Of a stretch of DNA of 64,000 nucleotides, positions 1 to 64,000 are shown piece after piece (the stretch's first letter is position 1; each line of letters starts with the position of its first letter). The stretch is from Pseudomonadota bacterium (lineage in GTDB: Bacteria > Bdellovibrionota_G > JALEGL01 > DATDPG01), in contig JAZDDX010000020.1 of assembly GCA_043809315.1 (NCBI GenBank), positions 72,031 to 136,030 of the forward strand, read 5' to 3'. A program made the translations under genes and the position numbers. Under the pieces are notes generated by a model, which was given only the letters and a program-made list of their open reading frames with translations, ran no database searches and was not told where the DNA came from.

Positions 1-228
1 GAAGGGATGCCGGTCGTGCGACGGCTCGATCTCTCCCCGCCGGTCGGAACAACCGTCAGCCTGATCCCGTTCTCCCGCTGTACCGGCGTCACGCTCCGCG
101 GCTTCCGATACCCGCTTCGGGGCGCGACCTTGAGCTACGGGTCGCTCGCCGTTAGTAACATGAGCGAATCGAGACGCTGCTCCATCTCCCTCCGCTCCGG
201 AAAACTCCTCGCGATCGTCCTCCGATGA
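1..228 (+). CDS. thiN: Thiamine pyrophosphokinase, C-terminal part (5'-truncated by the window edge)
   Basis: VSLIP..CTGVTLRGFRYPL...LSYGSLAVSN...ISLRSGKLL resembles the thiamine-binding domain of TPK. Its stop overlaps the next ATG (ATGA). Confidence 0.7.
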   Translation, partial: EGMPVVRRLDLSPPVGTTVSLIPFSRCTGVTLRGFRYPLRGATLSYGSLAVSNMSESRRCSISLRSGKLLAIVLR

Positions 229-1601
229 CGATCTCCCTGTCCTCCGCCGATCTCGCGATCATCGCGGGGTATTTCGTCGCCGTTCTCGTCATCGGCTTCG
301 TCTCGAGCCGCCGCCGCCCCGACGCGGTGGAATTTTTATTGGCCGGACGGTCGCTGACCCTCCCGATCTTCGTCATGACGCTCGTGTCGTCCTTCTATGG
401 CGGAATCCTCGGCGTCGGCGAGTATTCGTACCTCTACGGGATCTCGAACTGGGTGACGCAGGGGATGCCGTACTACTTCTTCGCGGCCCTCTTCGCCTTC
501 CTCCTGGCCGACCGCGTGCGGCGGACGAACCTCATGACGATCCCGGACAAGCTCGAGCAGTCGTACGACAAGAAGACCGCCGTCTTGGGATCGTTCCTGA
601 CGTTCATCCTGATGACCCCGGCCCCCTACATTCTGATGCTGGCGGTCCTGATGCAGCTGTTCACCGGATGGAGTCTCTCCTTCTGCCTCATCGCCGGGAC
701 CGTCGCGACCACCGCCTACCTCTTCACCGGAGGGTTCCGATCGGACGTGAACACGAACGTCTTGGAATTCATCCTGATGTTCGGCGGTTTTTCTCTGATT
801 CTGCCGTTCGCGCACGCGAAGTTCGGGGGACTCTCGTTTCTGACGAGCCACGTCCCGGCAGAGCACCTGACCTGGACCGGCGGGAATTCGATCCAGTTCG
901 TGATCGTCTGGTTCTTCATTGCGCTCTGGACGTTCGTCGACCCGAGCTTCCACCAACGCTGCTACGCCGCGCGCTCCGGCTCCGTCGCTCGTAACGGAAT
1001 CCTGATCTCGATCCTCTTCTGGTTCGTTTTCGACGGCATGACCTCGATCGCAGGCCTTTACGCCCGCGCGGCGCTTCCGAACCTCAGGGAGCCGATGATG
1101 TCGTATCCGTTGCTCGCCGAGCTGACGCTTCCGTCGGTGGCAAAGGGGTTCTTCTATGTGGGGATGCTGGCGACGATCATGTCGACGCTCAACACGCAGG
1201 CGTTCCTGGCGGCGCAAACCCTGGGCCGGGACGTCTATTGGAGGATCCGGAAGAAGGACGAGAGGTGCGTGACTCGGTACACGCGCTGGGGTCTACTGAT
1301 CACCGGCGTCCTCTCGATCTCGATCTCCTGGTGGATCCCTTCGGTCGTCCGGATCTGGTACACGATCGGAACCGTCATCATCCCGGGCCTCCTCGTGCCG
1401 CTCGTGACGAGTTACTTCGATCCGCTCAAGATTCCGGCCTCCTACGCCTTCGCGACGATGCTCTCGGGATGGTTGGTCTCCTTAGGATGGTTCCTCGCGC
1501 GACAGTTCTACCCTCTCCCGATCGAGCCGATGTATCCGGGATTGGCCGTTAGTTTATTGATCTGGTTCGTCGGTTGGCTGCGTCACCACCGGTTCCGGTG
1601 A
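225..1601 (+). CDS. Sodium:solute symporter (SSS) family transporter
   Basis: 458 aa with about 13 hydrophobic segments. SSS-type motifs FLLAGRSL, TIPD.LE..Y, QRCYAARS, ATIMSTLN. Confidence 0.9.
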   Translation: MTISLSSADLAIIAGYFVAVLVIGFVSSRRRPDAVEFLLAGRSLTLPIFVMTLVSSFYGGILGVGEYSYLYGISNWVTQGMPYYFFAALFAFLLADRVRRTNLMTIPDKLEQSYDKKTAVLGSFLTFILMTPAPYILMLAVLMQLFTGWSLSFCLIAGTVATTAYLFTGGFRSDVNTNVLEFILMFGGFSLILPFAHAKFGGLSFLTSHVPAEHLTWTGGNSIQFVIVWFFIALWTFVDPSFHQRCYAARSGSVARNGILISILFWFVFDGMTSIAGLYARAALPNLREPMMSYPLLAELTLPSVAKGFFYVGMLATIMSTLNTQAFLAAQTLGRDVYWRIRKKDERCVTRYTRWGLLITGVLSISISWWIPSVVRIWYTIGTVIIPGLLVPLVTSYFDPLKIPASYAFATMLSGWLVSLGWFLARQFYPLPIEPMYPGLAVSLLIWFVGWLRHHRFR

Positions 1602-2092
1602 ACGCGGGTTGCGTCGTATCGATCGAGTCGCTGCGCCGGTTCGGCGGGATGACCGACCGCCACCAGCGCGAACGGAACGATCCCCTCCGGAACCCTGACC
1701 AGCTCCCGCATCTTCTGAATCCGTTCCGCCTTCGGATAGATCCCGAGCCAAACGGCGCCGAGCCCTTTCCCATGCGCCGCCAGGAGAAGGTTCTGAACGG
1801 CAGCGGAGCAGTCGAGAGGAAAATATCCCGGTCCCCGCTGCAGGTTTTCGTCCCCGCAAACAAGAATCGCCAGCGAAGCTTCGTGCAGCATCAGAGAGTA
1901 TGGATGGAACTTGGGGACTTCTTCTAAAACCGACCGATCGTCGATCACCACGAAATGCCATGGCTGCTTGTTCCCTGCGGAGGGGGCGGTCATCGCAGCA
2001 TGTAAGAGATCTTCGATGAAATTTTCGGGGACAATCCCCGGCCGATACTTGCGAATGCTTCGTCGAGTAAAGATTGCGTCAAACAGCTCCAT
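1583..2092 (-). CDS. Nitroreductase family protein
   Basis: Start trimmed to MELFDAIFTRRSIRKY. Motifs APSAGNKQPWHF and NLLLAAHGKGLGAVWLG. Confidence 0.9.
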   Translation of the reverse strand: MELFDAIFTRRSIRKYRPGIVPENFIEDLLHAAMTAPSAGNKQPWHFVVIDDRSVLEEVPKFHPYSLMLHEASLAILVCGDENLQRGPGYFPLDCSAAVQNLLLAAHGKGLGAVWLGIYPKAERIQKMRELVRVPEGIVPFALVAVGHPAEPAQRLDRYDATRVHRNRW

Positions 2093-2137
2093 GAACGGAT
2101 CTTGGCAGGTCGAACGCCACCTGGCATCTTCTTCCGG

Positions 2138-3277
2138 ATGCCCCGCGCTTATCATTACGTCATCTGGTTGAGCGTCATCGCGGCGATCACAGCCGGGATG
2201 CACGTCTATATCCGCTGGCGACTCGTCGTCGCGACCGACATGGCCCGTCCGTGGCGATCCATTTTCACGATCCTCTTGATCGTCCTCGCAGCCTCGTTCC
2301 CGCTTACATTCTTCGCCAACCGGGTCTTCCCGCCGTTTTGGCGCGAGATCGTTCTGGCGATCGGCTTCACCTGGCTGGGAATCTCGTTTCTCCTCTTCGC
2401 GGGGCATCTCGCGGTTGAGCTTCCCCGCCTCTTCTTTGGGCCTGCCGGTTCTACGGTTTCGCGGTCGATCACCTGGAGCACGACCGGAGCCGTTTTCATC
2501 CTCTCCGTTTTCAGTGTTTGGAACGCCATTCGCGAACCGGCGATGACTCATCTCCGAATCACGCTCCCGTACCTTCCGAAGAGCCTCTCGGGGACGACGA
2601 TCTTACAAATCAGCGACATTCATGCGGGAGGACTGATCCCGAAATACCGGATCCGAGAAATCCTCCGAAATGCGAAAGAACTGAAACCGGATCTCGTCGC
2701 GATCACCGGAGATCTCGTGGATGGCAGCGCCGCCTACCATGCCGAAACCCTCTCCATGATCGGTGAACTCAAGGCGAAGTACGGCGTCTACTTCGTGACG
2801 GGGAACCACGAATACTACTCCGGGGTCGAGGAGTGGTTGTCGTTCTTGAAGAACCTCGGCGTCCGGGTTCTTCGAAACGAGCGGGTCGCCATCGGGACGA
2901 AAGAAGCGAGCTTCGACCTCGCCGGCGTTGACGACCCGACCGGCCGGATGGCGCCGGGGCACGGGACCGACATCCCGAAAGCAATGCAGGGAAGAGATCC
3001 CGGCCGTGCCGTCGTTCTCCTGTCGCACAATCCGATCCAGGTTTTCGAAGCGGCGAAATACGACGTCGGGCTGGTTCTTTCCGGCCATACACACAACGGC
3101 CAGATCTGGCCGTTCAACTATCTCGTCAAGATTCATCACCCGCATATCACGGGGGTACATCACGTCGGGAACACAGAACTCTACATCAGCCAGGGAACCG
3201 GTTTCTGGGGTCCCCCGATGAGGTTTCTAACTCGCGGCGAGATGACGCTAGTCGAGTTGGTTTCGCCAACTATATAA
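2138..3277 (+). CDS. Membrane-anchored metallophosphoesterase (YkuE/YaeI-like)
   Basis: N-terminal TM helices, then the calcineurin-like motifs SDIH, TGDLVD, GNHE, SHNP, GHTH. Confidence 0.9.
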   Translation: MPRAYHYVIWLSVIAAITAGMHVYIRWRLVVATDMARPWRSIFTILLIVLAASFPLTFFANRVFPPFWREIVLAIGFTWLGISFLLFAGHLAVELPRLFFGPAGSTVSRSITWSTTGAVFILSVFSVWNAIREPAMTHLRITLPYLPKSLSGTTILQISDIHAGGLIPKYRIREILRNAKELKPDLVAITGDLVDGSAAYHAETLSMIGELKAKYGVYFVTGNHEYYSGVEEWLSFLKNLGVRVLRNERVAIGTKEASFDLAGVDDPTGRMAPGHGTDIPKAMQGRDPGRAVVLLSHNPIQVFEAAKYDVGLVLSGHTHNGQIWPFNYLVKIHHPHITGVHHVGNTELYISQGTGFWGPPMRFLTRGEMTLVELVSPTI

Positions 3278-3310
3278 AAAACAAGGGCGGGGCCGTTTCC
3301 GACCCCGCCC
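3276..3310 (-). terminator. Intrinsic terminator downstream of the RRM gene
   Basis: The minus strand reads GGGCGGGGTCG-GAAA-CGGCCCCGCCC-TTGTTTTTT: an 11-bp stem, GAAA loop and U-tract between convergent genes. Confidence 0.85.
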
Positions 3311-3334
3311 CGTCTTTAAGACTACTAGCGAAGA

Positions 3335-3685
3335 CTAGCGATTGTAACGATAGTCGCCGCGGTCGCTGCCGCCACGCCCACCGCGTTCGCCGCCCCGGCC
3401 ACCGCCGAAGCCACCACGGCTTCCGCCGTCGCGGGTCTGCTCGCGAGCTTCATTCACAACGATCGCGCGCCCATTGACTTCTTTGCCGTTGAGCTCGTTG
3501 ATCGCCGCCGTGGCATCCTGCTCGGACTCGAACTCCACGAAGCCGAAACCCCGGGAACGCCCGGTGTCACGATCCGTGATGATCTGCGTGCGCGCAACTG
3601 TGCGCCCGTTGGCCCCGAACAGCTCCTGAAGCGTTGACTCCTGAGCGTCAAAGGAAAGATTACCTACATACAGTCTCTTTTTCAC
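3335..3685 (-). CDS. RRM (RNP-1) RNA-binding protein with Gly/Arg-rich tail
   Basis: RNP2 LYVGNL, RNP1 RGFGFVEF, RGG-rich C-terminus. Confidence 0.95.
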   Translation of the reverse strand: MKKRLYVGNLSFDAQESTLQELFGANGRTVARTQIITDRDTGRSRGFGFVEFESEQDATAAINELNGKEVNGRAIVVNEAREQTRDGGSRGGFGGGRGGERGGRGGSDRGDYRYNR

Positions 3686-3863
3686 AAACTATCCCTATAC
3701 CCCCGGTTTATTGGTTTTTGACTAGTTTCACTGTTTTGGGAGCGCGAAAAACGTAACGATCAACCGGGCAAAGAATCGATAGACGCGAACCAACAAAACA
3801 TACTGACGCGGGGAACCTAGCCTATCCTGCCTCTCAAAGTAAAGGAGTATTTCGCAAACGCGT

Positions 3864-4814
3864 CTAAGATACCCGTAATACTATCTTTCCCCGCGTGTGA
3901 AGCGTTTCCAGGGCTGCGTGAGCTTTGGCCGCTTCCTCGAGACGATACTCCTGCAAGGCAGGGGATCGAATCGCCCCCTTTTGGATCAGGTCCGCGATTT
4001 CTTTGAGTTGAGACCCATTCGGTCGGACGAAAGTATAGGTGCCGGTGACGCCGTACTTCTTGTCCAACTCCGGATCGAGCTGGGTGGCGATCGTGTTGAT
4101 CCTTCCCCCCTTCTTGAGACAGGGGTAGCTCTTCGAAAATACGTCCCCCCCGACACAGTCGTACACCGCATCGACACCGTCCGGGTAGATCTCCCGAAGG
4201 GGGGTGGCAAAGTCGCCTTTGGTGTAGTCGATCGCATGTTCCGCCCCGAGTTCCCTCACATACCCGTGGTTTTTCGAGCTTGCGGTGGTCACGACCTGGG
4301 CCCCGGCCCAGCGGGCGAACTGGATCGCGAAGCTCCCGACCCCCCCCGCCCCGGCATGGATCAGAATCGATTCCCGTTTCTTCAGGTGAATCGCCTCGAA
4401 TAGGGACTGCCATGCGGTCAACGCCGCCAAGGGAACCGCCGCCGCATCCCGGAAGCTCAGGTTCTTCGGCTTGCGGGCCGGAAAATCGTGTGGGACGGCT
4501 ACATATTCCGCATACGTCCCCCACTGAATCGTCGGCTTCCGGCAGTACGAGTAGACTTCGTCCCCCTCCCGCCATTTGGTGACGTTCTTCCCGCACTTCG
4601 CGATCGTTCCCGCGGCGTCCCAACCCGGGATCAACGGAAACTCGCAGGGAAGACGCTTCGCCAGCATCCCGACACGGATCTTCCAGTCGACCGGGTTCAC
4701 CCCGGCGTAGGCGACCTTGATCAGGACCTCGTCGTCCCCCGGGACCGGCGTCGGGACCTCTTTGAGTTTCAGGACATCCCCTTTTCCGAACTTGTCGATG
4801 GCAATCGCTCGCAT
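3864..4814 (-). CDS. NADP-dependent oxidoreductase (MDR / quinone oxidoreductase-like)
   Basis: AGVNPVDWK, PGWDAAG, HAGAGGVGSFAIQ, GKIVL. Start trimmed to MRAIAID. Confidence 0.9.
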   Translation of the reverse strand: MRAIAIDKFGKGDVLKLKEVPTPVPGDDEVLIKVAYAGVNPVDWKIRVGMLAKRLPCEFPLIPGWDAAGTIAKCGKNVTKWREGDEVYSYCRKPTIQWGTYAEYVAVPHDFPARKPKNLSFRDAAAVPLAALTAWQSLFEAIHLKKRESILIHAGAGGVGSFAIQFARWAGAQVVTTASSKNHGYVRELGAEHAIDYTKGDFATPLREIYPDGVDAVYDCVGGDVFSKSYPCLKKGGRINTIATQLDPELDKKYGVTGTYTFVRPNGSQLKEIADLIQKGAIRSPALQEYRLEEAAKAHAALETLHTRGKIVLRVS

Positions 4815-4868
4815 GGGGGAGGCGTTACCACAACTCAAACGGGAAAACCAAGGGGTGGCGAACGGCTG

Positions 4869-5807
4869 TCACCCCTTTCGAGTTTGGATGATCTCGGCGG
4901 CGATGCTAACGGCGATCTCCCCCGGTGTCTGGCTTCCGATCGGAAGACCGATCGGCATCCGGACGCGATCGATCAACGCTCTCGGATATCCTTCGGAGAG
5001 CAGATTCTTCGAAACTTCGAAAACCTTCCGACGGCTCCCCATCAACCCAAGGTACCGGAACTTTTTCCGGATCAGTTGCCGCAGGACCGTTTCGTCCGCC
5101 GCATGCCCCGGCGTCATGATCGCAACGTAGTGGCGATCCCCCGAAGGAATCTCTTTCCCGATCTTTCGAAACGAAACGATCCGCTTCTCGTGCGCGCAGT
5201 CGTTTTCGATCAACGTTCCAACCGTCGGCCTCTCGTCGAGGACGACGACGTGAAACCCGAGTGTCGCCATCACCTTGGAAAGCGCAAGCCCCACATGCCC
5301 GCCCCCCACGATGAAGATCTTTTCCGGAGCCGGAATCCGCTCTTCGTACGACCACTTCGTCCCGCGAGAGGTGAAGCGGCGACGTTCTTGACCCCCTCCC
5401 GATCGCCGGAACGAAATCCGATCGGCCGAGAGCCGGAGCGTTCCCCCCGTTCCGTTCTGCGCGCTTTTAGCAAGCGACTTCAAAGCCGTTCGGTCGGCGG
5501 CACGGATCGGACAGATCGCCATCGTCTGCTCGCCACCGCAGATCATCCCGGACTTCTGGTCACTCTCCAGGCGATGGACTTTGCGTCGGACCACGGACCG
5601 GGGCGTGCGGCTCCGAAGAAGAGCCCGCGCCTCCTCCACCAGATCATGCTCGACTTTTCCCCCGCCGATCGTCCCGAAAAGCGAACCGTCCGAGGAAACC
5701 GCCATCTTGAAGCCGGTCCGCCCCGGCGTCTCGCCACGCGCATCGACCACCGTCAGCAGCGCGACGCGCTTCCGGGGGAGGAGGAAGCTCCAGATCTCTT
5801 TCTTCAT
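4869..5807 (-). CDS. xdhC: XdhC/CoxI family molybdoenzyme maturation factor
   Basis: GTIGGG, GMICGG, GGGHVG, YLGLMGS, PIGLPIGSQTPGEIAVSIAAEII. Coupled to xdhB. Start trimmed to MKKEIW. Confidence 0.88.
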   Translation of the reverse strand: MKKEIWSFLLPRKRVALLTVVDARGETPGRTGFKMAVSSDGSLFGTIGGGKVEHDLVEEARALLRSRTPRSVVRRKVHRLESDQKSGMICGGEQTMAICPIRAADRTALKSLAKSAQNGTGGTLRLSADRISFRRSGGGQERRRFTSRGTKWSYEERIPAPEKIFIVGGGHVGLALSKVMATLGFHVVVLDERPTVGTLIENDCAHEKRIVSFRKIGKEIPSGDRHYVAIMTPGHAADETVLRQLIRKKFRYLGLMGSRRKVFEVSKNLLSEGYPRALIDRVRMPIGLPIGSQTPGEIAVSIAAEIIQTRKG

Positions 5808-8056
5808 CGCCCGGTCGCCGTTAACGTCATGAGGATCCGCTCCGACGTGAGCGGCGCGTGAAAGAACGGTTCGAGACCGGGCCGGAACGCTCGCAGGGCG
5901 TTCAACGCCGCGAAATAGGTTCCGATCCCGTACATGAACGGCGGCTCCCCGATCGCCTTCGCCCCGACCACGCCGACCGGAGCATGCGGCCCCTCGGCGA
6001 AGCGGAATTCGACGTCGGCTGGAGCGGCGTACAGATCGGGGACTTTGTACGTCGTCAGCGTGTCGGTCACGATTTTCCCGGTCGGATCGTGCAGGATCTC
6101 CTCCATCGTCATCCACCCGATCCCTTGGATCAGCGCCCCTTCCGCCTGCCCCCGGTCGATCGTTCGATCGAGGCTCTTTCCCACGTCATGAATTGCCCGG
6201 ACGGCATCGACCCGGAGCGTCCCGCGGAGACCGTCGATCGTCACCTCGGTCACCGCCGTGCCGGTCGCGTGGTAGGCGAACGGTTCCCCCTTCTCGGTTT
6301 TCTTATCGAAATGGATATCCGGGGTGACGTAATGGGCCTGCGCGGAAAGGCTGACCCTGCTTGCGTAGGCGGATCCGACCAGCTTTTTCCAGTCCCACTC
6401 CGTCTTGCGCCCGTTCGCACAGACCCAACCGTCGCGGACGAGCACATCGCCGGAACCGGTCACCTTCGCGGCGACCTCCTTCAGTCGCCCGAGAACCTGC
6501 AAACAGGCGAGGCGCGTGGCGTTCCCGTTCAGATCGGCGCTACTGCTCGCGGCGGTCGGGGAGGTGTTGGCGACCCGGGCGGTGCTGGTGCTCTCGATGC
6601 GGACCAGCTCCGGATCGATCGACAGCGTTTCCGCCGCGACGAGCTGGATCTTCGCATTGACCCCCTGCCCCATCTCGACCGCCCCGGTCGAAACGCCGAC
6701 GCTCCCGTCGGCATAGACGTGAACCAAGGAACTCGCCTGATTCAGCATCGTGTTGGTAAAAGAGATCCCGAAGCAGACCGGCTGGAGCGCCAGCCCCTTC
6801 TTTTCCATCCGGTGGCTCGCGTTGAACTCCGCGATCCGCGCCCGCCAGGCCTCGATGTCGAACAGCCGCTCCGCCTCTTCGTAGCTCTTGAGAAGCGGCC
6901 GGCTCTGGAACCGCTGGCCGTACGGGAACGAATCCCCCTCCTTGAGGAGGTTCTTTTTCTGGATCACCGAGGGATCGACCTGGAGTTCCCGCGCCGCTTG
7001 AAAGATCGCGGACTCCAGGACAAACATCGCTTGAGGTCCTCCGAACCCCCGGAACGCCGTGTTCGGAGGAAGATTCGTCCGGCAGCTCGCGGCGGTGGCT
7101 TTGACGTTCGGGATGAAATAACTGTTCGTGCAATGGAACAGGGTCCGCTCCAGGATCGCGGTCGAGAGATCGGCGGCGGCCCCGGCGTTCTGATAGAAGA
7201 ATGGCTCGTACGCCACGATCGTTCCGTCCGCTTTAAGACCGATCCGGAAATCGGATGAGTACGGATGGCGTTTCCCGGTCCAGCGAACATCCTCGCTCCG
7301 GCGGAGAACCAATTTGACCGGCCGGTCGAGTTTCCGGGCCGCCAACGCAGCGAGAGCCGCCCAAGCGGTCGCCTGATCTTCTTTGCCTCCAAAGCCACCG
7401 CCGAGGCGTCGAACATCGACCTCCACTTTGTGCATCGGGAGGCCCATCACCTTCGAAACCGTTCGCTGAACGGTGGTCGGTGACTGCGTAGCGGACAAGA
7501 TCCGCAATCCGCCCCCCTCCACCGGAATCGCCATCGCACCCTGAGTTTCCAGGTAGATATGCTCCTGAGCCCCGGAATCGGCCCGGCCGGTGATCACGAC
7601 GTCGCACGTGTCCCAAGCCTTCCCGATGTCGCCGAGCTCGAACGTTCTCTGCGGCGCGATCAACTCCCCCTTTGCATACGCCTCCCGCGGATCGAAAACG
7701 GCCGGGAGCGGATCGATCTTCATCTTGACGGTGCGGGCCGCTCTTCGGGCCACCGAATCCTCCCGGGCCACGACCAGAGCCACCGGCTGCCCCACGTAAT
7801 CGACGATGGCGTCGGCCAAGAGAGGTTCATCCTGGATGATTCCGCCGATCTGGTTTTCCCCCGGGATCTCTTTCGACGTGAAGACCGCCACGACGCCGTC
7901 GGCCTTTTTTGCGGCTGAGGTGTCGATCGAGCGAAGGTGTCCGTGCGCGACCGGCGAAGGGACGACCGCCGCATAGAGAAGACCGGATGGGAGCGGTTCG
8001 TCGTCGACGAAACGGGATTCGCCCCGAACGTGAAGGATGGTGTCGCGGTTCTTCAC
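5804..8056 (-). CDS. xdhB: Xanthine dehydrogenase molybdopterin-binding subunit
   Basis: QEHIYLETQ, RRLGGGFGGKE, TAFRGFGGPQ, EMGQG, and KAIGEPP (catalytic Glu). Confidence 0.93.
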   Translation of the reverse strand: MKNRDTILHVRGESRFVDDEPLPSGLLYAAVVPSPVAHGHLRSIDTSAAKKADGVVAVFTSKEIPGENQIGGIIQDEPLLADAIVDYVGQPVALVVAREDSVARRAARTVKMKIDPLPAVFDPREAYAKGELIAPQRTFELGDIGKAWDTCDVVITGRADSGAQEHIYLETQGAMAIPVEGGGLRILSATQSPTTVQRTVSKVMGLPMHKVEVDVRRLGGGFGGKEDQATAWAALAALAARKLDRPVKLVLRRSEDVRWTGKRHPYSSDFRIGLKADGTIVAYEPFFYQNAGAAADLSTAILERTLFHCTNSYFIPNVKATAASCRTNLPPNTAFRGFGGPQAMFVLESAIFQAARELQVDPSVIQKKNLLKEGDSFPYGQRFQSRPLLKSYEEAERLFDIEAWRARIAEFNASHRMEKKGLALQPVCFGISFTNTMLNQASSLVHVYADGSVGVSTGAVEMGQGVNAKIQLVAAETLSIDPELVRIESTSTARVANTSPTAASSSADLNGNATRLACLQVLGRLKEVAAKVTGSGDVLVRDGWVCANGRKTEWDWKKLVGSAYASRVSLSAQAHYVTPDIHFDKKTEKGEPFAYHATGTAVTEVTIDGLRGTLRVDAVRAIHDVGKSLDRTIDRGQAEGALIQGIGWMTMEEILHDPTGKIVTDTLTTYKVPDLYAAPADVEFRFAEGPHAPVGVVGAKAIGEPPFMYGIGTYFAALNALRAFRPGLEPFFHAPLTSERILMTLTATGR

Positions 8057-9465
8057 GTCGTCAGTTCCTCGCCAAGCTCCGGCGCCAGTTTGAAGAAGTG
8101 GGCGGTCAGAAGTCTTCGCAACAAGGTCCGCTTGTAGTTCGCCGAGCCACGGACATCGCTGATCGGGGAGATCTCCTTTTCAGCCTGATCCAGAGCCTTC
8201 CGGAACGCGGTCGCGGTCAGCCTCTCCCCGCACAGCGCCTCGGAGGCGGTTCGGAGATAGAGCGGGATCGGCGCCACCCCGCCGGCGGAGAGGTGGATCG
8301 AGTCGATCCTCCCCTCCCAGACGACGGCCGACATCGCCGAGTTGACGCTGGCGATGTCGAGGTTGGCGCGACGGCAGACTTTTTCAAAACTGAACCGAGC
8401 CCCTTTCACCGACCTTTCAAACGAAACCTCTTTTACGATCTCGTCCGGCTTCTTCCTCAACTTTTTGTATCCGACGTAGAGATCCCGGAGTTTCATCCGG
8501 CGCTGCGCCTTCCCCCGGATCAGCGTCAGGTCGGCATCGAGAGCGAGAAGAAGGATCGTCACGTCGGCGATCGGCGATGCGTTCACGATGTTCCCCCCGA
8601 CCGTCGCCCGGTTCCGGATCGGGCGCGACGCCATCCGCTGGAACCAGTTGGAGGATTCCGGAAAGATCTTGCGAAAGATCGGAGAATCTTCGAGATCGGC
8701 CCACGGCGTCCCTCCGCCGATCACGACACGGTTGCGGACGAGGCGGATCCCTTGGAGGTCTTTCCTGCGACTCAGGAAATTCAGACGAGCGTTCAACAAC
8801 GCCTCTGGTCGTTGAACGTAGACATCGGTACCGCCGCCGATTTGTTGGACACCACGGCCGGAGGATGCACGAGCCGGCGCGGTTGGAAGCGAGCTTAGGC
8901 GCGTGGGGATTTTACTGATGTACTTAGGTATCAAGCCGGCGGAGATGAGAAGGCGGAGACGTTCGGGGGTCCCTGCTTTGGGAGGCGTTCCCAGCCCTTT
9001 GCAGATCTTCCCGACGGCCCGGCGGATCGAGACGTGACCGGTGCAGCGGCAGATGTTCCCGGCGACGGAGTCCAATCCCGACTCCGTGCTCCAATCGGGG
9101 GAGGAAAGGAGAAAACCGGCCAACGAAACGATGAAGCCGGGAGTACAGAACCCGCATTGGGTCGCCCCCTCCTCGACGAACGCCTGCTGGACCAGCGAGA
9201 GGGATTCGGAGTTCAACCCTTCGATCGTGACGACATGCCGATGTTCCACGTCCCCGAGAGGGAAAAGGCAGGAGTTGACGGCGCGATAGGAAATCCCCCC
9301 CTTGTCCGGCTCTCCGACGAGGACCATGCAGGCGCCGCAGTCCCCTTCTCGGCACCCCTCTTTCACACCGACCAGCCGTTTCTCCTGGCGCAGAAAATCG
9401 AGCAGGACCATGCCTGGCGGGAGTTCGGTCGAGATCGTCTCGTCGTTTAGGAGAAACCGAATCAT
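8053..9465 (-). CDS. xdhA: Xanthine dehydrogenase 2Fe-2S/FAD subunit
   Basis: KEGCREGDCGAC, QCGFCTPG, GNICRCTG, GGGTD, IRNRATVGGNIVNASPIAD. Start trimmed to MIRFLLN. Confidence 0.93.
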   Translation of the reverse strand: MIRFLLNDETISTELPPGMVLLDFLRQEKRLVGVKEGCREGDCGACMVLVGEPDKGGISYRAVNSCLFPLGDVEHRHVVTIEGLNSESLSLVQQAFVEEGATQCGFCTPGFIVSLAGFLLSSPDWSTESGLDSVAGNICRCTGHVSIRRAVGKICKGLGTPPKAGTPERLRLLISAGLIPKYISKIPTRLSSLPTAPARASSGRGVQQIGGGTDVYVQRPEALLNARLNFLSRRKDLQGIRLVRNRVVIGGGTPWADLEDSPIFRKIFPESSNWFQRMASRPIRNRATVGGNIVNASPIADVTILLLALDADLTLIRGKAQRRMKLRDLYVGYKKLRKKPDEIVKEVSFERSVKGARFSFEKVCRRANLDIASVNSAMSAVVWEGRIDSIHLSAGGVAPIPLYLRTASEALCGERLTATAFRKALDQAEKEISPISDVRGSANYKRTLLRRLLTAHFFKLAPELGEELTT

Positions 9466-9498
9466 TGAATTTTTGCGCGGCAAAGGATAGTACGCGCC

Positions 9499-10722
9499 AT
9501 GGCCTCACAGAACAAGATCACCCCGGAGTTCATCCGCCGGATCCCAAAGACCGACCTTCACCTCCACCTCGACGGCTCTCTTCGTCTGGGAACCCTGATC
9601 GACCTCGCGAAGAAGGAGAAGCTGGAGCTCCCCTCGTACGAGGAACAGGGGCTCCGGGATCTGGTCTTCAAGCCGCGATACGCGAGCCTCGCGGAGTACC
9701 TGCGGGGGTTCAAGTACACCTGCGCCGTCCTTCGGGAGGCGGAGAACATCGAACGGGTGAGCTACGAGCTGGCGGAGGACAACATTGCCGAGGGGGTCCG
9801 GTACATCGAGATCCGTCTGGCACCGCAGCTCCTGATGCACGAGAATCTGACGGCGGAGGACGTGGTTCGCGCCGTTTCCGACGGGGCCCGGCGCGCAAGG
9901 AACCGCCATAACGAGACCGACGTGGTCAAGAAGGGGAAAGACCTCCCGTTCGATTTCGGCGTGATCGTCTGCGGGATGCGGGCTTTCAATTCGAAGATGG
10001 GGAGCTACTATAAGAATCTGCTGAGCGTCGCCTCCCGAGCTCCGAAGAAGGAGGTCTTCTCCATCGCATCGCTCGAGATGGCGCGCGAAGCAGTCGCGCT
10101 GCGCGACGAACAGGGGTTACCGGTCGTCGGGTTCGACCTGGCCGGCGAGGAGGCCGGGTATCCGTCAGCCTACCACGTTCAGGCGTATGAGTATGCGCAC
10201 AAGAACTTTCTCAAAAAGACCGTGCACGCCGGGGAGGCATACGGCCCGGAGTCGATCTTCCAGGCGATCACGGAGTGCCACGCGAACCGGATCGGGCACG
10301 GGACGTTCCTCTTCGCGAAGGAGATGATCCAGGACGCCTCGATCGAGGACAAGGCCGGGTACATCAACGATCTCGCGGAGTACATCGCCAGCCGCCGAAT
10401 CAACATGGAGGTCTGCATCACGAGCAATCTGCAGACCTGCCCGCAGATCACGAAACCGGAGGACCATCCTCTTTCGCAGATGTTGAAGCATTACCTGTCG
10501 ATCTCGATCTGCACCGACAACCGACTGCATTCGAACACGACGGTCTGCAAGGAGCTGGAACAGGTGGCGAAACATTTCCCGATCACGCACGAGCAGTTCC
10601 GCAGCGTCGTCATCGCCGGGTTCAAGGGGAGTTTCTACGGCGGGAGCTACACCGAGAAGCGCGCGTACGTCCGCCAGGCGATTGATCTCTACGACGCCGT
10701 CGCGGCGGAGATGTTGAAGTAG
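9499..10722 (+). CDS. Adenosine deaminase family protein (long form)
   Basis: PKTDLHLHLDGS, GFDLAGEE, TVHAGE, RIGHG, CTDN. Confidence 0.9.
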   Translation: MASQNKITPEFIRRIPKTDLHLHLDGSLRLGTLIDLAKKEKLELPSYEEQGLRDLVFKPRYASLAEYLRGFKYTCAVLREAENIERVSYELAEDNIAEGVRYIEIRLAPQLLMHENLTAEDVVRAVSDGARRARNRHNETDVVKKGKDLPFDFGVIVCGMRAFNSKMGSYYKNLLSVASRAPKKEVFSIASLEMAREAVALRDEQGLPVVGFDLAGEEAGYPSAYHVQAYEYAHKNFLKKTVHAGEAYGPESIFQAITECHANRIGHGTFLFAKEMIQDASIEDKAGYINDLAEYIASRRINMEVCITSNLQTCPQITKPEDHPLSQMLKHYLSISICTDNRLHSNTTVCKELEQVAKHFPITHEQFRSVVIAGFKGSFYGGSYTEKRAYVRQAIDLYDAVAAEMLK

Positions 10723-10730
10723 GGACCGAC

Positions 10731-11543
10731 ATGCAACCCTCCATCCTCGGCCTCGGCACCTGGGGAATGGAGTGGGACGACCGCGCCGAGGTGACACGCG
10801 CGATTCACAAGGCGATCGACCTCGGGATGACCCACATCGACACCGCCGAAATGTACGGATCGGGGAAGGTCGAAGAGATTCTCGGGACAGTGCTCGAAGG
10901 AAAAAGGGATCAGGTCTTTCTTGTCTCAAAGGTCCTGCCGTCCAACGCGACGTACGACGGAACGATCCGAGCGTGCGAACGTTCGCTTCGCCGTCTCAAG
11001 ACCGATCATCTCGATTGCTATCTACTTCACTATCTGGGGGACCATCCGCTCGAAGAGACGATCCGGGCGTTCGAGACCCTCCAACAGACCGGGAAGATCC
11101 AATCGTACGGCGTCAGCAACTTCAATTTGGACCAAGTTCGGAACGCAACGCGAATCTCAAACAACAAGATCGCCTGCAATCAGGTTCTCTATCACTTGGA
11201 GGAGCGCGGGATCGAACACTACGTCATCCCCGGCTGCCGCGAGCTCGGGATCTCTGTCGTCGCCTACTCCCCTCTCGCGCAAGGGAAGTTCCCGCCGAAA
11301 GATCCCATGAAAAGCGCGGTGCTGACGGAGATTGCGCGTGCCCACAACGTGACGCCAGCTCAAGTAGCACTCGCTTTCGTGATCCGAGATCCGAACCTTT
11401 TGGCGATCCCGAAGAGCGGGAGTGTCCGGCACGTCGTCGAGAACGCCGGGGTGACCTCCGTACACCTCACGGAAGACGAGATCGCCAAGCTGGATCTGGC
11501 TTTTCCGAAGGGACCAGTGCGAAACGATGTGCCGATGCTTTAG
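10731..11543 (+). CDS. Aldo/keto reductase
   Basis: GLGTW, IDTAEMYG, SKV, LLH, GVSNF, YSPL, AIPKS. Confidence 0.93.
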   Translation: MQPSILGLGTWGMEWDDRAEVTRAIHKAIDLGMTHIDTAEMYGSGKVEEILGTVLEGKRDQVFLVSKVLPSNATYDGTIRACERSLRRLKTDHLDCYLLHYLGDHPLEETIRAFETLQQTGKIQSYGVSNFNLDQVRNATRISNNKIACNQVLYHLEERGIEHYVIPGCRELGISVVAYSPLAQGKFPPKDPMKSAVLTEIARAHNVTPAQVALAFVIRDPNLLAIPKSGSVRHVVENAGVTSVHLTEDEIAKLDLAFPKGPVRNDVPML

Positions 11544-11544
11544 G

Positions 11545-12009
11545 CTAGGCGGCATTTCGGAATCGGATTTCGAGCGGCAAACCCAATACGCCGGCGATCT
11601 TATACAGTTGCTCGAGGTTCTTGTTCAGGATTGCTGGACTCAAAAGGCGGTGGACTTGATTGCTGGAGGTACCCAACCTCTCCGCGAGATATCGCTTCGA
11701 AATGTTCCGCTTTTTCAGCGTTCCCTTGATTGTCGCCGTCAGCACTTCGATATGGGTCTGAAGGAGAAACTCAGGATCTTTGGCAAGAGCTAATGGCTGG
11801 TCGAACGGCATGAAATCGGTCCGCCCATCCGAGAATTCAAACCCGATAGACCTCCCCCGCGTCTCATGATCGATCCATGCCTTCCGGATCCTCCCCTTGA
11901 TCCCCACCTGTCCAAAATGAAACGTGATTTTCTTCTTCGAGCCATAGACGACCGAGATCTGCTTCTTTCGGTTGTTGACCGACACGGATTTTAGTTTGTC
12001 TTGTCTCAT
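11545..12009 (-). CDS. XRE-type HTH protein, putative antitoxin partner of the DUF4160-like gene
   Basis: C-terminal helix-turn-helix (ISKRYLAERLGTSSNQVHRLL...LEQLYKIAGVLG). ATGA overlap with the small upstream ORF. Confidence 0.65.
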   Translation of the reverse strand: MRQDKLKSVSVNNRKKQISVVYGSKKKITFHFGQVGIKGRIRKAWIDHETRGRSIGFEFSDGRTDFMPFDQPLALAKDPEFLLQTHIEVLTATIKGTLKKRNISKRYLAERLGTSSNQVHRLLSPAILNKNLEQLYKIAGVLGLPLEIRFRNAA

Positions 12010-12200
12010 AATTCTCCTTGTCGAATCAGATCAGCAAAGATCCTCCTCAGCTTCTTATTCAGCCGCCCCTTGAGCACGAGGAGTTGCGGCACCTGCACCT
12101 TCGCCACCTCTTTTCCATCTTTGTACACGTGGGCATGTTTTGGCATGTGATCTCCCATCCACCATTCGATCAGATACCCCGCACGTTGGATCCGTCCCAT
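12006..12200 (-). CDS. DUF4160-like small protein (putative toxin)
   Basis: 64 aa basic protein with DHMPKHAHV (DHxPxHxHV motif) and a following 'G.L' motif. Confidence 0.65.
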   Translation of the reverse strand: MGRIQRAGYLIEWWMGDHMPKHAHVYKDGKEVAKVQVPQLLVLKGRLNKKLRRIFADLIRQGEL

Positions 12201-12205
12201 TCCAG

Positions 12206-12237
12206 CATCTACTAAAGTATACTATATTTAGTAAATG
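12206..12237. promoter_or_regulatory. Inverted repeat, putative autoregulatory operator of the DUF4160/HTH pair
   Basis: CATCTACTAAA-N10-TTTAGTAAATG (11-bp arms, 1 mismatch), AT-rich, immediately upstream of the start codon. Confidence 0.6.
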
Positions 12238-12373
12238 TTATGAAGCGCCGGCAGGCCGGGCTCCCCTGCCTCGGATGGCAAGAGTCATGCCCGAAGTTAA
12301 CTGGATGAAAGAACTGAGAATCGATGGATCGGGAAAACGGCGGGAGACCGGAAATCGGACGGTCGCAGCGCTA

Positions 12374-13162
12374 TTATCGAAGCGCCTGGTCGAGCAGTTC
12401 CTTGAGCTTTTCCTTCGTCAACGCTCCGCCCTTGCAGTAGGAGATCGGTCGGTCTTTCTTCACGATGCACGTCGCAGGAACCCTGTGGATCGTGTAATCC
12501 ATCGCCACGTCATTGTTCGAGTCGAACAGAACCGGCCACTTCATGCCGTACCTCTTCGCAAACGAGGCCGTCTTTGCGGCACTTTCCTCCAACGTCGTGC
12601 TGATCGATACGAACTCGACCCCTTTTTCTTTGTACTCTGAGCGAACTTCCACGAGATCCGGTGTTTCCTTCTGACAGGGCTTACACCAGGTGTTGAAGAT
12701 GTTCACCAGGACGACCTTGTTGTCTTTGAGGAGATCCATCAGACGGACCATCTTCTTGTCGGACACGTCCTGAATCTTGAAATCAGGTGCGTACTGGGTG
12801 CAGTGCGTTTCTTCCTCCGTAAGCGTCTGCTCTTCAGAGTCTCCCCATGAAACGGTCCAGAGATCCTCTTGTCCCTGCAACGTGTAGTTGGAGTTCGGAT
12901 AGGAAAGGGGGATCTGCTTGATCTCCGGCTTCCGCCAAATTTCAACGTAATCATCATAAGAGTACGTGGTTGATCGGACCTTCTTCTTCCCCGGAATCGC
13001 CTCCTCCACAATCAGCTCGCGGTAATCCGCCTTGTCCAAGCCCTTGAAGACCGAGACTTGAAGCGTCCGCTTCTCCAGCTTCGGGGCACAGGAAAGAAGA
13101 AGCTCCTTCGCGGAGGCGCTGGAGACGAAAAGAAGGGCGGCAATGGCGGCCAGGGGTTTCAA
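12374..13162 (-). CDS. Secreted protein with a C-terminal TlpA/ResA-type thioredoxin domain
   Basis: Signal peptide (MKPLAAIAALLFVSSASA), NIFNTWCKPC, cis-Pro motif VP. N-terminal domain not recognised. Confidence 0.8.
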   Translation of the reverse strand: MKPLAAIAALLFVSSASAKELLLSCAPKLEKRTLQVSVFKGLDKADYRELIVEEAIPGKKKVRSTTYSYDDYVEIWRKPEIKQIPLSYPNSNYTLQGQEDLWTVSWGDSEEQTLTEEETHCTQYAPDFKIQDVSDKKMVRLMDLLKDNKVVLVNIFNTWCKPCQKETPDLVEVRSEYKEKGVEFVSISTTLEESAAKTASFAKRYGMKWPVLFDSNNDVAMDYTIHRVPATCIVKKDRPISYCKGGALTKEKLKELLDQALR

Positions 13163-13206
13163 CGCAGCGCATTATATTGAATCCTACACCCCTGCGCAAG
13201 GGGGGG

Positions 13207-14232
13207 TCAGACGTGCAGCTCGACGACGTCCTTGTCGACCAACCGGTGCTCCGGCCCGACCGGCTGCCCGTCGAACCGCCCACTCCCCCAAAGCTTCGCG
13301 AACTTGAGCATCGAGGCGATCTCTTTGTGAACCAGGACCGCCAGGTCGTGGACTGTTCCTCCGTGGCGGAGGGTGTACGGCTTCGTCAGCTCCGGCGGCT
13401 TCCCCGGCGGCTTCGTGTAGGCCCGAATCAGTCCTAGCTTCTTGAACAGAAACGGCCCCAACTCGGATAACCCCTCCCTCGTCTCCGCCGAAACCGTAAA
13501 CGCCGGGAACTTCACCCCGACCAGCTCTTCTAAGACCTTTACCTCCTCCGGATCGGGGTCGAGATCCCGCTTGTTCGCGACGAGGATCGTCGGAAGATGG
13601 AGACGGAACGGATCGGGGGTCTCGTCACGACCCACCGGAACCGCACTCTCCGGATCGAGAGGCCACCGCTCCGTCAGCGTCACCTTCTTCTCGTGCAGGC
13701 GCGAAAGAATCGCCGGCAGATCGTCTGTCGCCGCCGGATCGGTGACATCGACGACCAACATCGCCGCATCGGCCGTCTGGAGAGCGTTCGCGTACCACCC
13801 CTCCATGAACTCCTTCGATATCGGTGGAAGATCGATCAGCTGGAGGTGAACATCCTCGTATTTGAGCATCCCGGGGAACGGGGTCTTCGTCGTGAACGGG
13901 TACGGACCGACCTCGGCATGTGCGCCGGTCAAGCGGTTCAAGAGCAACGACTTCCCGGCGTTCGGAGGACCGATCAAAACGATCTGCGCCGCCCCCTCGG
14001 AGCGGACCGCCTGGATTACGCCGCCGCCCCCCCCTTTTTTTTCCCGGATCGCGGTCTCTTCCGTTAGATCCTTGATCCGGGTCTTGATGTCCGCCTGAAG
14101 ATGATCCGTCCCTTTGTGCTTCGGAACCGTCCGGAGCATCTCCCGCAACCACTTGAGCTTCTCATGCGGATCGCGCGCCTTCTTGTATTCCGCTTCCGAC
14201 CGCTTGTACTCGGGTGTCGTGTTCGTCGGCAT
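13207..14232 (-). CDS. DRG/OBG-family GTPase with TGS domain
   Basis: Start MPTNTTPEY. PKHKGT, G1 GPPNAGKS, YPFTT, DLPP, NKRD. TGS tail HRLVDKDVVELH. Confidence 0.85.
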   Translation of the reverse strand: MPTNTTPEYKRSEAEYKKARDPHEKLKWLREMLRTVPKHKGTDHLQADIKTRIKDLTEETAIREKKGGGGGVIQAVRSEGAAQIVLIGPPNAGKSLLLNRLTGAHAEVGPYPFTTKTPFPGMLKYEDVHLQLIDLPPISKEFMEGWYANALQTADAAMLVVDVTDPAATDDLPAILSRLHEKKVTLTERWPLDPESAVPVGRDETPDPFRLHLPTILVANKRDLDPDPEEVKVLEELVGVKFPAFTVSAETREGLSELGPFLFKKLGLIRAYTKPPGKPPELTKPYTLRHGGTVHDLAVLVHKEIASMLKFAKLWGSGRFDGQPVGPEHRLVDKDVVELHV

Positions 14233-14234
14233 CG

Positions 14235-14849
14235 TTACTCCGCGGCAAGCCGCGCCATCTCCGCCGGGGTGTTGGCATTCCAAAGGATCCGCGGGTCGTC
14301 GACTGGAACCCGGACCCTCTGGTCCTCCTGCAGCCTTCGGATCTGTTCGTCGAGCCTCGCTTCGGACGACCCGAACGGCACTTGAGCGAGTTGTTTTAGG
14401 AACGTCGCGGCGAGCAAGACCGGATGTCCCCCCTTCTTCTTGAAAACGGGGACACACGACTGGACCCGAATTGAAAATGCACCCGTAAGAGCCTTGCACA
14501 CCTCCGCACTCGGAACCGGAACATCGATCGGAAGGAGAAACGCGGCCGGTTCGGTCAGAATCCGTCCGGCACTTACGATCGACGAGAAGGGGCCGTGTTC
14601 GGGGGCATCGTTGATGACAAACGTATGGGGAGAGTCTTGCCGGAGCCACGGGAGCGCTTCGAAATACCGGTCTGCATCGTACCCGAGGACAACGATCACT
14701 CGACTTCCGCTGATCTTCGAGAACAGCGCCAGCTGCCGTTCGATCCAGTACTCCCCGTCGGTCCGGACCAATCCTTTCGGGACCCCCATCCGTCCCGATT
14801 TTCCGCCGCACAGAACGATCAGCGGGAATCTTCCGACGTCACCCGCCAT
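14235..14849 (-). CDS. mocA: Molybdenum cofactor nucleotidyltransferase (MocA-like)
   Basis: LCGGKSGRMGVPKGL, PIDVP, GGHPVLL, NANTP. Lies in the Moco operon near Xdh genes. Confidence 0.7.
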   Translation of the reverse strand: MAGDVGRFPLIVLCGGKSGRMGVPKGLVRTDGEYWIERQLALFSKISGSRVIVVLGYDADRYFEALPWLRQDSPHTFVINDAPEHGPFSSIVSAGRILTEPAAFLLPIDVPVPSAEVCKALTGAFSIRVQSCVPVFKKKGGHPVLLAATFLKQLAQVPFGSSEARLDEQIRRLQEDQRVRVPVDDPRILWNANTPAEMARLAAE

Positions 14850-15264
14850 TCAACCACTCGCTGGTACCGTCCCGATACGTCTGTTTCTTCCAGATCGGCG
14901 TCCGGCGCTTCAGCTCCCCGACGATATATTCACAGGCACGAAATGCTTCCGATCGATGCTCGGCGGAGACCGCAACGACGACCGAAACCTCCCCCGGCTC
15001 CAAAACTCCGGCCCGGTGGAGGATCGAGCAAGCCGCAACACCGAACTTCTTCTCCGCCTCGTTCCCGATCTCACCGAAGACCTTTTCCGCCATCGGGACG
15101 TACGCCTCGTACTCGAGACGAACCACATCCCGATCCCGGTCACGACCTCGAACGGTCCCGACAAAGACGACCTGGCCGCCGTTGACACCGGAAGGTGGGA
15201 ACAAAGAGGGGTCGATCGGCTTCCGGGTGATTTCGAAGCGGGAGCTCACAATCTCAACCTCCAC
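14839..15264 (-). CDS. moaE: Molybdopterin synthase catalytic subunit
   Basis: FVGTVR, LEYEAY, HR.G.L..GE, HR..AF, PIWKK. Confidence 0.93.
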   Translation of the reverse strand: MEVEIVSSRFEITRKPIDPSLFPPSGVNGGQVVFVGTVRGRDRDRDVVRLEYEAYVPMAEKVFGEIGNEAEKKFGVAACSILHRAGVLEPGEVSVVVAVSAEHRSEAFRACEYIVGELKRRTPIWKKQTYRDGTSEWLNGG

Positions 15265-15478
15265 TCATCGGGGGGAGAAAGGCGACCTCGTCCCCCTCTT
15301 GAAGCTTCCGATCGCCGGTCACAACCGTTCGATTGACGGCAACGGCAACCCCCTTTCCAAGGTTCGGGAGTCGTTTCAGGAGGTCGGCCGTCGACGCCCC
15401 TTCGTTCAAATCGAGCGCTTCTTTCTCCTTGCCTAGAAGCTCTCTATGTCCTGCAAAATAAAATACTTGAATCTTCAT
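15254..15478 (-). CDS. moaD: Molybdopterin synthase sulfur carrier
   Basis: 74 aa ubiquitin-like protein ending GDEVAFLPPMSGG. Confidence 0.93.
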   Translation of the reverse strand: MKIQVFYFAGHRELLGKEKEALDLNEGASTADLLKRLPNLGKGVAVAVNRTVVTGDRKLQEGDEVAFLPPMSGG

Positions 15479-15485
15479 ATCTAAT

Positions 15486-16718
15486 CTAATTCTTCACTAC
15501 TGAAGTTCGTATACCCGGACATCTTCCCCCTTCGCGAATCGGTTGATCCCCTTCCGGAATGAAGATTAAAACCTCGGCCTCTTTGAGCGAGCTCAAAAGG
15601 TGTGAATCCTGATGAGTCAGGGGCACGGCACCCCACCGCTCCCCCTCGCGAACGAGCTTCCCTTTCAACCACTGGGCCCTGGAATCGCTCCGGGGTGTCT
15701 CGCTCAGCAGGGGAACCGTCCGGCATCGAAGATCGACGTCTGTCGCCCCCATGAGGGTCAGAATCGCAGGACGGGCATACATGTAGAAACAGGTGAAAAC
15801 GGCGAACGGGTTCCCCGGAAGGGCCAAGATCAGCCGTTTCCCCTGGAAGCCGGCATAAATCGGTTTTCCCGGCTTCTGAGCTACGCGCCAGAACAGCTCC
15901 TCCACGCCGAGACGCGCGAGTGCCTCCCTCGTCACGTCGTGCTCTCCGACCGAGACCCCTCCGGTCACGAGAAGGAGATCGGACTCTTCCAAGGCCTGCC
16001 CGATTTTCTCGATCGTCTCGTCGAGATCATCGCCGACCCGTTCGAGGCGTTGGACCGGGCATCCGATCTCCCGGAGCGCCTGTCCGAGGATTACCGAGTT
16101 CGATTCGAACGTCTTCCCCTCTCGGAGATCTTTTGGATCCATCACCAACTCGCGGCCCGTCACGATGACCGAGACTTTCGGAAGCTTTGCTACCTGAACC
16201 TTCCGGATCCCTATCGAAGCGAGGATCCCGGCCAAACCGACCGTGACGCGTGCCCCGATCGAAGCGACGATCTCCCCTTCGCGAACGTCCCCGCCCCTCG
16301 GCCGAATGAATCGGCCGGTCGCAACCGGATCGGAAAGCTCGATCCAGCCCGTCCCCTCCCGAACCACCTCCTTGGGAACGACGGCGTCCGCTCCTTTCGG
16401 GATCGGGGCGCCGGTCATGATCTGGATGGAGGTCCGGGGAGAGCTGAGCGTCAGCGACAAATCTCCGGCCTGCGTCGTCCCCGCTAGGTCGAGTCGGACC
16501 GGATTCGCCTTCGAAGCGGTCGTCGTCTCGGAGGCGCGGACGGCGAACCCATCCATCGCCGAGTTATCAAAGTGAGGAACGTCGATCGGCGCTCGGACAC
16601 TCTCCGCGACGATCCTCCCACCTGCCTCCGAGAGAGAGACGGTCTCCGAAGGCCAGGCGTTCGACCAGGATCGTACTCGGGTCAGGAGCCGCTCGCGGGC
16701 CTCGCCGACCGTGATCAT
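15486..16718 (-). CDS. moeA: Molybdopterin molybdotransferase (last ~13 residues probably frameshifted)
   Basis: FDNSAMDGFA, IMTGAPIP, TGGVSVG, KPGKP, LPGNP. Start trimmed to MITVGEA. Confidence 0.92.
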   Translation of the reverse strand: MITVGEARERLLTRVRSWSNAWPSETVSLSEAGGRIVAESVRAPIDVPHFDNSAMDGFAVRASETTTASKANPVRLDLAGTTQAGDLSLTLSSPRTSIQIMTGAPIPKGADAVVPKEVVREGTGWIELSDPVATGRFIRPRGGDVREGEIVASIGARVTVGLAGILASIGIRKVQVAKLPKVSVIVTGRELVMDPKDLREGKTFESNSVILGQALREIGCPVQRLERVGDDLDETIEKIGQALEESDLLLVTGGVSVGEHDVTREALARLGVEELFWRVAQKPGKPIYAGFQGKRLILALPGNPFAVFTCFYMYARPAILTLMGATDVDLRCRTVPLLSETPRSDSRAQWLKGKLVREGERWGAVPLTHQDSHLLSSLKEAEVLIFIPEGDQPIREGGRCPGIRTSVVKN

Positions 16719-17467
16719 CCGAGGGTCCAGAAAAGCCTCCCGGCCACAAAAAGGATCAGGCACGCGGTCGTACGCTGGATCGCAACCAAGGGGAGTCGTC
16801 CGACGCTCAGGCGGCTTCCGATCTGGCCTCCCAGGAAAACCGCTGCTGCCAGCGGAACGATCGTTGCCAGATCGTACGCGTACGCCGATTTCTGAAACTG
16901 CCCCGCTAGGCCGGAAAGTGAGTTGACCAGGATAAAGAAACTGGAAGCTGCGGCGATCTGCCGGGCGTTCCCCCAACGGAGAAAATAGAGGAGCGGCGCA
17001 AGAAAGATCCCGCCGCCGATCCCGACCACCCCTCCCAAGAATCCCAGGATCGCGCCGGCCACCAATCCGATGGGGACTTCCCGAACAAAGCGCTTGGAGA
17101 TTCTCTCTTCCATGCCTCGACCGGAGAAGAAGAGAGCCAGGCCGGCAACAGCCAGGGAAAATGCCGCCAGGATTAGGAACGTCTCTTTCGCGATCGGATA
17201 CCGCCCGCCGAAATAGGCGGCCGGAACCGATCCGACGACGAACGGCAAAACGCGCCGGAACGGGAGCCATCCCCCTTTTACGTAATGAATAACCCCACCC
17301 GAAACGACGACAAGGTTACAAAGAAGCGCGATCTTCGGAGCGACCGTGTGCGGAAGACTGAACAACAGAAGGAGAGCCACATACGTCGAACCGCCGCCGA
17401 AACCGGCTGCCGAGTAGACCAGAGCAGTGAGAAAAAAAAGAGGGACCAAGGCGAGAACCGCCGTCAC
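16715..17467 (-). CDS. TauE/SafE (sulfite exporter) family membrane protein
   Basis: Two GGG-containing repeats (GFGGG, GIGGG) in a 250-aa hydrophobic protein. Confidence 0.85.
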   Translation of the reverse strand: MTAVLALVPLFFLTALVYSAAGFGGGSTYVALLLLFSLPHTVAPKIALLCNLVVVSGGVIHYVKGGWLPFRRVLPFVVGSVPAAYFGGRYPIAKETFLILAAFSLAVAGLALFFSGRGMEERISKRFVREVPIGLVAGAILGFLGGVVGIGGGIFLAPLLYFLRWGNARQIAAASSFFILVNSLSGLAGQFQKSAYAYDLATIVPLAAAVFLGGQIGSRLSVGRLPLVAIQRTTACLILFVAGRLFWTLG

Positions 17468-18375
17468 GACCCGTGCCCCCCGCCTTCGAGCACGTGGTAG
17501 ACGTGAAAGAGGACCGGGAAGATCGCGTCGATCGACTCCTCGGCCGCCGTTGCCGACCCGGGGAGGTTCACCAAGACCGTAGCCCCTCGGACGCCGGCCG
17601 TCCCGCGGGAGAGAACCGCCCTTGGGTTCCTCCTCCGCCCGTGGCTTCGCATCGCTTCAGACAGACCGGGGATCTTCCGTTCGATCACTTCTTCCGTCGC
17701 CTCGACGGTCACATCCCGCGGTCCGAGCCCGGTCCCGCCGGTCGTCACGATCAGGGAGACCCCCTCTTCGCAGAACTGGAGAAGTTTCCTTTTGATCACT
17801 TCCTGATCATCCGGAACGATGGCCCGCTCCACGTTCCGGATCCCGAGCCCCTTGAGCCTCTCGACAATCCGAACTCCCGACTCGTCCTTCCGTTTTCCTT
17901 CGAATACCCCGTCCGACGTCACGACGACGGCGGCGCGAAAACCGTTCGGAACCTTCTCGATGAAATCGGATTTTCCGCCTTTCTTCGAGGAAACCTCGAT
18001 CCCGCCGATCTCCATCTTCGGATCGATCCCTTTGAGCATGTCGAAGATGGTGAGAAGCGCAACGGCGACGGCGGTGAGCGCCTCCATCTCGACCCCCGTC
18101 TTCCAGACCGCCTTCACGGTCGATTCCACCCGGATTCCCCCCTCCTCGAGCTTGAACCCGATCGAGATCCCGTCGAGGGGGATCGGATGACAGTACGGGA
18201 GGATCTCCCAGGTCTTCTTTGCCGCAAGGATCCCGGCCGTCCGCGCAGCCTCCAGAACATCCCCTTTCGGAACCTTCTTCTCTTTCACCATCCCCAGCAC
18301 GTCCGGCGACACCGTGATCCGGCCGGAAGCGGTCGCAGTACGAAGTGTGTCGATCTTGGAATCGGTAAAGATCAT
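17464..18375 (-). CDS. moaCB: Bifunctional MoaC / MogA(MoaB) fusion
   Basis: MoaC: LPYCHP, TGVEMEAL, KKGGKS. MogA/MoaB: TTGGTGLGPRDVT, NLPGS. Confidence 0.9.
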   Translation of the reverse strand: MIFTDSKIDTLRTATASGRITVSPDVLGMVKEKKVPKGDVLEAARTAGILAAKKTWEILPYCHPIPLDGISIGFKLEEGGIRVESTVKAVWKTGVEMEALTAVAVALLTIFDMLKGIDPKMEIGGIEVSSKKGGKSDFIEKVPNGFRAAVVVTSDGVFEGKRKDESGVRIVERLKGLGIRNVERAIVPDDQEVIKRKLLQFCEEGVSLIVTTGGTGLGPRDVTVEATEEVIERKIPGLSEAMRSHGRRRNPRAVLSRGTAGVRGATVLVNLPGSATAAEESIDAIFPVLFHVYHVLEGGGHGS

Positions 18376-19362
18376 CTATCCTCCCAAAACCCGGATTCGC
18401 GGCAACGGGTCCTGCCCCTTCTTCCACTCCGAGAAGGCGCTTCGCTCTCTCGGTTTTTGGAGAACCGCTCGGCGGATCTGGCTCTCGATCTCCTCGTCCC
18501 CGGATCCGTCACGAACCGCCGCACGCAGATCGAACTCCAGGGGGGAGAAAAGGCAGAGATGAACTCTTCCCGTCGCCGTGAGGCGCAGGCGGTTGCATGC
18601 CTCGCAGAACGGTTCGGTCAAAGAGGCGATGAAGCCGACCGTGCCGCGGGCCCCATCGATCGCGAACGTTTCGGCCGCGTGCGGTCCGCGATGCTGACGG
18701 CGCAGGGGATATTCATTGGAAATCCATCGTCGGACCGTCCCGATCGGAAGCATCCGGTCCGGGGTCCACCCCTCCCCGCAGAGAGGCATGAATTCCAGGA
18801 ACCGGACCGATATCGGCCGCTCGAACGCCATCCGGCAGAACTCCAGGACCTCCTCCCGACTCAGGTCCATGAGCGCCATGACGTTGATCTTCACCCGGAG
18901 CGACATTGCGACGGCCCGATCGATCCCTGCCATCACCTCTTTCAACCGGTCCCGCCCCGTGATCCGCGCGAACCGCTCCCGGTTCAGGGAGTCGAGGCTG
19001 ACGTTGACGGCGGAAAGTCCGGCCCGCTCCAGCGGTTCCGCAAGAGAGGCGAGGAATGAACCGTTCGTCGTCAGGGCGATGTCTTCGAACTTCGAGAACC
19101 CGCGAAGCGTCCGAACCAGGGAGACGATGTCACGCCGCAAGAGAGGTTCCCCTCCCGTCAGCCGGACCCGCCGGATCCCGAGACGGGCGAAAATCCGGAG
19201 GAGGCGGATCAACTCATCGGACGCAAGGAGTTCTCTCGGCGGGGCAAGCGTCACCTTTTCCGTGGGGGCGCAATAAACGCAATGGAAATTGCAGCTTTCC
19301 GTGAGCGAAACCCGCAGATAGTCGATCTTGCGCCCGAAGGAGTCGAGTAGCGGCTGTTCCAT
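18376..19362 (-). CDS. moaA: GTP 3',8-cyclase (radical SAM)
   Basis: YLRVSLTESCNFHCVYC, RLTGGEPL, FCEACNRLRLT, C-terminal GG. Start trimmed to MEQPLLD. Confidence 0.95.
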   Translation of the reverse strand: MEQPLLDSFGRKIDYLRVSLTESCNFHCVYCAPTEKVTLAPPRELLASDELIRLLRIFARLGIRRVRLTGGEPLLRRDIVSLVRTLRGFSKFEDIALTTNGSFLASLAEPLERAGLSAVNVSLDSLNRERFARITGRDRLKEVMAGIDRAVAMSLRVKINVMALMDLSREEVLEFCRMAFERPISVRFLEFMPLCGEGWTPDRMLPIGTVRRWISNEYPLRRQHRGPHAAETFAIDGARGTVGFIASLTEPFCEACNRLRLTATGRVHLCLFSPLEFDLRAAVRDGSGDEEIESQIRRAVLQKPRERSAFSEWKKGQDPLPRIRVLGG

Positions 19363-19482
19363 CGATTCAGCGGTAGTCAGTACTATGCGCCCCGCCCCAA
19401 GGCAAGCGCGCGCGGCGGCAAAGGGGTGACAGAAAAACGAACCGTTGATATGAAGGCGATCCCACGGGGAAAAGGAGAAAAC

Positions 19483-20985
19483 ATGGCTAAATTGGGGCTC
19501 GAAACTCACATCGTCGATCCGACCGTCTACGACCGGGTGATCCAGCGGTTCCGCGAGGCAAAAATCGCTCTTCCAACCTTCGCACAGCTGGCCGATCCAA
19601 AGACGATCCCGTCGAAGGTCCGCTCCGCTCTCGCGAACGTCGACCCGAACTCCCCGAACTCCTTGAACCTCTTCCGGGTTCATTGGTTCAACTCGGCGAA
19701 TCAGAAAGAGATCGTCGACGTTCCGGAACATATCGTTCTCCCCCCCTCTTTGACGGGGGTCAAAGCCCAGATCGTCGTCATGATCGGCGCCCACTTCCCG
19801 ATGATCTCAGCCCACAAAGTGTTGGCCGCATACGGATGCCTCGTTCCCCGTCTCGTGACGGGGCAATTCGACCCGGTCGCACACAAGGCGATCTGGCCCT
19901 CAACCGGAAACTACTGCCGGGGCGGCGTGGCGATCTCCCGCATCACCGGATGCCGGGGGGTAGCGATCCTGCCGGAGGGGATGAGCCAGGAGCGGTTCAA
20001 CTGGCTCGACAAGTGGGTCTCCCATCCCGACGACGTGATCAAGACGTACGGAACCGAGAGCAACGTCAAGGAGATCTACGACAAGTGCAACGAGCTCGAT
20101 CGGGATCCGAAGAACGTCATCTTCAACCAGTTCTGCGAATTCGGAAACCACCTGGTCCACTACCTCTGCACCGGCAAAGCAGCCGAGACCGTCTTCAAGG
20201 CACAGCAAGCGAAGAATAGGGACTCCAGGCTTCGAGCCTTCGTCTCCTGTTCCGGCTCGGCCGGCACGATCGCCGCGGGGGATTACCTAAAAGAGAAATT
20301 TGGGTCGCTGATCGTCGGCTCGGAAGCGGTGGAGTGCCCGACCATGCTCTACAACGGGTTCGGCGAGCACAACATCCAGGGGATCGGGGACAAGCACATC
20401 CCGTACATCCACAACGTGATGAACATGGACGTGGCGGTCGGAATCACCGACAAGGCGACCGACACGCTCGACGTCCTCTTCAACACGGAGGCCGGGCGGG
20501 AGTACCTCACCCAGCGGAAAGGAGTTCCGGCGGAGATCGTGAACCGCCTCTCCCTCCTCGGATTCTCCTCGATCTGCAACATCTTAAGCGCGATCAAGAC
20601 GGCAAAGTACTACCAGATGAATGCACGCGACGTGGTCGTGACGGTCGCAACCGACAGCGCGGCGATGTACGGAACCGAGCGTGAGAAAGCGCTCAAAAAG
20701 TATTTCCCGAAGGGATTCGACACCGTCGAGGCGGCCGAAACGTACGGACGACACATGGCGGGGACCCAAATCGACCACCTCCGTGAGCTCTCGTTCCACG
20801 AACGGCACCGGATCTTCAACCTCGGCTACTACACCTGGGTCGAGCAACAGGGGGTGACGGTCGAAGAGTTCAACGCCCGGCGGAAGCCGGAGTTCTGGAC
20901 GGAGCTTCAGACCCGGATCGCGGCGTGGGATAAGATGACGGAAGAGTTCAACAAGAAGACGGGCGCCCTGGATCGGATCGGATGA
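19483..20985 (+). CDS. PLP-dependent enzyme, fold type II (tryptophan synthase beta superfamily), function unknown
   Basis: AHKV (Schiff-base Lys), PSTGNY, GSAGT, HNIQGIG. RBS AAGGAG precedes MAKLG. Confidence 0.8.
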   Translation: MAKLGLETHIVDPTVYDRVIQRFREAKIALPTFAQLADPKTIPSKVRSALANVDPNSPNSLNLFRVHWFNSANQKEIVDVPEHIVLPPSLTGVKAQIVVMIGAHFPMISAHKVLAAYGCLVPRLVTGQFDPVAHKAIWPSTGNYCRGGVAISRITGCRGVAILPEGMSQERFNWLDKWVSHPDDVIKTYGTESNVKEIYDKCNELDRDPKNVIFNQFCEFGNHLVHYLCTGKAAETVFKAQQAKNRDSRLRAFVSCSGSAGTIAAGDYLKEKFGSLIVGSEAVECPTMLYNGFGEHNIQGIGDKHIPYIHNVMNMDVAVGITDKATDTLDVLFNTEAGREYLTQRKGVPAEIVNRLSLLGFSSICNILSAIKTAKYYQMNARDVVVTVATDSAAMYGTEREKALKKYFPKGFDTVEAAETYGRHMAGTQIDHLRELSFHERHRIFNLGYYTWVEQQGVTVEEFNARRKPEFWTELQTRIAAWDKMTEEFNKKTGALDRIG

Positions 20986-22379
20986 CGGCGGCGGGCCCGA
21001 CCTTCACCTGCAGCGGTTGCGAGTATGTCGTTCCGAAAACGGAACGGTATCCGTTCCGCTGCCCCAAGCAGAAGACCGGCGACAACATCGACCATGTCTT
21101 GCGGGAGGAACTTCCGGCCAAAGATCCGACCCTTGTGGCCCTTTTCGACTCGACGGAACCGAATCCGTTTCTGAAGTATCGAACCCTCTTTCACTCCTAT
21201 CGTGCCGCCCGGTCCTGGGGGCTTTCGGATGCCGACTATATCGGGATCGTGCAACGCCTCGACGAAGCAGTCGCGAAGATCGACGGGCGCGGGTTCGTGG
21301 AGACCCCTTTCGCTTCGATCTCGAAACTCGGTGACGCACTTGGCTTCAAAGAACTGTGGGTAAAAGATGAAACCGGAAACGTCTCCGGTTCGCACAAAGC
21401 CCGTCACACCATGGGGATCATGATCTGGATGGAGATGGTCCGGAAGGCGTTCCCGAACGGATCCAATGAACCATCTTTGGCGATCTCGAGCTGTGGAAAC
21501 GCCGCACTCGCGGCAGCGGTCGTCGCGAAGGCGGCCGGCCGGACACTCGACGTCTTCGTCCCCCCCGACGCCCACCCGAACGTCGTCCACCGGTTGCAGG
21601 AACTCGGGGCCCGCCTCGTCACCTGTCGTCGCGAGGGGAATCAACCCGGCGACCCCTGTTATCTCCGCTTCAAAGAGGGGATCGCAAAAGGCTCCCTCCC
21701 GTTTACAGTTCAGGGGAACGAGAACGGGTTGACGATCTCCGGAGGGAAGACACTGGCCTATGAGATGGTCTCCCGATGGCGAAGCGGACGTCCGGTCGAT
21801 CGTCTCTTCGTCCATGTCGGCGGTGGAGCGCTGGCGAGCGCGATCATTCAGGGGATGGAGGATGCGAAAGCGATCGGTCTCATCGATCGACTTCCCCGAA
21901 TTCATACGGTTCAGACCGAAGGGGCTTATCCACTCGCGAGGGCGTACCAGAAAGTGGCCGAGCGAGTGGCGTTCCGAAATTTGTGCGCCGAAAAAGAAGT
22001 CGAGAAACGATCCATGTTCTTATCCACCGACAAATCGAGACAGATCGTGAACGAAGAGCTTTGGTTCGCGGCGAACCACCGTTCGACCTTCATGTGGCCG
22101 TGGGAGAGCGAGCCGAAGTCGATCGCGCACGGGATTCTGGATGACGAAACGTATGACTGGCACGCGGTCGTGGGCGGGATGCTCCGGAGCGGTGGATATC
22201 CCGTCGTTGTTTCGGAAGAGAATCTGAAAGAAGCCCACCGTCTCTGCCACGAGCATACGAAGATCCGCGCCGACCACACGGGAACCGCAGGCTTGGCCGG
22301 TGCCCTGAAGCTCCGTCAGGACGGAGTGATCCTTCCGAACGAGACGGTCGCCGTCCTCTTCACCGGCGTGGAACGCTGA
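20982..22379 (+). CDS. Threonine synthase-like PLP-dependent enzyme
   Basis: N-terminal CxxC...RCP knuckle, KDETGNVSGSHKAR, SSCGNAA, VGGGAL, LFTG. ATGA overlap with the upstream gene. Confidence 0.8.
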   Translation: MTAAGPTFTCSGCEYVVPKTERYPFRCPKQKTGDNIDHVLREELPAKDPTLVALFDSTEPNPFLKYRTLFHSYRAARSWGLSDADYIGIVQRLDEAVAKIDGRGFVETPFASISKLGDALGFKELWVKDETGNVSGSHKARHTMGIMIWMEMVRKAFPNGSNEPSLAISSCGNAALAAAVVAKAAGRTLDVFVPPDAHPNVVHRLQELGARLVTCRREGNQPGDPCYLRFKEGIAKGSLPFTVQGNENGLTISGGKTLAYEMVSRWRSGRPVDRLFVHVGGGALASAIIQGMEDAKAIGLIDRLPRIHTVQTEGAYPLARAYQKVAERVAFRNLCAEKEVEKRSMFLSTDKSRQIVNEELWFAANHRSTFMWPWESEPKSIAHGILDDETYDWHAVVGGMLRSGGYPVVVSEENLKEAHRLCHEHTKIRADHTGTAGLAGALKLRQDGVILPNETVAVLFTGVER

Positions 22380-22383
22380 CCGT

Positions 22384-22614
22384 TTGACCGACAAAGAAGC
22401 GAAAGAGTTGTTGATCCGCCGCTATCGGCGCCGAGGCTTCCTTGTGAAGCAGGTGCGGAGGTTCGAGCATTCGTACATCGTTGTCTTCGGCCAGGACGAG
22501 AAAGGGAGCGGGCTCGGTCCTCGGGGCTTGAGCTTCGCTCGGTGCAATCCTCCGACCCTGGATTCGGGTGCACAGCTCGAGCTGCCGGTGAAAAGAAAAA
22601 AACGCCGTCCGTAA
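22384..22614 (+). CDS. Possible small hypothetical protein
   Basis: 76-aa ORF with a TTG start 4 nt after the upstream stop. It fills the gap, but I recognise no motif. Confidence 0.35.
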   Translation: MTDKEAKELLIRRYRRRGFLVKQVRRFEHSYIVVFGQDEKGSGLGPRGLSFARCNPPTLDSGAQLELPVKRKKRRP

Positions 22615-22724
22615 CTCCGAAATAAAACTGAATTTCGGTCCATTTCCGACCGGTTTCCGGACCCATCCAACAAGCTCGACTGCTCAACCTCCCGTAACCA
22701 CAATAAGTTCTTCGAAATCCCGGT

Positions 22725-22740
22725 TGGCACACCCCCTGCT
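22725..22740 (+). promoter_or_regulatory. sigma54-like -24/-12 element
   Basis: TGGCACA-CCCC-CTGCT against consensus TGGCACG-N4-TTGCW. GG and GC are correctly spaced. Confidence 0.45.
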
Positions 22741-22758
22741 CCGCTCTTTGGAGCCTGA

Positions 22759-22788
22759 TTGACGATTGTATACTACTTTGTGTACACT
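22759..22788 (+). promoter_or_regulatory. sigma70-like promoter of hicAB with overlapping palindromes
   Basis: TTGACG-N18-TACACT. Palindromes GTATAC (22768-22773) and GTGTACAC (22780-22787) overlap it. Confidence 0.55.
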
Positions 22789-22804
22789 TATGGGGTGTTG
22801 AGTC

Positions 22805-22987
22805 TTGAAAAAACGCGATCTCGAACGAATTCTCAGAGGTTTGGGTTGGCGTCTCCTGCGCCAGGGTGGAAGCCACGAAATCTGGACCAACGGAACCGAA
22901 ACGGAATCAATTCCACGGCATGTGGAAGTGAACGAGATGGTCGCAAGAGCCATTCTTAAACGGGTGAGGAAACATCATGAATCTTGA
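22805..22987 (+). CDS. hicA: HicA-family toxin
   Basis: 60 aa; L..LGW.L.RQGGSHEIW...IPRH.EV. Confidence 0.9.
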   Translation: MKKRDLERILRGLGWRLLRQGGSHEIWTNGTETESIPRHVEVNEMVARAILKRVRKHHES

Positions 22988-23399
22988 AGGAAGAGTCATT
23001 CCCCCCAAGGGGCGAAGAAACCCGCACTGGTCGGTGGAAATCCCCCTGCTGGAGATCTACACACAAGGAAGATCCCGGAACGATGCCTACCGGATGGCCA
23101 GGGATGCGGTCGAAAGCCTCGTCAATCGGAAGGGATTCCACGTGACCGTAACGCCGGGGAAAGGGAACGCGTTCGACGTCTCGGCAAACGATTTCCCGAT
23201 CTTCCTGGCCTTTGTCTTGGCCCGTCTTCGAACCGGTCATCGCCTCTCCACGCGGCAGGTGGCCGAACGCCTTTCGTCCACTTCGCCCAATGCTTACGCC
23301 CGGTACGAGCGGGGACGCGCCATGCCGAAATTGGATACACTCTTGACCCTCCTACGTGCCATCAATCCTCGACTGTCTCTCGTGCTACGGACAGCCTGA
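22977..23399 (+). CDS. hicB: HicB-family antitoxin with C-terminal XRE HTH
   Basis: P.L.IYTQG.S..DA..MARDA, followed by LSTRQVAERL...YARYERG..PKLDTL. Confidence 0.85.
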   Translation: MNLEGRVIPPKGRRNPHWSVEIPLLEIYTQGRSRNDAYRMARDAVESLVNRKGFHVTVTPGKGNAFDVSANDFPIFLAFVLARLRTGHRLSTRQVAERLSSTSPNAYARYERGRAMPKLDTLLTLLRAINPRLSLVLRTA

Positions 23400-24836
23400 T
23401 CGCGAACCGAACCGGACATACAACCGAGCCCCGCCGACCTCCCGAACGGGCCGGTAGCGTCCCTTGAGCAGAGGTTCAAATCCCGCGGGGGTATCGAGGC
23501 CGGTCACCACGAGTGCGGGCCGGCCGTTCTCGATCCACCGAACGATCTGGGGCACGGTCGCGATCCGGTACCGCGCAACCTGCTCCGGCGTCAGCTTCTC
23601 CTCCATCTTCGTCACGACAAACCCTTGATTCATCCCCGGTAGAAACCTTCGTCCAGACTCCACGAGGTACCCGTTCCACCACGACAGAACCTCGTCATCG
23701 GGACAGGTGAGTTCCTGGATCGCCTCCCCAACGGCATGGACCTCCCGGCGATCATTCACAGACGACGTTCCGTCTCCGCCGGCGATCCATTTCAGATCTT
23801 CGACAACCGGGAAGAGGCTCCAAACCGCGGCACAGATGCCGACGAGACTCAGAATCTTCCTGCCACGGGAATCGGCGCCAATCCGCGCGACGACCGCCAC
23901 GAGCGTAAACACCCAAACCGGAAGCACGTATTCGGGATAGAAGGGAACCAAGCGGATCGAACCGATCGCCATTAGGAGCCCTGCCAGGAACAGCCCTAGG
24001 ACGGACTCCAATCCCCGTTTCTTTTTGCTCCAGATCCAGACGGCCATCGCGAGAAGCGGAAGGAGGAGCAGCCAGTGTGCTCCCGAAAACGACCATCCGA
24101 ACGACACAAGCTGATGAACAATTCCGCGCGTCTGCCACACGCCGCGGAGACGGTGATATCCGATCCAGTTGAAGCCGACGACGTCCGGAGACATGCAAAA
24201 AAGAATCAACGACGGGATGCAGGGGACGAGACACCCGAAGAGAAAACTTCTGAGTTGTCCCGTTTTTCGCGCACGAATGCCGACAATCAATGCCGGCAGT
24301 GCGAAAAGAAGGCGGATGTTTCCCGCCCCCCCCGAGAGAAGACCGGAGCCGAATGCGAACGTCCTCGCCCCCTCCATCTTTTCCCCCGCACGGTCGACCA
24401 GAACAAACGACCACAGAACCAGCGCCATGGCCAGCGCATGAGGCTTTACGATCGGAAAACAGACCCAGGAGAGCGGATGTCCAAAGAGAATCCAGAGACA
24501 GGCCAGGCGGTCCCACGGAGAAACCCCGGATTTCCGGAGATAGAACCAGACCCCCGTCCCGAGAAAGATCAGGGAGAAGAACGACAAGAAACGCCCCGCG
24601 ATCAGGCTACCGCCGAAGAGCGCGCCCCATCCGGAAAGAATCGGCAGGTAGAGCGGCATCTGTTCGTAGAAGAAATCGAGATGCGGGAGAAACCCCCGAC
24701 GCAACTCATGGGCTGCGACCAGATACAGCCCCTCGTCCCGGCTCCAGGGCAAGGCAAACAAGTGTACGAGCCAGATGGAAACAAGGAGCCCAAGCCCCAG
24801 GACGAGAGCTTGATTTCGCCTTACGGAACGATCCAT
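23385..24836 (-). CDS. Polytopic GT-C (ArnT/PMT-like) glycosyltransferase
   Basis: First loop SRDEGLY, PLYLPIL, R..S motif, many TM helices, C-terminal soluble domain. Confidence 0.7.
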   Translation of the reverse strand: MDRSVRRNQALVLGLGLLVSIWLVHLFALPWSRDEGLYLVAAHELRRGFLPHLDFFYEQMPLYLPILSGWGALFGGSLIAGRFLSFFSLIFLGTGVWFYLRKSGVSPWDRLACLWILFGHPLSWVCFPIVKPHALAMALVLWSFVLVDRAGEKMEGARTFAFGSGLLSGGAGNIRLLFALPALIVGIRARKTGQLRSFLFGCLVPCIPSLILFCMSPDVVGFNWIGYHRLRGVWQTRGIVHQLVSFGWSFSGAHWLLLLPLLAMAVWIWSKKKRGLESVLGLFLAGLLMAIGSIRLVPFYPEYVLPVWVFTLVAVVARIGADSRGRKILSLVGICAAVWSLFPVVEDLKWIAGGDGTSSVNDRREVHAVGEAIQELTCPDDEVLSWWNGYLVESGRRFLPGMNQGFVVTKMEEKLTPEQVARYRIATVPQIVRWIENGRPALVVTGLDTPAGFEPLLKGRYRPVREVGGARLYVRFGSRSGCP

Positions 24837-24930
24837 GTTCCGGCCTGCCCTTGGAGGGCCTTGCCGACGCTTTCCGGGTTCGTGATGAGCACCTGCTTCC
24901 CGCCGTTTTCGAGGTACCAGACCACCGCCT
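24821..24930 (-). repeat. Diverged copy of the carbamate kinase 3' end (direct repeat of 25652-25761)
   Basis: 24830-24930 vs 25661-25761: 92/101 identical by manual alignment. Translates as AVVWYLENGGKQVLITNPESVGKALQGQAGTWIVP*. Confidence 0.95.
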
Positions 24931-25667
24931 CAACCCGACAATCGAACTTCGATTCGATTGGACGTCACGCCTGCCGCGGTCACGCGGACCATGTGTTTTC
25001 CGGGAGCGACGCGGGGTTCGAGTTCCTCGAACCGGATATTGAAACCATACCCCCCATTCGGAGCCGCCATGGGGTTTCCCGAGAAACGACTGACCCTATA
25101 CCTGTGGATGGTTCCGTCCACCTCCACCGCGAAAACAATTGCAGGGCCAATCACCTGCACGGGCTGGGTGTCGTGGTTGAAGAAGTTACATTTCAAAAGC
25201 GGTCCCCCCTGCGAACGGGCACCGATAAACTCAATCATCAACGATGGAACCGCCTTCAGAGCTTCGAGCGGAACGATGTGGAACGAAGCTTTGTTGGATG
25301 GAACTCCGTTCACTGACAGAACCGTCTGGTACTCCCCGATCGGGAGGTGAAGGGGCGGATAGGCCACCCACGTGGAGTGGGTCGCTCGGATCGGATCGGT
25401 CAGATCCTTCCAGGGATGGTCGTACATCGCTCTCCCTTTGGAATCGGTGATCACAATGTGGGCGTTCCGCAGCCGAACGGGCTTTTGCGACTCGGGGTAA
25501 ACCCTGAATTGAAATACGACCGTTTGATCAGCCGTGTAGGCGACCGAACTCGTGTTTGCGGTTACTCGAAGCTGCTTATCGTTCGTCGGGGCCCCGCGCC
25601 CTTGACTGATCCCGACCGTGAACAGAGCCAGGAGAATAAGGGGCTTGGCAACTAGGGCGTGATCCAT
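24930..25667 (-). CDS. Hypothetical secreted protein
   Basis: 245 aa, N-terminal hydrophobic signal, beta-rich character. Lies between the two arcC-end repeats. Confidence 0.65.
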   Translation of the reverse strand: MDHALVAKPLILLALFTVGISQGRGAPTNDKQLRVTANTSSVAYTADQTVVFQFRVYPESQKPVRLRNAHIVITDSKGRAMYDHPWKDLTDPIRATHSTWVAYPPLHLPIGEYQTVLSVNGVPSNKASFHIVPLEALKAVPSLMIEFIGARSQGGPLLKCNFFNHDTQPVQVIGPAIVFAVEVDGTIHRYRVSRFSGNPMAAPNGGYGFNIRFEELEPRVAPGKHMVRVTAAGVTSNRIEVRLSG

Positions 25668-26608
25668 GTACCGGCCTTACCTTGGAGAGCCTTGCCGACG
25701 CTTTCCGGGTTCGTAATGAGCGCCTGTTTCCCTCCGTTTTCAAGGTACCAGACCACCGCCTGGATCTTCGGCGCCATCGAACCTTTCGCGAAATGCGTCC
25801 CCTCGGCGAGGTACTTCTTCGCCTCGGCCAGCGTCATTTTGTCCAGCCACTTCTGATCCGGCTTCCCGAAGTTGATGGCGACCTTTTCGACCGCTGTTGA
25901 GATCACGAAGAGATCGGCCTTGATGTTCTGGGCCAGAAGGCTCGTCGCGAAGTCCTTGTCGATCACCGCTGCGATTCCGATGTAATCGCCGTTCCCTTTG
26001 TCGACGACCGGGATTCCCCCACCGCCGGCGGTGATCACGATGATCCCCTTTTCGATCAGCGCTTTGATCGAATCGAGTTCGACGATCTCCTTCGGCATCG
26101 GAGAGGCGACCACGCGGCGCCAACCGCGCCCGGCATCCTCCGACACGCTCCACCCGGATTGTTCAGCCCGTTTTTTCGCTTCCGCCTCCCCCATGAACCC
26201 GCCGATCGGCTTGTTCGGGTTCGCAAAGGCCGGATCGTTCTTATCGACCAGCGTCTGCGTCACCAGGCTCACGCACGACTTCTTGATCTTCCGGCGGAAC
26301 AGCTCGTTCTGCAGGTTCTGCTGGAGCGCATACCCCAGAGCCCCTTGGCTGTCGGCGCCGCAGACGTCGAGCGGCACCTCGTGCAGCCCTTCCACCCGGT
26401 GGGCGATCTCGCTCCTTCGCAAGATGAACCCGACCTGCGGACCGTTCCCGTGCGTCACCACGACCTCCCACCCCGCCTCGATCATGTCGGCGATGTGGTA
26501 GCAGGTCTGTTTTGCCGCTTGGTACTGGTCCGAGACCGAACGACGATCCTGATCGACGATCAGCGAGTTCCCGCCGATCGCGACCACCGCGGTTTTTTTT
26601 GTGCCCAT
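25652..26608 (-). CDS. arcC: Carbamate kinase
   Basis: VAIGGNSL, THGNGPQVG, KPIG, GWRRVVASP, GGGGIPV, AVIDKD, GSMAPK. Confidence 0.95.
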   Translation of the reverse strand: MGTKKTAVVAIGGNSLIVDQDRRSVSDQYQAAKQTCYHIADMIEAGWEVVVTHGNGPQVGFILRRSEIAHRVEGLHEVPLDVCGADSQGALGYALQQNLQNELFRRKIKKSCVSLVTQTLVDKNDPAFANPNKPIGGFMGEAEAKKRAEQSGWSVSEDAGRGWRRVVASPMPKEIVELDSIKALIEKGIIVITAGGGGIPVVDKGNGDYIGIAAVIDKDFATSLLAQNIKADLFVISTAVEKVAINFGKPDQKWLDKMTLAEAKKYLAEGTHFAKGSMAPKIQAVVWYLENGGKQALITNPESVGKALQGKAGTWITP

Positions 26609-26618
26609 GGTTTCTCCT

Positions 26619-27599
26619 TTACGCCATCGTGAGGGCCATGACGGCCTTCTGCGCGTGCATCCGGTTCTCCGCCTCGTCGTAGACGACCGAGTGCGGGCCG
26701 TCGATCACGGCATCGGTCACTTCGACGTTCCGGTCGGCCGGGAGCGGGTGCATGTAGATGGCGTCCGGCTTGGCAAGCTTCATCTTTTTCTCGTCCGTGA
26801 TCCAGGACGAGTACTTCTTGATGATCTCGGCCCCTTTCGCCGCATCGGTCGTGGTCAGCATCGCCCCCCATGACTTCGCGTAGACGATGTCGGCCCCCTT
26901 GCAAGCCTCCTCCATGTTGTCGGTCATCTCGAAGCCGGTGCCGTATCTCTTCGCTTCCGACTTTGCCGCCTCCATGACCTCCGGCATCAACTTGAACTCC
27001 GGCGGATGGGCCAGAACCACATCCATGCCGAACCGGGGCATCTGAAGGACCAGCGATTGCGGGACGCTCATCGGCTTCTGGTACGAAGCCGCGTACGCCC
27101 ACGAAACCACCATCTTCTTCCGGCGCAGGTCCCTCCCCTTCTTCTCGATGATCGTCATCAAGTCGGCCAGACACTGGAACGGATGGTAGACATCGCACTG
27201 CATGTTGAGGACCGGCGATCGCGAGTGCTTCGCGACGTCGTTCAGGTACTTGTTCCCAAGCCCCCAATCACAGTGACGGATGGCGATCCCATCAAAGTAG
27301 CGCCCGAGGATCTCGCCGATCTCCTTCGGCGTATCGCCGTGGGCGATCTGCGTCGTCTTACTCTCGATGAAGGCGGCGTGCCCTCCGAGCTGCGCCATCC
27401 CCGCTTCAAACGAACAGCGGGTCCGTGTCGACGAGAAGAAGAAGAGCATCGCGAGCGTCTTGTCGTCCAGGTACTTGTGGGCTTCTCCCAGAGCGCGCTT
27501 CCGCTTCAGATCCCATGCCACGTCCAATACGGTCTCGACCTCCTCTTTCGTGAAGTCGAGGTCGCCGATCAGGTCCCGGTTTCGCAGGTTCGTTTGCAT
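26619..27599 (-). CDS. Carbamoyltransferase, YgeW-like (OTCase/ATCase family)
   Basis: SSTRTR, HPFQ, HPLPAD. The segment SWAYAASYQKPMSVPQ...RFGMDVVLAHP...ADIVYAKSW resembles YgeW rather than ArgF. Confidence 0.8.
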   Translation of the reverse strand: MQTNLRNRDLIGDLDFTKEEVETVLDVAWDLKRKRALGEAHKYLDDKTLAMLFFFSSTRTRCSFEAGMAQLGGHAAFIESKTTQIAHGDTPKEIGEILGRYFDGIAIRHCDWGLGNKYLNDVAKHSRSPVLNMQCDVYHPFQCLADLMTIIEKKGRDLRRKKMVVSWAYAASYQKPMSVPQSLVLQMPRFGMDVVLAHPPEFKLMPEVMEAAKSEAKRYGTGFEMTDNMEEACKGADIVYAKSWGAMLTTTDAAKGAEIIKKYSSWITDEKKMKLAKPDAIYMHPLPADRNVEVTDAVIDGPHSVVYDEAENRMHAQKAVMALTMA

Positions 27600-27602
27600 C
27601 GC

Positions 27603-28562
27603 CTACTCCCGGATTCCCATGACGAGGGCCAGGAGCGACATCCGCATCACGACGCCGTTGAACGCCTCCTGCCAGTACCGCGACCAGCGGGTGATATCGA
27701 CATCCGAGGGGATCTCGTCCATCCGCGGGAGCGAATGGAGAAGGATCGCGTCCGACTTCGCTTTCTTCGAGAGAAGCTCGCGCGTGATCTTGTAGTTGGC
27801 GGGGGTCAAATCGACCTCCTGCCCCTTATCCCGTTCCTGCCGCGACTTCGTGTAGTCGGGCTGAACGACCGGCTCGACCAGGATGACGTCGGCGTCGCCG
27901 ATCGCCTGCTCGACATGCTCCGCTTCCTTGAAGTTCAGGTTGTACTCTTTCAGCTCCTTCTTGAACTCCGGCTTCAAGCTCAGCTCCGGGGGAGCGACGA
28001 ACGTGATCGGGCAGTCGAACTGCGTGAGGGCGTAGGCCAAGGAGTGCATCGTCCGCATCCGCATGTCGCCGACCGCGAGCCATTTGAGGCCGTCGATCCG
28101 TCCCTTTTCCTGCTGCACAGTATAGAGGTCGGTCAGAATTTGCGTCGGGTGTTCGCCCCAGCCGTCGCCGCCGTTGATGATCGGAACGGAGGCCCACTTC
28201 GCCGCTTCGTGCGGGGCCCCTTGTTGGAAGTGCCGCATGACGATCACGTCGCCGTAGAACTCGAGCATCTTGACCGTGTCTTTGATCGACTCCTGATAAA
28301 AGTCGCCGGCCCGGGTCATTTTCGCATCGGAGAAGCCGTTCACGTGGCCGCCGAGACGGTGCATTGCCGCCTCGTGCGCGAGGCGCGTACGGGTTGACGG
28401 CTGATAGAACGCCGTCACCATCGTCTTGTCCTTCAATAGGTCGCTGTTTCGCCGGTTCCGAGCGATCGGCTCCAGCTCCTTGGCCACCTCGAACGTCCGG
28501 AAGAACTCGTTCCGTTCGAAATCTTTAAGCGAAAGAATGTCCCGTCCCGCGAAGCTGCGCAT
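27603..28562 (-). CDS. Aspartate carbamoyltransferase-like transcarbamylase with a divergent substrate site
   Basis: PSTRTR, NGGDG..EHPTQ, HSLPR. Lacks the TRxQxER aspartate-binding motif. Confidence 0.8.
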   Translation of the reverse strand: MRSFAGRDILSLKDFERNEFFRTFEVAKELEPIARNRRNSDLLKDKTMVTAFYQPSTRTRLAHEAAMHRLGGHVNGFSDAKMTRAGDFYQESIKDTVKMLEFYGDVIVMRHFQQGAPHEAAKWASVPIINGGDGWGEHPTQILTDLYTVQQEKGRIDGLKWLAVGDMRMRTMHSLAYALTQFDCPITFVAPPELSLKPEFKKELKEYNLNFKEAEHVEQAIGDADVILVEPVVQPDYTKSRQERDKGQEVDLTPANYKITRELLSKKAKSDAILLHSLPRMDEIPSDVDITRWSRYWQEAFNGVVMRMSLLALVMGIRE

Positions 28563-28700
28563 GATTTATATCTCCTTAAATTTATTCATATTTTGAATAT
28601 CGACCGCGACCCCTCTCGCGACTCGGAACTCGATTACCTATATCCAAAGCGGCTTTGCCGCAAGTTTCCCGGGAGGGGAAATAGGTATGGTGTCCCCCGA

Positions 28701-30020
28701 TTAGAACCGGGCCCAGAGGGCGGTGGAGAGCTCGCGGGCACGGGCGGAAATGCGGGGTTCGTCGATCCCGATCAACTTCTTCCCTTGCATGAGAACCTTC
28801 CCGCCGACGATCGTCGTGTCGCACGCGACCTGCGACAACCCGAACAGCAGGTGCCCCAGGAACGTCTGGTCGCTGAACTCGGTCGGCGGGTCGTAGTCGA
28901 AGAGGGCGAAGTCGGCCTTGTACCCTTCCCGGATCTCTCCGATCTTCGCCGGGAAAAGCCTCTGCGCGATCTTTGCGTTGTTCGAAAGGAGGGCGTTCAA
29001 GACCTCCATGAACCCGACGCTCGGCTCCTTCTTCGAAAGATGAAGCACCCAGAGCGCGCACCGGGCCTCCTCCAACATGTTCTCGGTCATCGCGTCGGTC
29101 CCCAAGCCAACCAGGATCTTTTTCTGAACCATCTTCAGGAGATCTGCGACGCCGACTGCGTTGTTCATGTTCGACTGCGGGTTGTGGACCAGGATCGTGT
29201 CGCTCTCGGCCAGAAGATCCATCTCCCGGTCATTCAAGTGAACGCCGTGGGCACAGATCGTTTTCTTCCCGAGTATCCCGAACTTCTTGAGCCGCTCGAC
29301 GACGCGCATCTTGTGCGTCTTCTCGCACTGTTCCTGGTCGGATGCCGCTTCGGCCGTATGGACATGAAATCCGGCGTTCAAACCCCTCGACGCCTCCACT
29401 GCGCGCTCCAACGTCTTGTCCCCGATCGTGAATTGCGCATGCAACCCGAAGAGACCGGTCAACCGGTCGGTCGGCTTCCGCTTTAAGAACTCGACGTTCT
29501 CCTGGATCCCTTCGGCAGCTTTTTCCGGACCATCCCGGTCGGAAAGCTCGTAACAGAGGCAGGCCCGAATTCCGGTTTCCGCGACGGCATCGGCAATCTT
29601 CGATAACGACCCGGTGATAGCGAACGGGCTCGCATGGTGATCGATCCCCGTCGTCGTCCCGTGGCGGATCGCATCGATCGCGGTCAAGAGGGCACTGTAA
29701 TAGTTGTCGTCGGCGGTCAGTTTCTTGTCCAGCCTCCACCAGAGATTCTCCAGTACTTCGACGAAGTTCTTCGACAGCTTCGCCTTCCCGAGGCCTCGCG
29801 AAAAAGCGCTATAGAAATGGGTGTGGGCGTTGATGAAGCCGGGGAGAACGACTTTCCCCTTGGCATCGATCGTCGTGTCGGTCTTCTCTTTTCCGAGTTC
29901 AGAGTCGGGTCCGACCTTACGGATCGTGTCCTCTTCGACCAGAACCGAATGATTCGGGAGAACCCGGTTCGAAGCTCCCAACGTCACGACCGTCCCGTTC
30001 CGGATCAACATTCGCTTCAT
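28701..30020 (-). CDS. ssnA: SsnA-like amidohydrolase
   Basis: PGFINAHTHFYS, LWWRLD, DHHAS, FGLHA, HNPQSNMNNAVG, GLGTD. Confidence 0.88.
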   Translation of the reverse strand: MKRMLIRNGTVVTLGASNRVLPNHSVLVEEDTIRKVGPDSELGKEKTDTTIDAKGKVVLPGFINAHTHFYSAFSRGLGKAKLSKNFVEVLENLWWRLDKKLTADDNYYSALLTAIDAIRHGTTTGIDHHASPFAITGSLSKIADAVAETGIRACLCYELSDRDGPEKAAEGIQENVEFLKRKPTDRLTGLFGLHAQFTIGDKTLERAVEASRGLNAGFHVHTAEAASDQEQCEKTHKMRVVERLKKFGILGKKTICAHGVHLNDREMDLLAESDTILVHNPQSNMNNAVGVADLLKMVQKKILVGLGTDAMTENMLEEARCALWVLHLSKKEPSVGFMEVLNALLSNNAKIAQRLFPAKIGEIREGYKADFALFDYDPPTEFSDQTFLGHLLFGLSQVACDTTIVGGKVLMQGKKLIGIDEPRISARARELSTALWARF

Positions 30021-32584
30021 TACAGCACCTTCTTGTCTTTGATCGGCAGCGTGTACCGCCGTTTCTTGTCGTACTGGTAGAGTGCGTTCGCGACCGCCGC
30101 CGGTGTCGGGACGAGGCCGATCTCGCCGACCCCCTTCGCGCCGAACGGACCGTTCGGATCGGCCACCTCAACTCCTTTGACCACCACCTTCGGCATTTGC
30201 TTCGCGCGGAGAACACCGCACTTCGCCAGCTTATCGAAGACCAGGTGCCCGTCCTTCATCGGAAGCTCTTCTGTCAGCGCATACCCGAGCCCCATATGGA
30301 TCGACCCCTCGATCTGCCCCTCGAAGAGGGTCGGGTTCATGATCCTCCCGGCGTCGTGGGCGGCATAAACCGTGTCGATCTTGCCGTTTTCATCGAGCAC
30401 CACGACCTGAGTCGCATACCCGTACGAGTAGTGCGTGTGATGCTCCCCCTTCTCGTTGGGATGGTCCGGCTTCGTCGTCCAATCGCAGTTCCATTCCCCG
30501 GCGTAAAGCTTGCCCGAAAGCTCTTTCAAGCTCTTCTTCTTGAGATCGGCTTTCAGCTCTTTGCAGGCATTGATCACCGAATGAGCCAGGAGCGACGTCC
30601 CGCGCGAAGCGGTCGTCATCCCGCAGACCGCCTCGGCCGATGTGTCGACCCGGACCTCCACGATCGACGGGTCGATCCCGGTCTCCTCGCAGAGCGCCTG
30701 GACCCCCATCGTGTGGATCCCCTGCCCCATCTCGGTCCAGCCATGATGGAGAATCACTTTTTTCTCCGAAACGATCTCGATCTTGCACCGGCCAGTGTCC
30801 CACATCCCGTTTCCGATCCCGGTGTTCTTGATGCCGCAGGCGATCCCGGCATGTTTCGCTTTCCGAAAGACGTCTTTGAGCGCAAGGAGCGTCTGGCGGA
30901 CCCCCGCACCGCCCCGAATGATCTGTCCGGTCGTGATCATCTCTCCGTCCCGGACGGCGTTGTCATACCGGAACTGCCACCGGTCGAATCCCCCCTTTTC
31001 GCAGAGTTCGTCGATCAAGCTTTCGATTGCAAAGGTCGACTGGGGGACGCCGAACCCCCGCATCGCCCCACACGGGATGTTGTTGGTGTAGACCTCGAGC
31101 CCTTCGACGTCGACGTTCGGGACGATGTACGCCCCCGCCGCGTGCCCCACGGCCCGCTCGACGACCTTGGCCCCGACTGAAGCGTAGGCGCCGCCGTCGG
31201 CAACCATTCGTGCGTAGAGAGCGGTCAGCTTCCCGTTCTTGTCACACCCGACCTTGTAATCCATGACGAACGGGTGGCGCTTCGGGTGCATCCGAATCGA
31301 CTCGGTCCGGTCGAGAATGATTCCAACCGGCTTTTTTGTGAGCCAAGAAGCGAGCGCCGCATGCCCCTGAACGGTCAGGTCTTCTTTCCCTCCGAACCCT
31401 CCCCCGGTTTCGACCTGAATGACGTTCACGTTCGATTCGGGAAGTTTCAGGAGCTTGGCGATCTGGGTCCGATCTTCGTACGCCCCCTGCCCCTGGGAGA
31501 AGACTTTGAGCCCCTCCTTGGACGGTTCGACGAAGCAGGCTTCCGGCTCGGCGAAGGCATGTTCGACCCGTTGAGTGGTGAAACGTCCTTCCGACCGGTA
31601 GGCAGACTCAGCTAATGTTTTTTCTACATTTCCACGCTTAACCATGCTTACCGAAAGAATATTTCCATTCTTATGAATCTTCGGTGCTTGCGGTTTCAGA
31701 GCTTCGAACGGATCGGTGACGGGAGTCAGAACCTCATACTTTATCTCGATCGCGTCGACCGCTTTTCGGGCGATCGACACGCTATCGGCGGCAACGCAAG
31801 CGAGGACATCTCCGATGTATCGGGTCTCCTCCCCTTCCCGGATCATGAGCGGCCAGTCTGGGGTAATCGTCCCCATCCTCCGGTCGCCGGGGATCTCCTT
31901 GGCGGTGAAGATCCCTTGGACGCCGGGGATCTTCTTCGCCTTCGACGTGTCGATCGAGACGACCTGAGCACGGGGGTGATCGCTGAACTTGAGCGCCCCG
32001 TGGAGCATCCCGTCCCGTTTCATGTCGCCGACGAAGATGTGCCGGCCGAGAACGAGATCGCGGGCGTTGTATTTCGAGTATCGCTTCCCGACACCGGCGG
32101 AGAGAGTCTTGCGAGGGACCTTCTTGTTCTCCCGGATTGCTTCCGCCGCCAGGAGGATCGCATCGACGATCTTGTGGTACCCGGTGCAGCGGCAGAGGCT
32201 CTTATTCAGATTCTGGACGACCTGTTCGCGGGTCGGGGTCGGATTCTTATCCAGCATCGCTTTCGCCTGGATCACGATCCCCGGCGTGCAGAAGCCGCAT
32301 TGGACCGCTCCTTTTTCGACGAACGCATCGGCGAACGCGTCCTGGATTCGCGGCTCCCATCCCTCGATGGTGACGACCTTGGCCCCTTCCACATCCTTCA
32401 TCAGCGTGTGACAGGAAAGGGTGGTCTTGTTCTCCAGTTCTACGGAACAGTACCCGCAGGCTCCCTCCCCCGCACAACCCTTTCGGACGGAGGTCAGCCC
32501 CGCGATGTCACGCAGGTAGTCGAAGAGAGAGAGTTCCGGATCGCCCGAGTAGTTGATCTCCTTGCTGTTGAGCCGAAACCGCAT
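30020..32584 (-). CDS. Single-chain (2Fe-2S + Mo) xanthine dehydrogenase-family hydroxylase, selenium-dependent type
   Basis: 854 aa. N-terminal GCAGEGACGYC / QCGFCTPG / CRCTGY, then GGGFGGKE, GAMRGFG, KNTGIGNG, KGVGE. Adjacent to ssnA. Selenium dependence is inferred from family resemblance only. Confidence 0.8.
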   Translation of the reverse strand: MRFRLNSKEINYSGDPELSLFDYLRDIAGLTSVRKGCAGEGACGYCSVELENKTTLSCHTLMKDVEGAKVVTIEGWEPRIQDAFADAFVEKGAVQCGFCTPGIVIQAKAMLDKNPTPTREQVVQNLNKSLCRCTGYHKIVDAILLAAEAIRENKKVPRKTLSAGVGKRYSKYNARDLVLGRHIFVGDMKRDGMLHGALKFSDHPRAQVVSIDTSKAKKIPGVQGIFTAKEIPGDRRMGTITPDWPLMIREGEETRYIGDVLACVAADSVSIARKAVDAIEIKYEVLTPVTDPFEALKPQAPKIHKNGNILSVSMVKRGNVEKTLAESAYRSEGRFTTQRVEHAFAEPEACFVEPSKEGLKVFSQGQGAYEDRTQIAKLLKLPESNVNVIQVETGGGFGGKEDLTVQGHAALASWLTKKPVGIILDRTESIRMHPKRHPFVMDYKVGCDKNGKLTALYARMVADGGAYASVGAKVVERAVGHAAGAYIVPNVDVEGLEVYTNNIPCGAMRGFGVPQSTFAIESLIDELCEKGGFDRWQFRYDNAVRDGEMITTGQIIRGGAGVRQTLLALKDVFRKAKHAGIACGIKNTGIGNGMWDTGRCKIEIVSEKKVILHHGWTEMGQGIHTMGVQALCEETGIDPSIVEVRVDTSAEAVCGMTTASRGTSLLAHSVINACKELKADLKKKSLKELSGKLYAGEWNCDWTTKPDHPNEKGEHHTHYSYGYATQVVVLDENGKIDTVYAAHDAGRIMNPTLFEGQIEGSIHMGLGYALTEELPMKDGHLVFDKLAKCGVLRAKQMPKVVVKGVEVADPNGPFGAKGVGEIGLVPTPAAVANALYQYDKKRRYTLPIKDKKVL

Positions 32585-32659
32585 GGCGCCTTACCTCCCG
32601 CGGGAGGCAGATTATCCTGACTCCCCTCGGATCGCTATATCGTATATTGTCCGACCCCT

Positions 32660-35158
32660 ATGCCGATCATGACCGAAGCCCAGATCCGTCACGAGATTTC
32701 GCGGTGCGAGTACTGCGAGAAGAAACCGTGCCGGGACGGCTGCCCCGCGCACTGCTCCCCGGCCGATTTCATCATGGCGATCCGGGTCGGTTCCCAGGCC
32801 GATTACCTCCGCGCCGCCGGCGAGATCTTGGGCAAAAACCCCCTCGGCGGGATCTGCGGGGCGGTCTGCCCCGAGCGTCATTGCATGGCAGCCTGCTCCC
32901 GTGAGGCGCTCGACAAGCCGATCGAGATCCCGAGCCTCCAGGAAACGATCATCCGGAAAGCGGCCGGCGGAACGGGGTATCCGGTGTTCGAAGAACCGCT
33001 GGAGAATGGAAAAAAGATCGCGATCATCGGTTCCGGCCCATCCGGCCTCGCCGCGGCCTTCACTCTTTCCCACCTCGGATACCGTGTCGAGATCTTCGAA
33101 CAGGACCGGCGACCCGGAGGGGCCCTAAACCTGATCCCCCCGCACCGTCTCCCTCCGGAAGTCCTGAATGGAGACCTCAAGTTTCTCCTTTCGTCGAAAC
33201 GGATCACGCTTCACCTCGGCGAGAAGATCTCCAACCCGAAACACCTGGTCGGCTACGACGCCGTGATCGTGGCGGTCGGGTTGACCGACCCGGTCCGGCT
33301 CGGGATCCCCGGGGAGGAGAAAGCGATCACCGGGTGGGAGTACCTCTCGGACCCAGCACAGTTGAAAATCCATGGTCCGGTCGCCGTGATCGGCGGCGGA
33401 GCGGTCGCGCTCGACTGCGCCGTCACCGCACGCCGCAGGGGGGCGAAACAGGTCGAGATCTTCTCGCTCGAAAAGTTCAGCGAGATGCCGCTTGCCGCTC
33501 GCGAACGACACGAGATTCTCGAAACCGGTATCCATGTGAACGGACGAATGCGCGTCACGAAGATCGTGACCGGCCCCGGCGGAATCACTGGGATCGAAAC
33601 CGTCCGGATCGCCTATCCGAAGGGGGATCGGAGCCTCGACGCCACACCCGAGAAACCGGAACCGTTCGATCCGAGGGGGATCGTCGATCTTCCCGGAACG
33701 GAGCAGAAGCGTCCCGGATTTGACCACGTCATCGTCGCAATCGGGCAACGCCCGTCGATCAAGACAACCGCCGACATGCACGTCGCCGGCGACTGCGTGA
33801 CCGGTCCTTCGACCGTCGTCGAGGCCGCAGCCGAGGGGAAAAGCATCGCGGTCGAGATTCACTCCCGTCTGACCGGTACGCCGTACGTCTGCCCCGACCG
33901 CCCGCGGAAGAGCCGTGCCACGATCTCCGGATTCCGGAATTGCCCCGTTCCGCTCGAGACCGATTTCTTCGGCCGGAAGATCCCCTCCCCCTTCCTCCTT
34001 TCCGCCGCCCCACCGACCGACGGGTACGAGCAGATGAAGAAAGGGCTCCAGGCAGGATGGGCCGGCGGGATCATGAAGACGGCGTTCGACGGGATCCCGA
34101 TTCATATCCCCTCCGAGTACATGTTTACGTTCGACTCCAAGACGTGGGGAAACTGCGACAACGTCTCGGGGCACGCGCTCGAACGCGTTTGTCGAGAGGT
34201 CGAAAAGCTGACGAAAGAGTTCCCCGATCGGCTGATCATGGCATCGACCGGTGGTCCGGTGACCGGGAATGACGCCGATGACGCGAAGGGGTGGCTAAGC
34301 AACACGAAGAAGCTCGAGTCGGCCGGCGTGATGGGGATCGAGTATTCGCTTTCCTGCCCGCAAGGGGGGGACGGCACCGAAGGGGACATCGTTTCCCAGA
34401 ATGCGGCGCTGACGGTGAAGATCATCGAGTGGGTTCTTCAAAAGAGTGACCCAAACGTCCCAAAGCTGTTCAAACTGACGGCCGCGGTCACCTCCATCCC
34501 GAGCATCGTCGCGCCGATCAAAGTGCTCTTATCCAAATACCCAAAAGCGAAGGTCGGGATCACGCTCGCGAACACTTTCCCGACCCTCGCCTTCCGTCCG
34601 GCGAGCGGAAAGAAGTGGGACGAAGGAGTGATCGTCGGGATGAGCGGCGAAGGGGTGACGCCGATCAGCAACCTGACGCTGGCAAAGGTGGCGCCATTGG
34701 GCGTCGCAGTCTCCGGGAATGGCGGGCCGATGAACTACAAGGCGGCCGCCGATTTCCTGGCCTTGGGAGCCCGCACGGTTCAGTTCTGCACCGCCGCGAT
34801 GAAGTACGGATATGGCGTGATCGATGAGTTGCACTCCGGGTTGAGCTATCTCATGAAAGAGCGAGGCATCGGTTCGGTGGAGGAGCTGATCGGCATCGCC
34901 CTCCCGAATCCGGTGACCGACTTCATGGCGCTTTCGGCGACCAAGGGGATCTCCGCGGCACACGACGAGATCTGTGTGAGCTGCGGCAACCGCACCCGCT
35001 GTCCGTACCTTGCAATCACGCTCGACACCCAGAACCACCCCGTGACCGACGCATCGAAATGCGTCGGGTGCAGCATCTGCGCGAAGATGTGCATGTCGGG
35101 GGCGCTCTATCTTCGGGAACGAACCGCCGATGAGTTGGTTTCTCTTAAGGAAAGCTGA
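32660..35158 (+). CDS. Dihydropyrimidine dehydrogenase-like single-chain fusion (GltD/PreT + PreA FMN barrel + ferredoxin)
   Basis: RCEYC...C...CP, CGAVCP, GSGPSG, GGGAVA, SLSCP, KLT, ANT, GNGG, and a C-terminal CVGCSICAKMC. Confidence 0.8.
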   Translation: MPIMTEAQIRHEISRCEYCEKKPCRDGCPAHCSPADFIMAIRVGSQADYLRAAGEILGKNPLGGICGAVCPERHCMAACSREALDKPIEIPSLQETIIRKAAGGTGYPVFEEPLENGKKIAIIGSGPSGLAAAFTLSHLGYRVEIFEQDRRPGGALNLIPPHRLPPEVLNGDLKFLLSSKRITLHLGEKISNPKHLVGYDAVIVAVGLTDPVRLGIPGEEKAITGWEYLSDPAQLKIHGPVAVIGGGAVALDCAVTARRRGAKQVEIFSLEKFSEMPLAARERHEILETGIHVNGRMRVTKIVTGPGGITGIETVRIAYPKGDRSLDATPEKPEPFDPRGIVDLPGTEQKRPGFDHVIVAIGQRPSIKTTADMHVAGDCVTGPSTVVEAAAEGKSIAVEIHSRLTGTPYVCPDRPRKSRATISGFRNCPVPLETDFFGRKIPSPFLLSAAPPTDGYEQMKKGLQAGWAGGIMKTAFDGIPIHIPSEYMFTFDSKTWGNCDNVSGHALERVCREVEKLTKEFPDRLIMASTGGPVTGNDADDAKGWLSNTKKLESAGVMGIEYSLSCPQGGDGTEGDIVSQNAALTVKIIEWVLQKSDPNVPKLFKLTAAVTSIPSIVAPIKVLLSKYPKAKVGITLANTFPTLAFRPASGKKWDEGVIVGMSGEGVTPISNLTLAKVAPLGVAVSGNGGPMNYKAAADFLALGARTVQFCTAAMKYGYGVIDELHSGLSYLMKERGIGSVEELIGIALPNPVTDFMALSATKGISAAHDEICVSCGNRTRCPYLAITLDTQNHPVTDASKCVGCSICAKMCMSGALYLRERTADELVSLKES

Positions 35159-35162
35159 TCCG

Positions 35163-35885
35163 TCACTTCTTCGAATCGGGCCCGATCGGAATCACGTCGT
35201 CTGAAAGATAGATGCCGAGAGGGCTGACGCCGGGTTTCCCTACCGGGACCCGTTCCCCCCTCTTCTTGAAATAATCTTTCCAGATTTTCCACGCACGATC
35301 GCGAGGGTTTCGCGGATCCCCGAAGTACATCGGCCGATACGAAAACAGTCTGCGATTGGGCAAGGCCTTGGAGAAGACGTCCGCGACCAGCTCAGAGCAA
35401 TAGTACTTCCCGTTATTCCGGAGAAACGCTTCGTCGTAAGGTCTCCCCAAATATCGCTTCGCGACCCCGACGATGCGCACGCGATCCTCCAAGGAAAGAC
35501 CCCGGATGTGTCCGAACCGCCGCCGTTGTTCGGGGTGCGGAAGCTTCCTCAGGCGGGCACTCACTTTTTCATACGGAGTCCGTTGAACCCCGTCCCAAGC
35601 CTCGTACAGGAACCAGCGCCCCTCCTCCTCTGAAAGAATACCGACATGCGACAGAGAGGGTCCCTTCACGCGGAATTGCCGTTTCGTGACGTCCGCGATC
35701 GCGTCACACAACTTGCCGCATCCCAAATCAAGAAACACGAGATCGCCGGACTGAATCGCCGGCGGACTCGCAACGGGCGGAGGAGGGGGTGGGACACACG
35801 CCGAAGAGATGAGTCCGACAAGGAGCGCCAGGATTCTGAATTCGGGGTTCAGTCGTTTGTCCCCATTACCGGAATTCCCGGACAA
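35163..35885 (-). CDS. YiiX/YebB-like permuted papain-like (NlpC/P60) lipoprotein
   Basis: Lipobox-like ISSAC, GDLVF, SHVGI, LGRPYD, YYCSELV (His before Cys). Confidence 0.8.
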   Translation of the reverse strand: MSGNSGNGDKRLNPEFRILALLVGLISSACVPPPPPPVASPPAIQSGDLVFLDLGCGKLCDAIADVTKRQFRVKGPSLSHVGILSEEEGRWFLYEAWDGVQRTPYEKVSARLRKLPHPEQRRRFGHIRGLSLEDRVRIVGVAKRYLGRPYDEAFLRNNGKYYCSELVADVFSKALPNRRLFSYRPMYFGDPRNPRDRAWKIWKDYFKKRGERVPVGKPGVSPLGIYLSDDVIPIGPDSKK

Positions 35886-38124
35886 TCTCCCAGAGCGTTT
35901 CGCGGACGACCGTGTTTTCGCGGAAATAAACCGTTTCTTTGAGTCGATCCTGGCACGACTCGAGAAGCGAAGTGATCACCCCGTCGACGGATTTAGTGAT
36001 CGTCTCTTCGTCCTCTTTCTTGGCCAGCGCTCGGAGCCCCTCGGTCCCGACCTTTTGTTCCTTCAGAACACGCGCCAAATCGGAATGGATGAGTTTCATC
36101 CCTTCCCGGATCCCCGCCTGTTCCTTCTCCGGCGACTCCGCAGACATCTTGAGTTTCTCTTTCCTGTCGACCACCTCCTGGAACCGATCGATCGCCTCGC
36201 TTGAGCACAAAGCCGCTGCGAACTTGGTGGTCAGCTCCTCGGACGTCAACGCCTTCGGCTCGCTCTTCCCGCGCTTCACCTTGTCGATCATCCGGATCAC
36301 CTCTTTTTTCCGGTCGATTGCTTCGTACGCCTGCTCCATCGCGTAGAGGTAGCCGTCCCACGCTTTCCCTTTCTTGAGAAAGAGGATCATTTTCTTCACC
36401 TTCGGGAACGCTTCCGGCCGGATCGACGAGCCATACGTGTCGAGGATCGAGATCGGGTACGGCTTCCCTTTTTTCAGGTCGGTGGCGATCGCGTCGAACA
36501 GTTTCTGGTTGGGTGATTGCACACGGAACTCCACCGGCAGGATCAGATCATCGGAGTTGAACAGGGTTTCCCGCGACAGAAACCGTTCCTCGTTCTTCGC
36601 CGTTTTTTCGGGAAAAGCTCGCGTGGCTAGGACGATCGTTTCAGACGCCGCAACTACCTCTTCCAACGATTTCTCGAGAGTCGAAGCGGTGGTCCGCCCG
36701 CCGGCCAAACAGAACAGGCCGGCCAGCGCCATCCCCATCCCTTGTCGGAGAAGCCGACCGAATCCCTTTTTCCCCACGAAGCCCCCTTCCCGTGCACCCA
36801 CCCGGCCGCGCAAGATCACGGTCTCTGGGGATCCCCGGACCTCCATCCCTTCATAGAGGTTGTAATCGACACGCATGTGGTGAGTCTGAGGATTTTTCGC
36901 GCTCATCGTCTTCTCCCGGTTCGGATCGAAAATCACGAGATCAGCGTCACTTCCGACGGCGATCGTTCCTTTTTTCGGATATAGGCCAAAAAATTTCGCG
37001 GCCGCCGTCGATGTGATCTCGATGAACAGGTTGACCGAGATCCGTCCGTCGACGACCCCTTGATAGAGAAGACTCATCCGGTTCTCCACCCCCGGCCCTC
37101 CCCCGGGAATCTTCGTGAAGTCGATCTTCGATCCCTCGACTTTTTCTTTTAGCAGGAAAGGACAGTGGTCGGTGCCGACGCACTGGATATCGCCATCCGC
37201 CAGCCCTTTCCACAGCGCCTCTTGATCCTGTTTCCCTCGGAGCGGAGGGGACAGCACATATTTCGCCGCTTCCCCTGGGTCTTGATCGTAGAGGGAACGA
37301 TCTAGGAAAAGATATTGGGGGCAAGTTTCTGTCACGACTTTCAAACCCCGCGTGCGAGCGTGGTGAATTTCTTCGAGGCCTTCCTTCGACGACAAGTGCA
37401 CCACGTAAAGGGTTGCTCCTGTCTGCTCGGAAAGGAGGATCATCCGGCGGATGGCATCGGCCTCGGTGGAGTTCGGCCGGGTCAATGCATGATACTTTGG
37501 TGCGGTCTGCTTCTTCTGGAGAGCCTCGACGATCCGTCTCTCGATCTCCGGACCATCTTCGCAATGGAGGCAGATGACGGAGCCATCTTTCACACTCTGC
37601 CGCATCGCCTGTTCGATCACAGAATCGGGCAACATGAGGCGCCCAGGGTAGGCTGTGAAAAACTTAAATGATCTCGTTCCGTCGAGAGTCAAGGCTGACA
37701 TCTCAGGCAAACGCTCGTTCGGAAGGTCGCACACCATCATATGGAAGGCGTAATCAATGACCGCCTTCCCCTCCGCCTTCCGGCGCCATTCGTCCAACCC
37801 CTCCCGTAACGAACGACCTTTTGTCTGCCCGGCGTAGTCGATTACCGTCGTCGTCCCACCGCAGGCAGCGGCGATCGTCCCAGTCTCAAAGTCATCCGAC
37901 GAGACGGTGTCGCCGTACGGCATGTCGAAATGGGTGTGAGGATCGATCCCCCCCGGAATCACGAGCTTCCCGGTCGCGTCGATGGTCAGGTCCGCAGTAC
38001 GATTCAGCTTGGATCCGATCTTCGCGATCGTCTCCCCTTCCACATAGACATCTGCGGTGAGCGTCTTTTCGGCCGTAACGACCGTCCCACCCCGGATCAG
38101 GAGCGAACTATTCTTGCGCGGCAT
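35866..38124 (-). CDS. hydA: Dihydropyrimidinase/hydantoinase (about 460 aa, 38124-36745) read through in frame into a ~290-aa unknown domain
   Basis: PGGIDPHTH, SFKFF, HCE, VVHLS, ETCPQY, GTDH. After GKKGFGRLLR the frame continues into a signal-peptide-like stretch. Confidence 0.85.
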   Translation of the reverse strand: MPRKNSSLLIRGGTVVTAEKTLTADVYVEGETIAKIGSKLNRTADLTIDATGKLVIPGGIDPHTHFDMPYGDTVSSDDFETGTIAAACGGTTTVIDYAGQTKGRSLREGLDEWRRKAEGKAVIDYAFHMMVCDLPNERLPEMSALTLDGTRSFKFFTAYPGRLMLPDSVIEQAMRQSVKDGSVICLHCEDGPEIERRIVEALQKKQTAPKYHALTRPNSTEADAIRRMILLSEQTGATLYVVHLSSKEGLEEIHHARTRGLKVVTETCPQYLFLDRSLYDQDPGEAAKYVLSPPLRGKQDQEALWKGLADGDIQCVGTDHCPFLLKEKVEGSKIDFTKIPGGGPGVENRMSLLYQGVVDGRISVNLFIEITSTAAAKFFGLYPKKGTIAVGSDADLVIFDPNREKTMSAKNPQTHHMRVDYNLYEGMEVRGSPETVILRGRVGAREGGFVGKKGFGRLLRQGMGMALAGLFCLAGGRTTASTLEKSLEEVVAASETIVLATRAFPEKTAKNEERFLSRETLFNSDDLILPVEFRVQSPNQKLFDAIATDLKKGKPYPISILDTYGSSIRPEAFPKVKKMILFLKKGKAWDGYLYAMEQAYEAIDRKKEVIRMIDKVKRGKSEPKALTSEELTTKFAAALCSSEAIDRFQEVVDRKEKLKMSAESPEKEQAGIREGMKLIHSDLARVLKEQKVGTEGLRALAKKEDEETITKSVDGVITSLLESCQDRLKETVYFRENTVVRETLWEIVREFR

Positions 38125-39115
38125 ACCGATCGACCTCGCGGAGGAGTTTCCGCCTCCTCGGTTCCGGAAGAAGGCTCGCCTCGAATGAATTCCGGACGAG
38201 CGTTACGATCTCGTCGCGCGTCAGTTTCAAAGCCTTCTGCGCGGCAAGGAAGTTCTCGTTCACGTATCCGCCGAAGTAGGCCGGGTCGTCCGAGTTCACC
38301 GTGACTTTGAGCCCCGCTTGAAGCATTTTCCGGAGGTTGTGGTCCTCCATCTTCCGGAACACGCCGAGCTTCACGTTCGACAGGGGGCATACTGTGAGGG
38401 GAATCTTGCGGGTGACTAAGCTGCGGGTGAGCTTCCGATCATCGAGCGACCGGATCCCGTGATCGATCCGGCGAACCTTGAGGTGTTTGAGCGAGTCCCG
38501 GATATACGAAGCCGGCCCCTCCTCTCCCGCATGCGCGAACGTCTCGAAGCCGAGTCTCCGGGCCTCCGTGAACACCTCCCGGAATTTTACAGGTGGGTGG
38601 CCAACCTCGTACGAGTCGAGACCGACCCCGACGATCTTCTTCCGGTGCGGCAACGCGTGACGGAGCGTTTCCGTCGCTGCTTCTCCGCTTAAGTGACGGA
38701 GAAAACAGAGGATGAAGTAACTCGACAGATCGAGCTTCCGCTTGGCTTCCTTCGAAGCCTCCCACAGCCCTTCGATCACCGCATCGAATGGAACTCCACG
38801 ATGGACATGCGTTTGCGGGTCAAAGAAGATCTCCGCATGGCGGACATTCTGACTCGCCGCTTTTATGAAATATCCCATCGCCAGATCGTAGAAATCCTCC
38901 GCGTTCCGTAATACCGATGCCCCTTCGTAATACACATCAAGGAAAGTTCGTAACGAGCCGAAGTGGTACGCTTTCCGAATCTCGCTCAGGGTCTCATGCC
39001 GGATTCTGATCCCGTTCCGTTTCGCCAGACGGAGCATCAACTCCGGCTCAAGACACCCCTCGATGTGCAGGTGCAATTCGCACTTCGGAATCCGTTTGAT
39101 GAACTTTTGATCCAA
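38108..39115 (-). CDS. add: Adenine/adenosine deaminase
   Basis: PKCELHLHIEG, FFDPQTH, GLDS, AHAGEE, RIDHG, CPLSN, NSDDPAYF. Confidence 0.92.
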   Translation of the reverse strand: MDQKFIKRIPKCELHLHIEGCLEPELMLRLAKRNGIRIRHETLSEIRKAYHFGSLRTFLDVYYEGASVLRNAEDFYDLAMGYFIKAASQNVRHAEIFFDPQTHVHRGVPFDAVIEGLWEASKEAKRKLDLSSYFILCFLRHLSGEAATETLRHALPHRKKIVGVGLDSYEVGHPPVKFREVFTEARRLGFETFAHAGEEGPASYIRDSLKHLKVRRIDHGIRSLDDRKLTRSLVTRKIPLTVCPLSNVKLGVFRKMEDHNLRKMLQAGLKVTVNSDDPAYFGGYVNENFLAAQKALKLTRDEIVTLVRNSFEASLLPEPRRRKLLREVDRYAAQE

Positions 39116-39131
39116 CCCATTCCCCGTGTTC

Positions 39132-40439
39132 TCAATGATACGGATAGAAGACGAAAAACACGAGGGAAGCCAAGGCCAATACGAGGCGGGGCCAAGTCAG
39201 CGCCTTCCACTCCCGTTTTACGAGTTTCAAGAGGGGGTAGAGAATGAAGCCGACCATGATCCCGATCCCGATGTTGTAGGTGAAACTCATCAGCATCACG
39301 GTCGCAAGGGCAGGCACCGATTCCGAGAAGTCCGAAAAATCGATCTTCCGGACCGCCTCGATCATCAGAATCCCAACAAAGATCAGGGCCGGCCCGTAGG
39401 CCAACGGCGGGATCGCGGTCACGAGAGGGGAGAAGAATAGAGCGCCTAGGAACAAGACGGCGGTCACGACGGCCGAGAACCCACTCCGTCCTCCCGCCTC
39501 GACCCCTGCCGCGCTCTCGATATATGCACCCGCCGTCGTCGTCCCGAGCAATGGAGCAAGGGTCGTAGCCAACGCGTCGGCCAGCATCGGCTTCTCGATC
39601 TCCGGGAGGTTCCCTTTCTCGTCCAGGAAGCCGGCCCGGGCGGAGACACCGATCAGCGTCCCCATCGTGTCGACGAAGTCCATCAGGAAGATCGTCAGGA
39701 TCACCGGGAAGAATCCCCAGGTCAGCGCCCCCCGAATATCGAGTTGGAATGCGATCGGGGCAAGCGAGGGAGGCGCGCTGACGATCCCTCCGGGTGCCGG
39801 AGCCGCCCCGGTTACGAATGCAACGAACGCCGTCCCGAGAATCCCGATCAAAAGTGCGCCCGGAGTCCGGAGCTGGTTCAACACGACGATCAGAAGGAAG
39901 CCGAGGACCGAGAGAAGAACGCTCCACTGCGCGATCTGCCCGATCTTGACCGGCGCCCCCGGCTCGCCGAGGGCGACGATCCCGGCCTCATTGAGGCCGA
40001 TGAACGCAAGGAAGAGACCGATTCCCACGGCAAAACCGTATTTCAGATTCTCGGGAACGGCCTCCGCTAAGAGGGAACGGAGACGGGAGATCGTGAGAAG
40101 TGTGAACAGAATCCCCCCGATGAAGATCGCCCCGAGGGCGGTCTGCCACGAATAACCGAGGACCTTGACCACCGTGTAAGCGACGAAGGCGTTTTCCCCC
40201 ATGTACGGAGCGATCGCGAACGGCCGTTTCGCGTAAACGCCCATCACGAGCGTTCCGACGAACGCCGTCCAGATCGTGGCGACCATCGACGGCCCTTTCG
40301 GGATTCCGGCCGCCTCCAGAATCGCCGGGTTGACGACGATGATGTAGGCGGTCGTCACGAAGGTCGTGACCCCTCCCAGGATTTCGCTTTTCCAATTCGT
40401 TCGCAGTTCCTGAAAGCGGAAGAATCGGGCGATCATCAT
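39132..40439 (-). CDS. NCS2/AzgA-family purine permease
   Basis: EILGGVTTF..AYII.VNP, APYMGENAF, DTMGTL, YIESAAGV..GGRSG. Confidence 0.92.
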   Translation of the reverse strand: MMIARFFRFQELRTNWKSEILGGVTTFVTTAYIIVVNPAILEAAGIPKGPSMVATIWTAFVGTLVMGVYAKRPFAIAPYMGENAFVAYTVVKVLGYSWQTALGAIFIGGILFTLLTISRLRSLLAEAVPENLKYGFAVGIGLFLAFIGLNEAGIVALGEPGAPVKIGQIAQWSVLLSVLGFLLIVVLNQLRTPGALLIGILGTAFVAFVTGAAPAPGGIVSAPPSLAPIAFQLDIRGALTWGFFPVILTIFLMDFVDTMGTLIGVSARAGFLDEKGNLPEIEKPMLADALATTLAPLLGTTTAGAYIESAAGVEAGGRSGFSAVVTAVLFLGALFFSPLVTAIPPLAYGPALIFVGILMIEAVRKIDFSDFSESVPALATVMLMSFTYNIGIGIMVGFILYPLLKLVKREWKALTWPRLVLALASLVFFVFYPYH

Positions 40440-40442
40440 GAT

Positions 40443-41792
40443 TTACCTTTCCGAGCGAAGCGATTTCAGGACCATTTCGATCCAGTGAGGTGGAAAAACG
40501 CCGTCCGCCTCGAAGATCGACCGTTGCTTTTCGAGTCGGTCGGCGACTTCGCCGAAGCTTCGGGGAAGCGCTTGTGCCTGGCTCTCCTCTTTTCGGACGG
40601 AGGCCGCTGTTTTTCGGAGCAATTCATCGATCTTCGGAATCGATCGCGCGGCCGACATCGCCTGGGCGACTCCGGCCAGAAGCAGGTAGGGGTGAGCCGA
40701 ACCGTCCGGCAAACGGAACTCGATCGTCGGGACCGAAACCGCTCTCCCCGAGGCGGTAAATGCGACGGTCGGAATCCGGATCAGCGCCTTCCGGTTGTTC
40801 TGTCCCCATGTGATGAAGCTCGGGGCCTCTTTCCCCTGCCGGAGACGGATGAACGATCCGGGGTTCCGGTTGCCGAACGCCATGAGCGCCCCGGCATTCT
40901 TGACCAGACCGCCGATCAACCACTGAGCCGGTTCCTCCATCGACCCGTCGGGCCGCCGTCCGACGACCCCACGCCCTTTCAAGCGGGGCGAGAAGTGGAA
41001 ATGTAGCCCCGATCCGGCGTGCCCCTCCCGCAAGATCGGATCGAACGTCACGCGGAACCCCATCTGTTGGGCCAGGTTGCGGAGAACCCATTGGGTGAGA
41101 ATCACCGCCTCCGCCGCCGCAGGAAGCGGGGCAAGCCCCATCTCGATCTCATGTTGCTCCCAGATGAACCCTTCGAGATCGGTGGAAGCGACATACCCGA
41201 CCTCGCTGTGACCGTACTTGATCGGAACGCCGAGATCGGCAAGGAGCGTGAGCGCCTTCCGACGGAACGCCTGTCCGAAAACGACCGGCGCCGCGGCGTG
41301 ATACCCGTGCTCATCCGCGACCCGCATGTCGACTTCCGAAGCCCGGTGTCCCAGGAAGAACTCTACCTCCCCCAATGCGTGAAGATCGACGCCGGTCTCC
41401 CCTTTCAACCGCTCGTACGCTTTCCCGAGAATGCTGTCGGGAGATTCCGGCAAGGGAGCGCCGTCCCGCCCGACATGTCCGCAAAGCACGCAGAGCGTGG
41501 GGATCTCTGAAAACGGATCGAGGAACGCTCGATCGAGACGGGGGCGAAGCAACATATCGGACGACTTCGCCTTGATGCCCGATCCGGAAAAGAGGCTCGA
41601 GCCGTCGGCCCGCTCCCCCCCTTCCAGGATGTCGCGCAGATGGCTGGCGTCCCGTGGGGCGAAATCGAGAACCTTCACGTTTCCGTCCCCGCCGATATGC
41701 ATCAGGCTCACGAGGCGGATTTCCCGATCCCGGACGAGACGGATCAGCCGATCGACATCACGTTCCGCTTGAGCCTTCCTTTTTCGCGCCAC
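40443..41792 (-). CDS. Glutamine synthetase family protein
   Basis: DGSS, GEVEFF, GHSEVG, EQHEIE, GSGLHFHFS, NRKALIRIP, IEFRLPD..AHPYL. GTG start after GAGGAGG. Confidence 0.85.
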   Translation of the reverse strand: MARKRKAQAERDVDRLIRLVRDREIRLVSLMHIGGDGNVKVLDFAPRDASHLRDILEGGERADGSSLFSGSGIKAKSSDMLLRPRLDRAFLDPFSEIPTLCVLCGHVGRDGAPLPESPDSILGKAYERLKGETGVDLHALGEVEFFLGHRASEVDMRVADEHGYHAAAPVVFGQAFRRKALTLLADLGVPIKYGHSEVGYVASTDLEGFIWEQHEIEMGLAPLPAAAEAVILTQWVLRNLAQQMGFRVTFDPILREGHAGSGLHFHFSPRLKGRGVVGRRPDGSMEEPAQWLIGGLVKNAGALMAFGNRNPGSFIRLRQGKEAPSFITWGQNNRKALIRIPTVAFTASGRAVSVPTIEFRLPDGSAHPYLLLAGVAQAMSAARSIPKIDELLRKTAASVRKEESQAQALPRSFGEVADRLEKQRSIFEADGVFPPHWIEMVLKSLRSER

Positions 41793-41938
41793 CCGAACCT
41801 CCTCTCCGTTTTTCGTATGACAACCGTTTGAAGTCAAAAACCTCGCATGGCGAAAACCGGTGTTCCGTGCGCAAATCTTGAGCGCTGTTGACGCCTGGCG
41901 TTATTCAACAACTTCAACATCTTACACTTCTTACTACT

Positions 41939-41954
41939 TGGCACGCCTCTGGCA
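41939..41954 (+). promoter_or_regulatory. sigma54-like -24/-12 promoter
   Basis: TGGCACG-CCTC-TGGCA, 44 nt upstream of an ATG that has a strong AGGAGG RBS. An AT-rich tract lies upstream. Confidence 0.6.
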
Positions 41955-41997
41955 CAGAACAACTCTTTGATTACCGGAGAAGGTCAAGGAGGACCCC

Positions 41998-43515
41998 ATG
42001 GAAAACCACAAATATGCGCTCGGCACCGTGGCGATCGCGATCACGATCGCATTCACCGGGCCGCTCTCCTTCGTCTACGCTGACGATGTCTGCAGCGATA
42101 TGGGACGATTTACCAGGGCCCCTGGATTCTATCCGGATGGAACGGGAAACGATGGGAAGGGGGGTGCACGGAACGTCGAAACGGAGCAACAACTGATCGC
42201 CGACTTTCATCATAAGCATCGCAAGGATATCGCGGAACGCTTTCGCGCCATTCTCCAGCAACCTGACATGTCGAACTTCCGCAAGACGGCGATCGCCGCG
42301 TTCGGAATCGAATGTGACCTGGTGTGCAAGGCGCAGATGAAGAAGGACATGTTGGCCGGGGATCCCCTCGAAAACACCGCGAACGCTCTCGCCGGCTTGG
42401 TTCTCAATTCGCTCCTGATCCTCGGCACCGAGGATATGGGGGGCTACCACGTTGTATCGGATAAAGACCGGCGCTTCCTCCTGGCGAATTCTGTTTTCAA
42501 GGATCAGCGGAAACTGGCCCGGAAGAAAATCCTCGACGACGCGGAGGTCGGCGATCCGGACAAGACGGTCAAAGCAGTCTTCGACCGGGTCGTTCCGATC
42601 ATGAAAGAGGTCGTCGTTCAGGCGGTGCCAGATATCGCCTGGAGGGACTGGATGAACAACCGACTTTCAAACATTCAGTTCACGGGGACCGACTGCGGCA
42701 CCTCGGATCAGAAGGAACCCGAGCTTGGCCAACTTCTTCAAGCCAATGCAGGCTACGATCCCGTATCCCAAACCTTTACGTATTGCCGCGGATTGATCCT
42801 GTTGAATTCCAGCGAGTTCTCCATGGCCGGCGTTATCGCCCACGAGCTGGCGCACTCAATTGATCCTTGTCGAATCGCCCAAGGGCCGGGAAACTACCGC
42901 TTCAAGTACCACCAACTCCTCGATCCCAAACTCGCTGCCGCTGATTACCCGATTCCGAACCTGATCCAGTGTTTGCGGGACGAGCGTTCCGTGCATGCCT
43001 ACCGCGCGGAAGCCACCAATGAAAAGGGAACTGCTTCCCGGAACATTCTATACGATAGGGCGAAGCCAATCAGACCGACGAAGTCGCGTAAGGCGACCTA
43101 CTCCGTATTCTGCGGAGGTGACGGGCCAACCCAGATGGATCAGATCCCTGAGGCGACTGCCGACTGGTTTGCCGCAGAGGTGATACCGCGATACATCGAA
43201 AAATATCATCCGGATCTGAGTGAGACATTCCTACAACACGGTTATTCGAATTACCTCCGTGGACTTCAGCCCCTGTTTTCCAGAATCAGTGAGTTCAAGG
43301 ACCCGACCGATGAGCACCCGCAACTGGAAGACCGAATTGACCGGATCCTGATGGCACAACCCAAGATCCGGACTCAGCTGGGATGTGGGGAGAAGACAGA
43401 CGGGGAGCCGCTCTACTGTCCTTCCGAGTTCAAGCCGTCGGACGACAAGCAGGAGATGAATTCAAAATCAGAAGAACCAAAGGCTGACCAGACCAAAGAT
43501 CGGGATCAAGATTAG
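41998..43515 (+). CDS. Secreted zincin-like metallopeptidase
   Basis: Signal peptide, NAGY strand, VIAHELAHSID (HExxH), EATAD, HP...RI. Confidence 0.65.
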   Translation: MENHKYALGTVAIAITIAFTGPLSFVYADDVCSDMGRFTRAPGFYPDGTGNDGKGGARNVETEQQLIADFHHKHRKDIAERFRAILQQPDMSNFRKTAIAAFGIECDLVCKAQMKKDMLAGDPLENTANALAGLVLNSLLILGTEDMGGYHVVSDKDRRFLLANSVFKDQRKLARKKILDDAEVGDPDKTVKAVFDRVVPIMKEVVVQAVPDIAWRDWMNNRLSNIQFTGTDCGTSDQKEPELGQLLQANAGYDPVSQTFTYCRGLILLNSSEFSMAGVIAHELAHSIDPCRIAQGPGNYRFKYHQLLDPKLAAADYPIPNLIQCLRDERSVHAYRAEATNEKGTASRNILYDRAKPIRPTKSRKATYSVFCGGDGPTQMDQIPEATADWFAAEVIPRYIEKYHPDLSETFLQHGYSNYLRGLQPLFSRISEFKDPTDEHPQLEDRIDRILMAQPKIRTQLGCGEKTDGEPLYCPSEFKPSDDKQEMNSKSEEPKADQTKDRDQD

Positions 43516-44715
43516 AGTCGAATAGGCCATGTAACCGAAGAAGTGCGGAACCGGGACCCCCTGCTCCTCGGCGATCGCCTTCACCATGAAATTGGGACCG
43601 TTCCCGATATAAGTCATCGCCCCCATGAAGACCGCGCCACAACTGATCGCACGCAACAGCTCCACTCCCACTCCCGCAATTGCAGGAACCGACCCGGCGG
43701 CCGCCGTAACTCCCTTCCCGAGGGAGAAGAACGTGAGATAGGTCGGCGCATTATCCAGGAACGAACTTAAGCCCCCTGTGAGCCAGAAAAACTGCCACGG
43801 TTTCGTGACGCCGAGATCGGCCCCTCGAATCTCCAATATTTTCAAGAGAGGCACCATCGTAACGAAGATCCCGGCGAACAGCACCGCCACCTCGACGATC
43901 GGTCCCCAACTGAAGCGGTTGTGTTTCCGCACTGAGCTCTTCGTGAAACGAAGAGAGAGCACGGTCATCGCGATCATGATGATTTCACGATAGGGCGCCG
44001 GAGCCGCCAGAGCGACCGAAAGAAGCACACCAAGGAGAAATACGAAGTTGAGGCGCCCCGAAAGTCGAAGCGGTGCAATCTCCCTCCGATCCCGCGCAAC
44101 GGCACGAGCACTTTCTTTCCGATGGGCGATCGTGTCCCAGGCGTAGAAGACCGAGAGAACCAACCCGACAGAGACCAACCATTCCGGCCAGAGCGTGAGC
44201 GTCCAGAAAAACGGAACCCCCCGCAAGTACCCCAAGAAGAGGGGCGGATCGGCCAGCGGCGTCAGACACCCGCCGATGTTCGAGACTAGAAAAATAAAAA
44301 AGACCGGGATGTGTCCGGTATGTTTCCGCTCCGAATTCGTTCGAAGGAGCGGGCGGATCAGGAGCATGCTGGCTCCGGTCGTCCCCACGAAGTTCGCAAG
44401 AATCGCCCCGATCAGAAGGAAGATCGTGTTCACCTTCGGCGTCGCTTCAATATCTCCGGTGAGGGAGATCCCCCCGGAGATCACAAACAACGACCCCAGC
44501 AGAACGATGAACGACACGTACTCCTCCGCCGTCCGACCTAATTCCAAGGGTAAGTTCACCACGAGCCAAAGCGCGGCCGGCAGGCTTAGGAGCACGACAA
44601 CCCACCCCTTATTCCGGTTCTTGTGCCAAAACCTCGGCCAAGCGAGGGGCGCAATGGCAATCGCCAGAAGAAGAATGACGAACGGAAAACAGGCCAAGAA
44701 AGGAATCGAGGGCAT
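43468..44715 (-). CDS. Ion-transporter superfamily membrane protein (putative Na+/H+ antiporter or citrate transporter-like)
   Basis: GTTGASMLLIRP, SNIGGCLTPLADPPLFLG, SSFLDNAPTY, TYIGNGPNFMVK. Confidence 0.85.
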   Translation of the reverse strand: MPSIPFLACFPFVILLLAIAIAPLAWPRFWHKNRNKGWVVVLLSLPAALWLVVNLPLELGRTAEEYVSFIVLLGSLFVISGGISLTGDIEATPKVNTIFLLIGAILANFVGTTGASMLLIRPLLRTNSERKHTGHIPVFFIFLVSNIGGCLTPLADPPLFLGYLRGVPFFWTLTLWPEWLVSVGLVLSVFYAWDTIAHRKESARAVARDRREIAPLRLSGRLNFVFLLGVLLSVALAAPAPYREIIMIAMTVLSLRFTKSSVRKHNRFSWGPIVEVAVLFAGIFVTMVPLLKILEIRGADLGVTKPWQFFWLTGGLSSFLDNAPTYLTFFSLGKGVTAAAGSVPAIAGVGVELLRAISCGAVFMGAMTYIGNGPNFMVKAIAEEQGVPVPHFFGYMAYSTLILIPIFGLVSLWFF

Positions 44716-44717
44716 GC

Positions 44718-45215
44718 TTACGTTCCCCAAATGCAGGTCACCTCACCCCAATAGATTCGGTGGTAATCTTTCGCGGGGTAGATCCCCGCGACCTCATGGG
44801 CGATGAACTTTCCAGGATCGAAATCCTGGTACGCCATGACACGGCACTCGAACGAGAGGCGGGCTTCCCGGATGTGCGGAACCGCGATCGTCTCGCTCCT
44901 CTCCGGATTCAGTCCGGCCGCTTTCCATTTGTCGGAATCACGTCCGCTCGTCGAACCGCAGAGATCGAGCTTTTCGCGAAACGATTCCGGGAGAAAATTG
45001 AGCGTGAACTCCTCGCTCTCGTTCAGAAGTCCGTAGGTATACCGAGTCGGCCGTACATAAACCGTGACCGCCGGTTTGTTCCAGAGCGTCCCGAACCCGC
45101 CCCACGAAACCGTCATCGGATTCGGGCTTCCTTTCCCAGACACGAGAAGAGCCCACTCCTCGTCCAGGAGATGAAATGGACGGACTGAAAGTTCTGCCGG
45201 ATCGATCTTCCGCAT
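44718..45215 (-). CDS. Flavin reductase family protein
   Basis: NPMTVSWGG, YVRPTRYT, CGSTSGRD.DK, ECRV, YH. Start trimmed to MRKIDP. Confidence 0.88.
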   Translation of the reverse strand: MRKIDPAELSVRPFHLLDEEWALLVSGKGSPNPMTVSWGGFGTLWNKPAVTVYVRPTRYTYGLLNESEEFTLNFLPESFREKLDLCGSTSGRDSDKWKAAGLNPERSETIAVPHIREARLSFECRVMAYQDFDPGKFIAHEVAGIYPAKDYHRIYWGEVTCIWGT

Positions 45216-45226
45216 ACGCGCCCCCT

Positions 45227-47242
45227 CTACCGCAACATCGGCTTTCCAAGTTTGAGATACAACGGAAGATACAGGGCCAAGTTGAGAGCGACCAGCGTCA
45301 AGATGATCGCCCGCCGCATCACGGGATCCTCCCAGACCGAATACCCCTTCCGCACCATCATCAAGGTGCTCTCGCGTTCCTTCCACGACTTCCCCGTTTC
45401 GAGCGACATCAACTTCTCAAAGAGCGACCGGAGACGTTCCGTTACCTCCGTCTCGACGTCGGAGAGTTCGACCACGCTGCGCCCCTTCGACCAGGAGCGA
45501 ACCACCCCCGCGCAGTTCGCCTTCTTTACCCCGGGGAACCCGGGGATCACCAGCTGGACCCGAACCGGCGTCCCGGCTTTCAGAGAATCGGGGGAGGCGA
45601 CCTTGAGCTCCCCCGCCTCGATCGACGTTATGTAGGTCCGGATGAACTCCTCCGCCGTCTGGAACGTCCGAACGAGGATCAGCCCCGATCGCGGTGCGGC
45701 CGGCGCTTCTTTTCGCGGTGCCGCCCGTGTCGGCGCGGGACCGACCCCGTCGGAAAGAAGCCGGATCATCTTTTCCAGCGGCGCCCGTTCCTCCGACGTC
45801 CGGTACTCGAACTGAAATTCCCCCGCCCCTTCCTCGACCGCAAGGGCGATCCCCTTCACCTCGGCCAAAGTCTCCCCCTGCCGCTCGAACTTGATCGAAG
45901 ACAGTTCGCCCGGGGTGAACCCTCCCGAGAAACGGATCCGGGAATGGGTGAGACTCAACCAGACCAGCTTCCCCCGAATCTCGGGCTTGTTCTCCCGCAG
46001 GATCCGTGCGTCGATCTCGATCTCCTTCGCCTCGTACCGAGGGAAGATCAGCCCTTTTAGTTTGGCTCCCGCAAGGAGGCGAAGGACCCCCATGACGGTT
46101 TCCGCTCCCGCCCCCTTCTCCGGAAAGCCAAGCACCAACCGCTCCGCGGTGATCTCCTCCACGCGGGCCGTGAGAGGGGGGATCTTGGCCATTTCTTGCC
46201 GTAATCGCTGCCCCCCCGCTGGAAACCGCAAGGGGACGCGATCCCCTTTCTGGACCGGGCTACCGGGAGCGACCACCTGGACGGACCACGTTCGCGCGGA
46301 GACCTCTTCCAGGGTTCCCCGGGTCTTCCCTTCTCCTGAACCGATTTCCGCTTCGACTCCGAGTTCCACCACACGAAGCCCCGCGGAAAGAGCCTCCTCT
46401 TCCCAGTCTTCCGCGACGACATCGGAGACGACGGTCTCCATCGCCTGGCGCATCTGCTCGGCCCGGTTCCGGACGACATCCTCGATGGCGCGCAACAGCG
46501 GCGGGTGGTTCTTCAGGAGATCCCGGAATCGTTCCCCTTTCAGGATCATCAGCTCGACCCGCCCGATCGCGCTCGCCGAAGCCGAGCGCGGCTGCCCGGT
46601 CACGACCGCCATCTCCCCGAAAAGATCCCCGGGCCCCAGCTCTTGCAGCGTGACCGTCGTCCCGCCTTTCGCCTTGGTAACCGCGACCTTCCCCTGCTTG
46701 ATCACGTACAGGTCGAGGCTCGTTTCCCCCTCTTTGAGGATCGGGGCCCCCCCTTCGTGTGCAACGAGTTCCATCTTGGAAACGAGGTCATCGAGTTCTT
46801 TCGGCGCCAGCAGAGAGAACAGAGGGGACGAACGAAGAACGTTCGTCAGAATCCGCGATCGGAAGAGAGCTTGGAGATGAAGTTGAAGCGACGGGTATTT
46901 CTCCGACGCCGAGTGGAGCCACCCCGATTCGAGGAGAAGGATCGCCGACTCTTCCATCGCCACGGCCGAAAACGAGCGCGGTTTCCCCGTGAAATACGAG
47001 AACTCGCCGAAGAGATCCCCCTCCTTGAGGACCGCAACCGGTTTGAGTTCACCGCCGGGCCCTTTCCCAACGATCTCGACCCGCCCCCGGAGAACTCCCA
47101 GAACGTCGTATTCGAGATCCCCTTCGGCGAAAATCGCGATCCCTTTCGGGTATTTCACGATCGGGAGCTGATCCAATCGGTCGATCAGCTCGCGTTCTTC
47201 GATTCCCTTGAACAGGGAGAAATCTTGCGGAAGAAGGAACAT
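45227..47242 (-). CDS. Tandem cNMP-binding domain protein with degenerate PilZ-like domains and a C-terminal TM anchor
   Basis: Two phosphate-binding cassettes (GDLFGEF...PRSFSA, GDLFGEM...PRSASA). The last soluble domain resembles PilZ (L..GT.V.V.L.IP...GVVR). Confidence 0.75.
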   Translation of the reverse strand: MFLLPQDFSLFKGIEERELIDRLDQLPIVKYPKGIAIFAEGDLEYDVLGVLRGRVEIVGKGPGGELKPVAVLKEGDLFGEFSYFTGKPRSFSAVAMEESAILLLESGWLHSASEKYPSLQLHLQALFRSRILTNVLRSSPLFSLLAPKELDDLVSKMELVAHEGGAPILKEGETSLDLYVIKQGKVAVTKAKGGTTVTLQELGPGDLFGEMAVVTGQPRSASASAIGRVELMILKGERFRDLLKNHPPLLRAIEDVVRNRAEQMRQAMETVVSDVVAEDWEEEALSAGLRVVELGVEAEIGSGEGKTRGTLEEVSARTWSVQVVAPGSPVQKGDRVPLRFPAGGQRLRQEMAKIPPLTARVEEITAERLVLGFPEKGAGAETVMGVLRLLAGAKLKGLIFPRYEAKEIEIDARILRENKPEIRGKLVWLSLTHSRIRFSGGFTPGELSSIKFERQGETLAEVKGIALAVEEGAGEFQFEYRTSEERAPLEKMIRLLSDGVGPAPTRAAPRKEAPAAPRSGLILVRTFQTAEEFIRTYITSIEAGELKVASPDSLKAGTPVRVQLVIPGFPGVKKANCAGVVRSWSKGRSVVELSDVETEVTERLRSLFEKLMSLETGKSWKERESTLMMVRKGYSVWEDPVMRRAIILTLVALNLALYLPLYLKLGKPMLR

Positions 47243-47245
47243 CGC

Positions 47246-47656
47246 TTACTCCTTCACCCGCTTCCCGACGACCACCTCGGCCCTGCGCCCTCCCCCTTCG
47301 GGGGTTTCGTAGGCGATGATCGCAAGATCCCAAGCCGAAGGTTTCCAATCGCTCGAGAACACGTACCTGTAGGCCGGCCGATAGGTCAGAAGATACCGCT
47401 CGATCGCCGGCGGCTCGTTCGCGAGACGGACCAGCGCCACCCGATATTCGAGGAACGATCTCTCGACCTTCTCCTTCTCCTTCAGCACGAGCAGTTTGCC
47501 GGCCACCTCCCCGCGGATTTCGTCGACCGATCGCCAGATCGAGTCGATCGCCTGGGGGGGAACCCGTCCGACGGTTCCGAAAATCCAAACTCCGATTCCG
47601 GCGAGGAGCGACAACAGGAGAGCGATGGCGACATGCCGAAAATCCCGCCCCGTCAT
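47246..47656 (-). CDS. Hypothetical membrane-anchored protein
   Basis: N-terminal TM helix. ATGA-coupled to the upstream gene. Confidence 0.6.
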   Translation of the reverse strand: MTGRDFRHVAIALLLSLLAGIGVWIFGTVGRVPPQAIDSIWRSVDEIRGEVAGKLLVLKEKEKVERSFLEYRVALVRLANEPPAIERYLLTYRPAYRYVFSSDWKPSAWDLAIIAYETPEGGGRRAEVVVGKRVKE

Positions 47657-48459
47657 GGTTGGACCGCCTCCGCCGTCAGCGGCCATGGATTGAACTTCAA
47701 GGCATCCCCTGTCAGCACCCAATATCCCGAATCGATGGCCCGATGAAACGGTGAAAGCTGGATCCTACGCGTGAGGTCACACCCCTCGGATCCCAATCGG
47801 ATCCGGATCAATCGTTCCCCGCGATCGGTATCGATTTCGAGCGCCGTGAGGCCCGCGGCGACCGGGACCGGAGCCTGCCCCTCCTCCGAAACGGTGACCA
47901 TCGCTCCGCCCCCACGGCGACGTTGGGCCAGCGAATAGCGGGCCGGTTTAAACTGAGCCACGATCATCCCGCGCGTGAGGGAACGCGGCCGTTTTTCCCC
48001 GGGAAACTCCAGATCGATCGCCGTCCGCTTCTGACCCGGCTGCACAGAGGCCCCGATTTTCGCCAGGTACGATTCCCCATCCGCACAGACCCAGGCCCAG
48101 GCTCCGGGCCGAAACATCTGGTCGGTCGGCACGAGCGCGGTCGGAGGCTCCGAGTCTGCGACGATCGGACGGGCCGAATCGAAGATGGCAACCTCGTACC
48201 CCGGCGGATTCTCTTTTCGGGTAATGAGCGGAACAGCGGCTCCAAGACATCTGGACGCATACATCTCCCAGTGCCGGAGATCGGTCTCCATCCGCTCCAC
48301 GACCCCCACCCAACCCCATTTCTGTTGAGCGCACTCCAGCAAAGGTTTCTCCGCCCGCCGCGCACGGGACACCAGGAACCAAGCCACCGCCGCGTTCAGC
48401 AGGAGCAGAACGGTGATTCCGATCGGAAGAGCTTTGGAACGAACCGGCTTGTCCGTCAT
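47653..48459 (-). CDS. Hypothetical membrane-anchored protein
   Basis: Start trimmed to MTDKPVRSK. N-terminal TM helix. ATGA-coupled to the pilin gene. Confidence 0.6.
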   Translation of the reverse strand: MTDKPVRSKALPIGITVLLLLNAAVAWFLVSRARRAEKPLLECAQQKWGWVGVVERMETDLRHWEMYASRCLGAAVPLITRKENPPGYEVAIFDSARPIVADSEPPTALVPTDQMFRPGAWAWVCADGESYLAKIGASVQPGQKRTAIDLEFPGEKRPRSLTRGMIVAQFKPARYSLAQRRRGGGAMVTVSEEGQAPVPVAAGLTALEIDTDRGERLIRIRLGSEGCDLTRRIQLSPFHRAIDSGYWVLTGDALKFNPWPLTAEAVQP

Positions 48460-48950
48460 GGGGTCCGGATCTCGATCGCACCGCCGGTATAGACGTAGAA
48501 CGATTTCGTGCGCGCGACCCCGACCCCCTCGATCGTCAGGTACGGCGACCCCGTTTTCCCGTTCTGAAATTGATAGATCCCGCGCGCCGTCGCCTCGAGA
48601 TTGCTTCCGGCGTTGGAAAAACTCTCCGTCATCAAATAGATGTCGTTCGGCATCTGACGGTTCTGACTGAACTGCACCCACGATGCCGGGAAAAGCGTGT
48701 CGTCGTAATACTCGAGAACCCACTGGGTCTCGGAGGTCCAGCGGATCCGGTGCGTTTTGCCGACCGCGATCGCCTTGCTCCGGATCAGGATCAGGTCGTC
48801 GTAGACCAGGCTGGACGCCCGGTCGAGACTGTCACGCTGGCGCAGCCCGGAAAGGGTCGCGACCCCGAGCCCGAGCAGCCCGGCGATGATCGTGACGGTC
48901 ACGATGACCTCGACGAGCGAGAACCCCCTGTTCCGGTTCACCGGCGCCAA
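48456..48950 (-). CDS. Prepilin-type (GspH/FimT-like) minor pilin or pseudopilin
   Basis: RG|FSLVEVIVTVTIIAGL: class III signal with Glu5. Confidence 0.85.
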   Translation of the reverse strand: MAPVNRNRGFSLVEVIVTVTIIAGLLGLGVATLSGLRQRDSLDRASSLVYDDLILIRSKAIAVGKTHRIRWTSETQWVLEYYDDTLFPASWVQFSQNRQMPNDIYLMTESFSNAGSNLEATARGIYQFQNGKTGSPYLTIEGVGVARTKSFYVYTGGAIEIRTP

Positions 48951-48953
48951 GGA

Positions 48954-49286
48954 TCAGCGCAAGCCGGCTTCGTACAGCTTCGTCGCGACTTGCCAGCGGT
49001 TCAGGTTCGTGGCGTAGAGGCCGAGATTGCTCTTCTCCGCGAGTTTGACGACGTCTTCGGGGATCGGCTTCCCCTGCGTCACGACGATCCCGCAGAGATC
49101 CACCAAATTCGCCGCCGCAATCACGTTCGCATGCACCTGGATCGTCACGAGGACGTTCCCCGCTTTTGCGTTCGCAATGACGTCGCTCACCATGTCCGAG
49201 ATGTAAACCCCGGTCACGTCCCCCTCGGCCGGCTTCTGGGTGAGGGATTTCAACTCCAATTTCGCCGCGATCTCTTTCAGTTTCAT
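48954..49286 (-). CDS. DRTGG-domain protein
   Basis: GVYISDMVSDV...VTIQ.H.NVIAAA, typical of the small DRTGG proteins of hydrogenase operons. Confidence 0.8.
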   Translation of the reverse strand: MKLKEIAAKLELKSLTQKPAEGDVTGVYISDMVSDVIANAKAGNVLVTIQVHANVIAAANLVDLCGIVVTQGKPIPEDVVKLAEKSNLGLYATNLNRWQVATKLYEAGLR

Positions 49287-49849
49287 CGTCCGTTCGCCTC
49301 CATGGATGTCATACCGAAATCGACCATGATCTCGCCGAACGTCAGATGCCGGTAGACATCGAAGTGGTCGGGCAGGATCACGATCATCTTGTTTTGGGTG
49401 AGCAACCGTTCGTTGAAGGCTTGGGTTAACGCCTGGAGTTTCTCGAGCGAGAGGGGCTTCGGAACTCCCCCCTTCCCCTCCGCGGTGACCGCCACGTAGA
49501 CGTGGATCTTCCGCCCGAGCGCCAGCTCCCCGATCTTGTGGAAGTCGCTCCCCGGCTTGGCCGACGCGAAGTACATGAGCCCCAAAAGCTCATCCAACTT
49601 CGTCACCTCCCCGGTCCGGGTGTCCCTAAGGTCGAAACGGACCGATTGGGCGTCGGCCACGTGCGACCATCTCCGTCCCCCCTCCTGATAATCCTCGCGG
49701 GGTGCGGTCGATCCTTCCGCAAAATAGGCGCGGTGCCGGCCGGTCCCTCCCTCTTCCTCGATCACCACGAACCCGGGACGGGCATTGACCCGCTCGTATC
49801 GGTACCCTTCGCTCATCGGCGCAGCGACTCTATCTTTCGGCCCGTGCAT
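49283..49849 (-). CDS. Hypothetical protein
   Basis: The C-terminal ~180 aa of the long ORF is protein-like and fills the gap. Start at 49849 or 49816. ATGA-coupled to the downstream gene. Confidence 0.65.
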   Translation of the reverse strand: MHGPKDRVAAPMSEGYRYERVNARPGFVVIEEEGGTGRHRAYFAEGSTAPREDYQEGGRRWSHVADAQSVRFDLRDTRTGEVTKLDELLGLMYFASAKPGSDFHKIGELALGRKIHVYVAVTAEGKGGVPKPLSLEKLQALTQAFNERLLTQNKMIVILPDHFDVYRHLTFGEIMVDFGMTSMEANGR

Positions 49850-49851
49850 GG

Positions 49852-52800
49852 TCAAACCTGCTCGGCGGTCGCCTCTCTCCGTTGTGGGGCCGACTCGATC
49901 TGGACCAACCGGGGATGGCCGTTTGGGGCGACCCCCTCTTTCCGCGCCGCCTCGGCATCGGCGAAGATCTTCTCGAACCACCGGTCGAAGCGGCTTTCCA
50001 GATTGTCCAGAGGCCGGGTCGGCGTCGGACGAACCGGCTTCCTCGTGTGCGTATCGGATCGGCCCTCCGGGAGCGGAAAAGCCGAAAGATCCCAGAGGCC
50101 GTCCGAGTCCTGACTCCCGATCTTCACGTTCCGATAGATCGGGACCGTTTTCCGGATCTCCTCCGTGACGTCCGATACCGCACCGTATTTCATCTTGAAG
50201 CGGTATCCCATCCGTCCGGCGATCTCCCGCAAGATCTCCCAGCTCTCCATCCCGGTGACAGGACGGACGGCGCGCGTAAGACCTTGAACGCGGCGCTCCT
50301 GGTTCGTCATCGTCCCGCTCGTCTCGGCGGTTGCCGAAAGGGGAAGGACGAGGTGGGCCGAACCGGCCGTTTCGGTCATGAAGAGATCCCCCACGACTAG
50401 GAATTCCACGGAACGGAGACCTTCCTTGACCTCCGCCGGCAGCGTCGGGCTTCCGAGCGGATCCTCTCCGAGAACCACGGCAACGCGGATTTTCTTTTGA
50501 GCCAACGCCTCCGCCAGATCGGGGGACGGCTTCTCCAGGTCGTGGAGAACCACACACCACTCCTTCTCCAACTCGTCGGTCACGGCGCGGTCGGTCGAAG
50601 AGAGATAACCGGGAAGCGTGGCGGGGTTCGCCCCCATGTCGGACAGCCCCTGGGCGTTCGATTTCTCCCGGAGGGCAAGGAGCGTGGCCCCCATCGCTTT
50701 CGCCGTCTCCGCGAAGATCCGTTCGTCCCCCGGGACGCGCAACCCGCGATAGTCTTTGTTGAAGACGACGACCTTGATCACCGCTTTCTTCCAGATCTCC
50801 GCCGCGGCCTGGATCTCGGGGGATTTCTTCTCCCCCTTGCCGGCAATCGTCGCTTCGAGGCGGCGGACCCATTCCGTCTGCGTTCCGTCCTCACAGGGGA
50901 TGAAGACGTCGGCGAAGCGTGACACTCGGTTTTCTTCCGGCCCGATGTAGATCAGGTGCGTCCCTTGTCGCACGGCCCGTTTGACCAGGAGATCGGTCAC
51001 GAAATGCTCTTCGGCCGTGTCGGAGTTGACGACGACGATCGCCTGCGCGTCGAGAAGGTCGGGGTAACTCCCGGTGGAAACGACCTCGGGACATGCGAAC
51101 TCCCGGTTCACCAGGTTTCCGAACGTCGAGACGTTGTGCGTCCGAAGGGCGACCCGCGCGAACTTCTGCGCGAGGTAGATCTCCTCGTTCGTCATTCGGG
51201 GGGAAACGAACAGGGCGATCTGCCCGCCGTTGTATTTCCGGAGCAGTTCCTTGAATCGCATCGCCGCGTAGTCCAGCGCCCCCTCGAACGGAATATCCTG
51301 CAGTTCGCGTCCGGCGCGGATCTTGGGGCTCTTGAGCCGATCGGGCGCCTGGACGTACGAATATCCGAAACGCCCACGCTTACAGTGGTTCCCGAATGTG
51401 TTCTTGGGACCCTCCACCCTCGACACCTTCACGAGCGAATTCCCGAACACGTCATAGTCGTATGTGCATCCGACGCCGCAGTAATGGCAGACGGTCTCTT
51501 TCGGTTCGGTCTTCCAGGGACCGGGTTTGGAAAGCGAGATCTTCTCCACGATCGCCCCGGTCGGACAGGTGCTCAGACAGAGACCGCACGAGACACAATC
51601 GGTGTCGAGCAACGACCCGCCGAGGGTCGGCTTCACCACCGTCGAGAACCCGCGGTTGATCAGACCGTAGGCGTGCGCCCCGACCACTTCGCCGCAAACC
51701 CGGACACAACGAGAGCAGAGGATGCATTTGTTCGGATCGAGTTCGATCAACGGGTGGGTCCCGTCGAGCTTGTACTCTTTCGCCTCCCCCATGAACGACT
51801 TGACCTCGGCATCGTACTCGGTCGCGTACTCCCGGAGACGGCAGTGGAAGAGCGCGAGGCAACCGCATTCGAGACAGCGGTGCGCCTCCCGCACCACATC
51901 CTCCGGGGTGTACCCTTGCTCCACCTCGGCAAAGCTCGAGATCCGTTCCTCGACCGGGAGAACCGCCATTTGGCGACGGGCGTACCGCGATCCCGCCCGG
52001 AGGTCCTCCTTCGTGATCTTCCGGAAGAGATCCCTCCGGCTGTTGAACTCTTGCGGCTCGGCTTCCGCCTTGCCGGTCGTCAGATACCGGTCGATCGCGT
52101 GCGCCGTTTTCCGCCCGGCAGCGATCGCCTCGATCGCGGTCGCCGCTCCGGTCACGACATCCCCTCCGGAGAAGACCCCTTCGACGCTCGTCTCGAACGT
52201 CCCTTCGTTCACCGCGACCGTCTTCCAACGGGTCAGATTCAGCGTCTCCCCGAACGGTAGGAAATTCGCCACGCCACCGCCCAGAAAATCGGACACGGTC
52301 GTTGCCTGGCCGATCGCCGCGATAACAAAATCGCACGGGATCTCAAACTCCGAACCGCGGACCGGTTTCGGACTCCGGCGCCCGCTCGCGTCCGGCTCCC
52401 CCAGCTCCATCCGCAGGCACTCGAGCGCCGCGACCTTGCCGTTCTTTTCGATCACCTTCTGCGGGGCGACCAGGAGGTCGATCTGAACCCCCTCGTGCTC
52501 CGCCTCCTCGATCTCCACCGCGTTCGCCGGCATCTCATTCTTCGTCCGGCGGTAGACGATCCGGACTTCCTTCGCCCCGAGGCGAAGAGCCGTCCGGGCA
52601 CAGTCGATCGCCGTGTTCCCCCCTCCGACGACGAGAACCTTCCCATGCACTTCCGGCTTTTTCCGCAGACCGAACGCTTTCAGGAACTCGATCCCGGAAA
52701 GAACGCCCGGGAGATTCTCGTTCTGAACGCGCATCTCAGACGACTGCCAGGCACCGATTGCGAGAAAGATCGCCCCGAACCCCTGTTCCTTGAGACTTGC

Positions 52801-53622
52801 GATCGTGAAGTCCTTCCCGAGCGAAACGTTCGTCGAAAGCAGGACCCCCAGGTCGAGAATCTGGCTGATCTCGAGGTCGAGGATCTCCTTCGGAAGGCGG
52901 TATTCGGGGATTCCGTACCGGAGCATCCCCCCCGCTTCCGGCAGCGCTTCGAAAATGTGCGCCGCGTATCCACGAAGGGCAAGATAATGGGCGCAGGAAA
53001 GCCCGGCCGGACCTCCGCCGACGATCGCGACCTTCTTCCCGTTGGGAGGCGGGGCCGCCATCTTGAACGGCTCTTTCCGCCCCAGATCCATGTCGGCCAA
53101 ATACCGCTTGATGTAGTCGATCCCGACCGGCTCATCGAGGAGCGTTCGGCGGCAGCCGCGCACCTCGCACGGCCGGGTGCAAACGCGCCCGCAGATCGCG
53201 GGAAGAGGGTTGTCCTCTTTGATGAGGCGGATGGCGTCCTCGTATTTCCCGAGGGCGGCGAGAGCGAGGTACCCCTGGATGTCGATCTCCGCCGGGCAGG
53301 CGAGCTGGCAGGGGCCGACGCAGTCGGCATAGTGATTCGACAGCATCAGCTCCAAAGCCGCTTTCCGCGATTTCCGGACGTCCGGCCCGTCGGTTTCGAC
53401 CACCATTCCCCCGGTCACCTTCGTCGAACAGGCAGGGATCAGCGTCCGTGCCCCTTTCACCTTCACGACACAGACGAAACAGGAGGAGAACGGCTCCAAC
53501 TGATCGTCATTGCAGAGGGTCGGGATCCCGCGAATGCCGTTTTCCCGGGCAACCGCGAGAATCGTCTGGTTGCTGTCGGCGATGACCCGTTTTCCGTCGA
53601 TCTCCAACTTGACTAGCGCCAT
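49852..53622 (-). CDS. StnC/NsoC-like large subunit: 2Fe-2S + GltD-type FAD/NADPH module + NuoG/FdhF-like Fe-S and molybdopterin-fold domains
   Basis: GGGPAG, GGGNTA, YRR, CILCSRCVRVC, CVSCGLCLSTCP, CHYCGVGC. No Cys/Sec at the formate-dehydrogenase Mo-ligand position (HNVSTFGNL). Confidence 0.8.
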   Translation of the reverse strand: MALVKLEIDGKRVIADSNQTILAVARENGIRGIPTLCNDDQLEPFSSCFVCVVKVKGARTLIPACSTKVTGGMVVETDGPDVRKSRKAALELMLSNHYADCVGPCQLACPAEIDIQGYLALAALGKYEDAIRLIKEDNPLPAICGRVCTRPCEVRGCRRTLLDEPVGIDYIKRYLADMDLGRKEPFKMAAPPPNGKKVAIVGGGPAGLSCAHYLALRGYAAHIFEALPEAGGMLRYGIPEYRLPKEILDLEISQILDLGVLLSTNVSLGKDFTIASLKEQGFGAIFLAIGAWQSSEMRVQNENLPGVLSGIEFLKAFGLRKKPEVHGKVLVVGGGNTAIDCARTALRLGAKEVRIVYRRTKNEMPANAVEIEEAEHEGVQIDLLVAPQKVIEKNGKVAALECLRMELGEPDASGRRSPKPVRGSEFEIPCDFVIAAIGQATTVSDFLGGGVANFLPFGETLNLTRWKTVAVNEGTFETSVEGVFSGGDVVTGAATAIEAIAAGRKTAHAIDRYLTTGKAEAEPQEFNSRRDLFRKITKEDLRAGSRYARRQMAVLPVEERISSFAEVEQGYTPEDVVREAHRCLECGCLALFHCRLREYATEYDAEVKSFMGEAKEYKLDGTHPLIELDPNKCILCSRCVRVCGEVVGAHAYGLINRGFSTVVKPTLGGSLLDTDCVSCGLCLSTCPTGAIVEKISLSKPGPWKTEPKETVCHYCGVGCTYDYDVFGNSLVKVSRVEGPKNTFGNHCKRGRFGYSYVQAPDRLKSPKIRAGRELQDIPFEGALDYAAMRFKELLRKYNGGQIALFVSPRMTNEEIYLAQKFARVALRTHNVSTFGNLVNREFACPEVVSTGSYPDLLDAQAIVVVNSDTAEEHFVTDLLVKRAVRQGTHLIYIGPEENRVSRFADVFIPCEDGTQTEWVRRLEATIAGKGEKKSPEIQAAAEIWKKAVIKVVVFNKDYRGLRVPGDERIFAETAKAMGATLLALREKSNAQGLSDMGANPATLPGYLSSTDRAVTDELEKEWCVVLHDLEKPSPDLAEALAQKKIRVAVVLGEDPLGSPTLPAEVKEGLRSVEFLVVGDLFMTETAGSAHLVLPLSATAETSGTMTNQERRVQGLTRAVRPVTGMESWEILREIAGRMGYRFKMKYGAVSDVTEEIRKTVPIYRNVKIGSQDSDGLWDLSAFPLPEGRSDTHTRKPVRPTPTRPLDNLESRFDRWFEKIFADAEAARKEGVAPNGHPRLVQIESAPQRREATAEQV

Positions 53623-53635
53623 CGGTGATTCCCCC

Positions 53636-55399
53636 TTACATCCTTGTGATCGCGTGGAACCGACATGTTTTGTAACACTCGTCGCACTGAATGCACTTCG
53701 ACGTGTCGATCTCGTGTTTCTTCTTCAACTCCCCTGTGATCGCCTTCGCGGAGCAGACACGGCCGCAGGCCATGCAGCCGTTGCATTCGTCAGTGATCAG
53801 GTAGGTCAAGAGCTTCAGGCAGTGATGCGCCGGACAACGCTTGTTCGAAATATGGGCCTCGTACTCCGCCCGGAAATACTTGAGCGTCGTCAAGACCGGG
53901 TTCGGAGCGGTCTGCCCCAAGCCACAGAGGGAGTTGTTCTTGACGAGGTTCGCCAGCCTCTCGAGCAGTTCGATGTCCGCTTCCCGTCCCTCCCCCTCCG
54001 TGATCCTGGTGAGGACTTCGAGCATTCGCTTCGTCCCGACCCGGCAGAAGGTGCACTTTCCGCATGACTCCCGCTGAGTGAAATCGAGGAAGAACCGGGC
54101 CACTTCTACCATGCAGGTGGTCTCGTCCATGACGACGAGTCCCCCCGACCCCATGATCGCGCCGGTTTTATTGATCGACTCGTAGTCGATGATGGTGTCC
54201 CCAAGCTCGGCCGGGATACAGCCGCCCGAAGGGCCTCCCATCTGAACCGCCTTGAACTTCTTGTCGTCGACGATCCCGCCGCAGATCTCCGTGACGATCT
54301 CCCGGATCGAGATCCCCATCGGGACCTCGACCAGTCCTCCGCGTTTGACCTTGCCCGCCATCGCGAAGACCTTCGTCCCCTTGCTCTTCTCGGTTCCCAG
54401 GGAGTTGAACGCCCCCGCCCCCTTGAGGACGATCCACGGGACGTTCGCGAACGTCTCGACATTGTTGATCGACGTCGGGCAGTCCCACAACCCCTTCGAC
54501 GCCGGGAACGGCGGCCGGAGACGAGGCATCCCGCGTTTCCCCTCGATCGACTGGATCAACGCCGTCTCCTCGCCGCAGACGAAGGCTCCCGCCCCTTCCT
54601 TCAAACGGACCTCGAAGTCGAAGCCGCTCCCCAGGATGTTCTTCCCGAGGAAGTTCTTCTTCTCCGCCTGGGCGATCGCGATGTTCAGTCGCTCGATCGC
54701 CTTCGGATACTCCGCCCGAACGTAGACGTAGCCGTAGTTCGCGCCGATCGCATAACCGGCGATCATCATCCCCTCGAGAACGCTGTGCGGATCGCTCTCG
54801 AGAACCGACCGGTCCATGAACGCCCCGGGGTCCCCTTCGTCGGCATTGCAGATGATGTATTTCGTCGTTCCGGGGGCGAGGCGCGTGAAACGCCACTTCA
54901 TCCCGGTCAGGAAGCCGGCACCGCCACGGCCGCGCAATCCGGATTCCGTGATCCCGTCGATCAGCTTGTCGGGGTTCTTCTCCTTCAGAACCTCCGTGAT
55001 CGCGCGATACCCGTCATGTTTCTGATAGTCCTCGATCGATTCCGGATCGATGATCCCGGAGTTCCGAAGGACGATCCGCTGCTGCCGGTCGAGGTAGTTT
55101 TTCTCGCTCCCCTTCCCGGCATCGCTCCAGACCAACCACTCCTCCACCGGCCGGTCGCTCAATTGTTCGTCCAACAACCGATCGATCTTGTCCGCCGTGA
55201 TCCCGCCGTACGTGAAACGCGCGCCGCTCTCCGTCTGGAATTCGACCATCGGCTCGCGGTAACACATCCCGAGACAGCCGGTTTTCGCAAGCGTCCAGGC
55301 GCCCCCCCTGGCTTTCAGTTTTTCCGCAAGCGTCCGGTACGTGTCTTGCGCGCCGGCCGCGATTCCGCAGGTTCCGAGTCCGACCAAGATCCGGTTCAT
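53636..55399 (-). CDS. NuoF/HydB-like FMN/NADH subunit
   Basis: GRGGAGF, NADEGDPGAFMDR, CGEETAL, ESCGKCTFCR, N-terminal thioredoxin-like ferredoxin, C-terminal 2x[4Fe-4S]. Start trimmed to MNRILVG. Confidence 0.92.
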   Translation of the reverse strand: MNRILVGLGTCGIAAGAQDTYRTLAEKLKARGGAWTLAKTGCLGMCYREPMVEFQTESGARFTYGGITADKIDRLLDEQLSDRPVEEWLVWSDAGKGSEKNYLDRQQRIVLRNSGIIDPESIEDYQKHDGYRAITEVLKEKNPDKLIDGITESGLRGRGGAGFLTGMKWRFTRLAPGTTKYIICNADEGDPGAFMDRSVLESDPHSVLEGMMIAGYAIGANYGYVYVRAEYPKAIERLNIAIAQAEKKNFLGKNILGSGFDFEVRLKEGAGAFVCGEETALIQSIEGKRGMPRLRPPFPASKGLWDCPTSINNVETFANVPWIVLKGAGAFNSLGTEKSKGTKVFAMAGKVKRGGLVEVPMGISIREIVTEICGGIVDDKKFKAVQMGGPSGGCIPAELGDTIIDYESINKTGAIMGSGGLVVMDETTCMVEVARFFLDFTQRESCGKCTFCRVGTKRMLEVLTRITEGEGREADIELLERLANLVKNNSLCGLGQTAPNPVLTTLKYFRAEYEAHISNKRCPAHHCLKLLTYLITDECNGCMACGRVCSAKAITGELKKKHEIDTSKCIQCDECYKTCRFHAITRM

Positions 55400-55872
55400 T
55401 TCTTCCCCTCCTGGGTCTTCTCGTACTTCTTGAGGATCTTCCGGACCTCCCGGTGACTGAGCTTCCCATGCGTCGTCTCCCCCACCATGATGACCGGAGC
55501 GAGAGAACAGCACCCGAGACAGGCGACCGTCTCCAACGTGAACTGTTTGTCTTTCGTCGTCTCGCCGTCGCCAATCCCGAGTTTGTCCTGGACCGCTTTC
55601 GAGATGTCGTTCGCGCCGTTCACGTGGCAGGCGGTCCCGTGGCAGACTTTGATGATGTTCTTCCCGACCGGTCGGTGACGGAACTGCGAATAGAAGGTCG
55701 CGACGCCGTAGACGGCGGAAAGAGGAGCTCCCGTCTTCTTGTGGATCTCGATCAGCCTTTCCCGGCTTAAGAATCCGTCTTCCGCCTGCACTTTCTGGAG
55801 CATGGGGATCAGTTTTCCCTCCTGCCCGGCCCAGGTATGGGTCTTGAGATTGTACTGTCGATGCATTTCCAT
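55396..55872 (-). CDS. NuoE/HydC-like 2Fe-2S subunit
   Basis: VATFYSQF, CHGTAC, ACLGCC..AP. Confidence 0.92.
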   Translation of the reverse strand: MEMHRQYNLKTHTWAGQEGKLIPMLQKVQAEDGFLSRERLIEIHKKTGAPLSAVYGVATFYSQFRHRPVGKNIIKVCHGTACHVNGANDISKAVQDKLGIGDGETTKDKQFTLETVACLGCCSLAPVIMVGETTHGKLSHREVRKILKKYEKTQEGKK

Positions 55873-55891
55873 GGTTTCCCTTCGCTCCCGG

Positions 55892-56293
55892 TCAATCGTA
55901 CGGAGTCTCGAACATCTTGTTCATGAGCTGCATCATCTGGTCGATGTCGCCGACGCCGCCGATCGCATGTCCTTTACAGCCGTGACGCGTGCAGAACTCG
56001 ATGTACCCCTGGTCTTTGATGTTCAGAGAGGCCATGGGCGCTTTGCAGATCTTGCAGGTGATCTGCAGGAGGAGACTCGCGTCGCACTTCGGACAGCGGA
56101 ACTCGACCGGCTCGCCGGTTTTGAGCGTCAGCTCCGTTTCGATCGCGTAATTCCCGAAGATCGCGCTCAACGTGACCTCCCCGTCCTGGTGCGACTCGGG
56201 CAGGTGCGCATCCAGTTTCACCTTCTCCCCTTCCGTCAACCCCGCTTTGCAGTGCGGGCAATAGAGATCCAACAGCAGCATCCGTCGGCTCAT
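55892..56293 (-). CDS. Small Cys-rich (multiple CxxC) hypothetical protein
   Basis: CPHC, CPKC, CKIC, CTRHGC..H. Start trimmed to MSRRMLL after an AAGGAG RBS. Confidence 0.7.
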   Translation of the reverse strand: MSRRMLLLDLYCPHCKAGLTEGEKVKLDAHLPESHQDGEVTLSAIFGNYAIETELTLKTGEPVEFRCPKCDASLLLQITCKICKAPMASLNIKDQGYIEFCTRHGCKGHAIGGVGDIDQMMQLMNKMFETPYD

Positions 56294-57582
56294 GATTTCT
56301 CCTTTTTGAGTTGATCGAGAAGGACGAAAACGCAATCCTCCACTTTCGCTTCCCCGGCGACGACGTCGTGGGCGTGTGTTGCGCAATCGGGGGCCCCGCA
56401 TGCAGCGCAATCCTTGCGCGGCAGTTTGGAAAGAATCTCCTCCCGTTTTTTCTTCCGGGCGATCTTCTCCCTCAGATCCCCTCCCAGCGTGTGGATGGGC
56501 CGAGCCTTGATCTCGCTTTCGAAGTCGAAGAAGTGCTCGCGCAGGAGCAACCGGACCTTTTCCTCCTTGACCGGCGCCCGCGTGCCTAGCTCCTTGGCCA
56601 TCCGCTGGATCGTACGCTGTGCGGCGTACCGCTGTTCCATGACGAGCGGGCCGTTCACGCACCCGCCCGGGCAGATGTACATTTCGATGAAATCGACCTG
56701 CTGGAACTTCCCCGACTCGATCCGGTCGAAGATATACCGCGTGTCGGCCAGCCCCGACGCGGTTAGGGTATTCGCGTTTCGCATCCCGGCGATCTCCCCG
56801 CCCCCCGCAGCCCAGAGGAGCCCTTTAGGGCTTAAGTCGGCGACCACCGGGTTCTGCTTCACCTTGCCGATCGCCTCTCGCAGCGGGGCGAAGATTTCCG
56901 AGATCGAGAGAGCGCCGTCGAGATACGATTGCTCCAGCCCCGTGGCGGCCACGATCGAGTTCATGATCGCGGTGCAGGGGGTGATGAAGAAAAGGCCGAT
57001 CTCCTCCGGTTTGAGGTTCTGTTCGGCCGTCAGTTTCCGGCGCAGGAGTTTGGCGGAGAGCTCCCGCGCCGTTTCGATCGGAACCAGGTTTTGAAGGAGG
57101 TCCCGGTAGCGGCATTGGATCAGGCGGAGGATCGCCGGACAGGTGACGGAGATCTTGGGCCAAGGCCCCGAGCATTCCGAGAGATAGGCGTCGGTCGCCC
57201 CCGCGATCATTTCGCACATCCAGGAGATGTCGTAGGTCGCGTCGAAACCGAGAAGTTTGAGCCCCTCCAGGACGTGCGCCGGGTGCACGTCCCGCCCGAA
57301 CTGTGCGTAGAGCGTGAGCGACGGAAGCGCGACCTTGTACTTGAACTTCCCGAGATCGGCCCGCGAGGAGGTTCGCGGCAGGACCGCTTCGTGGGGGCAG
57401 GCACGGTAACATCCGCCACAGGCGATGCAGAGTTCCTGATTCACCCGAGCGAGATTCTCCCGCACACGGATCGCTTGGGTCGGGCAGGCTTTCGAGCAGG
57501 CGACGCAGGCGATGCATTTCTCCCCGTCGATCGTGATCGACGGGTCGGTGGGAGGTACGATTCTGCGCCGGGAACTTTTCAT
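56290..57582 (-). CDS. [FeFe]-hydrogenase large-subunit-like Fe-S protein (sensory/regulatory type, degenerate H-cluster motifs)
   Basis: N-terminal 2x[4Fe-4S], SVTCPA, TPCTAIMNS, EMYICPGGCVNG, C-terminal CAACG..C...C Fe-S domain. Start trimmed to MKSSRRR. Confidence 0.8.
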   Translation of the reverse strand: MKSSRRRIVPPTDPSITIDGEKCIACVACSKACPTQAIRVRENLARVNQELCIACGGCYRACPHEAVLPRTSSRADLGKFKYKVALPSLTLYAQFGRDVHPAHVLEGLKLLGFDATYDISWMCEMIAGATDAYLSECSGPWPKISVTCPAILRLIQCRYRDLLQNLVPIETARELSAKLLRRKLTAEQNLKPEEIGLFFITPCTAIMNSIVAATGLEQSYLDGALSISEIFAPLREAIGKVKQNPVVADLSPKGLLWAAGGGEIAGMRNANTLTASGLADTRYIFDRIESGKFQQVDFIEMYICPGGCVNGPLVMEQRYAAQRTIQRMAKELGTRAPVKEEKVRLLLREHFFDFESEIKARPIHTLGGDLREKIARKKKREEILSKLPRKDCAACGAPDCATHAHDVVAGEAKVEDCVFVLLDQLKKEKS

Positions 57583-58019
57583 GCCAGGTTGACCCAGTAG
57601 TGAAGCGTGGTACCGACGCCGACCTTCGATTCGATTTCGAAGTGGTCGGTGTTTTTTTTGATGTTGGGAAGACCCAACCCGGCGCCGAACCCGCGCGCCC
57701 GCATCTCCGGCGTGGCGGTCGACCACCCCTCTTGCATCGCGAGGTTGATATCGGGGATCCCCCGGCCGTGGTCGGACAGGAGAACCTCGAGCCTCCCGGC
57801 GGTGACGCTGAAATCGAATCTCCCCTCGTCGGCGTACATGATGACGTTCATCTCCGCTTCGAAGTTGGCTATCGAAAGGCGGCGGATCGCGGCAGAGTCG
57901 ATCCCCAGCTCCCTCAGCACCTCCTTGATCTTGGACGCCACCTCCCCGCCATGCTCGAAGTCGTTCCCGCGGATTTGGAACGTCTGGGCGTATAGAACGC
58001 TGTCGCGATTCGTCGTCAT
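57579..58019 (-). CDS. Anti-sigma-type Ser/Thr kinase (HATPase_c)
   Basis: EAEMN (N box), DHGRGI (G1), GFGAGLGL (G2), GVGT. Confidence 0.85.
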   Translation of the reverse strand: MTTNRDSVLYAQTFQIRGNDFEHGGEVASKIKEVLRELGIDSAAIRRLSIANFEAEMNVIMYADEGRFDFSVTAGRLEVLLSDHGRGIPDINLAMQEGWSTATPEMRARGFGAGLGLPNIKKNTDHFEIESKVGVGTTLHYWVNLA

Positions 58020-58390
58020 TTGAGGTTCGTACCCATTCCGGCTTCCCGAAGAATCCCGCAAGCATCGAACAAGGAATGGTCCGTCCGAAGGAGAGAGATC
58101 TCCTTTTTCCGAGCCGCCTCCACGACATCGGGGGCCAGCTTCTTGCCGGAAACATAGATGATGGCTGGAAGGTCGGCGACGTCGGCGGTGTGAACCGACT
58201 GAATGCTGGTCAGCCCGGTCAAGAGCACGACCCCCGGTTTGGAAAACGCGAGGACGTCACTCATCAGATCGGCGGCGAAACAACCGCCGACCTTGAGCTT
58301 GGTAAGTCCCGACGTCTTATGAACAATCTCACAGCTCAAAAGGTCGATGATCTTTTTGATCGCCACCGGTCTCAACCCCTTGAGTTTCAT
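58016..58390 (-). CDS. DRTGG-domain protein
   Basis: FAADLMSDVL...LLTGL...Q...TA...CGIL..AG. Confidence 0.8.
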   Translation of the reverse strand: MKLKGLRPVAIKKIIDLLSCEIVHKTSGLTKLKVGGCFAADLMSDVLAFSKPGVVLLTGLTSIQSVHTADVADLPAIIYVSGKKLAPDVVEAARKKEISLLRTDHSLFDACGILREAGMGTNLK

Positions 58391-58443
58391 ACTGTTTGGC
58401 CGCCCACGATCCCCCGGGACGCCCCGAGCTGCCGTGATCTAGA

Positions 58444-59133
58444 TCAGCTTTCCAGGGCGATTTTCGTCCCGGTGCGGTGGTCTTTGAACGGCTTCCCGGC
58501 GGAAAAGAGTCGAACCCGCCCCTTCCCAACGATCTGAACCGACTCCCCTTCTACCTTGAGAATGGCCGATTCCTCGACCCCGAGGACCGGATTTCGATTC
58601 ACCACGTGGTATTGCGAAATCCGTTCGTCGCGGGTCTCGGCTGCCGCCGCCACCTGCGGATCGACCTCCAAATAGTGGGGGTTGATGTTGAACGGGACGA
58701 GTCCGAGACCCTCGAAGTGAGTGGTTCCGACCACATTCCAGTCGTTCGTGGTCAGGAGGTTCGGTCCCGCGATGTTGGATCCTGCACTGGAGCCGACGTA
58801 CGGCATCCCACTCTTAACTCTTTCACGAAGGGGTTTTAACAGCTTCGCTTCGGTCAGGCGATGGAGGAGAAGGTAGGTGTTTCCCCCTCCGACGAAAACC
58901 GCTTTCGCTTTGGCAAGGGTTCCGACCGGGTCTTGGTCCCAACGGAGATGGTGGACGGTGATCCCAAGGGGGGAGAGCGCTTCGACCACCTTCCCGTGGT
59001 AGGCCGGTTCGTCGCTGAACGCCGCGGCGGTCACAAAGTGAAGCTCGCGGATGGGGGACAGGAACGACGCGATCTCGTTCCGGCAATGTTCCAGATACGG
59101 TTTTCCCGATGCGCTAATCAGAAGGAGTTTCAT
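58444..59133 (-). CDS. pepE: Dipeptidase E (peptidase S51)
   Basis: VGGGNT, GSSAG (nucleophile), INPHY, ETRDERI. Confidence 0.92.
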   Translation of the reverse strand: MKLLLISASGKPYLEHCRNEIASFLSPIRELHFVTAAAFSDEPAYHGKVVEALSPLGITVHHLRWDQDPVGTLAKAKAVFVGGGNTYLLLHRLTEAKLLKPLRERVKSGMPYVGSSAGSNIAGPNLLTTNDWNVVGTTHFEGLGLVPFNINPHYLEVDPQVAAAAETRDERISQYHVVNRNPVLGVEESAILKVEGESVQIVGKGRVRLFSAGKPFKDHRTGTKIALES

Positions 59134-59158
59134 GGCGGGAAGGGTACCGCCCTATTTT

Positions 59159-59443
59159 CTACAAGCCAAGCTGCGAGTGTGTCCCGATGCGCACCAGAAC
59201 CAGCGTGGCTTGTTCTTCCACATAATAGAGCAGAACGACATCACCGCGGACATGGCAATCGCGAAGACCCGAAAGGCGCCCTCGCAACGGGTGATCCCGA
59301 TATCGGGCGGGGAGAGGGGAACTACTCCGCAGGAGATCAACGACGTCCGAAAGCTCCTTTCGAAGTTTGGGAAACCGATCCGCCAGCTGGCGGTAATCTT
59401 TCTCGAACTGCCGGGTGCTTCGGAGGCGAAGAGAAAGATCCAC
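59159..59443 (-). CDS. yafQ: YafQ-family (RelE superfamily) toxin
   Basis: F.KD, YRDHPLRG...RDCHV..D.VLLY, RIGTHSQL. Confidence 0.9.
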   Translation of the reverse strand: MDLSLRLRSTRQFEKDYRQLADRFPKLRKELSDVVDLLRSSSPLPARYRDHPLRGRLSGLRDCHVRGDVVLLYYVEEQATLVLVRIGTHSQLGL

Positions 59444-59733
59444 TATTTCCCGTTCGCTAGGTCGTCGAAGAATTCTTTCGTGCTCTCGTAGGTCCTCCCA
59501 CGCCCGGCCTTTCGATCCATGCTGAATTCCCGGAGTGCTTCGAAAATCGCCCGTTCACCTTCCTGCGAATAACCGCTCTCCATCCGGAGAGGTAGGCTCT
59601 TCGTCCGGATCACCTGGCGAAGAAACATCCGAAGGGCCGAACTCAAATCAAGCCCCATGGACCGAACAATGGCCGCAGCCTTCCGTTTGATGTCCGGATC
59701 CTCTCGAAACGCGATTTGGATCTCCTTCGCCAT
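59443..59733 (-). CDS. dinJ: RelB/DinJ-family antitoxin
   Basis: R.D..IK..A......GL.LS.A.RMFL.Q......LP. Immediately upstream of yafQ. Confidence 0.85.
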   Translation of the reverse strand: MAKEIQIAFREDPDIKRKAAAIVRSMGLDLSSALRMFLRQVIRTKSLPLRMESGYSQEGERAIFEALREFSMDRKAGRGRTYESTKEFFDDLANGK

Positions 59734-59750
59734 GATGGCCTCCCAGTTGT

Positions 59751-59776
59751 ATATCTAATGTATCACCATTAGCTAT
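59751..59776. promoter_or_regulatory. Inverted repeat, putative dinJ-yafQ operator
   Basis: ATATCTAATG-N6-CATTAGCTAT (10-bp arms, 1 mismatch), 18 nt upstream of the antitoxin start. Confidence 0.6.
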
Positions 59777-59844
59777 CGAAGATCAAGCCGGCAGCATTCA
59801 GGTCCAGTCGTGTGTCCCAAAATTATGCTAGGCTTGGTCCGCCT

Positions 59845-60666
59845 ATGCCCCCGCAAAACTACAACGCCACGGTTCTCGAGCGCACCGATCTCGCCCCCGG
59901 TCTCATGATCCTCCGCGTCGCATTGGACGACCCGAACTTCCGCTTTGCACCGGGGCAGTACACCGTTCTGGGTCTGAAGGTGAAGGAGCCGCGCCTTCCG
60001 GAAGCGGAGGGGGAGGAGCTGACCGAACCGGAGAAAGCCGATCCGGAGCGGATCATCCAGCGCGCCTACTCGATCGCCTCGTCGAGCCGTCCCGGCGAGT
60101 ACCTGGAGTTCTACCTCACGATGGTCTCAAGCGGCACGCTCACACCGCGTCTGTTCGAACTCAAAAAAAACAGCCGGGTTTATGTCGGAGCGAAAGCGAC
60201 GGGGCATTTCACCCTGGATCGCGTGCCGGACGGGTTCCATGTCCTCCTCGTCGGGACCGGGACCGGCCTGGCCCCCTATATGAGCATGATTCGCTCGAAC
60301 GCCATCTCCAAGCAACCGCGGAACTACGTCGTCCTCCACGGAGCGCGTTACTCCTGGGATCTCGGATATCGGCAGGAGTTGACTTCGCTTGCGCACAAGT
60401 GCGGAAACTTCCACTACATCCCCTCGATCTCGCGGCCGCGGGACGACCATTCCTGGGCCGGAGCGATCGGCTATCTGCAGGACGTTCTCTTTTCCGGGAT
60501 CATCGAGATCGAGACCGGGATCGAGCTGACGCCGAAGAATTTCCACGTCTTCCTCTGCGGGAACCCCGCCATGATCGAGGCCGCGAAAACACGCCTCGTC
60601 GAGCACGGCTTCACCCCCGACAAGGGGAAAACGATCGGCGACCTCCACACCGAGGAGTATTGGTAA
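59845..60666 (+). CDS. fpr: Ferredoxin--NADP+ reductase
   Basis: RAYSIAS, GTLTPRL, TGTGLAPY, LCGNPAM, C-terminal EEYW. Confidence 0.92.
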   Translation: MPPQNYNATVLERTDLAPGLMILRVALDDPNFRFAPGQYTVLGLKVKEPRLPEAEGEELTEPEKADPERIIQRAYSIASSSRPGEYLEFYLTMVSSGTLTPRLFELKKNSRVYVGAKATGHFTLDRVPDGFHVLLVGTGTGLAPYMSMIRSNAISKQPRNYVVLHGARYSWDLGYRQELTSLAHKCGNFHYIPSISRPRDDHSWAGAIGYLQDVLFSGIIEIETGIELTPKNFHVFLCGNPAMIEAAKTRLVEHGFTPDKGKTIGDLHTEEYW

Positions 60667-60675
60667 AAACCGGAA

Positions 60676-62049
60676 TCAACGAGTTTTCGCGGCCACTATG
60701 GCGGCGACAAGTCGTTCTTCCAATCTCTGGAACTCTCCGTTGTCTCCCATGGGAAAATTGAACAACGTGCTAAAAACAACCTCCACTCCGTCCACCGTCT
60801 GAAAGACTCCCGTTAAGGAGACGATGCCGCTCATATTCCCCGTTTTCGCGCGGAGTTTCGACGGAGTCGCCGAAAACCGGTTCCCGAGTGTGCCGTCCAC
60901 GCCGCCGATCGACAGGGAGGCGAGAAACTCCGGGGCGATCGCAAGGTCGACGGCAGCAGCGCGGACGATCAAGCCGAGGGTACGGGCGGAGATGCGAGTC
61001 TTTCGCGAAAAACCGGATGCGTTTTCAAGAACGAGGCCGGGAGCTTCGATCCCACGGGCTGAAAGCCACTCCCGAAGAGTCCGGAGACCGCTCTCGGCGT
61101 TCGGCTCGGTCCCGACGGCTCGCAGGAGCATCTCGGCGATAAAGTTGTTGCTGGTCTTATTCAGATCAAAGACGATCTGCGAGAGCGGCTTCGAGGAAAA
61201 TTCCAGGAGTTCTTGGGTGCCGGTCGCCGGACAGATTCCCGCGCGGATCTTCCCCGTGATCTTTCCCCCGGCCCGCCTGAATTGTTTGGCGAAAATACCG
61301 GCCGTATAGAGAGCCGGATCCGGTACCGAGCAGTTCCTCGTAATCCTTTCGCTGAGGAAGATGTTCCCACGGATAGAGACGGTCAGGAAATCTCCGGAGC
61401 GTTCGACGGCAGTTCCCACTCCTCCGATGACATCGTTCGAGGTCGTCAGGGCCTGGTTCCGGATCTGGAAGATGGGCAGCTCCGATTCGAGAAGGATGCG
61501 GGGAGGCTTTCCGATTCGCGTCGGTTCGACGTGAAGGGTCAGCGAGTTGGAATTCACTGAAAGCGCACTGACCGGCGCCGCAAAGAACTGGTCGAAATCC
61601 TGTTCGAACTCGACTGAGTAGTCGCGGGCGGGGGAAAAATAGGAGTCGTCCCCAATTAGGTCGGCGATCTTTCTGACCCCTTTCCGTCGAACTTCTTTCG
61701 CAAGGAGCCAGACCGACTCGTCAACCAACGACGGATCACCGCGCCCGATCAAGCAGAGATGGTTTCCCGCTTTCCGAACCAGTGTCTTGAAGCGATAGTT
61801 CGGACCCAGACGGGAAAGCGCCGTGGCGGCAATTAGAACCTTGATGCTCGAAGCGGGGGTGAAGAGAAGGTCGGCACCCTCGGAGAAAAGGATCTTCCCT
61901 CCCCGAAGCTCCCTCACCTCGATCCCGTATTGCCCTTTCGCGAGCTGCGCCTGCTTGAGAATCGGCGTCAGAATCTCCGCCAATGGACCTTCGGCTGCGA
62001 TGACCGAGTTCGCGGAGAACGTCAAAAGGAGTATGAGAACGGCCCGCAT
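60676..62049 (-). CDS. dacB: D-Ala-D-Ala carboxypeptidase/endopeptidase (PBP4, S13)
   Basis: PASSIK (SxxK), GDPSL, SNN (SxN), AKTG, signal peptide. Confidence 0.92.
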   Translation of the reverse strand: MRAVLILLLTFSANSVIAAEGPLAEILTPILKQAQLAKGQYGIEVRELRGGKILFSEGADLLFTPASSIKVLIAATALSRLGPNYRFKTLVRKAGNHLCLIGRGDPSLVDESVWLLAKEVRRKGVRKIADLIGDDSYFSPARDYSVEFEQDFDQFFAAPVSALSVNSNSLTLHVEPTRIGKPPRILLESELPIFQIRNQALTTSNDVIGGVGTAVERSGDFLTVSIRGNIFLSERITRNCSVPDPALYTAGIFAKQFRRAGGKITGKIRAGICPATGTQELLEFSSKPLSQIVFDLNKTSNNFIAEMLLRAVGTEPNAESGLRTLREWLSARGIEAPGLVLENASGFSRKTRISARTLGLIVRAAAVDLAIAPEFLASLSIGGVDGTLGNRFSATPSKLRAKTGNMSGIVSLTGVFQTVDGVEVVFSTLFNFPMGDNGEFQRLEERLVAAIVAAKTR

Positions 62050-62104
62050 CGATTTTCCCCGTGTCATCTTAGACGCCCCCGTGTAAAGACTCTACCGAAG
62101 AATC

Positions 62105-63577
62105 GTGTCGACCTCCGACAAGCGAACGCAAATCGGCAGTCTGCTTCTCGTCTTATCCATAACTTTCCTCGTCTATTCGTCCGTATTTTCGATCCCTTTC
62201 TTGTACTACGAAGAATACGGCATCACGCAGAACTCTACCGTGATGAATCCCGCCGCATTCATCCAACGGATGATGACCCTGCGCGGGTTCTTCGGCCGCC
62301 CTATTTCGACCCTCTCCTATCTCATCGATTTTCAACTTGCGGGCCCCTCCCCCGCCTTCTTCCACTTGATGAACTTGCTTATTCACTGTGGAAACGTCGT
62401 TCTGTTTTACTTCCTCGCTACCCGGCTCCCCCTCAAGAATGTCCTTCTACCGACCTTGTTCTTCGCTCTGCACCCGCTAGCCACTGCGTGCGTCAGCCAA
62501 ATCCACGGTCGACCATCTTCACTCAGTACGTTTTTTCTCCTGGCTGGTTTGCTGCTTTTTATGCGATGGAAGGAGAGCGAACGACTTAACGGAAAGAACC
62601 TAACCATCCTCTTCGGACTCTTCTTGCTCATGGTATTGAGCAAGCAAACGACGGTCTTCTTCCCTCTCCTCCTTCTCTGGTTCGAGTTCCACACAACCGG
62701 TTCCGCTTTCTTGAACAGAGTGAGAGCCCAACTGAGGTCCAAATCAGGATTGGCTGTTTCCGCCCTGGGCTTGTTGATTGCGGTATTGCTCCTGCGAACG
62801 TACGTGTGGCCCAACATCGGAAACGCGATTGTTGACCCAACGACCTATTCTTTGTCCCAATTCGGAAACGCTTTTACTCTGATCAAGTTCTACGTTCTGC
62901 CCTTCCAAACCGCCTTGGTGCACGATCTCTATTTTCACGCTGGCCTGGATCTGGATGTGTTTGTCGGTCTATTGATCTTTTCGGGGCTGGTACTCTTTTC
63001 CGCTCGCAAGAGAACCACCACTTCCGGATTCCTGTTGGGTGCGATTTTGATCTCGCTCTTTCCCACCAACAGCTTTATTCCCAAGAATGAGGTGATCCGG
63101 GAATGGAGGCTTTATCCAAGTCTGGTTTTTGTTTGTTTGCTTTTCGGATCCTTCATCGACTGTTCGGTCGAGACCATTCGGAGCAAGCTTTCCACACCGA
63201 GGTTCTGGACGACTCTTTTCTATGTGACACTCGTCGCGTACGTTTCGATGGAAGGGTATTCCGTCGTTCGTCAAAACCGAGTCTACACGGACGAAATTAA
63301 AGTGTGGGAACAGGTTTCGGAGAAATATCCCTATTCCAGCGATGCCATGAGCAACATCGGCGTGATCTACGGACGAAGGGGGGATTATCCGAAGGCGCTC
63401 GAGTACTTCTTAAGAGCCATCCAGTTGGACGGCACCAATTACACCTACTACCTGAATGTCGCCGCCGCTTATTGGCGACTCGGAGACCGGGAACAAAACG
63501 AGCTTTTTTCTCGGAGGGGGCAGGAGATCGCCGCCCGATACAACGAACGGAGCCACTCCTTTCACCTGAAGAGGTGA
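62105..63577 (+). CDS. TMTC-like polytopic membrane protein with C-terminal TPR (putative protein O-glycosyltransferase)
   Basis: RP...LSY..D, FHL.NL..H..N, LFFALHP, SK.T, E.RLY, then TPR (AMSNIGVIY...A..YF..A). GTG start. Confidence 0.75.
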   Translation: MSTSDKRTQIGSLLLVLSITFLVYSSVFSIPFLYYEEYGITQNSTVMNPAAFIQRMMTLRGFFGRPISTLSYLIDFQLAGPSPAFFHLMNLLIHCGNVVLFYFLATRLPLKNVLLPTLFFALHPLATACVSQIHGRPSSLSTFFLLAGLLLFMRWKESERLNGKNLTILFGLFLLMVLSKQTTVFFPLLLLWFEFHTTGSAFLNRVRAQLRSKSGLAVSALGLLIAVLLLRTYVWPNIGNAIVDPTTYSLSQFGNAFTLIKFYVLPFQTALVHDLYFHAGLDLDVFVGLLIFSGLVLFSARKRTTTSGFLLGAILISLFPTNSFIPKNEVIREWRLYPSLVFVCLLFGSFIDCSVETIRSKLSTPRFWTTLFYVTLVAYVSMEGYSVVRQNRVYTDEIKVWEQVSEKYPYSSDAMSNIGVIYGRRGDYPKALEYFLRAIQLDGTNYTYYLNVAAAYWRLGDREQNELFSRRGQEIAARYNERSHSFHLKR

Positions 63578-63596
63578 AAATCCAGCTCGCGCGGGG

Positions 63597-64000
63597 CTAA
63601 TTGAAGATATAGGTTCCCGAAGAGATTGGGGACGCCCGGCCGCTCTCGCACGAAATCGCTTTGACGCGGACGGTTTCACTCGGACCGCCGACCAAGAACG
63701 GACCCGAATAGACCGTCCCCGTCCAGCAGGTCGGATCGGGCGGGATCTCGTTGTATCCGACATCCTCGTACCGGATCTGGAAGTTCGGCGAGACAGACAT
63801 CGAGACCGGAATCCTGCCGACGTACGAATGGTTGTAGGAATTTGGGTTGATCGTCGGCGAAGGAGGAGCGCCGAAGGTGTAGGTGCCGGTCGCAACGGGA
63901 GAGGCCCGGTCGCTCACACAAGCAATCGCTTTGACGCGGACGGTTTCGCTCGGACCGCCGACCAAGAACGGACCCGAATAGACCGTCCCCGTCGCGCAGG
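63597..64000 (-). CDS. C-terminal part of a repeat protein with ~90-aa chitobiase/Fn3-associated-like beta-sandwich repeats (5'-truncated by the window edge)
   Basis: The frame is open to the window end. Repeated TGTVYSGPFLVGGPSETVRVKAI.C...AS...GTY.F. Confidence 0.7.
   Translation of the reverse strand, partial: CATGTVYSGPFLVGGPSETVRVKAIACVSDRASPVATGTYTFGAPPSPTINPNSYNHSYVGRIPVSMSVSPNFQIRYEDVGYNEIPPDPTCWTGTVYSGPFLVGGPSETVRVKAISCESGRASPISSGTYIFN
63654..63993. repeat. Intragenic direct repeat, period 270 nt
   Basis: 63654-63723 and 63924-63993 match at 69/70 positions. Confidence 0.95.

Follow-up and report, generated by a model that had tools for sequence, protein, structure and literature searches.

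Anaerobic breakdown of uric acid and other purines is carried out by the reductive urate (2,8-dioxopurine) pathway, and a study of gut bacteria worked out the parent route (Li et al. 2025, PMC12507026); the sequence of ureido cleavage in the published pathway is still unsettled. DPD/PydA-type reductases replacing YgfK are already on record, as UacX (Li et al. 2025, PMC12507026) and as 'X1' (Barba et al. 2013, PMC4016543). Barba et al. also described pseudo-ATCases whose genes adjoin xdh, hyuA and a ygeW homologue (2013, PMC4016543). For the Rubrobacter protein (UGTCase), with a carbamate kinase adjacent, they report phosphorolysis of the diureido acid allantoate (PMC4016543). In ATCase itself, the beta-carboxyl of aspartate is anchored by R229 and Q231, and the alpha-carboxyl is positioned by R167 and K84 (PMC4581275).

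The window (the whole stretch analysed, 64,000 nucleotides) contains a cluster at 19483-41837 that is most likely a variant of this pathway. Pfam and NCBIfam profile searches recovered every gene that a sequence-only reading had listed within about 22 kb, and its placement of the locus among purine ring-degradation clusters of the xdh-ssnA-hyuA-ygeW-yqeA kind stands. The identity follows from two observations: SsnA, HyuA, the Se-dependent xanthine dehydrogenase (XDH) and carbamate kinase exceed curated cut-offs, and the set is repeated in another genome (G009) from the same family. There, carbamate kinase, OTC-like, ATC-like, HyuA, SsnA, DPD-like and XDH genes share one 13.2-kb contig, so the clustering is not due to chance; HyuA, ATC-like, OTC-like and carbamate kinase genes follow one another on a single strand, and a pair of PLP enzymes lies on another contig. 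In contrast to the known clusters, the late steps are here carried by other, candidate enzymes. The reading favoured here, a urate-pathway variant with two phosphorolytic ureido cleavages, a PLP pair for DpaL and a pseudo-ATCase derived from Anaerolineae, is given slightly better than an even chance as a whole.

At the entry to the pathway, an NCS2 nucleobase permease (39132-40439, minus strand; Pfam Xan_ur_permease, 136 bits) would import purines, and an adenosine deaminase (38108-39115, minus; NF006850, 504 bits, cut-off 419) would deaminate them as a feeder step. A second XDH (Mo subunit and FeS/FAD subunit, minus strand, 5.8-9.5 kb) and another gene of the adenosine deaminase family (plus strand), both found by Pfam within 5804-10722, probably serve upstream purine oxidation to urate. 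The supporting genes MoeA, MoaC/MoaB and MoaA for the molybdenum cofactor occupy 15486-19350 on the minus strand (NCBIfam; MoaA start approximate). A GlnA-like ligase (40443-41837, minus; Pfam Gln-synt_C, 151 bits; GlnA model, 174 bits vs a cut-off of 429) is the first gene of the permease-deaminase-hydantoinase operon.

Urate would then be reduced to 2,8-dioxopurine by the Mo hydroxylase of the Se-dependent XDH type (30020-32584, minus; TIGR03311, 924 bits, cut-off 830), the candidate urate/2,8-dioxopurine enzyme, which carries fused 2Fe-2S domains but lacks an FAD domain (Pfam Fer2_2, Ald_Xan_dh_C, MoCoBD_1, MoCoBD_2). Its stop overlaps the start of SsnA by 1 nt. The candidate dearomatising reductase is a DPD-like Fe-S flavoprotein (32660-35158, plus; Pfam Fer4_20, Pyr_redox_2 and weak DHO_dh), which would act on 2,8-dioxopurine. 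It is a PreT+PreA fusion with an N-terminal PreT/GltD-like module, a PreA/DHODH-like module (NF006183 PreA, 188 bits, residues 432-816) and a C-terminal Fe-S dicluster; the YgfK model gives it 130 bits vs a cut-off of 835, so that a DPD-order reductase, not YgfK, is present as had been claimed. Its G009 orthologue (76% identity) adjoins SsnA. The pathway marker SsnA (28701-30020, minus; TIGR03314, 504 bits, cut-off 455; NF005540, 545 bits, cut-off 444; 33% identity to E. coli SsnA) would open the six-membered reduced pyrimidine ring, and a HyuA-type D-hydantoinase (35866-38124, minus; TIGR02033, 567 bits, cut-off 393, residues 8-460; 42% identity to E. coli HyuA) would open the hydantoin to 2,3-diureidopropionate. 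The steps from import to this intermediate are assigned by family membership and the published pathway. HyuA also carries a 290-aa C-terminal extension that starts with a hydrophobic stretch and gave no match in a Pfam search; the G009 orthologue has 477 aa.

The standard lower-pathway enzymes are missing from the assembly searched, which is 96% complete. As the sequence-only reading had noted for the cluster, there is no YgeY-like M20 hydrolase and no recognisable DpaL: genome-wide profile searches gave best matches of 89 bits for YgeY (cut-off 321), 26 for DpaL (532), 309 for YgfK (835) and 194 for YgeW (500), and tblastn of the genome with E. coli YgeX and YgeY returned nothing at E<1e-5. 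A hydantase/AAH-type M20 enzyme was likewise not found in the genome (best match 19 bits), and across 17 genomes of the phylum YgeY and YgeW each occur in 0/17. Elsewhere in the genome there is a single other M20 protein and a single other transcarbamylase, both in an arginine operon with AOTCase on contig C38, and the sole good Amidohydro_3 match outside the cluster is HutI. Candidate ureidohydrolases are a Nit-type CN-hydrolase on contig C10 and a YiiX-like C92 amidase within the cluster (35163-35885; Pfam).

The extra transcarbamylase proposed earlier is real, as both an OTC-like and an ATC-like gene lie in the cluster, and neither encodes an ordinary enzyme. The OTC-like carbamoyltransferase (26619-27599, minus) falls under all NCBIfam cut-offs (OTC 272 vs 306, AOTCase 256 vs 288, YgeW 207 vs 453), and its family has lost the DxxxSMG and HCLP motifs of OTC; in the cluster protein the KSW loop, the YgeW specificity loop, replaces DxxxSMG, and HPLP replaces HCLP. 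It matches E. coli YgeW with 35% identity and 187 bits, vs 138 bits for ArgI. Orthologues at 67-79% identity adjoin YgeY, carbamate kinase or SsnA in those Anaerolineae clusters that lack an ATC-like gene, and among 101 evenly sampled Anaerolineae genomes the enzyme co-occurs with SsnA (both 54, SsnA only 22, OTC-like only 6, neither 19). Because of the KSW loop, the identity, these neighbours and this co-occurrence, the OTC-like enzyme is, as judged by sequence, the short local counterpart of YgeW. The carbamate kinase beside it is of the YqeA/ArcC type, which makes ATP from carbamoyl phosphate (25652-26608, minus; TIGR00746, 382 bits, cut-off 358; 51% identity to E. coli YqeA), and 63 of 80 Anaerolineae loci show the order of two transferases followed by carbamate kinase.

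The ATC-like protein (27603-28562, minus; TIGR00670, 256 bits, cut-off 237) is a pseudo-ATCase. All 67 family members examined share S80R and R229P, have lost K83/K84 and Q231, and carry HSLPR and a 5-aa insertion, and all 67 retain STRTR, R105, HPTQ and R167; the family thus keeps its carbamoyl-phosphate site and R167, the arginine for the alpha-carboxylate, and lacks the aspartate-binding K84, R229 and Q231. The protein is 39-41% identical to the canonical PyrB of Anaerolineae, vs 85-90% to 65 copies of the pseudo-ATCase from the same group. Because a canonical, RxQ-type PyrB is encoded alongside it in G009 and in 4/5 Anaerolineae genomes, the pseudo-ATCase is not the housekeeping PyrB; canonical PyrB was not found in the 96%-complete source assembly, where the pseudo-ATCase may keep a residual ATCase role. 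These features make it a candidate for a second phosphorolytic ureido-cleaving enzyme.

For a genome that lacks YgeY, double phosphorolysis, with two carbamoyl phosphates per urate, is a plausible and the best reading. The OTC-like enzyme would remove one ureido group with phosphate, probably the 3-ureido by analogy with N-acetylcitrulline-type substrates, and the pseudo-ATCase would remove the other (the 2-ureido, in a substrate with an alpha-carboxylate and no beta-carboxylate). Carbamate kinase would use each carbamoyl phosphate to make ATP, which would raise the yield per urate from one ATP to two, and a YgeY-type hydrolase would be dispensable; if true, ATP per purine might double. The steps after 2,3-diureidopropionate are deduced from sequence and context. 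In the study of the parent route, the product peak of YgeW phosphorolysis was much smaller than that of hydrolysis, for which the authors blame less favourable thermodynamics (PMC12507026), and two phosphorolytic steps in series would need a strong carbamate kinase pull.

Survey of Anaerolineae bears directly on this reading. The expectation that the PyrB-like gene and ygeY would be mutually exclusive fails: in the 101 genomes, YgeY is present in 14/17 with the pseudo-ATCase and 70/84 without it (odds ratio 0.93), and it lies directly upstream of the pseudo-ATCase gene in 21/80 loci. All 80 related loci examined place the module inside purine-catabolic operons (8-oxoguanine deaminase, adenine deaminase, YgeY). 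Since the two coexist at background frequency and are often adjacent, the pseudo-ATCase is not a simple YgeY substitute and may have another substrate. This supports an alternative, unlikely but the strongest, in which the YgeW-like enzyme alone yields carbamoyl phosphate, an unrecognised amidase hydrolyses the second ureido group, and the pseudo-ATCase acts on another ureido compound. That compound could be allantoate (as for UGTCase), a different N-carbamoyl-alpha-amino acid, or an SsnA/HyuA product that is minor or a stereo-isomer. The sole pseudo-ATCase with experimental support works on allantoate (PMC4016543), and the size and diversity of the pseudo-ATCase clade suggest many specificities. 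However, UGTCase-type proteins have HPLA (PMC4016543) and the present one HSLP, HyuA scores as a D-hydantoinase (allantoinase 270 bits vs a cut-off of 358), a tblastn search of the genome with E. coli HyuA recovers nothing besides HyuA and a DHOase-like gene, with no AllB-type allantoinase, and HyuA immediately precedes the pseudo-ATCase in G009. As for the amidase, nothing on the G009 contig corresponds to the C92 gene, and the CN-hydrolase sits among lipoate and 2-oxoacid dehydrogenase genes.

Reductive pyrimidine breakdown (DPD, dihydropyrimidinase, phosphorolysis of N-carbamoyl-beta-alanine), with urate not degraded or only additionally, is improbable. The full DPD domain order of the reductase and the top score of HyuA as dihydropyrimidinase/D-hydantoinase would fit it, and the sequence-only reading had kept a pyrimidine substrate open; but SsnA and the Se-type Mo hydroxylase, translationally coupled here, have no pyrimidine role, beta-alanine needs the opposite of an alpha-carboxylate arginine kept and beta-carboxylate binders lost, the relatives' modules accompany purine deaminases, and urate clusters with a PydA-type reductase are on record (PMC12507026). 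A reading in which the PyrB-like protein serves the cell as its aspartate carbamoyltransferase, and in which the OTC-like enzyme and carbamate kinase form an arginine-deiminase-type or biosynthetic module that simply adjoins the purine genes, is very improbable: the protein does pass the NCBI ATCase cut-off and is the sole ATCase match in an assembly with CarB, a DHOase-like gene and PyrF, but the residue and motif losses, the coexisting canonical PyrB and the purine-catabolic setting of all related loci speak against it, and the AOTCase operon on C38 covers arginine synthesis.

Under the favoured double-phosphorolysis reading, 2,3-diaminopropionate would go to pyruvate and ammonia through two PLP enzymes in place of DpaL/YgeX. 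PLP enzyme 1 (19483-20985, plus; weak Pfam PALP), a distantly CysK-like protein of about 500 aa and fold-type II, belongs to an uncharacterised PALP family of about 490-513 aa (Atlas); its Atlas record begins at residue 20 of the 19426 ORF, and its top PDB match, a cysteine synthase, reaches just 44 bits. PLP enzyme 2 (20982-22379, plus; Pfam PALP, 130 bits; NCBIfam matches all under cut-off) overlaps it by 4 nt and is ThrC/dehydratase-like, with threonine synthase as top PDB match (49 bits). Homologues of enzyme 1 occur in 81/101 Anaerolineae genomes and track SsnA (both 73, SsnA only 3, enzyme 1 only 8, neither 17; odds ratio 52, without correction for kinship); among the 17 genomes of the source phylum it is found solely in the two with SsnA. 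The G009 orthologue of enzyme 2 (67% identity) adjoins that of enzyme 1, and four further relatives tested gave no match to enzyme 2. ThrC-like and CysK-like pairs recur between carbamate kinase and SsnA. In view of this link to SsnA and of the near absence of DpaL from Anaerolineae (1/101 genomes at E<=1e-60), the pair is a candidate replacement for DpaL/YgeX.

The interpretation of the sequence-only reading as a whole is partly supported: the four differences it listed are real, but of the system it put forward as its best candidate for an undescribed one, a DPD-type reductase and a pseudo-ATCase by ygeW were already published (PMC12507026, PMC4016543). The pseudo-ATCase gene was probably gained from Anaerolineae by horizontal transfer, because it is 85-90% identical to their copies and nested among them. 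In a quick tree rooted on long-branched outgroups, the source and G009 proteins are sisters in a 69-row clade (SH-aLRT 99) whose other members are nearly all Chloroflexota; the OTC-like and carbamate kinase genes were probably transferred along with it.

The cluster at 19483-41837 contains every gene that the sequence-only reading had named, as confirmed by ORF listing and by Pfam and NCBIfam searches. A minus-strand series runs in the order Mo hydroxylase, SsnA, ATC-like transferase, OTC-like transferase and carbamate kinase (CK). The first gene, of the Se-dependent xanthine dehydrogenase type (Se-type XDH; 30020-32584), overlaps that of SsnA (28701-30020) by 1 nt; after a gap of 138 nt come the PyrB-like ATC-like transferase (27603-28562), the OTC-like transferase (26619-27599; 326 aa) and CK (25652-26608), whose score lies above the curated cut-off. 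Divergent from this operon is a DPD-like reductase, a PreT+PreA fusion (32660-35158, plus strand). A second minus-strand operon starts with a GlnA-like ligase (40443-41837), continues with an NCS2 permease (39132-40439) and an adenosine deaminase (38108-39115; above the curated cut-off), and ends with a D-hydantoinase (35866-38124). On the plus strand lie two fold-type II PLP enzymes that overlap by 4 nt, PLP1 (19483-20985; its Atlas record starts at residue 20 of a longer ORF) and PLP2 (20982-22379), and an XRE-type HTH gene is found at 22977-23399. The cluster is flanked by molybdenum-cofactor genes (15486-19350) and by a second XDH with another deaminase (5804-10722), comprising a Mo subunit (5804-8056, minus strand), an FeS+FAD subunit (8053-9483, minus strand) and a second adenosine-deaminase-family gene (9499-10722). 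YqeB/XdhC-like tblastn matches lie beside the second XDH, at about 4875-5762 on the minus strand.

Three of the enzymes pass their curated cut-offs. SsnA (IPR017700/TIGR03314) scores 504 bits against a cut-off of 455.5, the HyuA D-hydantoinase (TIGR02033) 567 against 393, and the Mo hydroxylase (TIGR03311) 924 against 830; the E. coli XdhD-type model TIGR03313 gives the hydroxylase 231 bits against 1102. The DPD-like protein reaches 130 bits with the YgfK model (cut-off 835), and its C-terminal half 188 bits as PreA/DPD-like (cut-off 335) and 21 bits with Pfam DHO_dh (cut-off 27). Directly after CK, a signal-peptide protein (24930-25667) and a polytopic membrane protein (23385-24836), both on the minus strand and without a family, have no counterpart in 80 related loci (tblastn, E ≤ 1e-10). 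These two, together with 22316-22876, 41998-43515 and an extension of HyuA, yield no Pfam match even at E 0.05 and are therefore treated as outside the pathway. The HyuA extension arises because the hydantoinase ORF continues for about 290 residues beyond the catalytic domain without a stop (35866-36741, minus strand); it is Lys/Glu-rich with a hydrophobic, signal-like stretch at its start, and fusion to a downstream gene, loss of a stop codon or misassembly could account for it. The orthologue in G009, a second genome of the same family, has 477 aa. A promoter and terminator scan of 22500-42400 was uninformative, with one promoter-like site (4.1 expected), 29 terminator-like sites (20.4 ± 4.7 expected) and none of either in the gap between the SsnA and ATC-like genes.

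The pathway of the E. coli and Clostridium clusters was solved in 2025 by two papers (Li et al. PMC12507026; Liu et al. bioRxiv 10.1101/2025.04.24.650524). Urate is converted to 2,8-dioxopurine by XdhD-YgfM or XdhAC, and this is reduced by YgfK, or by the PydA homologue UacX in C. difficile; SsnA then opens the ring and HyuA yields 2,3-diureidopropionate. One ureido group is removed with phosphate by YgeW, with YqeA forming ATP; the other is hydrolysed by YgeY, and 2,3-diaminopropionate is finally turned to pyruvate by YgeX (PMC12507026; bioRxiv 10.1101/2025.04.24.650524). Which of the ureido groups YgeW attacks is disputed between the two papers, and a commentary lists the point as open (PMC12990295). 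The window shares with this pathway SsnA, HyuA, an XDH-family Mo hydroxylase, a carbamoyltransferase with CK and a nucleobase permease in one locus. Unlike it, the window lacks YgfK, YgeY, YgeX and a true (knotted, about 396 aa) YgeW; their places are taken by the DPD-like reductase, the YgeW-like enzyme of 326 aa and two unrelated PLP enzymes, with a pseudo-ATCase added.

These absences hold across the window's own genome (G000; 2.42 Mb, 44 contigs, 96% complete). Genome-wide profile searches give best scores of 89 bits for YgeY (cut-off 321.5), 26 for DpaL (532), 309 for YgfK (835) and 194 for YgeW (500), and tblastn with E. coli YgeX, YgeY, YgfM, YqeC and UacT finds nothing at E < 1e-5. The 309-bit match is not YgfK; it comes from the GltD-like portion of a formate-dehydrogenase-like fusion of 1256 aa that lies elsewhere in the window. 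Hydantase/AAH-type M20 enzymes reach at best 19 bits in this genome. The best Amidohydro_3 match outside the cluster is HutI, beside HutU, and the best of three CN-hydrolase domains is a Nit-like protein beside genes for lipoyl synthase and a 2-oxoacid dehydrogenase. The M20 protein behind the 89-bit YgeY match is most likely an acetylcitrulline or acetylornithine deacylase because of its place in an argC-argD-AOTCase-argB operon. Since all best matches fall far below their cut-offs and other ureidohydrolase families are missing too, the earlier observation of no YgeY, no recognisable DpaL and a DPD-type reductase instead of YgfK extends to the whole assembly, and neither profile searches nor tblastn uncovered a ygeY or dpaL orthologue elsewhere in it that would complete the standard route.

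The arginine operon itself (86264-91398 of contig C38) encodes argC, argD, an N-acetylornithine carbamoyltransferase (410 bits against 288), argB and an ArgE/DapE-type deacylase. G000 makes arginine by the acetylcitrulline route.

The ATC-like transferase scores 255.8 bits with the TIGR00670 aspartate carbamoyltransferase model, above the cut-off of 236.95. An alignment set E. coli PyrB and four canonical PyrBs from Anaerolineae against 67 members of the ATC-like family: the copies in the window and in G009, plus 65 ORFs from those of the 80 related loci that gave a clean one (15 did not). All 67 members keep STRTR, R105, HPTQ and R167. They also share S80R, the loss of K83/K84, a one-residue deletion before R167, R229P, the loss of Q231, a five-residue insertion and HSLPR for HPLPR, and the motif changes are seen against P. 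abyssi ATCase as well. In PyrB, R229 and Q231 hold aspartate by its beta-carboxyl, and the alpha-carboxyl is oriented by R167 and K84 (PMC4581275). The RxQxER motif (R229, Q231) and K84 are thus lost throughout the family, which bears out the earlier suspicion that this is not an ordinary ATCase; judged by these residues, the protein is predicted not to be an aspartate enzyme despite passing the NCBI cut-off. With R167 kept and K84, R229 and Q231 lost, the substrate should carry an alpha-carboxylate next to the reacting nitrogen and no beta-carboxylate. The 2-ureido side of 2,3-diureidopropionate or of 3-amino-2-ureidopropionate would fit this prediction; N-carbamoyl-beta-alanine would not.

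Genuine PyrB is encoded separately in relatives and in the Anaerolineae. In the latter, canonical PyrB scores 357-374 bits and the ATC-like paralogue 251-258 bits (TIGR00670), and both occur together in four of five genomes searched whole. G009 has a separate PyrB with K84, R167, R229, Q231 and HPLPR intact, as does the closed genome G008, and one canonical PyrB each was found in the relatives G006, G007, G008, G009 and G017. In G000, no canonical (RxQ-type) PyrB was found; CarB, a DHOase-like gene beside it (contig C16) and PyrF (C11) are present, and the missing PyrB is taken as assembly incompleteness or loss.

Proteins of this kind have been described as "pseudo-ATCases" that keep STRT and HPTQ and lack RxQ (Barba et al. 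2013, PMC4016543). Subgroup 1 (HPLA) is UGTCase, typified by Rubrobacter Rxyl_2847 next to a carbamate kinase; its reaction, allantoate + Pi to ureidoglycine + carbamoyl phosphate, was proposed and is reported to be experimentally validated. Subgroup 2 (H[ST]LP) is represented by Nocardioides sp. JS614, beside a ygeW homologue, xdhABC and hyuA, and subgroup 3 (HSLP) occurs in marine bacteria; in that account, experimental support is given for subgroup 1 only (PMC4016543). The window's protein likewise keeps STRT and HPTQ, has lost RxQ and shows H[ST]LP as HSLP. It too would be annotated as ATCase yet is distinct from genuine PyrB, a distinction shown in G009 and in four of the five Anaerolineae genomes, with PyrB itself not found in G000. 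Its context of ygeW-like, xdh, hyuA and CK genes resembles that published for subgroup 2. Unlike the published table, which gives GX[SC] or VXP, the RxQ position reads PVV or PVT in our alignments; unlike UGTCase, the protein has HSLP rather than HPLA, with no allantoinase-type match. In a search of 1.84 billion representative proteins it falls in a large, diverse clade marked by a TRAGD-type 80s loop and by the deletion ahead of R167, with 240s loops that vary widely among its members; only three full-length representatives (74%, 71% and 45% identity) share HSLPR and a similar 240s loop.

The neighbouring OTC-like transferase is likewise not an ordinary OTCase, in keeping with the earlier reading. 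It falls below every curated cut-off, with 272 bits for OTC (306), 256 for AOTCase (288) and 198-207 for YgeW (453-500; TIGR03316/NF005538), and the DxxxSMG and HCLP motifs are missing. The position of DxxxSMG is taken by a Y-x-K-S-W loop as in E. coli YgeW, to which the protein is closer (35% identity, 187 bits) than to ArgI (138 bits). The K-S-W loop is present in all family rows shown, and HPLP replaces HCLP in 59 of 68 rows. Its specificity-loop signature, and its adjacency to YgeY, CK and SsnA in Anaerolineae, are those of the YgeW type (YTCase); its length and its score below the curated cut-off set it apart from the knotted enzyme of about 396 aa. A biosynthetic carbamoyl-phosphate hub, with CK serving as CPSase, was considered and rejected, given that CarB is present, the arginine operon has its own AOTCase and both transferases lack canonical substrate motifs.

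The closest relatives of the ATC-like gene lie elsewhere in the bacteria. At least 80 loci match it with 85-90% best-segment identity, almost all labelled Anaerolineae/Chloroflexota (one genome per species). An OTC-like gene adjoins it in 80 of 80 (76 with more than 60% coverage; median identity 79%), and CK is found in 63 (median 72%). The usual operon comprises FolD, 8-oxoguanine deaminase (692 bits against 532), adenine deaminase, GntR, sometimes YgeY, then ATC-like, OTC-like and CK, followed by a Bmp-type ABC transporter and a ThrC-like PLP enzyme. True YgeY (461 bits against 321) lies directly upstream in 21 of the 80 loci, and a CysK-like PLP enzyme of about 512 aa follows in nine. The deaminases and YgeY indicate that the ATC-like/OTC-like/CK module lives in purine-catabolic operons.

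The 85-90% identical loci first suggested that the window itself comes from Anaerolineae, but it belongs to another phylum, of which 17 genomes, 15 of them in its GTDB class, were covered. Among these 17, only G000 and G009, which belongs to another genus, carry the ATC-like gene (89% identity), SsnA above cut-off, the OTC-like gene and PLP1, and none has YgeY or YgeW. PLP2 is present in G009 and was not found in four other relatives tested. Contig C174 of G009 bears CK, OTC-like, ATC-like, HyuA (477 aa), one unassigned ORF, SsnA, DPD-like and XDH genes, with the HyuA gene directly upstream of the two transferase genes; the unassigned ORF (6027-7301) has no family match and may be spurious. 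In a quick maximum-likelihood tree the two ATC-like proteins are sisters (SH-aLRT 94) inside a 69-row clade (SH-aLRT 99) that is otherwise Chloroflexota but for one row labelled Neomarinimicrobiota; the deeper branches are G027, G073, G059 and two library representatives. The window's SsnA and HyuA are only 35-50% and 31-43% identical to those of Anaerolineae. Because the ATC-like protein nests in a Chloroflexota clade while SsnA and HyuA are so much more distant, the evidence points to a transfer of the three-gene module from Anaerolineae. Its GC3 (0.82-0.86) lies within the neighbours' range of 0.67-0.86, giving no compositional sign of recent transfer. Two loci labelled Neomarinimicrobiota and Eisenbacteria (L064 and L027) also carry a pseudo-ATCase at 86-87% identity, either through further transfer or as mis-binned Chloroflexota contigs.

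Co-occurrence was scored in an even sample of 101 genomes of class Anaerolineae (the class of genome G001), for which completeness of 85% or more was requested. The ATC-like gene occurs in 17 (E ≤ 1e-100), SsnA in 76 (E ≤ 1e-100; 73 above cut-off), YgeY in 84 (E ≤ 1e-80; 83 above cut-off) and PLP1 homologues in 81. True YgeW is found in none; 60 of the 101 genomes encode a YgeW-like protein whose score (158-216 bits) resembles that of the window's OTC-like enzyme, and DpaL is found in one, at 521 bits just below cut-off. Cross-tabulations are given as both/first only/second only/neither, related genomes not being independent. Mutual exclusivity of the PyrB-like gene and ygeY had been put forward as a test; no such exclusivity is seen (ATC-like against YgeY, 14/3/70/14, odds ratio 0.93). 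The other tables read 16/1/44/40 for ATC-like and OTC-like, 70/6/14/11 for SsnA and YgeY, and 73/3/8/17 for SsnA and PLP1 (odds ratio 52, again among kin that are not independent). In 20 Anaerolineae regions, an OTC-like orthologue (67-79% identical to the window's) is present immediately next to YgeY, CK or both even in clusters that lack the ATC-like gene, and a ThrC-like and CysK-like PLP pair recurs between CK and SsnA. Regions and counts together mark the YgeW-like enzyme as the usual transferase, and the PLP pair as a regular component, of a "Chloroflexota-type" lower pathway. The pseudo-ATCase is an add-on in about one-sixth of the genomes and usually accompanies YgeY rather than replacing it. 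Where the two coexist, one step may be open to both, by hydrolysis with YgeY and with energy conservation through the pseudo-ATCase, or the pseudo-ATCase may act on a substrate that is related but distinct. Among the YgeW-like matches, those in G120, G034, G066, G041 and G112 are each interrupted by a single in-frame TGA, and three others by TAA or TAG; match overhangs, errors or recoding may lie behind this.

The most far-reaching reading, advanced tentatively and at somewhat less than even confidence, is that the window holds a "Chloroflexota-type" lower half transferred into a small unrelated phylum, in which the short YgeW-like enzyme and the pseudo-ATCase phosphorolyse both ureido groups of 2,3-diureidopropionate, one CK yields two ATP per urate, and a PLP pair stands instead of diaminopropionate ammonia-lyase. 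Enzyme types are taken from family scores, and the upper steps to 2,3-diureidopropionate are read across from the published pathway. The YgeW-like enzyme would cleave one ureido group, probably the 3-ureido, because substrates of the AOTCase/YgeW lineage combine an acylated alpha-nitrogen with a distal ureido group; this agrees with Liu et al. (bioRxiv 10.1101/2025.04.24.650524). The pseudo-ATCase would cleave the alpha (2-) ureido group, CK would harvest both carbamoyl phosphates, and the PLP pair would do the job of DpaL.

This arrangement has partial parallels. The arginine deiminase pathway (catabolic OTCase and CK) also couples ureido phosphorolysis to ATP formation through CK; unlike it, the window's OTC-like enzyme lacks the ornithine-binding motifs and has no arginine deiminase context, and its neighbours are purine genes. 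As in the C. difficile UacX/UacY variant, and the dehydrogenase family "X1" of ssnA/ygeW/hyuA contexts (Barba et al. 2013, PMC4016543), a putative DHODH/DPD-family reductase stands in for YgfK beside SsnA, the likeness to UacX being one of description. The window's reductase carries its own PreT-like FAD/NAD(P)H module, whereas UacX reportedly lacks an FAD domain (PMC12507026), and a UacY-type D-aminoacylase was not found in the window's genome. Chloroflexota SsnA clusters are reported to use an F420-type reductase, not YgfK or UacX (PMC12507026), and the window's reductase differs from this luciferase-type enzyme.

The pathway, the DPD-type reductase swap and pseudo-ATCases beside ygeW are already in print. 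A literature search covering main texts found no mention of a second carbamoyltransferase or a PLP pair for this pathway. Li et al. used SsnA as the cluster marker and scored "YgeW" and "YgeX" neighbours by Pfam family alone (PF00185, PF00291) (PMC12507026), so variant enzymes would not have been told apart. Three points are not made in the searched literature: that this pseudo-ATCase may catalyse the second ureido cleavage, that the short YgeW-like enzyme is the norm in Chloroflexota, and that the PLP pair is a candidate replacement for DpaL. The window contributes a naturally occurring example without YgeY in another phylum, evidence for the arrival of the module by transfer, its combination with a full-length DPD-like reductase and a Se-type hydroxylase, and the negative exclusivity result. 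For three steps it supplies candidate enzymes, namely an analogue of YgeW and alternatives to YgeY and to DpaL. In Anaerolineae, SsnA (73/101) and YgeY (83/101) are common while DpaL and true YgeW are essentially absent, so the published gene set does not describe how this large group of environmental bacteria completes the pathway. The reductive urate pathway is of medical interest, since gut urate removal bears on gout, and the variant suggests a more energy-efficient lower half with two substrate-level ATP per purine. If the assignments are true, an NCBIfam equivalog cut-off would name a non-ATCase "aspartate carbamoyltransferase", hundreds of "pyrB" and "threonine synthase / cysteine synthase-like" database annotations would be wrong, and knowing which group each of the two transferases attacks would help to resolve the debate on the order of ureido cleavage (PMC12990295).

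Two further minus-strand regions lie beyond the cluster. Adjoining it, 43468-47242 encodes a CitMHS_2 transporter, a flavin-reductase-domain protein and a 671-aa protein with two cNMP-binding domains. At 49852-58155, the 1256-aa fusion (2Fe-2S, GltD-like flavoprotein, 4Fe-4S and molybdopterin oxidoreductase) is followed by NuoF-like and [FeFe]-hydrogenase-like proteins; this region looks like a soluble electron-bifurcating complex of the formate-dehydrogenase or hydrogenase type.
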